NCBI RefSeq assembly: GCF_030684315.1
Contig: NC_081374.1
Location: 12,202,837 to 12,266,836 of the forward strand
Length of the DNA stretch: 64,000 nt
Reading direction: 5' to 3'
DNA from: Stegostoma tigrinum
Lineage: Eukaryota
The translations under genes and the position numbers were made by a program. Each line of letters opens with the position of its first letter. Position 1 is the stretch's first letter. Positions 1-64,000 of this stretch are shown in pieces. Under the pieces are notes generated by a model. The model saw nothing but the letters and a program-made list of their open reading frames with translations, was not told the DNA's origin and searched no databases.

Positions 1-2
1 TT

Positions 3-1018
3 CGTGCCTGCACAAGCAGAGAGATATTTAAAAAGCTGATATCATTACTGTGGTGCGTAATAAATCTGACACAGACTTAAAATCCCAAAAGCTTCTTCAT
101 CAGTTACACCAAACTAGGACAACATTTCAAAATTTTAGCCACTTTGAAAAGGAAGATGGGGGACAGATTTACTCTGAAACGCAATTATTTCACTTCTTAT
201 CTGTTTCAGGCATTAACCATATTGCAGCAGGGCTAAGCTTTCTTTGTCTTAACTTACTGCAATGTAAAATTTGAATCTACACTTTCAGAATACATTGAAA
301 CAAGGGTACAAAGGAAAATCTGTAGTTACAAAGCTGTCTCTTTTATATCATGATCTGAAAATGACGTCAATTTTTCAGTTTCAACCTTGACCTAACGGAA
401 ACCACAGAACACTAAATCATCAAAAGGAAATTGACATTGGGGAAACCACTGAAATCATTGAGTACGTTAGGTTTGATGCGATATCTGTTACTTACTTACA
501 AAGTGCTTCTATGACAGAAAGGATGGATGTAGATAAGATTTTTCCCTGGTTGATGGGTCTAAAACTAGGGACATAATCTCAGGTCAACAGACAGGCTATT
601 TAACACTGAGATGAGGAAGAATTTCTTCACTTTGAGGACATTGAATCATTGGAATTCTCAACCTTGATGCGCTCAGTCAATGAGAATGTTCGAGATAAAA
701 AGCAATAACATTCTGGAAACTAAGACATGAATGGAAAGGGAGATAATGCATGAAGGGGTCATTGGCGTAGATGATCAGCCATGATCTAATTGAAAGGTGG
801 AGCAGTGTTGGCAGATTGAATAACCACTCCTGTCATTGTGTTAGCAACTTAGATTGTGCAATGTAAGACAGCAGGATACTGAGCAAGCTCAGTGCATTTT
901 AATTGCAAATCCCAGGCAATTTCTGCTTTTGTTTCTACCAGTTTTGTGATGCTTATTGCCTGCTTCCCTTGCCAATTCTGGCATTCCTTGATCACATTTC
1001 GGCTCTGTTTTGAGGGTG
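3..1018. repeat. Left arm of ~1 kb inverted duplication (partner 2207-3212)
   Basis: Reverse complement of 2207-3212 apart from scattered substitutions and one 10-nt indel (AATGTTCGAG). The ORF track shows mirror ORFs 50..274+ / 2941..3165- and 892..1092+ / 2151..2333-. It contains an old CR1 3' fragment (~505-835) and may extend beyond the window start. Confidence 0.95.
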
Positions 1019-1031
1019 CCAGGAGTGTCCC

Positions 1032-1278
1032 AGTGATAATGGGAACTGCAGATGCTGGAGAATCCAAGATAACTAAGTGTGGAGCTGGATGAACACAGCA
1101 GGCCAAGCAGCATCTCTTTTGTGCTCCTGAGATGCTGCTTGGCCTGCTGTGTTCATCCAGCTCCACACTTTGTTATCCAGGAGTGTCCCTTTGGGTCTAG
1201 ACCCAAAACATCAGCCTTCCTGCTCCTCTGACGCTACTTGGCCTGCTGTGCTCATCCAGCTCTACACTTTGTTGTCTC
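1032..1278. mobile_element. Short Penelope-derived fold-back insert plus adjacent PLE 3' fragment
   Basis: Motif GATAATGGGAACTGCAGATGCTGGAGAATCCAAGAT..GCTGGATGAACACAGCAGGCCAAGCAGCATC is followed by its own reverse complement. 13-bp TSD CCAGGAGTGTCCC at 1019-1031 / 1177-1189. Confidence 0.8.
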
Positions 1279-1490
1279 AGGGCATTGATATGCCTTTGTT
1301 TGGAGAGAGAACAGCACTGAGGAGAACAAATGTAGGTGCTAGAATTCACAGAAGCTTGTAACTGATGAAGAAGCCTCTGGGATTTTAAGCCTGTGTCAGT
1401 TTTATTATGCACCACAATAACGAAATCATCTTTATCACCTATCAAAAAACAATAGGCATCCAACAAGCTAATTCTCTTCTGTCTGTGACA

Positions 1491-1809
1491 GGCGGCACAG
1501 TGGTTCAGTGGTTAGCACTGCAGCCTCACAGCGCCAGGGACCCAGGTTCGATTCCAGCCTTGGTTAACTGTCTGTGTGGAGTTTGCACATTCTCCCCGTG
1601 TCTGCGTGGATTTCCTCCGGGTGCTCCGGTTTCCTCCCACAGTCCAAAAATGTGCAGGCTAGGTGGATAGGCCATGGTAAATTGCTTGTAGCATTCAGGG
1701 GTGTGTGGGTTATAGGGGGATGAGGATGACCCTGCGTGGGATCTTCCAAGGGGCGGTGTGGACTTGTTGGGCCAAAGTGCCTGGTTCCACACTGTAGGGA
1801 ATCTAATCT
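1491..1809 (+). mobile_element. HE1-like tRNA-derived SINE
   Basis: A box TGGTTCAGTGG, B box GGTTCGATTCC, conserved core GTGTGGAGTTTGCACATTCTCCCCGTGTCTGCGTGG, and LINE-like tail GTTTCCACACTGTAGGGAATCT. Confidence 0.9.
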
Positions 1810-1969
1810 TGTCGTTAGGTTAAAAAACCTATGATGGGTAATGGGGATCAAGCTTCTTTAAAATGCAAAGCCCAGAGACACACGGGTTGGACTAAAGGAT
1901 GTTTATGGGAAATATGTAGCTGAAGATCTGATATTCCAATGTTAATATTTGTTGTCGCTATTTTTACAG

Positions 1970-2030
1970 CTCCTACAACAACAGTACCGCCTGCTGAATC
2001 TCAGAGAACAATCACCTTCAAAAGTGAAAG
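1970..2030 (+). CDS. Gene A stalk exon (Ser/Thr/Pro-rich), CD300/pIgR-like receptor
   Basis: TTTTTACAG|...AAG|GTATAT, phase 1 to 2; encodes (A)PTTTVPPAESQRTITFKSE(S). The phase matches the TM exon at 7172. Confidence 0.7.
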
Positions 2031-2206
2031 GTATATTTATTAATCAATTAATAAACAAATTAAATTAATATTATTTCAAGGTTTACAGAAGAGTCTCGAC
2101 CCTCTATGCTGATGAAAAGTTGCCTGTTCTAACATAAATGCAACAACTGGCTATTCTGTTTTCACACGGGTCGGGTCTGCACAGAAAGCACCTCTTGATT
2201 TTGTGA

Positions 2207-3212
2207 CACCCTCAAAACAGAGCCGAAATGTGATTGAGAGATGCCAGAATTGGCAGGGGAAGCAGGCAATAAGCATCACAAAACTGGTAGAAACAAAAGC
2301 AGAAATTGCCTGGGATTTGCAATTAAAATGCACTGAGCTTGCTCAGTATCCTGCTGTCTTACATTGCACAATCTAAGTTGCTAACACAATGACAGGAATG
2401 GTTATTCAATCTGCCAACACTGCTCCACCTTTCAATTAGATCATGGCTGATCATCTACGCCAATGACCCCTTCATGCATTATCTCCCTTTCCATTCATGT
2501 CTTAGTTTCCAGAATGTTATCGCTTTTTATCTCATTGATTGAGCACATCAAGGTTGAGAATTCCAATGATTCAATGTCCTCAAAGTGAAGAAATTCTTCC
2601 TCATCTCAGTGTTAAATAGCCTGTCTGTTGACCTGAGATTATGTCCCTAATTTTAGACCCATCAACCAGGGAAAAATCTTATCTACATCCATCCTTTCTG
2701 TCATAGAAGCACTTTGTAAGTAAGTAACAGATATCGCATCAAACTTAACGTACTCAATGATTTCAGTGGTTTCCCCAATGTCAATTTCCTTTTGATGATT
2801 TAGTGTTCTGTGGTTTCCGTTAGGTCAAGGTTGAAACTGAAAAATTGACGTCATTTTCAGATCATGATATAAAAGAGACAGCTTTGTAACCACAGATTTT
2901 CCTTTGTACCCTTGTTTCAATGTATTCTGAAAGTGTAGATTCAAATTTTACATTGCAGTAAGTTAAGACAAAGAAAGCTTAGCCCTGCTGCAATATGGTT
3001 AATGCCTGAAACAGATAAGAAGTGAAATAATTGCGTCTCAGAGTAAATCTGTCCCCCATCTTCCTTTTCAAAGTGGCTAAAATTTTGAAATGTTGTCCTA
3101 GTTTGGTGTAACTGATGAAGAAGCTTTTGGGATTTTAAGTCTGTGTCAGATTTATTATACACCACAGTAATGATATCAGCTTTTTAAATATCTCTCTGCT
3201 TGTGCAGGCACG
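2207..3212. repeat. Right arm of ~1 kb inverted duplication (partner 3-1018)
   Basis: Direct reverse-complement match to the window start. Confidence 0.95.
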
Positions 3213-3414
3213 TAACAAATGGAATTTCGTAGAGTTGGAGTCCACATATTTGATCGTCATCTCTGAGTGATGGACTTCAATTTTTTATTATTCAGAGCTA
3301 AAGAATGCATTAAAAATTTAGCTGTTGGTTATGCTTCAACCAGAGGGAAATTGGCTCCCTTTTTAACAAACTCACTGGAAGATAATCTTATTGAACAATT
3401 ATAAATAGCTCAAC

Positions 3415-3580
3415 GGACAGCTTGGTAGCTCAGTGGTTAGCATTGCTGCCTCACAACACCAGGGACTGGGGTTCAATTCCAGCCTCAGGTAACTGTCTGT
3501 GTGGAGTTTGCACATTCTCTCCGTGTCTGCGTGATTTTCCTCCCACACTCTAAAGATGTACGGGCTTGGTGGACATTGGG
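3415..3580 (+). mobile_element. HE1-like SINE, 5' part
   Basis: Degenerate A/B boxes and core. A tail-like fragment lies at ~3995-4050. Confidence 0.75.
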
Positions 3581-3679
3581 AGGCAATGGCCTGTACAAAT
3601 TATCACTGGATTGTTAATCCAGAACACCAACTAATGTTCTGGGGCTCCAGGTTTGAATCCTGACGCAGCAGATGGTAGA

Positions 3680-3900
3680 TAACAGAGTGTGGGGCTGGAT
3701 GAACCAAGCAAGCCAAGCAGCATCTTAGGAGCACAGAAGCTGATGTTTCTGGCCTAGACCCCATTTCAGATGAAGGGTCTAGGCCTGAAACGTCAGCTTT
3801 TGTGCTCCTAAGATGCTGCTTGGCTTGCTGTGTTCATCCAGCTCCACACTTTGTTATCTTGGATTCTCCAGCATCTGCAGTTCCCAATATCTCTGATCAT
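3680..3900. mobile_element. Penelope-derived fold-back insert
   Basis: Palindromic PLE 3'-end sequence. 13-bp TSD AGCAGATGGTAGA at 3667-3679 / 3901-3913. Confidence 0.8.
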
Positions 3901-4301
3901 AGCAGATGGTAGAATTTGAATTCTAATTAAAAACAAATCTGGAATTAAGAGTCTAATGAATCCATTGCCAATTGTTGAAAAGGCTCTTCAGAGAGTTGAT
4001 GTGGACCTGTTAGGCCAAATGGCCTGTTTCCATACTGTCGGAATTCTACGAATAAAAGTCTGTACTACAAACAGGGGAGATGATAGCACGGATTTCCCCA
4101 TTGCCACTTCTCAACTGAAGAAGACAGATGCGTTTTAAAACACAACGTATGATTTTTTTTACCCTGAGTACTGTTGCCAGCAAAAACTGTGATGGGTTTT
4201 CTTTGAAAAAGATAAATGTTTGTTACACAACACCTGAATACTTTTGCAAAAATACCCATCTCTCACTTCTACATAAATAGGCATTCATTCAAGAAAACCC
4301 T

Positions 4302-5993
4302 CCAAACCTGATCAGGAGTTCTCCAGAAATTTGTGGGAAGCTAGAGAAGAAATTACTGGGCTCCTTGCTGAAATATTTGTGTCATTGATAGCCACAGGTG
4401 AGGTATCAGAAGACTGGAGGTTGGCTAATGTTGTGCCATTATTTAAGAAAGATGGTAAGGAAATGTCAGAGAACTATAGACCTGAGAGCCTGACGTAATT
4501 GGTGGGTAATTTGCTGAAAGAGTTTCAGAAGGATAGAATTTACATGCATTTGGAAAGGCAAGGGCCAATTAAAGATAGTCAGCATGGATTTGTGTACGGG
4601 AAATCATGTCTCAGTAACTTGATTGAGTTGTTTGAAGAGATAACAAAGAAGATTGATGAAGGCAGAGCAGTAGACATTGTCTACATGGACTTCAGCACGT
4701 AGGTTCCATTCAACAAGGTTCCATAGGGTAGACTGGATAGTAAGGTTAGGTCACAAGGGATCCAGAGGGAGCCAGCCAATTGGATCAAAATTGACTTGAA
4801 GGTAGGAGACAGAAGTTGGTGACAAAGGGTTTTTGGACTGGAGGCCTGTGACCAGTGGTGTGCCACAGGGATCTGTGCTGGCTCCACTGCTTTTCATCGT
4901 TTGTCTAAATGATTTGGATGTGAATACAGGAGGTACAATTAATGAGTTTGCAGATGACACCAAAATAGTTGGTGCAATGGACAGTGAAGATGATCATCCC
5001 AGAGTACAACCAGACCTTGATGAGATGGGCTAATAGGCTGAGATGTAGCAAATGGAGTTTAATTTAGATAAATGTGAGGTGTTTATACTTTGGTAAGAGA
5101 AATCAGGGCAGGACTTATACAGTTAATGGTAGGGCCCTGGAGAGCGTTGCCAAACAAAGAGACCTAGAGGCCTAGACCCAAAACGTCAGCTTTTCTGCTC
5201 CTGAGATGCTGCTTGGCCTGCTGTGTTCATCCAGCTTCACACTTTGTTATCTTGGATTCTCCAGCATCTGCAATTCCCATTATCTCTGATCACAAAAGAG
5301 ACCTAGGGATGCAGGTTCATAGTTCCTTGAAAGTGGATTCATCGTTAGACAGTGGAGCAGGTGTTTGACATGCTTGCCTTCACTGGTCAGAACAGTGAGT
5401 ATAGGAGATCAGGTATCATATTGCAACTGTACTGGGCTTTGGTGAGGCTCCTTTTGGAATGCTGGAATACAGTTCTGGTCACCCTTCAATAGGAAGAATG
5501 TTATTAAACTTGAGATGGTGCAGAAAAGATATACAAGGGTGTTGCCAGGACTGGACAGTTTGAGTTATAGGGATAGGCTGTGTAGGCTGAGGCTTCTTTC
5601 CCTAGGGCATCAGAGACTTGAGGGATGACATTATAGAGGTTTATAAAATCATGTGGGGCATGGATAGGGTAGATAGACAAGGTCTTTTTCCTGGGGTGGG
5701 GGAGTCCAAAACTGGAGGGCATAGATTTAAGATGAGAGGGAATGATTTGAAAAGGACCTGAGGGGTAACTTTTTCACACAGACGTTGGTGTGTGTATGGA
5801 ACAAGCTGCGAGAGGAAGTGGTGGAGGAGGGAGCAATTACAACATTTAAAAGGCATCTGGGTGAGTACATGAATAGGAAGGGTTCAGAGGGATATGGACC
5901 AAATTCTGGCAAATGGGACAAGGTCAGATTGGAATGTCTGGTTGGTGTAGATGAGCTGAACTGAAGGGTCTAATTCCATGTTGTATGACTCTA
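4302..5993 (+). mobile_element. CR1-type LINE, 5'-truncated and degenerate
   Basis: RT motifs SQHGF, MDFS, GVPQGSVLAP, FADD and a CR1 3' UTR. Interrupted by a PLE insert at 5168-5294 with 12-bp TSD AAAGAGACCTAG. Confidence 0.9.
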
Positions 5994-6373
5994 TAAAAGA
6001 TTGTGACTCTGCAGGGTATCATGCACTTAAGCCCTAAAAGTCTGAGTTCTCTGTAACGCTTGCTTTTCCCAAGATGAAGACTTCAAATATTGCAGCTATA
6101 TGGCTTCCTTCTGGTCTGTTGAAGAAGGGAGTCAAGAGGTTTTAGGAAGATTAATTCACTGTGGTATATTGCTTACAGTAGCTGTTTTTCTTGCTCCATT
6201 CCTATTGAGCTACAACTGCAGCAAATGTCTGTTTCAGTTCTTCAATAAAGGACGATAAATATTCTCTTTCCCTTGAACGATCTTAGGTAGGATCCTGTTC
6301 CTTCCCCGGTCTGAGTCTGTCTCCTTCATCATTCATGAAAATGTGCCTCCTTAAATGTCCTTACCAAAAGCAT

Positions 6374-6935
6374 CAGAGATAATGGGAACTGCAGGTGCTA
6401 GAGAATCTGGATAATAAAGCGTGGATCTGGATGAACACAGCAGGCCAAGCAGCATCTTAGGAGCACAGAAGCTGACTTTTCAGGCCTAGACCCTTCGTCA
6501 GAAAAGTGGTTGGGCAAAGAGTTCTGAAATAAATAGGGAGAGAGAAGGAGGCAGATCTAAGGTGGATAGAGGAGAGGATAGGTGGAGAGGAGACAGACAA
6601 GTTAAAGGGGCTGGGATAGAGCCTGTAGAGGAGAGTGTAGGTGGGGAGGTAGGGAGGAGATAGGTCAGTCCAGGGAGGACAGACAGGTCAAGGAGGCGGG
6701 ATGAGGTTAGTAGGTAGGGAATGGAGGTGCAGCTCGAGGTGGGAGGAGGGGATAGGTGAGAGGAAGAACAGGTTAGGGAGGTGGGGACAAGCTGGACAGG
6801 TTTCTCTCCCTATTTATTTCAGAACCCTCTCCACATCCCCCTCTCTGATGAAGGGTCTAGGCCCAAAACATCAGCTATTGTGCTCCTGAGATGCTGCTTG
6901 GCCTGCTGTGTTCATCCAGCTCCACACTTTGTTGT
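6374..6935. mobile_element. Penelope-derived insert with inverted terminal segment
   Basis: Minus-strand PLE 3' end with a purine-rich tract homologous to 27446-27790, then an inverted copy. 14-bp TSD CTTACCAAAAGCAT at 6360-6373 / 6936-6949. Confidence 0.85.
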
Positions 6936-7171
6936 CTTACCAAAAGCATAGTTTTTGTCCAGTGACCTGTTCATTTCCCTCACCTGATCTCTCAGCTTTG
7001 TTTTCGAACAGTCAATTTCATAGTCCTACTCCATATGCCCAAACGATACTTCAACTGCTGTGAAGTCTCATACCATAAGGGGGTGTTAAAAAAGAAGGCT
7101 GTGGTACTGCTAAGAAAACAAAAATAAGTTTCTGTTTGAGAAAATGAACTTTTGACCGTTTTCTTTCACAG

Positions 7172-7278
7172 CGCTTCAAATTTTTCCATCATAGCGATAC
7201 CTGCGCTTGGAATTATGGTTGCACTGTCCCTTGTTGTCGCTGTCTTTGCCACAAGATACAGAAAGAAGACTGCAGTTG
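7172..7278 (+). CDS. Gene A transmembrane exon (uncharged TM)
   Basis: TTCTTTCACAG|...TTG|GTAAGT, phase 2 to 1; (S)ASNFSIIAIPALGIMVALSLVVAVFATRYRKKTAV(G). Hydrophobic run followed by a basic stop-transfer. Confidence 0.9.
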
Positions 7279-7744
7279 GTAAGTTAGAGAATTCAGAACC
7301 TTCCAATTTCAAATCAAAATGCAAACCTCTCAGCTTCTACTTGGACAAGGAGCAATGCTGAACATTTCCTCAGAGCTGGGCCCACTAAACTGGCCGAAAC
7401 TTTGTCAAAAGAGGGAATCTTCAGGTCGGGGGGTTTCTGAGATAAACAGCCTTAGAATCTGAGAATCATACAGTGCAGAAGGCACTCTCGGCCAATTTAG
7501 TCTGCACCAAATTGAAGGAAACTCATAGTCTAACCAATGGTTACAAATTTTACTGAGGTAGTCTTCACCATGCCTTCCAGGTCAAAGCACAACCTCAAGG
7601 GAAGCTATTTTTTTTCTCTGTCTGCTTTAAGCGTATAAAATAAACAAAGTACACCCATTTAGTTTGTCACAGGCTCTTGAACAGCCTCAATGCTAGGGTC
7701 AATGGCTGTGAGGAACAGAGATTAATCCTAATACCAGATACAAA

Positions 7745-8128
7745 GAAAAAGAAAGAGTTAACATTTGTATAGCACCGTCTAGTTCTGAACATTCCAAAGT
7801 GCTTTACAGCTAATTGTCATAAATGTAGGAAATGTAACAAGGTCCAAAGAAAAACAGCTTCTCGTGAAGTTGTTTGAGGAAATGTTATTTGGCAGGATAC
7901 TAGGAAACATTTACTCACTCATCTTGGGAATAGGTGAGCCTTAAAGGCAGACAGAGGTCTCAAATTTTCATCTCATCCAGAATGCAAATATCAAATGATG
8001 TTCCCCCACCCCCGCCTTAGTGGTGTATTGGAGTATCAGACTAGGCCTTTGTGCTTGACTTTATAAAGTGGGACTCGAATCTACAACCTACTGCCACAGA
8101 ATGTTACCAACTGAGCCACAGCTGACAC
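7745..8128 (-). mobile_element. Old Deu-domain SINE (SacSINE1/AmnSINE-like)
   Basis: Minus-strand tRNA-like head GTGTCAGCTGTGGCTCAGTTGGT..GATTCGAGTCCC and a typical GTAAAGCACTTTGG..GTGCTATACAAATG tail. Confidence 0.55.
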
Positions 8129-9085
8129 CTGCAGGAATCTCCACAGCAGTCACAGTAAAGCTGAACAATGAATAATAATATGCCTTGACCCCACAGATTT
8201 AAATAAAGCCTCAGAAAGAGAACAATATACAATGCAGCATGTACAAGAACCAAGTGTGCAAACAGCTAGTGCAAATATCATCTTCCAAACAGATGTGGGT
8301 GGAAACTTAAATGTGATGATAAGAATGAAATTCAAATACAGCATTTAATCATTACAGACATTACATTCAATGTTTTATTAACTAAATCAGTGAAATCGGT
8401 GTCATGAGTTCAAATCTCATTGCAATCAACAGTTTAATAGATAAGCTATTCCAAATGAAGTAGTTTCAGATTGTCGCCGGTTATATAATCTTTTAATTTG
8501 ACTCCACTGGCATTAGGAGGAAATGAGTTAACTCAGTTGATTAGGCCAGTAGCTTACAATGCAGAGTGATACTAACAACAAGTAATAATAGCCACACCAA
8601 TCAAGGTTAGTGTGAAGGAATATCCTTCTTAACCTTTCCCTTTGTCGAAGGTTTGTTGACTCTCAGGTTAAACTACAGCTGGTTGTATTTCTTTAATGGG
8701 AAAGTAGGATCCTGCTGACTTTGCCTCCATTGGAATTATCTAAGGATCTACTTTTATAAAACACAGTGGATCGGCTTACATAGAATGTTGCGATGACATA
8801 AATGTTCCTTGAGTGTTTAAAACAAGAGGGTTATAGGTTTCTCAAAATAACACACAGAGAAGTGCCATACACTGGTCTCAGTTTGTGTATACTGTCACTA
8901 AATATTGCAGAGAACAATTTCTGAACTTATGTGTCTGATTCGGTTTTTCCAATTTGACTCTTTATAGCAGGATATTTCATTTTAGTGAAAGTGTCTGCTA
9001 CAAATACAAAACCATCAGGCAGATAATTAAAATATATAGGGATGGATTTTATAATACTTAATTCTTCAATCTATACCGTTCTTAG

Positions 9086-9141
9086 GTGAAAAAGAATTAA
9101 AACCTACCAAGGAAGATTCTAACCCCGTTTATACTGATCTG
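9086..9141 (+). CDS. Gene A cytoplasmic exon 1
   Basis: GTTCTTAG|...CTG|GTAAGA, phase 1 to 0; (G)EKELKPTKEDSNPVYTDL, ending in YxxL. Confidence 0.8.
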
Positions 9142-9399
9142 GTAAGAATTTCATACAGCACTTTATCTGACATTTCACATTTACTTATCCGCATTTCAAA
9201 TGCCAGTTTATTTATGGATAGAAAACTAAATAAGATAATCCTCTAGATAGAAACCTAATTATTGTTCCTGCTGGCACTATAAAATAAAGAGAGAAAGTCC
9301 TTGAAATATTCAGCAGGTCTGGCAGTATCAGTTACAAAGAATCAGATTTTATAGACAGATTTATATTGTAGTCTAAGTGAGATGGCTGACAGTGAGATT

Positions 9400-12300
9400 C
9401 ATGGGAGAATTAGACAACAAGGCCCATTTCATCATCAGGAATATCTTGCCCCATCTTGCATGCTTCTGAAAAGTTGACACAACAAGTTTCTCACCAGGCA
9501 GTGGTGAATTGCTAGTTAGACGGGATTATTGCTTATTGAACACTATGTTAGCAGTCTAATTAATAGCCTCAGAAACATTTGGCTTCCTATCTTGTCTAAT
9601 GCTCCAAACAAGCTAGACTTTGAGAATTCTCCACATGAAGGCACCTGGTGACTTCAGCTTAACATTCGCTCCATTTTGAACACTGGGCACTGCCTCTTGA
9701 GCATATTCCATGGAGTCCAGTCTCACATATCCCTTTCTCCACAGACATTGGCATCCGATAAGTGCCAGTCTTCAGAACCCTCTTGGCAAATCGCTGATAC
9801 GCTGACAGGTATTTCTTGCAGTTCAATGCTGTACCATGGGCTGTACCACCAACCATCATTGCAATGCTACAGCAAGGAAACTGTACTCTCAAGGATACGC
9901 AGCCAGCTCAGAGACTACACCAGGCTGCATCTCCAGGCTCTTCACTTGCTCCCATAATGCACACTCACTCTGAGCCAAACTGGATGCTCACACTTTGCAT
10001 TGCTGTATCTTGTCTTTTTACATGCTACCCCGTCAGCCAGAGCTACCAGGCTCATCTTACTTCTGTCTTGCCGTACCATTGAGCACAGAAACAAAAGCAA
10101 GAGGTTTGTCATGATTGTCAAGTCAAGAGAGATAGCCTTTGGTCAGGGCTGTCCTGGCACAGTAAATCAAGTCCAGCTTCCGGTGCTAGTCCAGAGGCTT
10201 GGGTGCAGTCAGTCTCCTGCTCGGACGGTCAGAGCCAGGATCTTCTCCACATGGAGGGGTGAGGAGCTAAATGTCAAAAAGCTCACCAGTTTCCCTGCTG
10301 GATTGCGAGCTCTTTTCCTCCTGGAATGAGAAAGAGCCAGTTAAAGAAAACAAAAGGGGATAGCACAGTTACTACTTCAGCTGCTGGAGGGTAAGAATCT
10401 TTACTGAGTGATTGGGTCATGCAGAGGGTTACTGTTTGGGGGTTGAGATCGGTGAAAGCTAGTGAGGGAAGCTGTTGCAGACGGTATCTAACCTTGGCCT
10501 CCAGTGGCCCCTGATATCCCTGCTGCCTTCCTCTTGTCCCTTCCTCATTCATGTTTTGTTCTCAGTCACACTGACCCAGCCTTCTTCTGCCAACTTGTCA
10601 CTCCACTATCTCTATGACCCACTGGTGCTTGAGCTGAACTAGGATTTACATTCTGACATAGCAGTTTGTAATGCCACAACCCCCAAAACAAGCTAACAGC
10701 TGCCGTGGGTAGAAGGCTTATAAAGAATGTGGATGAGTAGCTGAAGTGTCATAATATTCATGGCTATGGGTCAAGTGCTGAAAAATGAGACAAGTATACA
10801 TATGTCAGTGCAGGCTCGAAGGGCTGAAGGGCCTCTTCTGTGCTGTATGATTGCATAGCTCAAAGATTGTAAAGCTGAGATCTTCTTAAGAGGTGTGAGG
10901 ATGAGAAGCATTCAAAGGACAAAGGACAAACACTGAATGGACTTCAACATCCGATACCCCTGATATCATCTGTTCAGAAATTGAGTTCATGTCTTGGATG
11001 GGTTTCCAAACGTGACTTGACCCAAGCTTTCCACTTTCTTAAATTTCCAATCGAGATGTGATGGTTGCCTTCGAGCTTATTGTGTGAAGTGCTTCTTGGT
11101 TGTAACTGATTCCCTAATCCCAATGTGAGTGACAGCATCAATGGTTAGCATGGAGTAAAGTTAGAAAGCAGGTTTGACTGTCACATTCACACACTTCTAC
11201 AGAAATAAGAAGCAGAGGGCTAACTGCTGTGACATTTTGGCTAAGTGCCAATTTTGTTGGGTTTCATGGAGGATTTCTATCCAGGATGGCTATGGAGTTC
11301 TCTCATGCTATCACATCAAACTTACCTCTTTAATTACCTGCTCCATGTCTATGGTCCCCTCTCATCCAATACTAGCCCAACTCCACCACTCACTGTAGCA
11401 ATACTGACTGGCTACTACCTAGACATCCCACGAATGAACTGCCATCCCTGGTGTCAAGTGGTATTTCTGAAAAGATGCTGTGCATCTGGGCAAGTACAGC
11501 CTAGAGCTACCTTGCTTTGTCCACAACATTCAACCTGACATAGTAGATATGGAGAATTTGCTTCCCTACTTCACAGGGACTTAGAGATCCTAGGTGATAG
11601 GATACCATGGGAGAAGGGAGCCCTCTTTCCCCAAGACTGGTAGGCCATGGCACAACTCCAGAGCCTACCAACCTAGTCCCAGCTTACCACCCACCTCCCT
11701 GTAGGGACAAGATCAATGACATTCTCCACACTGTTAGGGTAAGTGCCACTATCTTCCCTCTGCCACCTCATCCCTCTGTCTCAGTTATCAGACCCACCTT
11801 CCACCAAGGCTCATACATTACCAAACTCACTATTGCATATAGCATCTTTCCTCATTCACTCTTATCCAGCCCAGTTCCCCCACACAACTAGCCCTGTATG
11901 CCTTTGAACTAACTACTCACGCACTCAGGACACCTTTCCCTCATTGCACCAGCACTACAGCGGTACCATCCAATTTCATCTCACTCAATCCTTCTCTTTT
12001 TCTCATTTCATGAGGGAACAGCTCAGAAGAGGTGTGAAAAAGGCAAGATGGTTGGGGGGGAGTTGCTTGACATTTGGCTTCTCAACCCCTATGAGGAGAG
12101 GAGTCTGGTTATAATTGCCCCAAGGGATGAACTGATCCTGCCCAAACCCTGGACTGACATTGGAAGCTGCCCATCTCTTACTGTGCCAAGACCCACTGAC
12201 GAAACAGGGTCAACCTTGACATGACTGAGAACTACTCCCTTCTGATGTGGAGATATGGCCATGTAATTGAAACACTGTGGTAACTATGTTTGCTGTGTAG

Positions 12301-12960
12301 GCTGCTGGCACATAATGCAGGTATGAAATAGCATGGTGCCATACAGCAACATGTCCACTCACTTGTCTGATGACTCCTAACAACCATGACAAGTTGCCTG
12401 GCTTTGCGTCTGCACTAAAAGCCAAGGCAGGATATGGATGCTGTCAGTATCCAGGTAGGCTCAAAGTGCATGAGCACTAGGACAGCAAGTGAGAAACCGT
12501 GCAATTCAGCCTGCTCAAATCTTTAAGCTCCCTTCTGGTTCCATAGTGCAAAGTATCCTTGTGATAGCATTTCAATAATAGTTACCAGTGCACCGTAAAG
12601 TGCAGCATGACAGAGCAGCAGGGTACCTTAAGTTCGCCACAGAAGGTATGGTGAGGCTGACAGTTGTCAAATTCCAGTGTCTGTGGATGTGAGGTGCATG
12701 CGGTTGATGGACTGAAGAGTGTCCTTAGGCATTGATGCCAGGTGTCCACTGGGCTGTAGGGGCAAGCGACGAGCTTGAGTTGCCAGGCACTCACTCTGAC
12801 TTCCTTGTCGGGAATTCTTGATCTCCAGTTTCCAACTGCAGGTGGCAGGATAGGATCCTGCGTAATAAGAGATGGAACTTGCAGTTAATGAGGGAATGAA
12901 AGATAAAATAATCCCCATTCGTAGGCTCATGCCACTCCTTAATGAGAATTTCGTTTCAAT
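9400..12960 (+). mobile_element. Probable decayed PIF/Harbinger-type element (Myb/trihelix protein relic)
   Basis: CRDKINDILHTVR|gtaagt at ~11700-11745, followed by a KRCEKGKMVGG..DIWLLNPYEERSL-like segment at ~12015-12110. These resemble Harbinger Myb/SANT-like proteins. Boundaries approximate. Confidence 0.4.
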
Positions 12961-13430
12961 GTTTTGAAGTCTGCTGGAGAATGTGAGTTAGAATGATCCT
13001 GTACCAAAGAGGCATTTTGGCCCATTGAGTCCATACCAACAAAGCTACACTAAATCTACACTAGTCCTACTTTACAGTATTAAGCCCATAGCCTTGGTTG
13101 CTCTCAACATGATGGAGGGCTCATTCGATTTCTCTCAAGATTCCTTTAGATATCTCTTTGTAGCCCATGCCATTCAGGGCTGTATAAAATTCCACCCTCA
13201 GCTCACTTTTCCTATGTTTCAGTTTGCTAACCTTTCATTGAGGTTTAACAGGTCTTACTACAGAAAGCTCTTATTCACTCACCTAATTATTCCAAATTCT
13301 CATTAAATTATGGAAGAGGATAAAACACAAAGAAGTGTATAATTTAATAATTCTTTATCAATCACAAGTTTTGCATTTTGTTCTGTTTGAAATCAGGTCT
13401 GACAATGACAATTTTTTCATTTCTTAAAAG

Positions 13431-13556
13431 TCTTTCAGAGATTATGGTGAAGATATCACCTATGACATAGAAACAAGCAAATCCCTCAGTTGGACACAAG
13501 ACTTTCCTACTTATATTTGTGAAAAGCAAAACTATGATCAGAAGGAGGCCATCTAA
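13431..13556 (+). CDS. Gene A candidate terminal exon (option 1)
   Basis: TTTTTTCATTTCTTAAAAG| phase 0; SFRDYGEDITYDIETSKSLSWTQDFPTYICEKQNYDQKEAI*. AATAAA at 13816-13821. Confidence 0.4.
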   Translation, partial: SFRDYGEDITYDIETSKSLSWTQDFPTYICEKQNYDQKEAI

Positions 13557-13825
13557 TTAACAAGTACAGCTAATTCAGGAGAATGGGTTCAATGATCTAC
13601 ACTTGGATTTCAATATTGCTTGTCTTATCAATACTTTATGTTCTCATAACTAGCATCATAAAGACAGTCTGAAGGTTTCATTCTAATCAATGTTTTCATC
13701 CTCATCTACAGTTTCAGTTCTGTTGCCTGGGGGGGTCTGCAAGAAATGCTGAGATTGTTGCAGTCATTAACAGACTGTTGCCTCGCAGTCCTTTGTCTAT
13801 TACTAGTAAATCCTTAATAAAATAG

Positions 13826-13942
13826 ACTAAAGTCTATGCTCAAATTCCAGACAGAGAAATACCACATGGACAAATTGTATACTCATCCAGTGATACCCCT
13901 GACAGTGATTTCTATGTAAATTGTCTCCTCCTGCCTTTATAA
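13826..13942 (+). CDS. Gene A candidate terminal exon (option 2, Tyr-motif tail)
   Basis: ..AAAATAG| phase 0; TKVYAQIPDREIPHGQIVYSSSDTPDSDFYVNCLLLPL* with YxxI, IxYxxS and YxN motifs. AATAAA at 14102-14107. The acceptor has a weak pyrimidine tract. Confidence 0.55.
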   Translation, partial: TKVYAQIPDREIPHGQIVYSSSDTPDSDFYVNCLLLPL

Positions 13943-15664
13943 ATTCATTTTTATAAAACCATTGTGTTATGTCATCTTTATCGGATGTATCATGCCATTG
14001 ATTATGTCTATTATATCAATTGTACACACGTCAGGTTAATTGCACATCCACAAATATAGTGTTAGGATGAGACGGAATGTCAACCTGTTAGATATTTTAC
14101 CAATAAACTGTCACCTAAACATTGCAAGGTCAGATATTTGGTGACAATCTTTACGTGAATGTACATTGAATATACAGCGATGAAATGATACTCGGAAGGC
14201 ATGTCAACTAATATGTTTTACATAGTCAGTTTTTATGGAAAGTTACTGTCTTAAAATGGACAATCATTGGGGTAAAGTCACAAAGTACTTGCAATTAGTA
14301 TGATCACAGCTGATGTTGTAGCTGAACAAGTCAGATATCAGGTTGAAACCTGGCTTGCTAAATCATATTTAAGGTTTTTGTTTTGGTTCTAACAAGGTGG
14401 TCTTTCACTGGAGCAAGAACGTGCAATTCTGAAGATTTGATTTTAACAATAAAACAACTTTTTATGGACAGAATTGAAGATAAAATAAAATTGAACATAG
14501 TATTTAGATTTAACATGTGTTTAAAGATTTCAAAACACATGGCACAGCACAGTCTCATTTATCCCAACAGTACTCCCTTACAGCACTCAAACACCAGAGA
14601 GAATTCCTCTCTATTATACATACAGTTTAACTTATCTGTGGTCACTAACCCCAGTGTTGATGATTTGATAGCTTCTTCCTTGATTCTTCAAACAAATGAG
14701 CTTAGACTTTCTCAGCTTCATGTAAACCCTTCGGGGTTTTACTTGAACACTTCTGATCGGGAACTGTTAAACTCCTAACACTGAAGTAACCTATTTATTA
14801 ACAATTCTAAAGCATCTTACGTTCTGAGGAGTAACTGTTTCATACATCCAGTTCCAGCCAAGACATTTGAAAACTGAAAAATCTGAAGCCCAATGGCTTT
14901 TTTCAAGCTATCAGCCTTTCCCCTAATCAAAAGAAAAAATAGTTGCCACAACTCAATAGGGCAAGTGTGCTGATACTTGAACCCCACTATTCCCAGAGTT
15001 GTCACAAAAATTAAAAGTTTAACCAAATAGACTCAGATTCACTGAAAACACTGATCAGGCCTCTCTACTTAACAAGAACTAAAATTTATTGCTAGTAAGT
15101 CAATTCCAAACATGGGCAAATAAAATTATTAATTACCAACATATAAATCTTACTAGCTAAAATTCTAACCCTGTATTTAATCCTTAAACACATATCCAGA
15201 CAGACTCAATAAGCAAACAGGCAGAGAAGTTAAAGGTAGAGGAAAGAAATCTGGGAAAAAGCAGATCAATCCCAGGATTGAATGGGATATCCGTTTTGCT
15301 TCTTCCAAGTCCTTCAGTTCTCTGAATACTTTACCTCCATATCCTTTCAATTTTTGATGATGACGCAGAGCATTTAGCACATGAATTTTTCAGTCACTGC
15401 TTGGAGGCAACAGCTTTCAGTAACTGGTAGGAGAGAATAGCTAGCACTCTTTCAGGTTTTAGTTATTTCACTGCAAGTTGCTCACCTGCTTTGCAGCCAA
15501 TCAGCGAATTAATGGCCTGCTGATAGTATCATGCCCCTGCAATGGGTCCCGATTGCAAAAATGAAGCTTACACCAATCTCCCAAAGCCATGGCATTCTAG
15601 GCTTCTACCTCCACTGCTTGAACAAAGCAACAGTGTAAACACAACTCAAAATGAATTCCAGTAA

Positions 15665-15876
15665 GAGACATTGGGAACTGCAGATGCTGGAGAATCCAAG
15701 ATAATAAAGTGTGAAGCTGGATGAACTCAGCAGGCCAAGCAGCATCTCAGGAGCACAAAAGCTGACATTTTAGGCCTAGACCCATCTGAAGAAGGGTCTA
15801 GGCCCGAAACTTCAGCTTTTGTGCTCCTAAGATGCTGCTTGGCTTGCTGTGTTCACCCAGCTTCACACTTTGTTAT
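15665..15876. mobile_element. Penelope-derived fold-back insert
   Basis: Palindromic. 20-bp TSD CTCAAAATGAATTCCAGTAA at 15645-15664 / 15877-15896. Confidence 0.85.
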
Positions 15877-16113
15877 CTCAAAATGAATTCCAGTAACTTG
15901 TTTTTAAAAGTGGAGCAGCTCCTTCTGCCAATTTTGTTTTAGAGAAGAATTTTCTTTTTGCTATTTTGGTCCTTAATCACAAATAAAGAAACAGAAAAAG
16001 ATATGGTTTTTATATCAATATCTGACTGACTAAATTGAAAGCCCAATGTACACCTGTTTCCTTTGTCCTGTCACAGAAACTTCCCTAATGGAAACAAAAG
16101 CTCATTGCACAGC

Positions 16114-16116
<3 letters not shown>

Positions 16117-16144
<28 letters not shown>
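16117..16144. repeat. (CT)n microsatellite
   Basis: Seen directly. Confidence 0.95.
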
Positions 16145-16150
<6 letters not shown>

Positions 16151-18879
16151 ATCTCCTGCTGCTGCTTTTAAAAGAAATCACCGAATCACCGAAGAAATCA
16201 CAGAAATGCTGGCACTTTAATTCTTAAACCTCAGGCACACAGAAAACACATATTCCACAGGTTCAGAATCCAGACTCAAACATAAATTATTACAATATAG
16301 ATAAATAACACATCTCATAATGCACAAGGTGTAATATAAGATGGTCCTGTAAACAGCCGCACTGAACAATGAAAGTACTCTATGACGGTAGAAGCACCCA
16401 CCTTAATATTCACAATGGAGCTTTAAAGGAATTTTTTTTAACTTTACAGTTCCTCCACTATAGAAATAGTAGAACTCATGGTGAAAATTTTTAGCCTTCT
16501 GTAACAAACAACTTGTTGGTTCAAATTTTTTTTTGATTTCATGTGCTGTCGATCAGGTGGCCTTGTGGTGTTGGGCCAGAAACTCAGGGTTCAAGTCCGA
16601 TGTCGGGAATTGTTAACTATAAAAGATGCAATTGTTACATGCCCATATGGGTTGATAGTCTTCCTGGAAATCCTTCCAATATGCCATTGGCAGCATTGCC
16701 TGGTTAACCATCCTGCAGAAGGCAATGCCAAACCACTGATGTATTTTGCCCATAAACATGGATCAATGCAACAAAAATCCCTGGCCCAAACTTTAGAAAA
16801 TTGAGGACAAAAGAAAAGACAGCTCTTTGATCAAACAATATTTATCATGTGTGGTACGTATCTATTTGATCTGTAACTAGTATCGAGATGACTGTGGTAC
16901 CCAATGATCAGCTCTGATAAACCTGACATAATTAAGGCTGATTATGAGCGCAGAGAAAGAAATTACCATCCTATACCCAACTATGTTCACATTTCCTCTA
17001 TTAATGAAGTAGGCCATGCCAATCGACAACAAGATCTGAACGACAACCATTTGGTAACGTTAACACTACATAACCCTCATTCAATGAGGTAACCACACAT
17101 AGCATGTCTTCCATGGTACTAACACTGCTAAATCCCCATCATCATAAATCAGTAGATTAACTACTTTTACAATCGAAGGCCATATGTTCAGCGTGGGTGA
17201 AAAGTTGATTATTCCTGAGCCTTGATGCTCCATTAAGCAGCTATAAATTTCAGCCTACAGGATACTCACAGCTTGTTCAGGCAAACAAAACTGCAACAAA
17301 TACTAAAGAGGCTCAATGGACTCCAAATCAGAGCAGACTTTTTGATCAGTGCCTTGGTTACTTCAAAACCTTTTTTCTTTATACAGAAGATTTGGAACTT
17401 GATTTATGAGATAAATCTCAGCATTATATCTTAACAGAAAGCCACTTTGGCTAAGTTTAAACAGTTACAGATTTCAACCACCAAAGCAAACAGATCAACT
17501 CTTAATTGGATCAAGTACCAAAGACCTGCAATAAAGTTTGATGGGTCAAGTCACAAGGTGTGGTCACTCACAATCTGTGCCTGAGACAGTGAGAGTTTTT
17601 TGACCAGTTCAAGGTTAACTCGTTCTACCCTTGACTGATACTCATTTGGGAAGAGCAGAAAGTGGTTTTGAGATTATGAGAGAGGGAGAAGGACGCAAGA
17701 TCAGACGGCCTGCGGGAGTCGGAGTGCATATTCATAAATTCCTTCATGTGGCAGGGCAAGGTAACAAGACAGCTATGAGATCCTTGAGTTGGCAAATTGG
17801 AGCATTAAATACAAAACACAGAGTTATACTGAAGCTTTACTAATCACTGATTCGGTTTCCAATTAAAGGGAGGAACTGGAATAGTGATATCATTGCTAGT
17901 TTATTAATTCAGAACTTAAATAATGTTCTAGAGTACCAGGCTTTGAACCTTGGCCATGGTGGCATTTGAATCCAAAATCTGGACTTAAGTGTCGAATGAT
18001 GATCGTTAGCTGACCAGCTCTGATGAACAGTTACCCCGACTTGAAACGTTAGCTTGCTCTCTCTCTCTTTAGATGCCGCCTGACCCACCATGATTTACAG
18101 CTTTTTTGTTTTCAGTAATATTTCCGGTGGAGTTTTAAGCCTGTTAATTTCAATGTCTTGGATGTCAGTTTACTTGTATGGCATTTCGCTGCCCCCCCAC
18201 CCCAACCCCACACCCCGCCTTCATTACAGTATGTAAGTATGATGTACAGCTCTACCTTCTACCTCTGACAAACAGTACGAAGAACAACAAATTGACACTG
18301 ATGCAGCAGGAGCAACAGTTGCATTTGCCTTTTTCTCTACCGTAAGATACCTGATCAAGCAAAAGAGATAACAGAGAGGTCCAGCTCCGTGAGGGCAGGA
18401 GCTCAAACCATGGTCTACAGGCAGAGGATCATTGTCTCAATGCGTCAGAGCACTAATGCCTAAGGGAGTTCAGATTATCTCAGCATGCCATTGCTGTCAT
18501 TCACAGCCGCCTGCAACAATCCCTTCTTCCCATTGGGCCAGATGGGCTGTTAAAATGGATCTCACTGAAGGAAAAGCACTCCCTAGCCACCACCTCACTC
18601 AGTTCTCTATCTGTCCCCGAACTTGTGGCTTCCTTTCTCCTGCAAAATTAGAGATAAATGAGGGCTAGGAATACTGGGTGTGAATAAGAGAGACGCTGGC
18701 AGAGAATCACAGTGAAGCATAAGTGCAAAAAGTTGTAGGATAGTTGGGGTGTTCAGGTGTGGAGATGAGATATCCAAACAAAGAGAAATGTATGATGCTG
18801 TAAACTGTGCTCTCCTGCAGAGGACAGCACAGGGAGTCCTGAGAATGTCAAGATGTGGCACTTGGCAATTGAAAGTGTT

Positions 18880-20590
18880 AGTCAAAGCAAATGACATTTA
18901 GGAAGGACAGAAAGCTGGGAAGAGTGGAGGAGTAGATCAGTTAATTAAGGGTGATTTTTGTGGAGTAAATGCATGGCCTTAAGGTCTGGAGATCAGGATG
19001 TAGGATCAGTTTTGACAGAGATGAGAAATAGTAAACACAAGGAATTTCATATGATAAAGGAGTAGCACTCTAACAGATCGTGAATTTCAATAAACCTGTT
19101 GGACTAAAACTTGCTGTTGTGTGATTTCTGAATAAAGATAAGAGGTTATTTTGGACAATAGTTTATAGGCCCCTGACTGTAACCATGCTCCAGGATGGAG
19201 TATACAGGATAAACATTATAGGTTCTGGAGAAGAAGATATGACAATAACTGTGACAATCACTTACTATGGATACCATAAATGACTTGTCTGAAGGGACTG
19301 ACTGTAAAGATTTGTAGGAAAGTAATTACTAAGAGGACATAAGGAGTATGGAGAGAGAGCTAGGGATCAGTTCAGTGAGTGGGAAAACGTTTGGCAAATG
19401 GACTAACATGTGGAATAATGTGTACATATTCACTTTGCAAGGAACATTAGAAAAGCAGCGTCACATTCCAATGGAGAGAGCTCACAAGACTCTCAGGTAC
19501 AGATGGATTGGGGATGTCCTGAGATATGAATGAGAAAAGGTTGGAATATGGATCCAGCAAGTGGTTATGAATTGAATGTTTTGATTTTTTCAAAGGGAAG
19601 CGGAATATCAAGGCAGGGATGGTTTGCCTTAGTTGTAAAGAATATAGCTGAGACCATGCCTGCAATATTGTGTTCAGTTTTTTTCTCTCTATTTAGTAAA
19701 GGATACGGATGTGCGACAAGCAGTTCAGAGAAAGCTCACTCAACTGATACCTGACATGTGGAAGTGTGGTTATCTTATGGGGAAATGCAGGACAGTTGGG
19801 ATTCCAAACAGAAACAGACAGCTCACAGTATTGCCCCTCTCCTTCCAAAGAGCTCATGGATCTTTCAGCTCAGACAGTACAATTGAAAGGACCGATCTCT
19901 GGGTTTTGTTCAATTTACTAACTGTGAGAGATATTTCCCATGTTCTATTGTGTGTACAATGCTCAATAACTCTCAATCTGACCACAAAGTAAACAATCAC
20001 ACTATGCTCACACAACTCACATGAATTCAATACTTAGTTGGATGATTTTTTTGGAGAGGAGTAGAGTTCATTAAGCCCGGTATGACTATAATTTAAATTT
20101 ATTCATTAGCTTCAAGTATAAATAATTTGGTACTGAATTAATTATAGTTCCTTGTTTAATCAGATACTTTCTAATGAGGGAATGAGCTATAATCCGTTAG
20201 CTGCTCTTTGCTGATCTGGCTGACCTCTGTATCAGTCACGTGCTACACTCGGTTTCAGGCCCAATCATTTAAACCTTTCTTTCATATGCTTACAAATATT
20301 TCACGTCAGTCCAAAAGCTCAAGGACTTTGCAAGTCGCCCAGAAAAGCAGCAACTAACCCACCCCAAAATGAAATGACTTACTCATAAACTGTTACTGAA
20401 AGAACCACTGGTGCCATTCCAGTGTGAGAACATTGGCTTTTGGGCTTCAGTTTATACTTGTCAACAGAATAGTTGGTTGGCCTGAAGATTTTTGGTTTAA
20501 ATTGGAAATCTATGATTGGATGAATCAAATACTCAGTTCATGCAAAATATTTATATTCATTTAACAGTTATTTTATAACCTCATCCACAA
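18880..20590 (+). repeat. Old paralogous block (partner ~38070-39645): decayed CR1 plus activating TM exon region
   Basis: Collinear similarity, roughly 80-85% by eye. Compare ORFs 19711..19992 and 38800..39042. Confidence 0.85.
20164..20399 (+). pseudogene. Dead activating-type (Arg) TM exon, paralogue of 39213-39453
   Basis: Same acceptor CCTTGTTTAATCAG|. Reads YFLMRE*AIIR*LLFADL, so both Trp codons have become stops (TGA 20183-20185, TAG 20198-20200), with a later frameshift. Confidence 0.8.
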
Positions 20591-21700
20591 CTAAATTCAC
20601 ATGGGATTCGGGGAAGGCTGACTTGATGGATAAAAAAAACTGGCTTGGTCACAGAAAACAGAGGGTATCGATGGAATGGTGTTTTTCAGAATGGAGACCG
20701 GTAACTAGTGTTATTCCTCAGGTATAAGACTTAGGTCCTCTGTTGTTTGTAGTATGTATAAATGATCTGGAGGAAAATGTGAGTGGTATAATTAGTAAGT
20801 TTTCAGATAACCTGAAGATTGTTAGAGTTACTGAATTGTAAAAGGATATAACTGGATATGGATAGATTGGCAACTTGGGGACAGAAGTGAGAGATGGAGT
20901 TTAATCCAGACAAATGTGAGGTGATGAACTTTGGAGGATCAAATTTAGGTGTGCATAGTACTGTTAATGGCAGAACCCTTAGGAATATTAACATACAGAC
21001 GGATCTGAGTGTATAGGCCAACATCCCTAAAATTGGCAACACAGATGGCCAAGGTGATTAAGAAGGCATATGGCTTCATTGGCTAGGACATGGGGTATAA
21101 GAGTTGCCAAACCATGTTACTGCTATATAAAACCGTTGGTAGGCTGCTTTTGGAGTATTGCATGCAGTTTTGGTTGTCACATTACCAGAAGGATGTGGAA
21201 GCTTTGGAGAGATGCAGAGAAGGTTCACCTGGATGTTGCCTGGTCTCGAGGGCACTGGCATTGAGGAAAGGTTAAAAAGACTAGGATTGTTTTCACTGGA
21301 AATATGACAGCTGAGAGGACACATGGTAGAGGTCTACATAATTATGAGAGGCATAGATAGGGTTGATAGTCAGTGCCATTATTTTAGAGATGAAGTTTCA
21401 ATGACAAGGGGGCACAGGTTGAAAGTGAGTGGGCAAAAGTTTAAGGCAGATGTGCGAGGGAAGTTTTTTACACAGACAGTGGTAGGACTCTAGAATGCAC
21501 TGCCAGAGGAGGTGGTGGATGCTGGCACATTAGCAACATTTAAGAGGCATCTGGATGGTTACATGAATAGGGAGGGAACAGAGGGATACAGACTGAATAA
21601 AGTCGGAAGGCTAGCTTTTTAGTTTAGTCAGGGCATGATGATCGGCACAGGCTTGGAGGGCCGAAGGGCCTGTTCCCATGCCGTACTTCTCTTCTGTTTC
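20590..21700 (+). mobile_element. CR1-type LINE 3' fragment
   Basis: Degenerate RT C-terminus (LLLYKTVGRLLLEYCMQFW) and a GGGCCGAAGGGCCTGT tail. Absent from the paralogous block at ~39.7 kb. Confidence 0.88.
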
Positions 21701-21789
21701 CAAATGTCACATTGAACTGAGGTGTGGGAGGTGGCACCTAAAAGTGTCTGAGCTTAGCCAAAGTGTGTTGTATTGTACAATCTGAAGCA

Positions 21790-23460
21790 TTAGACCTGTT
21801 GACTTGGATGTACACGCGTGAAATTGAATCTCCCCTGAATCTAGGAACATGAAACAATTTGAGAGAAGCCAAAATCTCACCATTTAAACCAGGCTAACTC
21901 CACCCATCCACACAGATGTGGGTTTTTGACAAGTATCTCTTGAAGTGCCTCACCTTTGAAGGACGCTCAATTCATTCATCCTCATCGGTTCCAGTGCTTT
22001 AGATTCATTTCTAAATCTGTTCTCCAGCCAAATAAGGGAAGGATCAACTGGATACTTTGGACACAGAATGGAAATGAAGCCAATTTCCACGTTAAGATGG
22101 GTCAGAAGATTCATTAAGTCATGCAAGAAAGTCCAAAATATTTCACCTTGTATTTAGAAGTTATTTCACGATATTTTACGATTTCACATTTTAATACAAT
22201 CTGAAAGGCTTTGTAAACTCTCCATTAGAGTCACTTCTCAATATTTTTACAACTGAGGTTGGAGAGGTCACAGTCACTCTCGTCCTAATACTGCACAACT
22301 CACAGGACAAAATAAAAATAAATTTTCCAGTTCCCATGACATCTAGTTATCCATATCAGTCAAAGATCAATCAAGTTTCTTAATAAACACAATCGTTGAT
22401 CTTTTGTGAAATGAAACTTATTCAACAATGATGCAATAATTGGTTAACATTCACAGTCAGTACAACAGATATACATGCTTAACTCTCTAAATATCCCCTA
22501 ACTACAGACACAACATACTCACACTCATACAGATACACTCACACTCTGGAAAATAGAAAATAAAACAGATTTCTCTGCGAGGGATTGGTTCACTGAAAAC
22601 TAAACACTTTGGCCAAAGGATTATTCGAAGGGAAAAGCTCAGGATGCTTCAGAGTCTGTTGTTCTGATATTCTGGCAAGTGTGCTCATGTCATTAATCAC
22701 ATATAATTGTAACAGAGATAATGGGAACTGCAGATGCTGGAGAATCCAAGATAATAAAGTGTGGAGCTGGATGAACACAGCAGCCCAAGCAGCATCTCAG
22801 GAGCACGTCAGCTTTTTGGCTCCTGAGATGCTGCTTGGGCTGCTGTGTTCATCCAGCTTCACACTTTATTATCATTAATCACATATGGTTGTCTCAGGGT
22901 CCTTGCAGCAACTGCATGCCCAAGAAATACAATGTTCAGATGATTTTTTTTAAATCGTTCTTTCAAAAGTACAATCATGCTACATCATGATCTGAAATAG
23001 AGATTTGTTATTCAGAAATTAGAGTCGTCAAGTCTTACTGCATGGAACCAGACTCTTCAGTCCAACTAGCCCATGTCAACCATGTTCCAAAACTAAGCTA
23101 GACCCACCTGCCTGTATATGGTCCATATCCCCCCAAACCTTTCCTCTTCATTTATTTTCCAAGCTTCTTTTAAATGTTGTAACTACAGCTGCATCCAGCA
23201 TTTCCTCTAGCAGTTAATTCCACGCACTAGACATGTCTGTGAAAAACATTTGCCCCTCATGTCCTTTTTAAATCTTCTTCCTCTCACCTGAAAAATACAC
23301 CACCAAGTTTTGATCTCACCATCTCACTACCAATGGATGTTTGCTATTCATCTTATCGATGCCACTCATGATTTCATAAATCTTTTTCTGGTCACCCCTC
23401 AAACTCTTATGCTCCAGTGAAAAAAGTGCCAGCCTATTTTTATAAATCAAACCATCCATT
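21790..23460 (+). repeat. Old paralogous block (partner ~39845-41750)
   Basis: Collinear similarity, e.g. CTGTTCTCCAGCCAAATAAG and TCTGAAAGGCTTTGTAAACTC, including a shared minus-strand CR1 tail. Confidence 0.8.
22712..22871. mobile_element. Penelope-derived fold-back insert
   Basis: TSD TCATTAATCACATAT at 22690-22704 / 22872-22886. The paralogous site at ~41160 is empty. Confidence 0.85.
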
Positions 23461-23635
23461 CCTGGCAACATCATGTTAAATCTCTTCTGTACCACCTCCA
23501 GGTTAATTATATCTTTCCCATATCAGGCTGACCAGAACTGCGCGCAATATTCTCCAGAACAGGCCTCACCAATGTCTTGTACAACCACAACATTATGTCC
23601 CAAATTCTATATTCAAAGGTCTGAGCAATGAAGGT
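23015..23635 (-). mobile_element. CR1-type LINE 3' fragment
   Basis: Reverse-complement CR1 RT C-terminus and 3' UTR. Confidence 0.8.
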
Positions 23636-24260
23636 GGGGAGACCAGCTGGGCTGCTTTATCTTTGTAAGCTTTCCTCCAAACTAGCTGGTTCTCATCAAG
23701 CTTCCCATCATGTCGATTTGCTTTTTTGCAGGCTTCTCTCTAATTAAGCCAGATAAAATAAGCATCTCTCCTAGTCAGTCACTGATCAAAACAGCCCAGC
23801 AGGGTAAACTGCAATGCACACCATTATCAACAGTCTTGTTATTACTTGGGAGCCTTATTGAAAGAAATCTCCAATGTCAAGTGTGCTATCCATGTCCTAT
23901 TTTCCAGAAGCCACTTTCAAGTGAGACCACAAAACTTAAAATAAGTTACATTTTCACAATACTCGAAAATTTTGAACATCTGAATAAGCCTAAATATAAA
24001 GCAACTTCATGACAATAAGATGATACCTTATTCTTTTTTACAATTTGAAAATATTAGTAATGTTTCCAAAAATTGTATCAATTATTTCTGTAACAAAAGG
24101 TAATTAGCTTTTACTTGTATATTCAGGAGCAAGTTGTATTCTTTGCAATTGTCACAAATTACACAATTCAAGAAAATAACTCAATCCTAGTTTGCATTAA
24201 CCAGCAATAACTCCTGTAAAAATATGTTTCATTCTGCTTTTGAAATATAATATAGTAATT

Positions 24261-24700
24261 GGGTTAATTCCCATAAATATGTGGAGGCGGGTTCGGGTGC
24301 ATGTGGAAAGTTCCATCATGGAAATTCCAAATCACAGCCACATTCTGCCTACCAACAACTGTCACCGGGACTGATTGCCTGTGAACTGGGAACTGTCACG
24401 CAGCTATCTGATGAGTCATGTAAATTTTCAACTTGACAATTAAATTTTGTTCCAATGAATGATTCAGCTTTTAAGCACCAGCCGACCTATTTCCTAGATT
24501 GTGTGGAGGCTGCGGCCCTCACGCAGGTATGTGCACAAAACATCTTCAGTGAACTTAACAGGCTGGGAAACCTTCGAAAATGGAACAGAAGTCATGGCCA
24601 GGTAAGAAACTACTGTTCACAGCACTGCATATCACAGAGGGTCTCAGTGAATGACAGATGATTACCAACACCTTTGAAAGAACCGACTTCCTGTATGATC
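24261..24700 (+). promoter_or_regulatory. Candidate immune-inducible promoter
   Basis: kB-like GGAAAGTTCC (24305-24314) and GGAAATTCC (24320-24328), GC-box-like GGAGGCGGG (~24283), AP-1 TGAGTCA (24412-24418) and ETS ACTTCCTGT (24686-24694). All lie in unique sequence just before a leader-like exon. Confidence 0.4.
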
Positions 24701-24750
24701 ATAGGGCTTAAAATTAGCCCATTTGGTTTTCGGCATGGAGAACTTCATGA

Positions 24751-24808
24751 ATGCTTGTATCTTTGCTGTTTTTCTCAGTGCTTCGCCTTATCCTACTGCA
24801 TACCTGAG
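24751..24808 (+). pseudogene. Orphan leader-like exon with in-frame stop
   Basis: MLVSLLFFSVLRLILLHT* + G|GTAGGT (phase 1, strong donor). An alternative frame from ATG 24735 is open but ends in phase 2. Confidence 0.45.
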
Positions 24809-25173
24809 GTAGGTTACTCAAACCTTTGCATATTCACATTATGGTGGTAACCACCAAATCAACTGAATGTAGTCTCCTGAACAACATTTCCAGTTGTTAC
24901 AAGTAGTCCTCCCAAGTATCATGGTACACTACCTGGCTATTGCCTGGTTCATCATCCTCTAGAAAGTTGCTGAAGGATTTTTTTTTGACAGAACGACGTC
25001 AATCAGCATTGGAAAAGGCCATCTCGAATGTTAAAAGCTAATATTGTTTAGTACTGGCTGTTAAATATAGTTACTGGTATCACCTGAGCAAATCTGTTTT
25101 TGTCGGAAATTTGGCATGGTCAACCCTATCAATACTATCTGCCAAGTGAGGAATTGGGTGGAACTGTATTTTC

Positions 25174-25490
25174 AGAATCCCTACAGTGTGGAAACAGGCC
25201 CTTCAGCCCAACAACCCCACACCAACCCTTGGAGCATCCCAACCAGACCCATCGCCCTATAACCCACCTGAGCTACACATCCGTGAACACTCTGGGCAAT
25301 TTAGCATTGCAAGTCCACCCAGCCTGCACATCTTTGGACTGTGGGAGGAAACCAGAGCACCCAAAGGAAACCCACACAGACACAGGGAGAACGTGCAAAC
25401 TCCACACAGACAGTCACCTGAGGGTGGAATCAAACCCGGGTTCCTGGCGCTGTGAGGCAGCAGTGTTAACCACTGAGCCACCGTGCCGCC
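25174..25490 (-). mobile_element. HE1-like SINE
   Basis: Full-length reverse complement of the 1491-1809 family. Confidence 0.9.
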
Positions 25491-25742
25491 ACAACTGTGC
25501 CTTTGTTACTGCATTGGCCTTTGCATATTTGATATAAATCTGTTGAACAATCAGCATTAGGTACTAACGGTACAGATGCTTTGACTGGATTCAGTTGGAT
25601 TCTGTGATTATAGAAACATACCAAGCATCATGAAAAGAACTGTTTGAACAGGCAGTAATTGATGTTCAGGTTGCAGATGATTGAGAGCTCAGGGTGTGTC
25701 CTGATACAGCTTTTGTTGGCAACAAGAAGTTGATTGGTCTAT

Positions 25743-27056
25743 TGTGACGATCCTGTCACTTTGAAAAGATTATTTTGTCCTGGGTGTTTTTGAAGAGAAG
25801 TTGTAAAGGCAGAGGTGTCAAAGCGGTTAGGAAGCGATACAATGGAAGGGAATAGTCAGTTCTCCCAGTTCAAGCTTCCTAGCTTTTCTTTTGGCTATAG
25901 CAGTCACAAGATGTTTAAGTACTACAGGGTTGCCAGCTTCAGTAAAGGATTCCTAACTGACTTCCTCGGAGATCTCTCTGGATGTTGTTCCTTCCTGCCT
26001 GTAAGAATCTGTTTGAATTCACTCCCTTCCCAAGGGGTGTGTTAATGGGATGTTACAATATTGGAAAAGTTAATTAGTTAATTATTTGGTTAAGTTTTGC
26101 AATAGTTACGCTATTCTAAATTCTGTTTTATTTTGCTCATATTCCAGCTGTAGTGTTTAAATAAATTCTGTTTTGCTTAAAGCTGAGTATTTTGGCCAGT
26201 TGCATCACACCTGGAGCAGCTACTTCGCATCAACCTTTAAAAATAAAACAAAAGTTAGTGTCTGGACTATCTTCTTAGAGTCATAGAGTCACAGAGATAT
26301 ACAGCACAGAAACTGACCCTTCGGTCCAACTTGCCCATGCCGACCAGATACCTTACATAAATCTAGTCCCACTTGCTAGCATTTGGCCCATATCCCTCTA
26401 AACCCTTTCTATTTAAGTACCCATCCAGATGCCTTTTAAATGTTGTAATTGTGCCAGCCACCCCACTTCCTCTGGCAGCCCATTCCATACACACACTACC
26501 CTCTCCATGAAAACCTTAACCCTTAGACACATTTTAAATATTTCCTCTCTCAACATTAACCTGTGCCCTATAGTTTTGGACTCCCCCACCCTGTGTAAAA
26601 AGCCCTTGTCTATTTACCTTAACCAAGCCTCTTATGAATTTATAAACTTCTATAAAGTCACCCCTCAGCTTCTGATGCTGCAGGGAAAATAGCCCCAGCC
26701 TATTCAGACTCTCCCTATAACTCAAACCCTCCACCCCTGGAAACATCCTTGTAAATCTTTTCTAAACCCTTTCTAGTTTCACAACATCCTTCTTGAGAGC
26801 AGGGGTCCAGAATTGCATGCAATACTCCAAAAATGGCTGAGCCATGTCTTTCCAACTCCTATGTTTGTATATTTGATATAAATCTATTGAACAATCAGCA
26901 TTAGGTACTAATGGTACAATGGAAGTACAGATATTTTGACTGGATTCAGTTGGATTCTGTGATTAAAGAAACATACCAAGCGTCATGAAAAGATGCTGAC
27001 CAGTAAAGACAAGTGTGCCAAAAATATTTTGAGGAGATCTGACCTGACCCATAACA
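25743..27056 (+). mobile_element. Probable solo LTR interrupted by a CR1 fragment
   Basis: TGTGAC...ATAACA termini, near-TSD CTAT/TTAT, internal AATAAA. Confidence 0.4.
26277..26862 (-). mobile_element. CR1-type LINE 3' fragment
   Basis: GLSYRESLNRLGLFSLQHQKLRGDFIEVYKFIRG and a (GACTCTAT)-type tail. Confidence 0.9.
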
Positions 27057-27445
27057 TTATGGGCTAGTGACCAATTGCCAGTAACACAGGTTGTTTTGAC
27101 CTGCCAACAATTGTTAGATTGGTTTTCAAGTTGCTCATTAGCTTGAGGCTGTGAACAGTTACAGAGAGAAACAGGAGTAGTCAATTCTTCCCCAGCTTGA
27201 GAGGGGTCTCTCTGTACTCTTCAGTCAAATCTCATTGCATACCAGAAGAAAATCAGCTCTTGTTTTTTTTGCCAGTCATTGGCACAAGCTGAAACTTTTA
27301 ACCGATAGAGATATTTTGAGAATGAACAGACCACCTTGTGCGTCTTATCAACCAATGGTATCAATGAGAGAACTGAAGCAACATGCTGGCCAGGAGAAGA
27401 GTCATAAACATCATCTTGATGACAAAACTCAGGTTAAAAACTATG

Positions 27446-28790
27446 GATAATAAAATGTGAGGCTGGATGAACACAGCAGGTCAAGCAGCATCTCAGGAGC
27501 ACAAAAGCTGACGTTTCAGGCCAAGACCCTTCATCAGAGAGGGGGATGGGGTGAGGGAACTGGAATAAATAGGGAGAGAGGGGGAGGCGGACCGAAGATG
27601 GAGAGAAAAGATGATAGGTGGAGAGGAGAGTATAGGTGGGGAGGTAGGGAGGGGATGGGTCAGTCCAGGGAAGACGGACAGGTCAAGGAGGTGGGATGAG
27701 GTTAGTAGGTAGGAGATGGAGGTGCGTCTTGGGGTGGGAGGAAGGGATGGGTGAGAGGAAGAACAGGTTAGGGAGGCAGAGACAGGTTGGACTGGTTTTG
27801 GGATGCAGTGGGTGGAGGGGATGAACTGGGCTGGCTTTGGGATGCAGTGGCGGAAGGGGAGATTTTGAAGCTGGTGAAGTCCACATTGATGCCATTGGGC
27901 TGCAGGGTTCCCAAGTGGAATATGAGTTGCTGTTCCTGCAACCTTCGGGTGGCATCATTGTGGCACTGCAGGAGGCCCATGATGGACATGTCATCTAAAG
28001 AATGGGAGGGGTAGTGGAAATGGTTTATGACTGGGAGGTGCAGTTGCTTATTGCGAACCGAGCGGAGGTGTTCTGCAAAACGGTCCCCAAGCCTCCGCTT
28101 GGTTTCCCCAATGTAGAGGAAGCCACACCGGGTACAATGGATGCAGTATACCACATTGGCAGATGTGCAGGTGAACCTCTGCTTAAAATGGAAAGTCATC
28201 CTGGGGCCTGGGATAGGGGTGAGGGAGGAGGTGTGGGGGCAAGTGTAGCATTTCCTGCGATTGCAGGGGAAGGTGCCGGGTGCGGTGGCGTTGGAGGGCA
28301 GCGTGGAGCGGACAAGGGAGTCACGGAGAGAGTGGTCTCTCCGGAAAGCTGACAAGGGTGGGGATGGAAAAATGTCTTGGGTGGTGGGGTTGGATTGTAG
28401 ATGGCGGAAGTGTCGGAGGATGATGCGTTGTGTCCAGAGGTTGATGGGGTGGTATGTGAGGACTAAGGGGATTCTCTTAGGGTGGTTATTGAGGGGGCGG
28501 GGTGTGAGGGATGAGATGCGGGAAATGTGGGAGACACGGTCAAGGGCGTTCTCGACCACTGCAGGGGGGAAGTTGTGGTCCTTGAAGAACGTGGACATCT
28601 GGGATGTGCAAGAGTGGAATGCCTCTTCCTGGGAGCAGATGCGACGGAGGCAAAGGTATTGGGAATAGAGAATGGAATTTTTGCAGGGGGGTGGGTGGGA
28701 GGAGGCGTATTCGAGGCAGCTGTGGGGGTCAGTGGGCTTGAAGTGGACATCGGTTTCTCGGCAGTAGCCTAAAATGGAGACAGAGATGTC
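27446..28790 (-). mobile_element. Penelope-like element, 5'-truncated (RT C-terminus + GIY-YIG endonuclease + 3' end)
   Basis: Open frame 27768..28814 with HFKPTD..LEY.S.HP, LVLTYHP, the CxxxxCxxC linker and NVVYCIHC..C..LYIGETKRRLGDRFAEH. Confidence 0.93.
27506..27540 (-). ncRNA. Minimal hammerhead ribozyme core in PLE 3' end
   Basis: Minus strand reads CTGATGA-AGGGTCTTGGCCT-GAAA-CGTC. This gives CUGANGA, stem II, GAAA, palindromic ACGT and a GUC cleavage triplet. Confidence 0.65.
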
Positions 28791-28869
28791 TACTGTGGTT
28801 GAGATCAGCCACACTTCACTTCACTGTTGTCGTGACGACGAATTCAGTATGTGATTTGTGATCTAATAA

Positions 28870-28990
28870 TGACTGAGGAAGCACCTACAAACATAATGAG
28901 GAACGCTGTAGATGACCAATGAATCCTTCCAGATTGCCAAAGAGGAACTGGTGAACCTTAGTTTGAAGCAGGAAATGATAGTTATAAATG
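28870..28990 (+). promoter_or_regulatory. Gene B candidate promoter (PU.1/ETS cluster)
   Basis: GAGGAA at 28875, 28898 and 28942 (AAAGAGGAACTG), CAGGAAAT 28969, CCAAT 28916 and TATAAA 28983. All are within 200 nt of the leader. Confidence 0.5.
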
Positions 28991-29072
28991 GGTCTCAACT
29001 GATTCAAACACAGCCTTCCTGGCAGACAATATCGGGACAGCGAAATTTCACCCAACAGAAACATCCGAAGCA

Positions 29073-29112
29073 TTGACAGCAATTGTGTTTTTCATTCTTA
29101 TCTCTGTATCAT
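29073..29112 (+). pseudogene. Gene B leader exon, start codon lost
   Basis: TTG ACA GCA ATT GTG TTT TTC ATT CTT ATC TCT GTA TCA T|GTAAGT. The paralogue at 43442 has ATG. No in-frame ATG occurs before the upstream stop at 28959. Confidence 0.85.
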
Positions 29113-30099
29113 GTAAGTTTTCATTAAGACCACAACCTTTACTATGATGAAAATGTACTTTGGTAATCAGAGCTGAGAAAGGCCAGAAATGGTTCCTGAC
29201 ACAGTCATCAGTCGGATTGTTGAGATGAATTAATGCAAAATCACCGACAAATTCTTTAGAAAGTTGTTACTGTGGTTGAGATCAGCCTGCTTCTCCAGCA
29301 CCGCCAGCCTGGTTTTGCCTGGTTTGCTTCTTTCTGTGGGACCCCATTGCACCCGAATGTTTCTGTCCTGTCTGAAAGGAGAGTTCTTTGTCAGTGCAAA
29401 CACAGGAAAACACACTGCACGCTGTTTTAGAGACAAAATAAGCTCCAGATGCTGGAATCCAAGGTACACAAAGAGGAAGCTGGAAGAACCCACAGGCCAG
29501 GTAGCATCTGGAGGAAAGGAGCAATAAATGTTTCAGATATTACTCTTCAGGGGGATCCAATTGTGTTTGTCACTGAAATAAACAATTTGTAGCGTGGGTT
29601 AATCCCAAAAGGTTGACTGCACCTTTCACCTAGATGCTGTCTGTCCTGCTGTGTTCTTCCAGCCTGCTCTTTCTCTACCTTGAACTGCAAGCTTTTCTTT
29701 GAAGTAGCACCTAAAACCACCCAAAGTGCTTCAGAGAAGGGAGGGCTAGAGTGCAACAGTGTTATTCTTCAGTGTGCTATCCAAAGGCTCAGGCTCAAAC
29801 CCCACAATGGTGGATGGAGTCATTTGAACTTTACAAATCTGAATATCTATCACACCCTTCAGGGAAGGAAATCTGCCAGCCGATATGTGATTCCAGACCT
29901 ACAGCAATCCAGTTGATGCACGATTGCTTTAGAAACTCTCAATGTACTCAGCTCAGGAATAGTTACAGAGGAGCAACATGGGTGTCAGTGGGGGGTGCAT
30001 TCCTGGAAAGAATTTATGAAATAATATTTCAAAATGTAAAATTTGGCACAGGATCCATTCCATCCAATATCATGCCTTATTCAAAATTAGGCACCATGA

Positions 30100-31425
30100 C
30101 ATGATGCCTAATTGTATTCTCAGAGACAAGGATTGATTTGAAATAAGCAGCATGGTTTTGTGGTGGGAAATTCTGTTTCATGAACTTGATTTGAGTTTTT
30201 TTAGTGGAAGAAACATAGAAGATTAAGGGCAGAGTAATAGACATTTTTTATATGGACTTCAGTAAAGCTTTTGATAAAGATTTGCACAGTTGGCTAGTTA
30301 GCAAAGTTGGACCACAAGAAATGGGGCTGGGGGGAGATTGCCAATTTCACATGGAATTGGCTTTATTGGAAGAAACAGAGTCAGTGGTAGAAGGTTGTTT
30401 TTCAGACTGGAGGCCTGTGAACAATGATATTCCACACGGATCTGTACTGGGTCCACTTCTGTTTGTCATTTCTGCAAAAAATTTGGATTTACATACTGGA
30501 ACATGGTTAGTAAGCTTACGGATGACACCAAGATTGGTGGTATAGTCGTCAGTGAAAAATGTTAACTAAGAATTCAATCTTGATCAATCAGGTCACTCAG
30601 CTGGGCAGTGGCAGATGGAGTTTCATTTGGATAAATGCAACTTATTGCATTTTGGGAAAACAAACAAGGGCTGGACTCATACAATTAATGGTAGAGCCTT
30701 GGGTAGTGTTGTGGAACGGAAAGACTGAGGGGTTCCGGAACATAATTCTTTGAAATTTGCACCATACGTATACAGGGTGGTTAAGAGGATGCTTCGCAAG
30801 CAAGTCTCCATTGCGCAGACTTTGGAATACAACAGTTGGGATGTCATGTTCAGGTACACAGGATGTTGGTGAGGCCTCTTCTGGAATACTGTGTGCACTT
30901 TAGGTCACCCTGGTATAGGAAGAATATTATGAAAATGGAGAAGTTTCACAAAAAATTCACAGGATGTTGCCGGAAATGGTGGGTTTGAGTTATGGATATC
31001 AGCTGGATATACTGGAACTCTTTTCCACTGGAAAGTAAAAGGTTGAGGGGTGACCTTATCAAGATATATAAAATCATGAAAGCCATAGAGAAGATGAATA
31101 ACAATGACCATTTCCCTCAGTTGGGGGCATTCAAATCTCAGGGGGCCATATTTTTAAAGTGAGAGGTGAACGATTTACAAAGTACATGAGGGGTAAAATC
31201 TTTACACTGAGAGTGGTCGTGTGTGGAATGATTTACCGGAGAAAGTGTGGTGTATGCAGGGTCAGCTATGACACTTAAAAGACATTTGGATGAGCACATG
31301 ACTAGGAAAGGTTTGGAGAGTAATGAGAAAAATACAGGCAACTGGCATTAATTTAGTTTGGCTGCATGGTCGGTGTGGAAATGTTGGAATGAAGGATCTG
31401 TCACATGCTGAATAATGCTACGACT
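30100..31425 (+). mobile_element. CR1-type LINE fragment in gene B intron 1
   Basis: MDFSKAFD, PHGSVLGP and 3' UTR. Duplicated at ~44470-45780. Confidence 0.88.
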
Positions 31426-32354
31426 CAAGGAAACTAAAAAGCAACTTCAATCAAAGTCACTGATTACCTCCACGTAAACAAACTACTCAATGTTAGTAAG
31501 GATAGAATACCAGAGTATGGCCCATCAATCCACAGTCTCACTTGCTCAGGAAATGTGACAACAGGCTCCAACAAGGTCAACTGTCTGTCTTCTTTCACAA
31601 GGAATAATTGATTGGAGGAACAATTAAACATGTCAATATTTTTGTGAAAGCCATTGACAAGCCAGGGGCTGTGTTTTCCTTTGGCACCTTGAGTGAGTGC
31701 TCAGGGGATCCAGCAAACAGAACGCATGTGTGTCCAGAAACCTCTGTTTGCCAGGCCCACCCTAACACCCACAATTCTCTGTGCACTTAGAAATGGGCAG
31801 ACTGAGAGACGAGTGAGAAGGAATGGAGGAATTCACCTCGAGTGAGCTTCGTTCATCTTCTCAATACCAAGGATCAGTGTAAATGGAGAAGATAAATCAA
31901 TCATATCATCAACAATCTTCCCATAAAGCACTGACATGGAGAATCTGGAACAAAAGATAATCACTTGCTCGTTTTTCACACTGTTGGTTTAAAACTTGGA
32001 TTTACACAGTAATGTAGGTGACAGTTTCGGTGAATGTCACTCACTATGAGGAAAACTCAGTATTGAAAAGGCGATGTTTCTTCAGAAGGCAAGAAGAAGG
32101 GTCCCGAACCAAAAGGTCAGCTGTCCTGTTCCTCTGACGCTGCCTGGTCTGCTGTGTTCATCCAGCTCCACACTGTGTTGCCTCTGATTCCAGTGTTGTC
32201 AGTCCTTACTATCTCTGTGTTGAAAATCTAGTTTGACATCTAAATATAAGGGAGGGTGCTACAACAACGAAACAGGAGTTCTTGTTTTATTAAATATTCT
32301 GTTTCCTGACTCTCTGACAGGTATTAATAATCGTTCATTGTTATATCACAATAG

Positions 32355-32672
32355 GTTCACATCAATTAACTGGGCCCGGGGATGTTCATGGAGAAGTAGG
32401 AGGATCAGTCACTGCTGAGTGCAAATATCATCAGAGCTACAAGGGAGATGTGAAATACTGGTGTAAAGGTTATCATTACATCCATTGTTCTATTATTGTT
32501 TCAACTGATAACCCACAAAGTGGAAGAGTATCAATGACCGATGACAAAAAGCACAACATATTGTCCATAACCATGGACAACCTGATGAAGAGTGATGAAG
32601 GATGATACTGGTGTGTTATAGAAAGATTTTTCTCAAATGAGAGGGTTTCGTTCGAATTAGAAGTTTTTGAAG
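32355..32672 (+). pseudogene. Gene B Ig V-type exon (CD300/pIgR-like) with premature stop
   Basis: AATAG|..GAAG|GTAAGA, phase 1 to 1; SHQLTGPGDVHGEVGGSVTAECKYHQSYKGDVKYWCKGYHYIHCSIIVSTDNPQSGRVSMTDDKKHNILSITMDNLMKSDEG*YWCVIERFFSNERVSFELEVFE. TGA at 32603-32605. Confidence 0.93.
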
Positions 32673-34314
32673 GTAAGATGAATCTGTATTTCTAATTTGT
32701 CTGCTTTGCCCAAAATGGAACATTTGAAATCAGAGATACCCTCAACTCTGCACTGGGAGTGACCCCCTGTGACAAGTCCTGAGCTCCCCACAGAGGTGGA
32801 CACTCATATACTCAAATGTCCAAATCCTGGGAATACTGACGTCTCACAGCAGGATCCTCCCACTCCATTGGGAAAGAAAGACAGGAAATAGATTGGGAAA
32901 ACCTTTCACACATGGGAGCTTAAGCAGGCAGCTGTTCTGTTCATGGCCAAAATGTTCTCACCTCATGTTTTTGACCAGCTGCCAGGACTGAAGCAGGGCC
33001 GTACCCCAAGGCTATCAGCTGGAGACCTCTCCAATGGGACGGACACTCAGAGAAAGTCAGACTATGTACTACACAGCCCCTAATCCCCTGTCGCTCATCA
33101 GCCTTTACCCTCATTTCTCCCGCATTCCCGTGGTCGCAATGTGGAGACCGGCTCAGACATTACCCTTGTAACAGTTCGGCACGACCTTGGGTGGCATTTT
33201 GCCTTAGAAGGCCTTTTACTTGCCTGTCACTGGGGTCATTGTCTAATTGAGAAGGACAGTACCATGGATAGAGATGGCCATTGGTGAGGCTACAAGGAGG
33301 TTTGGAATATACAATCCAAGCCTGAAGCATTCTCAACAGCAAGGTCAACTATTGCTGCTGAGATGTAGTGGGGGCTGCAGGAGCCTCATGTGTCTCAAAT
33401 TGACTGTAATGGAGTGTCCACTGAAGGCTCAGGTGTTTATCTTGATGGGTTCTCATCTCAACAGTTCACCCTCCCGATGTCATTTGATTTCATACAGATT
33501 GTAATATCCCAAATCTGGGCAAGTTATTGGTTTAGTTATCTATTGGCTGCTCAGGGTCCTGCTGCTGGCGTTATCCCAAGGCATTTAGTTTGTCAATAAA
33601 ATTCTACTTTATACTTTCAACCAATTCTGAACCATTATGTGCAGATGTGCTATGAGTACTGTACAAAAGCTGTTGCTTCTATTTTCAACAGGAAATTCTT
33701 GGAATTCACGGTGTTAGGCTTTTGCTGTATGCTTTAACATCTTTGTATTATAAGCCAATAGTTTTGTTTGATCTACTTTATCTTCATTTAGTTTGTTAAT
33801 AACATTCTACTTAACAGTTAAAACAAATCTGCTACATTGTGTGCATCTGTTTCAGTTAATGAATGCATTGTTACACTCAAACAGAACAAAATATGATCCA
33901 TGAAGCCAGATTTCTGTCTGGGATCTGACCTGAGCTTTAAAAACATGAAGAGGATTCATAACACTGCCCCATTGCCAGTCAATTACTGTGTGAGCAAATT
34001 GTTAACTCACTCACGCAGGAATGGCTGAAACATTGATGCATCTCGTGCTGTAATGTCTCACCTCACACTCAGTTTGTGTCTATTTTGTTGCAGTTGCTTC
34101 TGAATTTACCCAACTGTATAATCGTCTAATACTGGTAATGCAATCATTTCATTTAACTCCAGAATGATCTAGTCATTTTCAACAAAAGCAAGATAATGTG
34201 GAAATGTAATGTTGAAGGAATGATTAACTATGACTTTTAAGTGGTTCCATTGAGGGGAGTCAACTCAGTGGGGAACATAATTTCAACCATTTTCAACAAG
34301 TTGCTCCTTTATAG

Positions 34315-34423
34315 TGCCTACATGGAGCTCGACAATGGGACCAACCAGCAGCATCGCAGGAACTACTCAGTCTCATGTTACAATGGATCTGACCACATCC
34401 TCCGCCATCATCAGCTCAAACAG
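34315..34423 (+). pseudogene. Gene B mucin-like stalk exon
   Basis: CTCCTTTATAG|..CAG|GTTCGT, phase 1 to 2; (V)PTWSSTMGPTSSIAGTTQSHVTMDLTTSSAIISSN(R). Confidence 0.8.
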
Positions 34424-34999
34424 GTTCGTCTCTGAAACGATGAAATCTATGAAGTACATCTTTACCATGATATGAACATATCGTCTTTAAAATGCTCAGG
34501 GAGAGGCAAATACAATCAATAGTTAAGTTCAGGTCATCAAGCACGCACTAGAATAAAGTGGGGCTGGAAAATCAAAAACACAGAAAAGCCAGTGGTTAGT
34601 GATTGAGCTGGAAGAGAGACGGTGCGGCCAGGTTTTATCACTGGTTGTAAATATTCCAAATAAACGCACCAATGTCATGACAGACTGACATCCTCAATGC
34701 AGAAATCCAGTTAGAACAAAGAGTGGAATCTTCCAGACCTGCAGGCGCTGAGAGGAACAGTGAGAGGCGAGAGTCAAAACTTCAGATTCTTTCTGGCAGG
34801 GGAAAGTTTAGGGAGTAAATTGTCTAACAGCAAGAAACACAGGGTCAATTTCCCAACTACAGGCATCAGGAAGCCTATCATCATCCATCAGCATCTCAGT
34901 CAAAGCTCAACTCATGGAAATTAAGTGCTCCTTTCCAGTTAACTGTATTGGTTATTAGCAAGAGCTCGAGAGGTGAACTGAAGTCAGGTTCAACTCTGA

Positions 35000-37025
35000 A
35001 CAGGCTAATTGGGAAAATTGACAACAGGAAAAGTGTCTATTCCCTTAGTGTGCAGTTCATTCACTAAGTTTCCAAATGAGAGACTGACAGAAAAAAATAC
35101 AAGCCCATGGGATCCAGGCAAATTTGGGAAATTGGATCCATGGTTGCCGGGCGCGAGTTAACACAGGATGATGCTGGAGAGCTGTTTTTCTGACTGACTG
35201 GAACTCTGTATCCCATGAAGTCTCAGAAGCGACAAGTGTTGCAGCATTTACTCTTTGTGGTTTGTATCAAAGATATTGGCTTGCATATAGGAAGGTGGAT
35301 CCGTAAGCTGTTCAGGTATTATAAAAATTGGTGAGCTGGGGAATAGTGAGAACAGAGATAATGGGAACTGCAGATGCTATAGCTTTAAACTAGAAGAAGA
35401 TATCGACGGCCTGGGCAAATTGGCTGTTTACTAGCAAATCGAAAAATAGGAAGTGATGGAACTGCACAGGACACAATGCAACAAGAGAGTACATGATGAA
35501 CAGTAAAACCTTGGGAAGCACCAAGAATCAGAGAAACCTTGGGATGTATGTACACTGTTCCCTTAAGATAGGAGTATAGGCGGGTAAAGTGGGTGAGAAA
35601 GTATGTGTGATGCTTGCATATAACAGCCTAGGCATAGAGATTCAGAGCCTATGAAACTCTATGGCAAAAAATGTTGATTAGGCCGCAGCTAGAGTATCGT
35701 GTGCATCTCTGGAAATCCAATGATTGAACGGATATGATTACTCTTAAGATGGCACAGAAGAGATTTACCAGGATGTTGCCTGAGCTCATGAGTTTCAGTT
35801 CTAACGAGGCTGAGCAGGCTAGGATTGTTTTCATTGGAGCAGAGGAGATCGACAGGGGTTATCATTGAGACATATAAAGCCATGGGGCGGGGTGCGGGGC
35901 GACATAGACTGGACTGACAGGAGGAACTTTTCCCTTTGGAGGGATCATTGATATAGAAACATAGAAAACACATGCAGGAGTTTTCCATTCATCACTTCAA
36001 TGCATTCAATATGATCATGCCTGGTCATGCAATTTCAGTTTCCCACTCCCACTTTCTCTCTGTATACATTGATCGCTTGAGCTGTGAGGGTCACAACCAT
36101 CTTCCTCTTGAATGTGTCGAACATACTGGCCCAAACAGCTGCCAGAGATTTCCACAGGCTCATAAATGTCAGAGTGAAGAACTTCTTCCTCATCTCAGTC
36201 CTGAATGGCTTACCCCTGTTTCTTAGACTGTGATCCCTCAGACTAGACTGACTTCGGGGACATTCGTCCTGCATCTAGCCTGTCCAGTATTATCAGGACT
36301 CTATGATTCTGTGACATTCCTGACACCCCCTCATTCCTCTAAATTCCAATGAGTACAAGCCCAGTCAATCCAATCTTTCCTCATTTGCCAGTCCTATGAT
36401 CCAAGGAATCAGTCTGGTGAATCTTCACTGCACTCCCTCAATCATAAGAATGTCCTTCCTCAGACTAGGAGAACAAAACTGCACACAGTGCTCAAGGTGT
36501 GACTTCATCAAGGCCCAGTATAACTGCAGTAAGATGTCCTACTCCTAAACTCCATTCATCTCGCAGTGAAGGCCAGCATGCTGTTAATTTTCCACACTGC
36601 CTGCTGCACCTGCACACCAAACTGCACGACTGTTCCGAGAGAATGCCCAGATCTCATTGCACCTCACCTTTTCCTAAGCTGCCACCACTTACGCAAATTG
36701 CTTTCCTGTTTTCATCACCAAAGCAAATAACTGAGAGGGCACAGGTTTTAAATAAGTGCAGGAGGCTTACAGGAGATGAGAGCAGAACATCTTCCACCCA
36801 AAGGGTAGTGTGGATCTGGAACTCACAACCTGGAAGGGTGCGAGAGGCAGAAACCCTCATCACATTTAAGACATATTTAGAAGTGCACTTGCAATGCCAA
36901 GGTATGGAAAACTAATGGCCATGTGCTGGAATGTGGGATTGGAATACTTCCATGTTGTTTTTCCCCTGTGCAAATATGATGGGCCAAAGGGCCTGTTTCT
37001 TTGCAACATGTTTCGATGACTCTGT
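35000..37025. mobile_element. Nested CR1-type fragments (+ 35000-35950, - 35955-36730, + 36735-37025)
   Basis: Degenerate RT C-terminal and 3' UTR motifs on both strands. Confidence 0.75.
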
Positions 37026-39212
37026 GACTCCTTTTGTGACAGTTCAGACCAAAAGCTCCAGCTGTTCCCACAACACCAAGGAATCTGTCACAGCTGTGAC
37101 GTTCTGCAGCATTCACACAAATCTGCACTTTGTAATGGCCATCACAGAAGCTAGGACTGACTCTTGGAGGACAAGGACTCATTCTCAACAACAGGCTGAT
37201 GGCACCTGCCACAAATCCTCACATTGCTGATGGGGAACAGAAGTCTGTGAGGCTAAGATGAGCCAGAAAGTCCCTCACAGACAGGAACAAACTGGGGAAA
37301 TGATTCCCAAGTCGGTCGGGTCTTTTGCATGGTGGAGACACAACAGTGGATGACTTCCATCCTTCACTCACGCCTAGAGAGGTCCCCTAGCATCACTGCC
37401 TCTCATTTCCCTCTCTGTCTGCACTCCTGTAACATGTTGTTGTTAGCCAATTACACAAGTATGTCATGCACATGGAGCTCAGCAGGGGAGTGATCTCCAG
37501 AAATCATCCGGTGTCAAAGATCCTGCAACAGCTGCAGTCCAGTGTCGGTCATGTGCCCAGCAGTGTGTGACACCCCTCCCTATCTATTGTCGTCAGCACA
37601 GGCACCAGGGTGAATGTCTCTCTGATGCTGGGAGATACAGAGCCCAGTGTAGACAGACGTGTGACACAGCTGCATGTCTGAGAACAGTGTGATCCAGGTT
37701 TCCTGTCTGGCTCTTTGTGATATTCCAGTCTCCCTTTCAGGCTTCAAACTACACTAAATTGTGTGGATGAAGGATCAAAATTAAAACATTCTGATAAGTT
37801 ATGTTGAAAACTTAAGGCAAGATAGCAATGTAGCAATAATTGAAACGATGCTCACCCCAAGTGACACAAACGAACAGACTGGACAGGTCTAAGAGTGCAC
37901 AAACAGATAAGACTAGTGCTTACAACAATAGCATGAAGACCGAACTGAAGGCTCTGTATCTGAATGTGCATATCATTCATAACAAAGCAGACGATTTGAT
38001 AGCACTAAATACCATAAATAGATAGAACATTGTTGATAGTTCACAGATGTGGCAATAAGATGGCAAAAGCAAGGACTTGAATGGTCAAAGCAAATGTCCT
38101 TCATGAAGAACAGAAGGCTAGGATAAGTAGAGGTGTCGCTCCGTTAATTAAGGGTGATTTTCGTAGAATAGGTACATGGCCTTAAGGTCTGGAGATTAGG
38201 ATGTTTTTGACAGAGATGAGAAATTGTAAAGGTGAGGTCATTTGTAGCACTATATTATAAGTCCAGAACTGTAAGCACGCTGCAGAGTGGAGTATACAGG
38301 ACAAACGTAATGGGTGCTGGTGAAGCATAACTGTAGTGATCATGACATAAAAGATCTGTGGGAAGGTATTTTCTAAGAGGACATAAGGAGTATGGATAGG
38401 GAGATAGGGATCAGTTCAGTGACTGGGAAAATGTTTGGCAAAGGGACTATCATGTGGAATAATGTGTAAGTTTCACTCGGAAATGGTACAACAGAAAAGC
38501 AGCATCGTATTCCAATGGATACAGCTTGTCAGGCTCTCAAGTGCAGAGGGATTGGGGATGTCCTTGGATATGAATCAGAAAAAGTTGCAATATTGATCCA
38601 ACAACTGATCATAGATTGAAGGTTTTTACTTGTTGCAAGGGAATGTAAAAGTAGTGATGGTTTGCCTCAGTTGTAAAGAGTATTGCTGAGAACACATCTG
38701 GTTCATTCGATACTATTTACATCTCTCCAGTAAAGGATACAAATGTGTGACCAGCAGTTCAGACAAAGCTCACCTGACTGATGCCTGACATGGGGAAGTG
38801 TGGTTATCTTATGGGGAAATGCAGGGCAGTTGGGTTTCCAAACAGAAACATACAGCTTTATAGTATTGCCCCTGCTGCCCCTCTCCTTCCAAACGCATGG
38901 ATCTCATGGATCCTTTGGCTCAGACACTACATTCGAAAGGACTGATTTCTGGATTTTAATCAATTTACTAACTGTGAGAGAGATTTCCCATCTTCTATTG
39001 TGTGTTCAAAGCTCAATAACTCTCGGGCTGACCACACACTAAACAACCACACAGCACTGACACATCTCGCTCATGAATTCAATGTTTTGTTGCAACATTT
39101 CAGGAGGTGTGGAGGATCATGAAGTCCGGCATGGCAGTAATTTAATTTTTTTTATTAGCTTCAAGTATAACTAATTTGGTACTGTAATAATTTTAGTTCC
39201 TTGTTTAATCAG

Positions 39213-39453
39213 AGACGTTCTAATGAGGGAATGGACGATAATCCGTTGGCTGCTCTGTGCTGCTCTGGTTGTTTGCTCTGTCTCAATCACGTGCTACACT
39301 CGGTTTCAGACCTTCCAGGTACAATCATTACAACCTTTCTTCCTAACATCGCAACGGTCTCACCTCAGCCCAAAAGCTCAAGCACTTCTAAGGTTGCCTC
39401 TAAAGGCAGCAAATAATCCACAAAGAAATGATTCACACATAAACTGTTCCTGA
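39213..39453 (+). pseudogene. Gene B activating-type TM + tail exon (frame itself intact)
   Basis: CCTTGTTTAATCAG| phase 2 matches the stalk; (R)DVLMREWTIIRWLLCAALVVCSVSITCYTRFQTFQVQSLQ...HINCS*. TM Arg codon at 39244-39246, no Tyr motif in the tail, AATAAA at 39582-39587. Confidence 0.8.
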
Positions 39454-39706
39454 ATGAATCACTGTCACCATTCCAGTGTCAATACAATGGCTTTGGAGTT
39501 CCAGTTTAAACTTATCAGCAAAACGGTTGATTTGTCTGCAGATTTTAGTTTTCAATTTGAAATCTGAGTTTGGGTCAATCAAATAAACAATTCATACAAA
39601 ACAATTCTTTGACTTGAATTGTTATTTTATAATCTTGTCAACATACAAGTGCGACTGAGGGGTGCAAAACAGCATCTAAAATGTATCCAAACTCAGCCTT
39701 AATGTT

Positions 39707-39798
39707 AATAAAATGTGAGGCTGGACGAACACAGCAGGCCAAGCAGCATCTCAGGAGCACATTATCTTGGAATCTCCAGCATCTGCAGTTCCCATTAT
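39707..39798. mobile_element. Penelope-derived micro-insert (two inverted pieces)
   Basis: 15-bp TSD CTCAGCCTTAATGTT at 39692-39706 / 39799-39813. Confidence 0.8.
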
Positions 39799-40504
39799 CT
39801 CAGCCTTAATGTTTCCCATTCTATCAGCTGGAACATCAGACGTATTGAGATGGACATGTACCTGTGAAATAGAATCTCCCCTGGGCCAGTCAGTAGAAAT
39901 ACGGCAGACAAAACTTCACCACTTAAACCAGGCCCTCTCCACCCAGCCTTGCAGCTCTGGACTTTTCACCAGTATCTGTTGAAGGGTCACACCTATGAAT
40001 GAGGCTCAATTCATTCATATTCGTCAGTTCCAGTGCTTTAAGTTATTTCTTATTCTGTTCTCCAGCCAAATAAGAGAAGGATCAACTGGAAACATCAGCC
40101 ACAGAATGCAAATGAAACAGAACTCCACTTGAAGATGGATCAGAAGATATATTGATTCATGCAAGAATGTCCACAATATGTTGTTCTTGTATTTAGAAGT
40201 TAGTTTGCAGTATTCCGATATTTCACACTTTAATTCGATCTGAAAGGCTTTGTAAACTCACCATGAAAGAAAGTACTTCTCGATATGTTTACAATTGAAC
40301 CAGGAGAGAGCGTAGTCATTCAGGTCTTAACACTGCACAGCTCAAAGCGCAAAGTCAAAATACATCTTCCAGTTTCCATGACAACCAATTACCCATATCA
40401 ATCGAAGATCAATACAGTTTCTTGTGAATCAGGTCATTGGTTTGTGATGAAAAGAAACTTATTCAACACATAATCAGTAATTGGCTAGCACGCACAATTA
40501 GTCA

Positions 40505-40935
40505 GATAGGAGAGTATAGATTACCAGCTTCTGACAATGACTCCAGGCCTTCAACAGCTGCCAGCCTCAGTGCAAGCACCATGAGGGCCCTCCCGAACTG
40601 GTATGGCAGCACCCGTGGCATCGCAACCTCTCAGCCTAGCATTGGTGGTCTGGAGCAAACTCCAAGCCGCATGAACCTCAAGGTGAAGCCTGCTACAGTC
40701 TGAAGCCAAGGCGGGCTGGAGGCTTGCTGCCAGCTCAGTATGGGTTTGAGGACCAGTGTTCTGGGTTTTATTTTCGTGATGCTTGACATTTCATTTCTCG
40801 ATTTTCTGAGACTGTACAACTGAAGAAGCTGTACCCAGGTACATTGGACCCATGATGGCACTGTAACTGGCGATGTAGCAATTTTTCAGTGTACTTATTC
40901 AGTATAAGTGACAATAAAGCTAGCTCTAATTCTAA
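40505..40935 (+). mobile_element. Unclassified retroposon with Rex1-like 3' tail
   Basis: Absent from the paralogous site at ~22460. Ends GTGACAATAAAG..(TCTAAT)n. Confidence 0.4.
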
Positions 40936-41299
40936 GAAGTGTTAACGTTTAACACAGCAAATATCCCCTGACTACACATACAAACATATTCACATACATA
41001 CACATACACTCACATTCTGCAAAATAGAAAACAAAGCAGATTCCTTTGCAGGGACTGAGTCGCTCACATACAAGCACTTTGGCCAGTGGGTTGTTCAAAG
41101 GGAAAAGTATAGGATGCTTCAGAGTCCATTGTTCTGATGTTCTGGCAAGTGTGGTCAAGTAACTAATCACATACTGGCGTCCTCTCAGGAGTCTTGTACC
41201 AGCAGGATGCTCAAGAAATACAATGTTCAGAAGGTCTTTTCATCATTCTTTCAAAAGCACAGTCATGTCTCATCATGTACTGACGTTAAGGTTTGATGT

Positions 41300-43010
41300 T
41301 CAGAAATTATACTGTCACAGTCACGCAACATGGGGAAAGGCCCTTCAATCCAAACGGTTTACACTGTCTACCTTCCCAACTAAACAGTGCCACCTGGTGG
41401 CATTTGGCCCATATCCCTCCATACTTTTTCTCTTCATGTCCTTACCCAAATCTCTTTTAAATGTTGTAACTGTACCTGCATCTACCTCTTTCTCTCGTAG
41501 TTCATTCCACACAAAAAACTCTCCGGGTAAAAATCGTGCTCCTCATCCCTTTCGCCATCATTCTCCACCCTCCTTAAAAATATACCCCCTAGTTTTGAAC
41601 TTCCCCATGACAGGGAAAAAACCTTTGCTATTTACCTAAAGTGTGCCTGTTGTGATTTTATAAACTTCTCTAAAGTCACCACTCACCCTGCTATGCTCCA
41701 GTGGGAAAGAATTACCAGCATATCCAAGCTACTTTTATAACTCAGACCCTGCTTTGTTGTTAATTAAAAGGCATTTCAGCCCTTGTTTGGTCATTATGGA
41801 CAATTAAGTTGAGAAAAGAAATTAGAAAAAGGATACATTGTCAAACCCAGGCCTATGCTTAGCGCAATCTTGACCAAACAAATCACCCTCACAGTCAGCA
41901 AATAGAGAACAATCATCTTCACTTTCGTATGGAGTTACATGCTGGGAATTAGGGGAGTAATGGACAAAGATCTGTGGGAGTTTTAATTTTGTGGTTATAT
42001 TCCTGTTTTTGTAAAGTATTTCCCTGGTTGAAAGAACATTACAGCAGAAGGACAGGTCCTTCGGCCCACCAAGACTGCACTGACATGTGACACCTTCTAA
42101 GCTACAAACCTTTCGCAGCTTTATGGTTCATATCCCTCTCATCCCTGCCTAATGATAGATCTGTGAAGATGTTTCTTAAACATTGCTATTGTACCCATTT
42201 CTACCATCTCCTCTGGCAGCGCAATCCACATGCTTCTCTAAAATACTTGCATCTCATATCTCCTTAAATCTTTCCCACTTGTACTTTAAATCAAAGTCCC
42301 CTCATAACTAATATTTCTACTTGGGGGAAGAAACTCTGAAGATCCATTTGGTCCGAGCGTTTCAAATTTTGGAAACTTCTATCAGGTCTCCCCTTAGCCT
42401 CCAACACTGAAGTGAAAGCAAATTGCATGTCTCAAATCTCTCCTCATAGCTAATTCCCTCCAAACCAGACAACATCCTGCACATTCTCCAAACGCACCAC
42501 ATCCTTCTGGTCATGTGCCAATCAGAACTGTACACAATATTCCAAATTTGCCTCCACTGAAACCCTATACATCCGAAACATATCTTCCCAAATTTTTTAC
42601 TTTAGGCTCCAACAAAAAAAGACAAGCATGTCATACGCATTCTTAATCACCTGATCCACTTCCATTGCCATTTTCAGGGAATTCTGGTCCTGTATGCCGA
42701 GATACCTCTGTACGTTAATGCTTCTAAGAGTTCAGCGATTTACTGTGTTCTTCCCCATTGCAGTCGACCTTCCAAAATGCATCACAGCACGTTTGTTCAG
42801 ATTGACATCCATCAGCTATTTCTCCAACCGAGTCTCCAGACTATCTACGTCCTCTTGGCAATCTTCTTCACCTGTTGCCCCTTCGTGATCTTTCTGTCAT
42901 CTGCATGTCACTTAATCAGAAGCCCTCCATCCTCCACCAATCACTTATATACAGACTACAAGCAACATCGATCCTTGCAGTACACCACTGGTCACAGATC
43001 TCCAGTCAGA
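41300..43010 (-). mobile_element. Two CR1-type LINE 3' fragments (41300-41750, 42032-43010)
   Basis: Reverse-complement RT C-terminus and 3' UTR motifs. Confidence 0.8.
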
Positions 43011-43239
43011 CATGGTGGAACGATACCTGCATCAGTGCAGTTGTTTCAATTATGAAAGCAACGCAAACTGAAGGTAACAGAAAGACAATCACCTGATCAC
43101 TACGCACCAATCAGGGGCTTTCTGTCCAACATGTCCCTTTGCAACATGTGATGTGACAAAGTGCAGCTTCCAGCTCAGCAGCATTCACCTCACTGTTGTC
43201 GTGACGATGAATTCAGTATGTGATTTGTGATCTAATAAT

Positions 43240-43350
43240 GACTGAGGAAGCACCTACAAACATAATGAGGAACGCTGTAGTTGACCAATGAATCCTTCCA
43301 GATTGCCAAATAGGAACTGGTGAAACTCAATTTTAAGCAGGAAATGACAG
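43240..43350 (+). promoter_or_regulatory. Gene C candidate promoter (ETS/PU.1 cluster)
   Basis: GAGGAA at 43244 and 43267, CCAAT 43285, CAGGAAAT ~43338. The third site is TAGGAA, and the TATAAA of copy 1 is TTTAAA here. Confidence 0.5.
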
Positions 43351-43441
43351 TTTTAAATGGGTGTCAACTGATTCAAACACAGACTTCCTGGCAGACAATA
43401 TCGGGACAGCGAAAATTCACCCAACAGAAACATCCGAAGCA

Positions 43442-43481
43442 ATGACAGCAATTGTGTTTTTCATTCTTATCTCTATATCAT
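43442..43481 (+). CDS. Gene C leader (signal peptide) exon
   Basis: GCAATGA start; MTAIVFFILISIS + T|GTAAGT. Phase 1, joins the V exon as ..ISIS-C-SHQLTGP. Confidence 0.88.
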
Positions 43482-44469
43482 GTAAGTTTTCATTAAGACC
43501 AGAATCTTTATTATGATTAAAATGTACTTTGGTAATCAGAGCTGAGAAAGGCCAGAAATGGTTCCTGACACAGTCATCAGTCGGATTGTTGAGATGAATT
43601 AATGCAAAATCACCGACAAGTTCTTTAGAAAGTTGTTACTGTGGTTGAGATCAGCCTGCTTCTCCAGCACCGCCAGCCTGGTTTTGCCTGGTTTGCTTCT
43701 TTCTGTGGGACCCCATTGCACCCGAATGTTTCTGTCCTGTCTGAAAGGAGAGTTCTTTGTCAGTGCAAACACAGGAAAACACACTGCACGCTGTTTTAGA
43801 GACAAAATAAGATCCAGAATGTGGAATCCAAGGTACACAAAGAGGAAGCTGGAAGAACCCACAGGCCAGGTAGCATCTGGAGGAAAGGAGCAATAAATGT
43901 TTCAGATATTACTCTTCAGGGGGATCCAATTGTGTTTGTCACTAAAATAAACAATTTGTAGCGTGGGTTAATCCCAAAAGGTTGACTGCACCTTTCACCC
44001 AGATGCTGTCTGTCCTGCTGTGCTCTTCCAGCCTGCTCTTTCTCTACCTTAAACTGCAAGCTTTTCTTTGAAGTAGCACCTAATGCCACGCAAAGTGCTT
44101 CAGAGAAGGGAGGGCTAGAGTGCAATGGTGTTCTTCTTCAGTGTGCTATGCAAAGGCTCAGGCTCAAACCCCACAATGGTGGATGGAGTCATTTGAACTT
44201 TACAAATCTGAATATCTATCACACCCTTCAGGGAAGGAAATCTGCCAGCCGATATGTGATTCCAGACCTACAGCAATCCAGTTGATGCACAATTGCTTTA
44301 GAAACTCTCAACGTACTCAGCCCAGGGATAATTACAGAGGAACAACATGGGTGTCAGTGAGGGCTGCATTCCTGGAAAGAATTTATGAAATATTTCAAAA
44401 TGTAAAATTTGGCACAGGATCCATTCCATCCAATATCATGCCTTATTCAAAATTAGGCACCATGACATG

Positions 44470-45780
44470 ATGCCTAACTGTATTCTCAGGGACAAGGATT
44501 GATTTGAAATAAGCAGCATGGATTTGTGGTGGGAAATTCTGTTTCATGAACTTGATTGAGTTTTTTTAGTGGAAGAAACATAGAAGATTGAGGGCAGAGT
44601 AATAGACATTGTTTATATGGACTTCAGTAAAGCTTTTGACAAAGATTTGCACAGTTGGCTAATTAGCAAAGTTGGACCACAAGAAACGGGGCTGGGGGGA
44701 GATTGCCAATTTCACATGGAATTGGCTTTATTGGAAGAAACAGAGTGCGGTGGTAGAAGGTTGTTTTTCAGACTGGAGGCCTGTGAACAATGATATTCCA
44801 CACGGATCTGTACTGGGTCCACTTCTGTTTGTCATTTCTGCAAAAAATTTGGATTTACATACTGGAACGTGGTTAGCAAGCTTACGGATGACACCAAGAT
44901 TGGTGGTATAGTCGTCAGTGAAAAGGGTTAACTAAGAATTCAATCTTGATCAATCAGGTCACTCAGCTGGGCAGTGGCAGATGGAGTTTCATTTGGATAA
45001 ACGCAACTTATTGCATTTTGGGAAAACAAACAAGGGCTGGACTCATACAATTAATGGTAGAGCCTTGGGTAGTGTTGTGGAACGGAAAGACTGAGGGGTT
45101 CCGGAACATAATTCTTTGAAATTTGCGCCATACGTAGACAGGGTGGTTAAGAGGATGTTTCGCAAGCAAGTCTTCATTGCGCAGACTTTGGAATACAACA
45201 GTTGGGATGTCATGTTCAGGTATACAGGATGTTGGTGAGGCCTCTTCTGGAATACTGTGTGCAGTTTGGGTCCCCCTGTTGTAGGAAGAATATTATGAAA
45301 ATGGAGGAGGTTTAGAAAAAATTCACAGGATGTTGCCGGAAATGGTGGGTTTGTGTTATGGATGCAAATTGGATATACTGGGACTCTTTCCCACTGGAAA
45401 GTAAGAGGTTAAGGGGTGACCTTCAATTCATGAAAGGCATAGATAAGATGAATAGCAATGGCCATTTCTGTTGGGTGAGGTCATTCAAAACTATGGGGAC
45501 AATATTTTTAAGGTGAGAGGTAAAACATTTAAAAAGAACGTGAGGGATCAGTTTTTTCAACAGAGAATGGTCCGTGTGTGGAATGATTCCCCAGAGAAAA
45601 AGTGGTGTATGCAGGGTCAGTTATTTCTCTTAAAAGACATTTGGATGAGCACATGACTAGGAAAGGTTTGGAAGAATATGAGCTAAATACAGGCAACTGG
45701 CATTAATTTAGTTTGGCTGCATGGCCGGTGTGGAAATGTTGGAATGAAGGATCTGTCACATGCTGAATAATGCTACGACT
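44470..45780 (+). mobile_element. CR1-type LINE fragment in gene C intron 1
   Basis: Paralogue of 30100-31425. Confidence 0.88.
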
Positions 45781-46709
45781 CAAGGAAACTAAAAAGCAAC
45801 TTCAATCAAAGTCACTGATTACCTCCACATAAACAAACTACTCAATGTTAGTAAGGATAGAATACCAGAGTATGGCCCATCAGTCCACAGTCTCACTTGC
45901 TCAGGAAATGTGACAACAGGCTCCAACAAGGTCAACTGTCTGTCTTCTTTCACAAGGAATAATTGATTGGAGGAACAATTAAACATGTCAATATTTTTGT
46001 GAAAGCCATTGACAAGCCAGGGGCTGTGTTTTCCATTGGCACCTTGAGTGAGTGTTCAGGGGATCCAGCAAACAGAACGCATGTGTGTCCAGAAACCTCT
46101 GTTTGCCAGGCCCACCCTAACACCCACAATTCTCTGTGCACTTAGAAATGGGCAGACTGAGAGACGAGTGAGAAGGAATGGAGGAATTCACCTCGAGTGA
46201 GCTTCGTTCATCTTCTCAATACCAAGGATCAGTGTAAATGGAGAAGATAAATCAATCATATCATCAACAATCTTCCCATAAAGCACTGACATGGAGAATC
46301 TGGCACAAAAGATAATCACTTGCTCGTTTTTCACACTGTTGGTTTACAACTTGGATTTACACAGTAATGTAGGTGACAGTTTCGGTGAATGTCACTCACT
46401 ATGAGGAAAACTCAGTATTGAAAAGGCGATGTTTCTTCAGAAGGCATGAAGAAGGGTCCCGAACCAAAAGGTCAACTGTCCTGTTCCTCTGACGCTGCCT
46501 GGTCTGCTGTGTTCATCCAGCACTACCCTGTATTATCTCTGATTCCAGTGTTGTCAGTCCTTACTATCTCTGTGTTGAAAATCTAGTTTGACATCTAAAT
46601 ATAAGGGAGGGTGCTACAACAATGAAACAGGAGTTCTTATTTTATTAAATATTCTGTTTCCTGACTCTCTGACAGGTATTAATAATCGTTCATTGTTATA
46701 TCACAATAG

Positions 46710-47027
46710 GTTCACATCAATTAACTGGCCCCGGGGATGTTCATGGAGAAGTAGGAGGATCAGTCACTGCTGAGTGCAAATATCATCAGAGCTGCAAGGA
46801 AAATGTGAAATACTGGTGTAAAGGTTATCATTACATCCGTTGTTCTATTATTGTTTCAACTGATAACCCACAAAGTGGAAGAGTATCAATGACCGATGAC
46901 AAAAAGCACAACATATTGTCCATAACCATGGACAACCTGATGAAGAGTGATGAAGGACGATACTGGTGTGTTATAGAAAGATTTTTCCCAAATGAGAGGG
47001 TTTCGTTCAAATTAGAAGTTTTTGAAG
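46710..47027 (+). CDS. Gene C Ig V-type exon, CD300/CMRF35/pIgR-like
   Basis: Open, phase 1 to 1; SHQLTGPGDVHGEVGGSVTAECKYHQSCKENVKYWCKGYHYIRCSIIVSTDNPQSGRVSMTDDKKHNILSITMDNLMKSDEGRYWCVIERFFPNERVSFKLEVFE. Has B-strand Cys, KYWC-x7-C extra disulfide and DxGxYWC. Confidence 0.95.
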
Positions 47028-48374
47028 GTAAGATGAATCTGTATTTCTACTTTGTCTGCTTTGCCCAAAATGGAACATTTGAAATCAGAGATACCCTCAA
47101 CTCTGCACTGGGAGTGATCCCCTGTGACAAGTCCTGAGCTCCCCACGGGGTTGGACTCTCATATACTCAAATGTCCAAATCCTGGGAATACTGACGTCTC
47201 ACAGCAAGATCCACCCACTCCATTGGGAAAGAAAGAGGGGAAATAGATTGGGAAAACCTTTCGCAAATGGGAAGCTTAAGCAGGCAGCTGTTCTGTTCAT
47301 GGCCAAAATGTTCTCACCTCATGTTTTTGACCAGCTGCCAGGACTGAAGCAGGGCCGTACCCCAAGGTTATCAGCTGGAGACCTCTCCAACGGGATGGAA
47401 ACCAGGAAAAAGTCAGACTATGTGCTACACAGCCCCTAATCCCCTGTCGCTCATCAGCCTTTACCCTCATTTCTCCCGCATTCCCGTGGTCGCAATGTGG
47501 AGACCGGCTCAGACATTACCCTTGTAACAGTTCGGCACGACCTTAGGTGCATTTTGCCTTAGAAGGCCTTTTACTTGCCTGTCATTGGGGTCATTGTCTA
47601 ATTGAGAAGGACAGTACCATGGATAGAGATGGCCATTGGTGAGGCTACAAGGAGGGTTGGAATATACAATCCAAGCCTGAAGCATTCTCAACATCAAGGT
47701 CAACCATTGCTGCTGAGATGTAGTGGGGGCTGCGGGAGCCCCAAGTGTCTCGGACTGACTGGAATGGAGTGTCCACTGAAGGCTCAGGTGTTTATCTTGA
47801 TGGGTTCCCAATTCACCAGTTCACCCTCCTGATGTCATCTGATTTCATATGGATTGTAATATCCCAAATCTGAGCAAGTTATTGGTTTAGTTATCTATTG
47901 GCTGCTCAGGGTCCTGCTGCTGGCGTTATCCCTAAGCAATGGGAAATTCCATACCGTCACCTTGCCTGTGATTTTCCAAACTCTCCACCTCCCAGCCCAA
48001 CTCCAGAAGACTGGTAACATCAAACCCATTGTTACTGTGCAACTTCCTGTCATATTACTGTCTGATTCATTTATATTTTTCATATCATTGATTTTAAGTT
48101 TGAGTTTTGCTTTTACTTTGACTTTTGGGCAGCCCTGGGAGGGTCTTCCAGGAAGTTGGTTGTGTAGACCAATGCTCCTGAAAGGCAAGGATGCAGTGAA
48201 ACTAGATTGTCTCAGAGTAAAGAGTTGATGTTTGCCGCAGACCAGTAGCATGAAGCGAAAACCCTCAAGAGGTTATGTAAAGCTGGGTGCTTTTGAACTC
48301 CCGTATCTAATAGCTCCAAGAAGAATCTATCTGCGTAGAGATAGTGACTGTAGCAGGAGTACTGTATTTGTTGT

Positions 48375-48495
48375 TAGATAATAAAATGTGAGGCTGGATG
48401 AACACAGCAGGCCAAGCAGCATCTCGCCTGCTGTGTTCATCCAGCCTCACATTTTATTATCTTGGAATTCTCCAGCATCTGCAGTTCCCATTATC
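48375..48495. mobile_element. Penelope-derived fold-back insert
   Basis: Perfect ~35-bp inverted arms. 14-bp TSD ACTGTATTTGTTGT at 48361-48374 / 48496-48509. Confidence 0.88.
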
Positions 48496-49402
48496 ACTGT
48501 ATTTGTTGTGTTTTGATGACTGAACTAGATGTGCTTTTACACTGGAAGAGAGCTGTTACTTTCCTTTCCAATTTGAAACAAATGTTGTTCTACTGTTACT
48601 GCGTGCGGTAATATGTTTCCATTTGTTTTGTAAGCTGATAGTTTGGATTATTCTACTTTCTCTTCATTTGGTTTGTTAATAAAATTCTACTTTATAGTTT
48701 CAACCAATTCTGCAACATTATGTGCAGATGTGCTTTGAGTACTGCACAAAAGCTGTTGTTTCTATTTCCAATTTAAACAGGAAATTCTTGGAATTCATGG
48801 TGTTAAACTTTTGCTGCATGCTTTAATATCTTTGTATTATAAGCCGATATTTGTTTAATCTACTTTATCTTCATTTAGTTTGTTAATAACGTTCTACTTT
48901 ATAGTTAAAACAAGATCTGCTGCATTGTGTATATCTGTTTCAGTTATTGAATACGTCGTTACACTCAAACAGAACAAAATATGATCCATGAAGCCAGATT
49001 TCGGTCTGGGATCTGAGCTGTGCTTTCAAAACATGAAGAGGATTCATAACACTGCCCCATTGCCAGTCAATTACTGTGTGAGCAAATTGTTAACTCACTC
49101 ACGCAGGAATGGCTGAAACATTGATGCATCTCGTGCTGTAATGTCTCACCTCACACTCAGTTTGTGTCTATTTTGTTGCAGTTGCTTCTGAATTTACCCA
49201 ACTGTATAATCGTCTAATACTGGTAATGCAATCATTTCATTTAACTCCAGAATGATCTAGTCATTTGCAACAAAAGCAAGATAATGTGGAAATGTAATGT
49301 TGAAGGAATGATTAACTATGACTTTTAAGTGGTTCCATTGAGGGGAGTCAACTCAGTGGGGAACATAATTTCAACCATTTTCAACAAGTTGCTCCTTTAT
49401 AG

Positions 49403-49511
49403 TGCCTACATGGAGCTCGACAATGGGACCAACCAGCAGCATCGCAGGAACTACTCAGTCTCATGTTACAATGGATCTGACCACATCCTCTGCCACCATC
49501 AGCTCAACCAG
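49403..49511 (+). CDS. Gene C mucin-like stalk exon
   Basis: Phase 1 to 2; (V)PTWSSTMGPTSSIAGTTQSHVTMDLTTSSATISST(S). The phase fits both V and TM exons. Confidence 0.85.
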
Positions 49512-49799
49512 GTTCGTCTGTGAAACGATGAAATCTATGAAGTACATCTTTACCATGATATGAACGTATCATGGTTAAAATGCTCAGGGAGAGCCCAACA
49601 CAATCTATAGTAAATCTCAGGTCATCAAGCACGCACTAGAATAAAGTGGGGCTGGAAAATCAAAAACACAGAAAAGCCAGTGGTTAGTGATTGAGCTGGA
49701 GGGGAGGCGGGTTGACATAGGTATCCTTATTATCCTGCTGTCATAAGATTGAAAACTGCCTGCTGGGCCACTTCATGAGTTATCACTTTATTTTATTCA

Positions 49800-51300
49800 A
49801 CCCAGAAATTTGTGGAAAATTAGGGAAAAAATTGCAGGGCCCCTTGCAGTAATACTTGCATCGTCTGTAGCTATGAGTGAGATGCCTGAGGACTGAGAGT
49901 GGCTAATCTTATGCCCTTGTTTAAGAAAGGATGTAAGGAGCAACCTGGGAACCACAGATCTATGAGCCTAAGTTGTTGGAAGCGATTCTGAAAGATAGCA
50001 TTTGTATGCATTTGGGGAGCCAAGGAATGATTAGGCATAAACAACACAGTTTTGTGCAAGGAAAATGGTGTCTTAAAAACTTGATTGAAATTTTTGAGTA
50101 AGTACCAAAAAAGACTGAAGGGTAGAGCAGTAGACATTGTTTATTTGGACTTTAATAAAGCCTTTGCCAAGGTTCCACATGGCAGGCTAACGAGTAAAGT
50201 TAGATCATATGGGTTTCAGGGTGAACTTGCCAATTGGACACAAAATTGGCTTAACAGCAGGAGACAGAGTGATAGTGGAGGGTTTTTTTTGGAGGCCTGT
50301 TACCAACGGTGTTCCAAAAGGATCAGTGCTGTGACCCCTTTTATTTATCATTTATATAAAAGATTTCGATGAGAGTATATGAGGCATGTTTAGTAAGCTT
50401 GTGGTTGACACGAAGATTAGTCGCATGGTGGGCAGTGAGGAAGGTAATCACAGATTACAGAGAGATCTTCATCAATTAGGTAAATGGGCTGAAGAGTGAC
50501 AGGTGGATTTTAGTTCCAATAAGTGCAAGATCTTGCATTTTGTAAAACAAATAAGGGCAGTGCTTATACAATTAAAAGCAAGGCCTTGGGTAGTTGTAGA
50601 ACAGAGAGACCAAGGGATTCAGGCACATAATTCTTTGAAGTTTGCATCACATTTGGATAGGGTAGTTAATAAGTATTTAGTATGCTTGCCTTCTTTGCTC
50701 AGATCTTTGAATATAAGACTTAGACTGTTATGTTGATGCTTCACAGGACGTTGGTGAGGCATTTTCTGGTGTGTTATATCCAGTTCTGGTCTCTCTGTTA
50801 TAGGAAGGACATTATTAAGCTGGAAAAGTTTCAGAAGACATTTACCAGATTATTACTGGGAATGGAAGATTTGACTTGTAAGTAGAGGCTGGATAGACTG
50901 GGATGTTTTCACTGAAGCATAGGAGGTTGAGGGGTGACGTTGTAGAGGTTTATAAAATCATGAGGAGTATAGAGAAAGTGAATAGCAGGTATCCTTTCCA
51001 CAAGGCAGGGCATTTCAAGACCAGAGGGAATATTTTTAAGGTGAGAAGAAAGATTTTAAAAAGACACCTTGGGCTACTTTTTTACGCAGAGTGTGGTTTG
51101 TGTGTGTAGTAAGCTTCCAGAGGAAGTGATGGATATGGGTACAGTTACAAAGTTTAAAAGAACCTCTTGTTAAGTGCATGAATAAGAAATGTTTTGAGGG
51201 ATATGAGCCAGGAGCAGGCAGGTGGGGTTTGTTCAGTTTGGATTATGGTCAGCATGGATTGGCTGGACTGAAGTGACTGTTTCCACGCTGTATGACTCGA
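49800..51300 (+). mobile_element. CR1-type LINE fragment
   Basis: GRAVDIVYLDFNKAFAKVPH, RRLRGDVVEVYKIMR and 3' UTR. Confidence 0.9.
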
Positions 51301-51520
51301 TGGCTCAATAATATGTTGTTACCAATATACATTGAGCCTATGGAGTCATACAGACTGGCTGAAACTCCAGCTCGGTTCAGCTGCTCAGGGCCATATAGTA
51401 AAGCCGTATGTGTTTTTTAATGATCAACAGATCACCCACATATTGGGTCACTGTACCGTCTCTTAAACATTATGTAAATTTCCCATTTTGAAATAGTAAT
51501 TGTATCAAGGTATATATTAA

Positions 51521-54325
51521 TAGAACATAGAACATAGAACAGTACAGCACAGAACAGGCCCTTCAGCCCACAATGTTGTGCCGACCATTGATCCTCATGT
51601 ATGCACCCTCAAATTTCTGTGACCATATACATGTCCAGCAGTCTCTTAAATGACCCCAATGACCTTGCTTCCACAACTGCTGCTGGCAACGCATTCCATG
51701 CTCTCACAACTCTCTGCGTAAAGAACCTGCCTCTGACATCCCCTCTATACTTTCCTCCAACCAGCTTAAAACTATGACCCCTCGTGCTAGCCATTTCTGC
51801 CCTGGGAAATAGTCTCTGGCTATCAACTCTATCTATGCCTCTCATTATCTTGTATACCTCAATTAGGTCCCCTCTCCTCCTCCTTTTCTCCAATGAAAAG
51901 AGACCGAGCTCAGTCAACCTCTCTTCATAAGATAAGCCCTCCAGTCCAGGCAGCATCCTGGTAAACCTCCTCTGAACCCTCTCCAAAGCATCCACATCTT
52001 TCCTATAATAGGGCGCCCAGAACTGGACGCAGTATTCCAAGTGCGGTCTAACCAAAGTTTTATAGAGCTGCAACAAGATCTCACGACTCTTAAACTCAAT
52101 CCCCCTGTTAATGAAAGCCAAAACACCATATGCTTTCTTAACAACCCTGTCCACTTGGGTGGCCATTTTAAGGGATCTATGTATCTGCACACCACGCTGC
52201 CAAGAATCCTATCCTTAATCCTGTACTCAGCTTTCAATTTCAACCTTCCAAAATGCATCACCTCGCATTTATCCAGGTTGAACTCCATCTGCCACCTCTC
52301 AGCCCATCTCTGCATCCTGTCAATGTCCCGCTGCAGCCTACAACAGCCCTCTACATTGTCAACGACACCTCCGACCTTTGTGTCGTCTGCAAACTTGCTG
52401 ACCCATCCTTCAATCCCAACATCCAAGTCATTAATAAAAATTACAAACAGTAGAGGCCCAAGGACAGAGCCTTGTGGAACCCCACTCACCACTGACTTCC
52501 AGGCAGAATATTTTCCTTCTACTACCACTCGCTGTCTTCTGTTGGCCAGCCAATTCTGTATCCAAGCCGCTAAGTTCCCCTGTATCCCATTCCTCCTGAC
52601 CTTCTGAATGAGCCTACCATGGGGAACCTTATCAAATGCCTTACTGAAGTCCATATACACCACATCCACAGCTCAACCCTAATCAACTCTTCTAGTCACA
52701 TCCTCAAAAAACTCGATAAGGTTTGTAAGGCATGACCTACCCCTCACAAAGCCGTGTTGACTGTATTTGATCAAGCCATGCTCTTCCAGATGGTCATAAA
52801 TCTTAACCCTCAGAATCCTTTCTAACACCTTGCAGATGACAGACGTGAGACTTACCGGTCTATAATTGCCGGGGATTTCCCTATTTCCTTTCTTGAAGAG
52901 AGGAATTACATTTGCCTCTCTCCAGTCCTCAGGTACGACTCCAGTGGAGAGCGAGGATGCAAAGATCTTCGCAAGTGGCGAAGCAATTGCATTTCTCGCT
53001 TCCCAAAGCAGCCGAGGACAAATCTGGTCCGGGCCTGGCGACTTGTCAATCTTAATGTTTGACAAAATTTTCAGCACATCAGCTTCCTCTATCTCTATCC
53101 ATTCCAGCATGCACACCTGCTCTTCAAAGGTTTCATTCACTACAAAGTTCGTTTCTTTCGTAAAGACAGAAGCAAGAAACTCATTTAGGGCTTCCCCTAC
53201 CTCCTCAGGCTCCACACACAAGTTCCCTTTGCTATCCCTGATCGGCCCTACTCTTTCTTTGATCATTCTCTTATTCCTCACGTAAGTGTAAAATGCCTTT
53301 GTGTTTTCCCGGATTCCTTCTGCCAAGCCTTTCTCGTGCCCCCTCCTGGCTCTCCTCAGACCATATTTGAGCTCCTTCCTTGCCTGCATGTAATCCTCTC
53401 TAGCTGAACTTGACCCTAGCTTCCTCCACCTTATGTAAGCTACCTTCTTCCTTTTCACTAGAAGCTCCACCGCTCTCGTCATCCAAGGTTCCTTAATCTT
53501 ACCCCTTCTTGCCTGTCTCAGAGGGACATATTTACTCATCACTCCCAACAACTGTTCCTTAAACCGTCTCCACATGTCTATAGTTCCCTTACCATGGAAC
53601 AACTGCTCCCAGTCCATGCTTCCTAACTCATGTCTAATCGCGTCATAGTTTCCTCTTCCCCAATTAAATATCCTCCCATTCTGCCTAATCCTCTCCTTCT
53701 CCATAGCTATGTAGAATGTGAGGCAGTTATGGTCACTATCACCAAAATGCTCTCCCACCACAAGATCTGATACCTGCCCCGGCTTGTTTCCGAGCACCAA
53801 GTCTAGAATGGCCTCTCCCCTCGTCGGCCTGTCAACGTACTGCGTTAGGAAACCCTCCTGAACACACCTTACAAATACAGCTCCATTCAAATCTTCTGCT
53901 CGAAGGAGGTTCCAATCAATATTAGGAAAGTTAAAGTCACCCATTACAACAACCCTACTGCGTGCACACTTTTCCAAAATCTGTCGACCTATGCTTTCTT
54001 CAATCTCCCTGCTGCTATTGGGGAGCCTGTAGTAAACCCCTAACGAGGTGACTACTCCCTTGCTGTTCCTAATTTCCACCCACACTGACTCGGTAGGCAG
54101 ATCTTCCTCGACAATGGAAGCTTCTGTAGCTGTGATACCCTCTCTGATTAGTAGTGCTACACCCCCTCCTCTTTTTCCCCCCTCCCTATTCTTTTTAAAT
54201 GTTCTAAACCCTGGAACATCCAGCAACCATTCCTGCCCATGAGAAACCCATGTCTCTGTTATGGCCACAACATCATAGCACCAGGTACTGATCCATGCTC
54301 TAAGTTCATCACTTTTATTCCTGAG
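51521..54325 (-). mobile_element. Young CR1-type LINE, most of ORF2 (APE + RT), 5'-truncated
   Basis: Frames 52679..54268, 51914..52669 and 51609..52190 carry GDFN, SDHN, QHGF, DFSKAFD, GVPQGSVLGP and FADD. Only two adjacent stops (~52675) and one deletion frameshift (~52190). (TTCTATG)n tail. Confidence 0.96.
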
Positions 54326-55029
54326 ACTTATTGACTTATCATCCTAAATTTAGAAACAATTATTCCCAGACTTGGTGGATTGAAAGGGTGTTTTTAATAT
54401 CAGAGACACAAGCCTTTGATTGCAGTCAAATGGTCTGCTGGTTCAACACCAGGCCTCTGAAAGGCAAGGCCGTTAATCCAAATTTAATGCCTGTACATTT
54501 CTAAAGCCACACATATAGCAATATTGAAGGCATATGTTGAAATTGAAAGAGGTAGTAAGAACTGCAAATGCAGGAGTCAGAGATAACTCAGCAGGCCAGG
54601 AAGCATCAGAGGAGCAGTGAAGTTGATGTTTCGGATTGAGATCCAACGTGAAACATCAGCTTTCCCGCTCCTCTGATGCTACCTGGCCTGCTCTGTTCTT
54701 CCAGTTCCACATTGTGTCATATGTGGTGAAATTAAAAGGCAAGCTGACAGCAGAAACAGTTATTTCTCTGTCTCTGAAGGAGGAAGGGCCAAAGTCACCA
54801 TTTGAGGTCATCTCATAATTATGTGCAGTTTGTTTAAAGGAAGTCTTGAAATCTCCCCCTGTAAGTTCAAGCTGATTCCTTCAATTCTTATTGTCCTTTC
54901 TTTGACTTTATTTAAACATTCCAATTTTCTTAAAAATGTTTCTGGTTTTTTTTGTAAAACCAACTTCAGAAACAATTAATGCATACGACAAGATTCTGAG
55001 TTCGAACTGCACATTTGTAAATTGGAAGA

Positions 55030-55700
55030 GGGGATTGTTTAATGAGACCCAATTGTCCTCGTGCACCAGTCACTGAAAGTAAACACACCAGTGCAACAGG
55101 CAATAGAGAATGCAAACAGTATGATGGCCTTCATAGTGAGGGGATTCAAGAACAGGAACAATAATGCCTTGCTACAATTATACAGGGCATTGGTGAGGCC
55201 ACACCTGGAATATTGTGTGCCATTTTGGTCTCCTTATCTGAGGGAGGATGTTCTTCTACGACAGAGTTCAGGTATGATATAGCAACTCGAATTCTGGAAT
55301 GGCAGGACTGACGTATGATGAGAAATTAAAATCAGTTAGATTGTGTTCACTGAAGTTCAGAAGAAATAGGGAGTGGATCTCGTGGAAACCTGTAAATTTC
55401 TAAAAAGACTAGACAGATTAAATACAGAAAGGCTGTTCCCAATGGTGGGGGAGTCCAGAGCCAAGTATTATAGTTTAAAGATAAGGGGTAAACCTTTCAG
55501 ACCGAGATGTGAAGAACCTCCTTCACCCTCAAAGGGTTGAGCCTGTGGAATTCATTACCAATGAAAGTGGTTGAAGCCAAACCTTTGTGTTTTCATGAAG
55601 GAGATAGATAGAGCTCTTGTCACTCAAGGTGGGATGAGGGTTTTGAGCTTGAAGATCAGCCACAATCGTATTAAATGGTGGGGCAGGTTCGAGGGGTTGA
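55030..55700 (+). mobile_element. CR1-type LINE 3' fragment
   Basis: LLQLYRALVRPHLEYCVPFWSP. Confidence 0.85.
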
Positions 55701-55705
55701 AAGAG

Positions 55706-57963
55706 ACAAAAAAACTGCTGGAATCTAAGGTAGACAAACAGGAGGCTAGAAGAACACAGCTGGCCAGGCAGCATCTGGAGGAAAGGAGCAGTCAACATTT
55801 CAGGTATTACCCTTCTTCCGTACTGGGTGTGGGGGCAGGGGAAGCTGCAGATAAAAAGAGGCGGGGAAAGGGGGAGGTGGAATGGTGGTGATAAGTGGAC
55901 GCTGGTGGTAGGTATGGCCTGGTTGGTCGGTGGGAGGGATGAATCCAGTTGGTGGCTGGAAGGGATGGTCAGAGGTGGAATGGATGGGATGAGGTGAGGC
56001 TGGAAGGGGAGCCAGAGGATGGATGGAAAGGTTATTTGAAATTGAAGAACTCAATGTTGAGTCCTCCAGGCTGTAGAGTGCCCAGGCAGAAGATGAGGTG
56101 TTGTTCTTCAAATTTGCGGTCCAACATACTGCAACACTGGAGGAGGCCGAGGATGGACGTGTTGGAGGGGGAGTGGGGAGGGGAGGTGAAATTGTCAGTG
56201 ATTGGGAGGTTAAGTTGCCCATAATGAGCCAGGCAGAGATGCTCGGTGAAACAATCACTAGTCCATGTTAGGCCTCACAGACGTAGACCAGACAACATCT
56301 GGAGCACCGGATGTAATTGACTAGGTTGGAGGAGATGCAGATGAAGCTCTGTCTCACCTGGAAGGACTGTTTACAGCCTTGAATGGAGGTGGTCTGCGGG
56401 CAGCTGTTGCATCTTTTACGGTTCCAGGGCAAGGCACTGGACGGGTTGGAGTGGTCGGTGGGGAATGTGGCGCGAACTAAGGAGTGGTGAAGGGAATGGT
56501 CCTTGCAGAATGTAGAGAGGGGTGGGGAGTAGAAGATGTTCCAGGTGGTGGGGTCTGATTGGAGTTGGCAGAAGTGTTTGAGGATGATATGTTGGACGCA
56601 GAGGCTGGTGGAGAGGAAAGTGAAGGCAAGGGGTGCCTATCTTTATTAAGTTTATTAACCTTCATTAAGGTTGCCCGTGGGCATTCGCACTGCCCCCAGC
56701 TAAGCCTGCCTGTTTGTAAGTTATGTCGAACAGTCCCTCTTCAGTACATATACCAGTACTGCTCCCCAGCTCTTCCACCGATACATCAATGACTGCATCG
56801 GAGCTGCATCTCCGTTTCCATTTCTGGTGACAGCTTGCATACCAACATTTACTATAAACCCACAGACACCCATAGCTACCTAGACCACACCTCTTCCCAC
56901 CCTGTATCCTTCAAATACTCCATCCCGTTTTCCCAATTCCTCCATTTCCATTGCATCTGCTCTGACGAGGAGATGTTCCACTCTCAAGCATCCCAGATGT
57001 CTGCCTTTTTCAAACAACACTCTTTACCCCCATCTGTAATCTAGACAGTCCTCCACCACACCTCTTCCATTTCCCACTCCACAGATCTTAACCACAGACA
57101 CTCACCCCTCACGTTCACTTTCCACCCCACCAACCTCCACATCCAACATATCATCCACAAACACTTCTGCCAACTCCAATTAGACCCCGCCACCTAGAAC
57201 ATCTACCACCCCTAGCCCTCTCTGCCAACCACGAGAACCATTCCCTTCGCCACTCCTTAGTTTGCACCCATCTCCAACCCGCCCAGTACCTTCCCCTGTA
57301 ACCGTACAATCTGCAACACCCACCCACAGACCACCTCCCTCACCTCCATTCAAGGCCCTAAACGGCCCTTCCAGGTGAGTCAGAGCTTCACCTGCATGTC
57401 CTCCAACCCTAATCTATTGCATCCGGTGCTCCTGATGTGGTCTTCTCTACATGGGTGGGATCAAATGTACACTAGATGATCATTTTGCTGAGCCTGGCCT
57501 GCAAAAGCTGACTTAACCTCCCGGTCACCACCTATTTCAGCTCCCTGTCCCACTCGCCATCTGACAGTTCCATTCTTGGCCTCCTCTAGTGTCGCAGTGA
57601 CTCAATGCAAATTTGAAGAACAAGACATTATCTTCTGCCTGGGTACCCTACAGCTTGAAGGACTCAATATTGAATTCTCCAATTTCAAATAGACTTCCCA
57701 CTCATCTCGTGCCTCCCCTTCCAGCCCCACCTCCTCCCTTCCATTCCACTTACTGACCCTCCCTTCCAGCCACCAACTGGAGTCATCCCTCCCACAGACC
57801 AACCACCAGTGTCCATTTATCACCATCATTCTACCTCCACCCTTTCCCCTTCTCTCTTTATCTGTAGCTTCCCCTACCCCCACCTCCAGTCCTAAAGAAG
57901 GGTAATACCTGAAACATTGACTGCCTGGCCTGTTGTGTTCTTGCACCCTCCTGTTTGTCGATC
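55706..57963. mobile_element. Head-to-head pair of decayed Penelope-like segments (- 55706-56645, + 56665-57963)
   Basis: Both arms encode the GIY-YIG region and the same 3' end. The right arm has YYKPTDTHSYLDHTSSHP. Confidence 0.88.
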
Positions 57964-58260
57964 AAGGGTTGTAACGGCCTACTCCTGCTACTATCTTCTA
58001 TGTTCCTACAGTCTATGTCAGCTAAGCTTCAGCTCATCTGTCAGTTTTTGGAATAATTTGAGTTTCTCACAGCATAGAAAGCTTGTTTTTAAGTTAAAAC
58101 TGAAAAATAAAGTTAACACCATTCGCAAACATTTTAACTTCCTGTTTTACTTGAGAATTACTCAACACATCCAAAACTATGTCTCTCAACTTCTCAAAGT
58201 CAAACCCAGCAGACAGGAAACATGTGAATACGATTTCAAGCCTTACCAAAACTGCTTCCT

Positions 58261-58552
58261 CATAGAATTATAGAACCCCTACACTGCAGAAAGAGGCCAA
58301 TCAGCCCATCGAGTCTGCAAACAGCCTTCCAAGGAGCATCCCACCCAAACCCAGCCCCAACCTTATCCCCGTAACTCCACATTTGCTATGGCTAGTCCAC
58401 CCAGCCTGCACATCCCTAAATGCCATGAACAATTTAGCATGAACAATCCACCTCGTGCACATTTTTGGACTGTGGGAGTAAACCCAGCAGAAGCCCACAG
58501 AGACACGGTGTAAACATGCAAACTCCACACAGATAGTCACCCAAGGCTAGAA
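58261..58552 (-). mobile_element. HE1-like SINE, 5'-truncated
   Basis: Core and tail in reverse complement. Confidence 0.8.
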
Positions 58553-59061
58553 GCAATGAGTTGAACAAACTGCCCCTTTTTTTAAATGCTATGAGATCAT
58601 TGATTCATTATTGTCAGTGGGCATCACTCTTAGAACTTCTGGGAGGCCACAGCACTCTATCTACAATGACGCTTGAATTTACAAGCTGCTACCTCAAAGA
58701 TATTATCAACTATACCTGGATATTCACTTGGACTGTGGTCATCCCAAGATCAAATTTCCTGAATCCACTGTGTGTGCTGGTTAACAAGAATTTAACCTGT
58801 TTATGTGAAATTCCTATTTTAACAAAAGTATGCATTTGCTTTTGCAAAACATTTGTTCACAAGACAGGCAAAGATATTTAGTGGGAACATGCTAACTGCT
58901 CATGTAATCATTCTTGCATCATATAATAAATGTCATAGCATTCCCTTAAATGCTGTAATAACGAATAGATGCTTACTCCTTATTCTATTTAGGGCTGCAG
59001 ATGTGGTAATGTTAAAATGTGTTTCTCATTATGCTCCATGTATCTTGATTGTATTTTGCAG

Positions 59062-59192
59062 TGAAGAAAATCTCCCATTGGATCTTATGGCGTCATGGCA
59101 AGTTATTCTAGTCGTTGTGGTACTGATCATCATCGTTCTGCTCGCTGCTGCTGTTATTCTTTACGTAAAATTAAAACAGCAGAAGAAAAGTG
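59062..59192 (+). CDS. Gene C transmembrane exon (uncharged TM)
   Basis: TATTTTGCAG|..AGTG|GTATGT, phase 2 to 1; (S)EENLPLDLMASWQVILVVVVLIIIVLLAAAVILYVKLKQQKKS. Confidence 0.92.
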
Positions 59193-59514
59193 GTATGTTC
59201 AGTCTGGCAGAAAATCTAAAAGATTTGTTTAAAACATCCATGAAAATGAATTTGCATTTCTTTATTTAAAAGCAGCAAAGTTACAGTTTGAGGCCAGAGA
59301 TTGCTGCTTCCTGACAGACCTGTGCTATTCCCTGCATCACCATTTAAACTAAATTGTTCATGGTGTTTAGGGATGTGCAGTTAAACTGTATAAACACAAG
59401 GGAATGAAACTCAAAGGTCAGGCAACATAGACAATTAGCATTATTAGCTAAATGCCTGTTTCACAAATAGAAGCCAGACTTGGACCCCCAAAATTATTTA
59501 TAAAGTTTGTAAAG

Positions 59515-59925
59515 TTTGGAGTATAGACAGATGAGGGAGGATCGAATTGAAACTTTTAGAATACTGAATGGCCTGGACAGAGTGGATGTTGGGAAGATGC
59601 TTCCATTGGTAGGAGAGTCTAAGGCCCGAGGGCACAGCTTTAGAGTAAACGGAAGACGTTTTAGAACAGAGATAAGGAGAAATTTCTTCAGCCAGTTAGT
59701 GGTGAATCCATGGGATTCACTGCCACAGAAGGTTGTGGAGGCCAGGTCATTGAGTACAGTGAAGACTGAAATAGATAAATAGGCTCTGGATTATTAAAGG
59801 GATTAAGGGTTGCTGGGAGAAAGCAGGAGAATGGGGTTGAGGAACTTATCAGCCATGATTGAATGGCAGAGCAGACTCAATGGGCCGAATAGCCTAATTT
59901 CTGCTCCTGTGTCTTATGGACTTAA
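59515..59925 (+). mobile_element. CR1-type LINE 3' fragment
   Basis: IETFRILNGLDRVD..RRNFFSQLVVNPWDSLP. Confidence 0.88.
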
Positions 59926-60199
59926 AGTGGGGAAATCAAATGACTTATCACTGTAATCTCGGCTAATATAGGTGTTCTTGTCTGGAGCAGCAAATTGATC
60001 TCAATGGTTTAAGGATATTACAAGGAAAGCATACGTTGGCAAGGTAGCAGATGATAGGATTGGGCCTTCAGTTCTGAGGAAGGGTCACCGGACCCAAAAC
60101 ATTAACACTGATTTTTTACTTCACAGATGCTGCCAGACCTGCTGAGCTTTTCCAGCAACTTTGTTTCTGGTCCTTACTCTGATGCCTTCAACAACTGAA

Positions 60200-60620
60200 T
60201 TACTTGATTTGATTTGATTTTTTTGAATTATTGTAGTAACATGTACCTAAGTACAGTGAAAAGCTTTGTTTTGCAAGAAGTATAGGCAGATCATAGCAAA
60301 CAAGGACGTACAGAGCATAGGATGCTTAAACAGAGAGAGGCGTACAAGGTTATGGTTACATAGGAGGAGCAAAAAGCAAGATCAACATTAGCAAGATCGA
60401 CTATTATTCGAAGTTACAGAAGTCTATTCAACAGTCTAATAACAGCAGGGCAAAGCTGTTCTTGAACCTGTTGGTACATGTGTTCAAGCTTTTGTATCTT
60501 CTGCCTGACAGAAGAGGTTGCAGGAGAGCATTACCGGGATGGGATGGGTCTTTGATGATGTTGGCAGCCTTTCCACAACAACAAGAAGTGTAAATGGAGT
60601 CCATGGATGGGAAGTCAGCA
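60200..60620 (-). mobile_element. Rex1/Babar-type LINE 3' fragment
   Basis: KAANIIKDPSHPGNALLQPLLSGRRYKSLNTCTNRFKNSF and an (AAATC)n tail. Confidence 0.75.
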
Positions 60621-61007
60621 AACTGTACATTCAGTGCCAGAAACTGAGTATTTGAGCCAGATATTGAAGGCAGCTGGGAAAAGAGAAGTGGCATGTCAGC
60701 AATAGCCAACAATCGACAGAAGACAAGGGAGATTGGCGAGCAAATTAACAAATGAGAATGTCTGCCTAACAGGAGAAGGAAAATCAGCTATGCACAAATA
60801 AAAATAGTTGGGCTACTTCCAACAACATTTTACCTTTGACTGATACCAGCGAGGAAACCATAGCATTTGTTTTACATTGTTTTAATTCAAAAGATGATCT
60901 GGATTTTGTAGACAGTAGTGAAGTGATGATATCACTGCTGACATTCAAAAAAGCTGCCCGGATCTCATTATCTCATTGCTAATTTCATTCTGATACCAAC
61001 TCTTCAG

Positions 61008-61022
61008 GTAATCCAATATCTG
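61008..61022 (+). CDS. Gene C candidate 15-nt cytoplasmic microexon
   Basis: Branch-point-like GCTAAT ~60978; CTCTTCAG|GTAATCCAATATCTG|GTATGC. Symmetric phase 1; (G)NPIS. Confidence 0.4.
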
Positions 61023-61042
61023 GTATGCATAATTCTATCACA

Positions 61043-61320
61043 GCAGCACGGTGGCTCAGTGGTTAGCACTGCAGCCTCACAGCGCCAGGGACCCTGGTTC
61101 GATTCCAGCCTCGGGCAACTGTCTGCGTGGGTTTCCTCCGGGTGCTCCGGTTTCCTCCCACAGTCCAAAGATGTGCAGGCTAGGTGGATTGGCCATGCTA
61201 AATTGCCCATAGTGTTCAGGGGTGTGTGGGTTATTGGGGGATGGGTCGGGGTGGGAGGCTTCAAGGGGTGGTCTGGACTTGTTGGGCCGAAGGGCCTGTT
61301 TCCACACTGTAGGGAATCTT
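61043..61320 (+). mobile_element. HE1-like SINE
   Basis: A/B boxes, core with an internal deletion, and tail. Confidence 0.9.
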
Positions 61321-61732
61321 ATCAGACAGCCTAAAAAATTTAAAGGTTTCTCATAGATGGCAAAAAATGTATTTTATCATTTACTTTCTATAATTTTATA
61401 GAAAAAAAATACTTGGACATGTGCATGTGATTAAGTCAGAACCTGAAAATTGATAAAATGTTGTATTTTAAAAATCTATGGACTCTTTAAAATAGAATGC
61501 AGAAAGTTCACATGCCATAAATATAAAATTGTTCTTTCAGGGCTAGAAAGATTGATCAACAATAGTTATTTAATGTGCTGTTAAAAATTCTTCTTTCATA
61601 AAGGCATAATTTTTCAAGATACTTATTGTAATTAATTGTATGAGATATGAAAATTGGCATCAATCAGTGTTGTCTAATTGATTTCCATTTATCAGGGCCT
61701 CAATAGCGCACCCTGTGGAAGAACAGATCATA

Positions 61733-62048
61733 AGCGGCATGGTGCCTCACAGCTTCAGGGACCCGGTTTCGATTCTACCCTCAGGCAACTGTCTGTGTGG
61801 AGTTTGCACATTCTCCTCATGTCTGCATGGGTTTCCTCTGTGTGCTCTGGTTTCCTCCCACAGTCCAAAAATGTGCAGGGTAGGTGGATTGGTCATGCTA
61901 AATTTTTGCCCATAGTGCCCAGGGATGTTTAGGTTAGATTGGTTAGACATGGGAAATTAGGGGAATGGGCCTGGGGGGGATGCTCTTCAGAGGGACAGTG
62001 TGGATTTGTTGGGTTAAATGGCCTGTTTCCACACTGTAGGGATTCTTT
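61733..62048 (+). mobile_element. HE1-like SINE
   Basis: Partly deleted A box, B box, core and tail. Confidence 0.85.
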
Positions 62049-62629
62049 GATCTTCTATGATTATCACTACGAGCAACTCTATAAATTTCCACGTTTAACA
62101 CATTTGTTCAGATAATAGAGGCTGCTGTCATTTTCACACAGCAATGTTGATGCCTTCACTGAAATAACAACTGAATACTGTAGGCCCGTACAAGGAGCTT
62201 CAAAGCTGACGGAGAAGCAGGGAGAGAGGGAGATGGACAATGATATTTTGCACGAGTATTACTAATATCTCACAAGTGACTAATTAATGAATCAATTACA
62301 ATACATTTGAAACCAATGAATTCTGTAACTGAACACAGCCTCCGGATGGCATGATAAGAAACTATAATTCTTTAAGCTATCTTACAGAGGAATAAAATCT
62401 CTGCGGAGCCCGGTAGCTGGTGAAGCATAAATTCAGTGAATTAACAAACTGGAATTGAAACATGGATTGTTGTAAAAATGTATCTAGTCACTGATGTCCT
62501 TTGGGCCTGGTCAATATGTGCCCTCCAGAGTGGCCAGGTAAACCATACAGTTCAATGCATTGTCAGCAACACCCACATCTAGAGAGGAAAAAAAATGTAA
62601 AATGCTCCTATTATAATTTTATTTTTCAG

Positions 62630-62682
62630 TCACAGTTGAACGGAATGCAGCTGGCTTTGGTAGTCTTGCTTCCTCCGTCACG
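62630..62682 (+). CDS. Gene C cytoplasmic exon (gene continues beyond window)
   Basis: TTTTATTTTTCAG|..ACG|GTAAGA, phase 1 to 0 like gene A exon 9086-9141; (V)TVERNAAGFGSLASSVT. Confidence 0.65.
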
Positions 62683-63056
62683 GTAAGAAGATTCTATGTC
62701 AAGCTCACATGATGACAAAAGGTCCAAGGCAACATTTGATAACTCTGATTGGATACAGCATGGCATGACAATCTGACTACATGACACTCGCACACGTGAC
62801 CACTGATCACATGATGCTTAATTGCAAACATTAGTGCATTTACTTCAAAAAGGTCAGGTCACCTAGAGTTGCTCCTGGATGAGCCACTGTCTCACAGAGA
62901 GAACTGAAAGGTCACAAGTGCACTGATGGTAAGGAAACATAGGGGTCAAAGATGAAGAAGCAATTTGTGGAGGGGAATCCAAATGGGAGGACCTGTTGTT
63001 TCAACATTAGCTAGAAGCGAATCATTGGAGAAGTGTTGGTAACTCATATTAATGTT

Positions 63057-63090
63057 CTGATGAAGAGTCATCTGGACTCGAAACTTAGCT
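63057..63090 (+). ncRNA. Hammerhead-like core in short PLE-related repeat
   Basis: CTGATGA-AGAGTC-ATCTG-GACTC-GAAA-CTTA with a 5-bp stem II (GAGTC/GACTC). Confidence 0.45.
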
Positions 63091-63469
63091 TGCTTTCTCC
63101 CCATGGCCCACTGTCATTTCCGGTAACAAGGTGTAGCGCTGGATGAACACAGCAGGCCACGCAGCATCAGAGGAGCAGAAAAGCTGACGTTTCGGGCCTA
63201 GAGCCTTCTGAAAAAGTGATCTCCAGCATTTTTTTCTGTTCTCAGTTAATGCTAGTAACATTCAGGTTCCCCTTGTAAGTGAAAGCCATAAAATAATCAT
63301 TGATAGTCCTAAAATAATTGGCATTATTAGGTGTGACACCATAATATCTTGGCTATGACTAGTCATAATCCTCAACCCACCAATATTCACCCTGAAACCA
63401 CAGATGGATTCCTGTTGTTGAAAAAGATGCAGCCAGGCTCCCGCTTTTAACAGACATGCTCTGTCCCAT

Positions 63470-64000
63470 AGGAACATAGAAACACTGGAACAGGAGTGGC
63501 CTATTCAGCTACCATTCAATACAATCATGGCTGATTAATTTTTTAATATCTTGTCTGTATAACCCTACATGTTGTTGGTAAGCAGAAATCTGTCAATCTC
63601 TACCTTAAACATTAGACAATAGACAATACGTGCAGGAGTAGGCCATTCTGCTCTTTGAGCTAGCACCACCATTCGTTACGATCATGGCTGATTATCCACA
63701 ATCAGTATCCTGTTCAAATATTGTCAAATATTGAACTCCCACAGTCCCATGTTGTAGAGAATTCCAAAGGGTAAAAACCCTCTGAGTAAACCCTTCACCC
63801 AGAGATTTGTGAGCGTATGGAATAGTTTACCAGTGGTAGTCGTGGAAGTGGAGTCATTAGTGACACTTAAGCGACTGCTGGACAAGCACATGGACTGCAG
63901 TGAATTGAGGGGAATGTAGGTGAGGTTATTTTATTTTTGGATTAGGATTATTCCATGGCACAACATCATGGGCCGAAGGGCCTGTACTGTGCTGTACTTT
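63470..64000. mobile_element. CR1-type 3' UTR fragments (minus then plus)
   Basis: GGAGTAGGCCATTC on minus-type tails and a GGGCCGAAGGGCCTGTACTGTGCTGTAC plus tail. Confidence 0.75.

Follow-up and report, generated by a model that had tools for sequence, protein, structure and literature searches.

Two neighbouring receptor genes of the zebra shark, called B and C here, are best understood as an old pair whose leader, V and stalk exons have been homogenised repeatedly by gene conversion while their transmembrane (TM) exons remained distinct, gene B being broken in the present sequence. We assign this reading a probability of roughly 75%. The window analysed comprises 64,000 nucleotides of Stegostoma tigrinum NC_081374.1 (GCF_030684315.1; 12,202,837-12,266,836, forward strand) and, as judged from its coding content, is a CD300/pIgR-like receptor cluster (Table 1). 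Gene B is a mosaic in which a C-type ectodomain is joined to an unrelated TM exon, as a preliminary description of the locus had recognised. Activating receptors might be ephemeral derivatives of inhibitory ones or enduring partners that conversion keeps similar to them; for this pair the data favour the latter.

Table 1. Features of the window (position 1 is its first nucleotide).
Feature	Position	Strand	Remarks
Gene A stalk exon, phase 1 to 2	1970..2030	+	tblastn of whale shark XP_048467770; splice sites
Gene A TM exon, uncharged, phase 2 to 1	7172..7278	+	
Gene A cytoplasmic exon with tyrosine motif	9086..9141	+	
Gene A last coding exon	13431..13556	+	
Old block, copy 1: LINE-like remnant, dead TM exon, 3' flank	18881..23437	+	79.3% to 38084-41723
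Orphan activating-type TM pseudo-exon (TM copy 1)	20164..20260	+	acceptor intact
Spacer unique to copy 1	23635..25173	+	match to junk exons of whale shark model
Young tract in B: 270 bp upstream DNA, leader, V, stalk, introns	28802..34622	+	95.7% to 43172-49710, patchy
Gene B leader exon	29073..29112	+	start codon TTG
Gene B V exon, Cx7C type	32355..32672	+	TGA at 32603-32605
Gene B stalk exon, phase 1 to 2	34315..34423	+	
Old block, copy 2: LINE-like remnant, gene B TM exon, 3' flank	38084..41723	+	
Gene B TM/tail exon, open, 79 codons	39213..39453	+	78% over 36 aa to bamboo shark XP_043572432
Young tract in C	43172..49710	+	728-bp C-only insert at 47937-48664
Gene C leader exon with ATG	43442..43481	+	
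Gene C V exon, intact	46710..47027	+	
Gene C stalk exon, phase 1 to 2	49403..49511	+	
Gene C TM exon, uncharged, phase 2 to 1	59062..59192	+	
Gene C first cytoplasmic exon	62630..62682	+	

The V domain has a Pfam V-set match (E 9.4e-14), its best PDB matches are pIgR and CD300, and in both B and C it carries a second cysteine pair of the form Cx7C, within the Cx6-9C range of the class. The 'CMRF35-like' names given by RefSeq at this locus are automatic. Gene C is 100% identical to XP_059509195, whose tail holds three ITIM-like tyrosine motifs encoded by an exon beyond the window; going by the ITIM consensus, gene C is likely inhibitory. In gene B an arginine sits at the outer edge of the TM segment, and the TM/tail exon is followed by an AATAAA/ATTAAA-type signal at 39582. 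A TM arginine goes with FcR-gamma-type adaptor pairing, and gene B is likely an old activating partner of gene C. By their motifs B and C thus resemble paired receptors, with a charged TM and no ITIM in the former and an ITIM-like tail in the latter; the two genes adjoin one another and their ectodomains are near-identical (92.8% at the amino acid and 95.7% at the DNA level).

The working activating twin that had been expected is disabled. The start codon of gene B is changed from ATG to TTG at 29073, without an in-frame upstream Met, and its V exon is interrupted by a TGA at 32603. Both lesions are specific to B, as gene C and the whale shark C carry M and R at these sites, and a contig from read run X1 covers the V exon of B with no difference. 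Gene B is therefore a pseudogene in this sequence, so that only one partner encodes a full receptor here; the activating models of bamboo shark and catshark are intact. The TM exon upstream of B (TM copy 1) is disabled as well, by stops at 20183 and 20198 and a 2-nt deletion near 20222. Since an HMM built from 14 fetched V domains finds V exons in the window only at 32.4 and 46.7 kb, this exon has no ectodomain of its own here, and V-domain HMM and tblastn searches detected no ectodomain remnant between gene A and the dead exon. It is probably the leftover of a former gene, X. The V exons of gene A lie upstream of the window.

Positions 18881-34622 match 38084-49710, and both outer ends of this homology fall in stalk-to-TM introns, one lying 1.3 kb ahead of TM copy 1 and the other some 200 bp past the stalk exon, so that it is indeed out of register with the genes. 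The repeated unit previously reported at 18.9-34.6 and 38.1-49.7 kb holds as homology but not as a single unit, because it consists of two blocks separated by a non-homologous gap. The old block, with TM exon and spacer, is 79.3% identical over 2826 aligned columns (K2P 0.244), whereas the young tract, with leader, V and stalk, is 95.7% identical over 5800 columns (K2P 0.044; Fisher p 1.3e-120 for the difference in identity). The blocks are thus about 5.5-fold apart in age, which contradicts the one duplication step that had been proposed. Homology of the spacer ends 5.4 kb before the promoter in copy 1 and 1.45 kb before it in copy 2. The middles, 23438-28801 and 41724-43171, gave no alignment above shuffles in either of two tests, and in comparisons of unique segments (the copy middles, the gap between A and the dead TM exon versus the introns and ectodomain of B, and the B versus the C intron) none of nine local alignments exceeded the shuffle maximum. 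Since the two blocks differ in divergence and the middles are without detectable homology, a single recent tandem duplication cannot account for the pattern, and we infer that the apparent unit is the sum of an older duplication of TM exon and 3' flank and later conversion tracts. The TM exon is 86% conserved between the copies, compared with 80% for the surrounding stretch.

The young tract is confined to the stretch from leader to stalk plus 270 bp ahead of the leader and 200 bp beyond the stalk. Its divergence is patchy, with 1-38 differences per 200 columns (chi2 180, 28 df, p 3.6e-24), identities in 250-column windows from 83% to 99.6%, and a longest identical run of 248 versus 138 in shuffles (p 0.0055). 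Such patchiness is better explained by multiple events of differing age than by one copy. As to the exon phases, the three stalk exons all end in phase 2 and the four TM exons (those of A, B, C and the dead copy) all start in it, just as had been noted, yet the modular swap system read from this uniformity is unsupported, since a shared phase is expected among paralogues by common descent.

Outgroup evidence comes from RefSeq models, three of which are fused at this locus, and from short junk linkers. The Arg-bearing TM exon of B recurs in intact genes of the bamboo shark (XP_043572432) and the catshark (XP_038675621), and the TM arginine is kept in zebra shark, bamboo shark and catshark. Whole B-type genes thus already exist elsewhere, which speaks against the creation of a new activating twin in this window. 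In the bamboo shark model XP_043572430 a second leader-V gene is spliced to the shared spacer (scores 80 and 61 versus a shuffle maximum of 46), and the catshark model XP_072338017 has the order V, shared spacer (scores 76 and 58 versus 53), gene C; an off-frame TM match in the catshark model (score 50, shuffle maximum 61) is not significant alone. From the B-type genes in bamboo shark and catshark and the catshark order it follows that the B/C pair predates its 96% similarity, and TM exon orthology between these species suggests that it also predates the split of carpet sharks and catsharks. The catshark activating gene and catshark C stem from two different Scyliorhinus species, and the best 10 matches listed included none to a bamboo shark gene C that has an inhibitory TM. 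A phmmer search with the gene B TM exon gave three matches, one of which, P0014, was dropped as an unrelated repeat protein. A word-index search with the bamboo shark TM recovered the query gene alone (2 of 2 candidates).

The histories of V and TM exons, which the preliminary description had suggested comparing, turned out to be incongruent: ectodomains group by lineage and TM exons by type. In the tree of 14 V domains zebra shark B and C are sisters (96/94), nested in whale shark C (99/99); bamboo shark B groups with its twin (94/91) and epaulette shark C (96/97), and the S. canicula activating domain with S. torazame C (94/93). A clade of the three activating V domains is rejected (p-AU 1.8e-25), and a second ectodomain tree of nine rows concurs (p-AU 1.2e-45). 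By contrast, local scores of TM exons are 111-142 among activating ones and 17-33 between activating and C-type ones. Ectodomains sorted by lineage, signalling exons sorted by type and patchy identity in part of the gene are the marks of a converted pair, and the ectodomain of gene B has most likely been overwritten again and again through gene conversion. Repeated replacement through unequal crossover predicts the same trees as conversion.

In the history that we propose, an Arg-bearing TM exon would already have been joined to a C-type ectodomain before the split of carpet sharks and catsharks. An older duplication involving the activating gene would then have doubled the TM exon together with its 3' flank (K2P 0.24). 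Of the two resulting genes the upstream one, X, would later have lost its ectodomain, and its TM exon would have decayed; the duplication may have been in register or an FCGR2C-like crossover between ectodomains, as conversion would since have overwritten the middle ectodomain. Conversion tracts of several ages, probably younger than the zebra/whale shark split, would have brought some 5.8 kb of B and C back to 96% identity. B then acquired the two disabling changes that it carries. An intact B would be predicted to share the ligand of C and to signal via an ITAM adaptor through its TM arginine, opposing the ITIM-like tail of C.

The whale shark model contains A, the copy-1 spacer and then the inhibitory gene, with no B. 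In the copy-1 spacer, 25/32 residues match the junk exons that precede the inhibitory gene in this model, which is an orthologue-level match (58% expected at the paralogue level, p 0.014). As the two copies of TM exon and spacer diverge more from each other than the whale shark linker does from copy 1, both likely predate that split. On its face the model resembles the unduplicated state that had been predicted. It hints at a loss of B by fusion as in SIGLEC14/5 (SIGLEC14-null), where the activating gene is lost through recombination between the converted 5' regions and the inhibitory coding sequence comes to lie under the other promoter (PMC4042635); the whale shark case is known here from the fused gene model alone. 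Tentatively, and at somewhat less than even odds, the data may be read jointly: the activating TM exon would have been kept since before the carpet shark/catshark split and repeatedly re-armed with the ectodomain of its inhibitory neighbour, followed by independent switch-offs in zebra and whale shark. The former would be due to point mutations, the latter to a fusion deletion of the SIGLEC14/5 type placing C under the upstream DNA of B. If true, a cartilaginous fish would possess a paired-receptor system of great age that renews itself and passes through the whole life cycle known from mammals.

The older duplication may itself have been out of register, in that an unequal crossover between the X and C ectodomains duplicated TM exon, spacer and ectodomain and made B a hybrid, with conversion following later. 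This scenario, which we regard as rather unlikely, is compatible with the conversion account and differs from it in the register of the old duplication only. It accords with the outer homology ends in stalk-TM introns, and its mechanism is documented for FCGR2C, where an inhibitory ectodomain meets an activating 3' part at an out-of-register duplication join (PMC6563257), an exact precedent for the model of the preliminary description. In 17 codons the TM exons of the two zebra shark copies differ by 8 nt, much as they differ from the bamboo shark TM (minimum 6 and 8), so that the event may date from around the base of the carpet sharks. However, the spacer homology stops short of the promoter with no residual match, which would require separate later deletions, and the event was not the source of the first activating twin, as catsharks have one. 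In the FCGR case the modules are collinear, with about 94% identity, and outgroups lack FCGR2C (PMC6563257), whereas the shark identity is bimodal and outgroups possess the activating gene. A recent one-step hybrid of this kind disagrees with the non-uniform identity and with the presence of the hybrid in outgroups, the whale shark model alone being without it.

Birth-and-death is an improbable alternative to conversion. Unequal crossover would in each lineage have set a fresh C ectodomain before a lasting activating TM exon, the older ectodomain being lost, which yields the same lineage-wise V tree and suits a young tract with sharp ends and LINE and SINE insertions common to both copies, but not the strong patchiness of its divergence. 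Very improbable is one recent tandem duplication of 18.9-34.6 kb that made a new functional activating twin: layout, exon phases and the whale shark model without B fit, but it predicts one level of divergence, so that the two K2P values refute it unless the spacer evolved about five times faster than the introns, and it conflicts with the likely age of the TM-spacer copies relative to the whale shark split, the B-type genes of bamboo shark and catshark, and the lesions in B.

Read data from runs X1 and X2, two samples of one study and possibly the source of this sequence, were used to check the assembly. In both runs contigs extend across the junction at 34622 that is specific to B, and the intron, TM exon and spacer found in B alone are also covered by contigs, the listed pieces differing at 0-2 letters. 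The depth of shared-ectodomain contigs is 15-18 versus 8.5-11 for B-only contigs in X1, and 33-39 versus 17-22 in X2; at about twice the single-copy depth, the two ectodomain copies are real. A falsely duplicated haplotype behind the 96% block is thus the least probable explanation, for although near-identical tandem copies are a common assembly error and no single contig spans the whole stretch, the doubled depth, the bridged junction and the orthology of the B-only TM exon to that of the bamboo shark all contradict it. Among the pieces listed for runs X8 and X9 there are repeat pieces only, which have no bearing on expression.

Homogenised paired receptors in sharks are apparently a known kind of system not yet described there; no paper on this locus was found in the literature searched, whose scope left out most subscription journals. 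The conversion mechanism itself is already known. What is added is the extension of ectodomain homogenisation of paired receptors, documented mostly in mammals, to sharks. The closest likeness is to primate CD300A/CD300C (PMC12447643), also single-V, CD300/pIgR-like receptors with ectodomains kept alike by conversion, in which the inhibitory gene is conserved and the activating gene was repeatedly pseudogenised by premature stops or lost. This likeness concerns the receptor type and does not imply orthology to mammalian CD300, for which synteny in the GPRC5C-RAB37 interval is a criterion; in contrast to the primate pair, the shark TM has its Arg at the outer edge, and the shark pair appears much older than primates and than the CD300A/C case. 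The same pattern is seen in the merohomogenisation of KLRC, KLRI, KLRB, Ly49 and PIR (PMC3210942) and in SIGLEC11/16 (PMC5701461). In those pairs the exons that encode opposing signals are older than the split of the species, while the exons for ligand binding resemble each other more closely inside a species than across species, and patchy tracts and non-functional activating alleles occur (PMC3210942, PMC5701461). The MDIRs of clearnose skate and zebrafish, multigene activating and inhibitory receptors of the CD300/TREM/pIgR-like kind (cited in PMC3031540), likewise include a cartilaginous fish and are likened to the shark pair by description alone, no MDIR sequence having appeared among the matches of the sequence searches. 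In the shark pair the stalk exon, the leader and the proximal promoter are homogenised too, whereas KLRC stalks are not (PMC3210942).

Self-comparison of the window confirmed the repeat of the preliminary description, i.e. a unit running from an activating TM exon through spacer, promoter, leader and V exon to the stalk, in that matching segments were found where it had been placed. Five segments in 18881-23437 match 38084-41723 (the old block, TM exon plus spacer, copies 1 and 2), and two in 28802-34622 match 43172-49710 (the young tract, the leader-V-stalk region of the neighbouring CD300/pIgR-like receptor genes B and C). Pooled identity is 79.3% for the old-block segments (2826 aligned columns, K2P 0.244) and 95.7% for the young-tract segments (5800 aligned columns, K2P 0.044), Fisher p 1.3e-120. 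Both block middles (23438-28801 and 41724-43171) are a mix of repeats and unique sequence; the unique sequence of one aligned with that of the other no better than shuffles. Since a single tandem duplication would leave one age across the unit, whereas two are found, these are separate blocks and the supposed unit comprises two overlapping histories.

The young tract starts 270 bp upstream of the leader and stops 200 bp past the stalk. Within it, differences cluster strongly (chi2 p 3.6e-24) and the longest identical run is 248 versus 138 expected (p 0.0055), which points to several conversion events. The intron, TM exon and spacer peculiar to gene B are present in contigs of two sequencing runs, X1 and X2 (two samples from one study, either possibly the source sample), the pieces listed differing by 0-2 letters. 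In both runs contigs bridge the junction at 34622, and shared-ectodomain contigs have about twice the depth of single-copy ones; no single piece spans the whole stretch.

Exons of the three gene models, built by mapping named proteins and reading splice sites (exon starts for B and C)
Gene	Exon	Position	Basis
A	stalk	1970-2030	protein mapping, splice sites
A	TM	7172-7278	protein mapping, splice sites
A	tail	9086-9141	protein mapping, splice sites
A	tail	13431-13556	protein mapping, splice sites
B	leader	29073	
B	V	32355	
B	stalk	34315	
B	TM	39213	
C	leader	43442	
C	V	46710	
C	stalk	49403	
C	TM	59062	
C	tail	62630	

As had been described, exon phases are uniform: stalks end in phase 2 (3/3) and all TM exons begin in phase 2, which is to be expected because paralogues inherit phases. 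The ITIM-like motifs of gene C lie outside the window, past its end. Over its V exon (46710-47027), gene C matches RefSeq XP_059509195 of Stegostoma tigrinum at 100% identity; the exon encodes a V-set domain with a Cx7C pair, a motif treated in bioRxiv 2022.04.21.489081; the nearest PDB entries are pIgR and CD300.

A tree built from 14 V domains places zebra shark B with zebra shark C, bamboo shark B with its twin and epaulette shark C, and the catshark activating gene with C of the other catshark species. A 9-row ectodomain tree is concordant, and grouping the three activating V domains was rejected (p-AU 1.8e-25). TM exons cluster by type, with scores of 111-142 inside the activating type versus 17-33 against the C type. 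V and TM histories are thus incongruent, as anticipated, V sorting by lineage and TM by type. B-type genes in bamboo shark and catshark count against the proposed creation of B as a new activating twin.

Relatives were compared as protein models, not DNA. When gene C was used as query, the 10 hits (223 candidates) comprised C-type inhibitory proteins in epaulette, horn and smooth-hound sharks and cloudy catshark, and no bamboo shark gene C. Also among them was bamboo shark XP_043572432, whose intact leader-V-stalk is joined to a gene B-type TM exon (78% over 36 aa), and phmmer with the gene B TM exon retrieved the intact XP_038675621 of small-spotted catshark among three hits, one of which was unrelated and discarded. 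Bamboo twin XP_043572430 is a leader-V joined by splicing to the shared spacer, and cloudy catshark XP_072338017 runs from a V (63% to its C) through spacer to gene C; for both linkers the top two matches are the two spacer copies, above 60/60 shuffles. From these genes and linkers we infer that the order activating gene, spacer, C predates carpet sharks. Two bamboo shark ectodomains lie 5' of a spacer copy, which would fit an upstream TM exon that formerly belonged to a separate gene, X.

Speaking against this reading, whale shark XP_048467770 runs from gene A through junk exons, which match window positions 23734 and 24778 (spacer present in copy 1 only), directly to a single ectodomain and an inhibitory TM, and so resembles the unduplicated ancestor that had been predicted. 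However, its linker matches copy 1 at 25/32 residues versus 58% between spacer copies (p 0.014), an orthologue-level match. As the copies themselves differ by K2P 0.24, both likely predate the whale/zebra shark split. In that case whale shark would have undergone a subsequent deletion between the converted ectodomains, or its gene model skipped gene B.

The activating twin that had been proposed is not in working order in this sequence. Besides two stops, the upstream TM copy at 20164 carries a 2-nt deletion, and no V exon 5' of it was picked up by a profile built from 14 V domains; this copy is an orphan pseudo-exon. In gene B the start codon reads TTG rather than ATG, with no in-frame Met upstream, and TGA replaces CGA at 32603 in the V exon; gene C and its whale shark counterpart both keep M at the first site and R at the second. 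The stop is covered by a contig of X1 for which no difference is listed at the site. By analogy with known receptors, an intact gene B would presumably signal through an ITAM adaptor by its TM arginine.

The preliminary interpretation is therefore partly supported, its observation being partly confirmed. We propose, with a probability of roughly 0.75, that an old pair of opposing receptors came first; that an older duplication, in or out of register, would have given the second TM-spacer copy; that the ectodomain of gene X was lost; that B and C ectodomains converted repeatedly; and that gene B was inactivated last. A crossover like that behind FCGR2C, a known one-step hybrid (PMC6563257), is a possible though less favoured candidate for the register of the old duplication: it preserves part of the earlier idea, but requires an activating gene already present and conversion afterwards. 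The pair belongs to an already known kind of system. Primate CD300A/C combine ectodomain conversion with repeated activating-gene loss (PMC12447643), Fossum et al. coined merohomogenization for the pattern (PMC3210942), and SIGLEC11/16 (PMC5701461) and the SIGLEC14/5 fusion (PMC4042635) resemble the null states here. MDIRs are a known cartilaginous-fish family of such receptors, as cited in PMC3031540. The literature searched, incomplete in coverage, yielded no published description of the zebra shark pair.

Several further features were observed. Isoforms in bamboo shark splice from a donor within the V exon; zebra shark B apparently has this GT too (~32461), where its use would bypass the stop but drop most of V, B still having no ATG. 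The gene B tail (39310-39453) is 79 codons long, compared with 38 for bamboo shark; a small frame change 3' of TM is the probable cause. The activating gene of small-spotted catshark has neither of the Cx7C cysteines kept in relatives, and the conserved C-strand tryptophan is missing from the 5' V of the cloudy catshark model; activating partners in catsharks may be decaying too. XP_048467770, XP_059509195 and XP_072338017 fuse neighbouring cluster genes, and XP_059509195 includes a further two-V receptor gene 3' of gene C, outside the window. Gene C has a derived, likely unpaired extra cysteine at 46793-46795 (TGC versus TAC in B, Y in whale shark), and its stalk-TM intron holds an inverted 0.85-kb repeat pair (55788-56635 and 57103-57924, 77%). 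The gene A tail has tyrosines without a clean canonical ITIM, so its inhibitory label is weak. Inverted 1-kb arms (3-1021 and 2204-3212, 97.4% identity) flank the gene A stalk exon and could allow its inversion or excision, and the last intron of gene A contains two copies of a 140-bp repeat (9851-9992 and 12442-12583).
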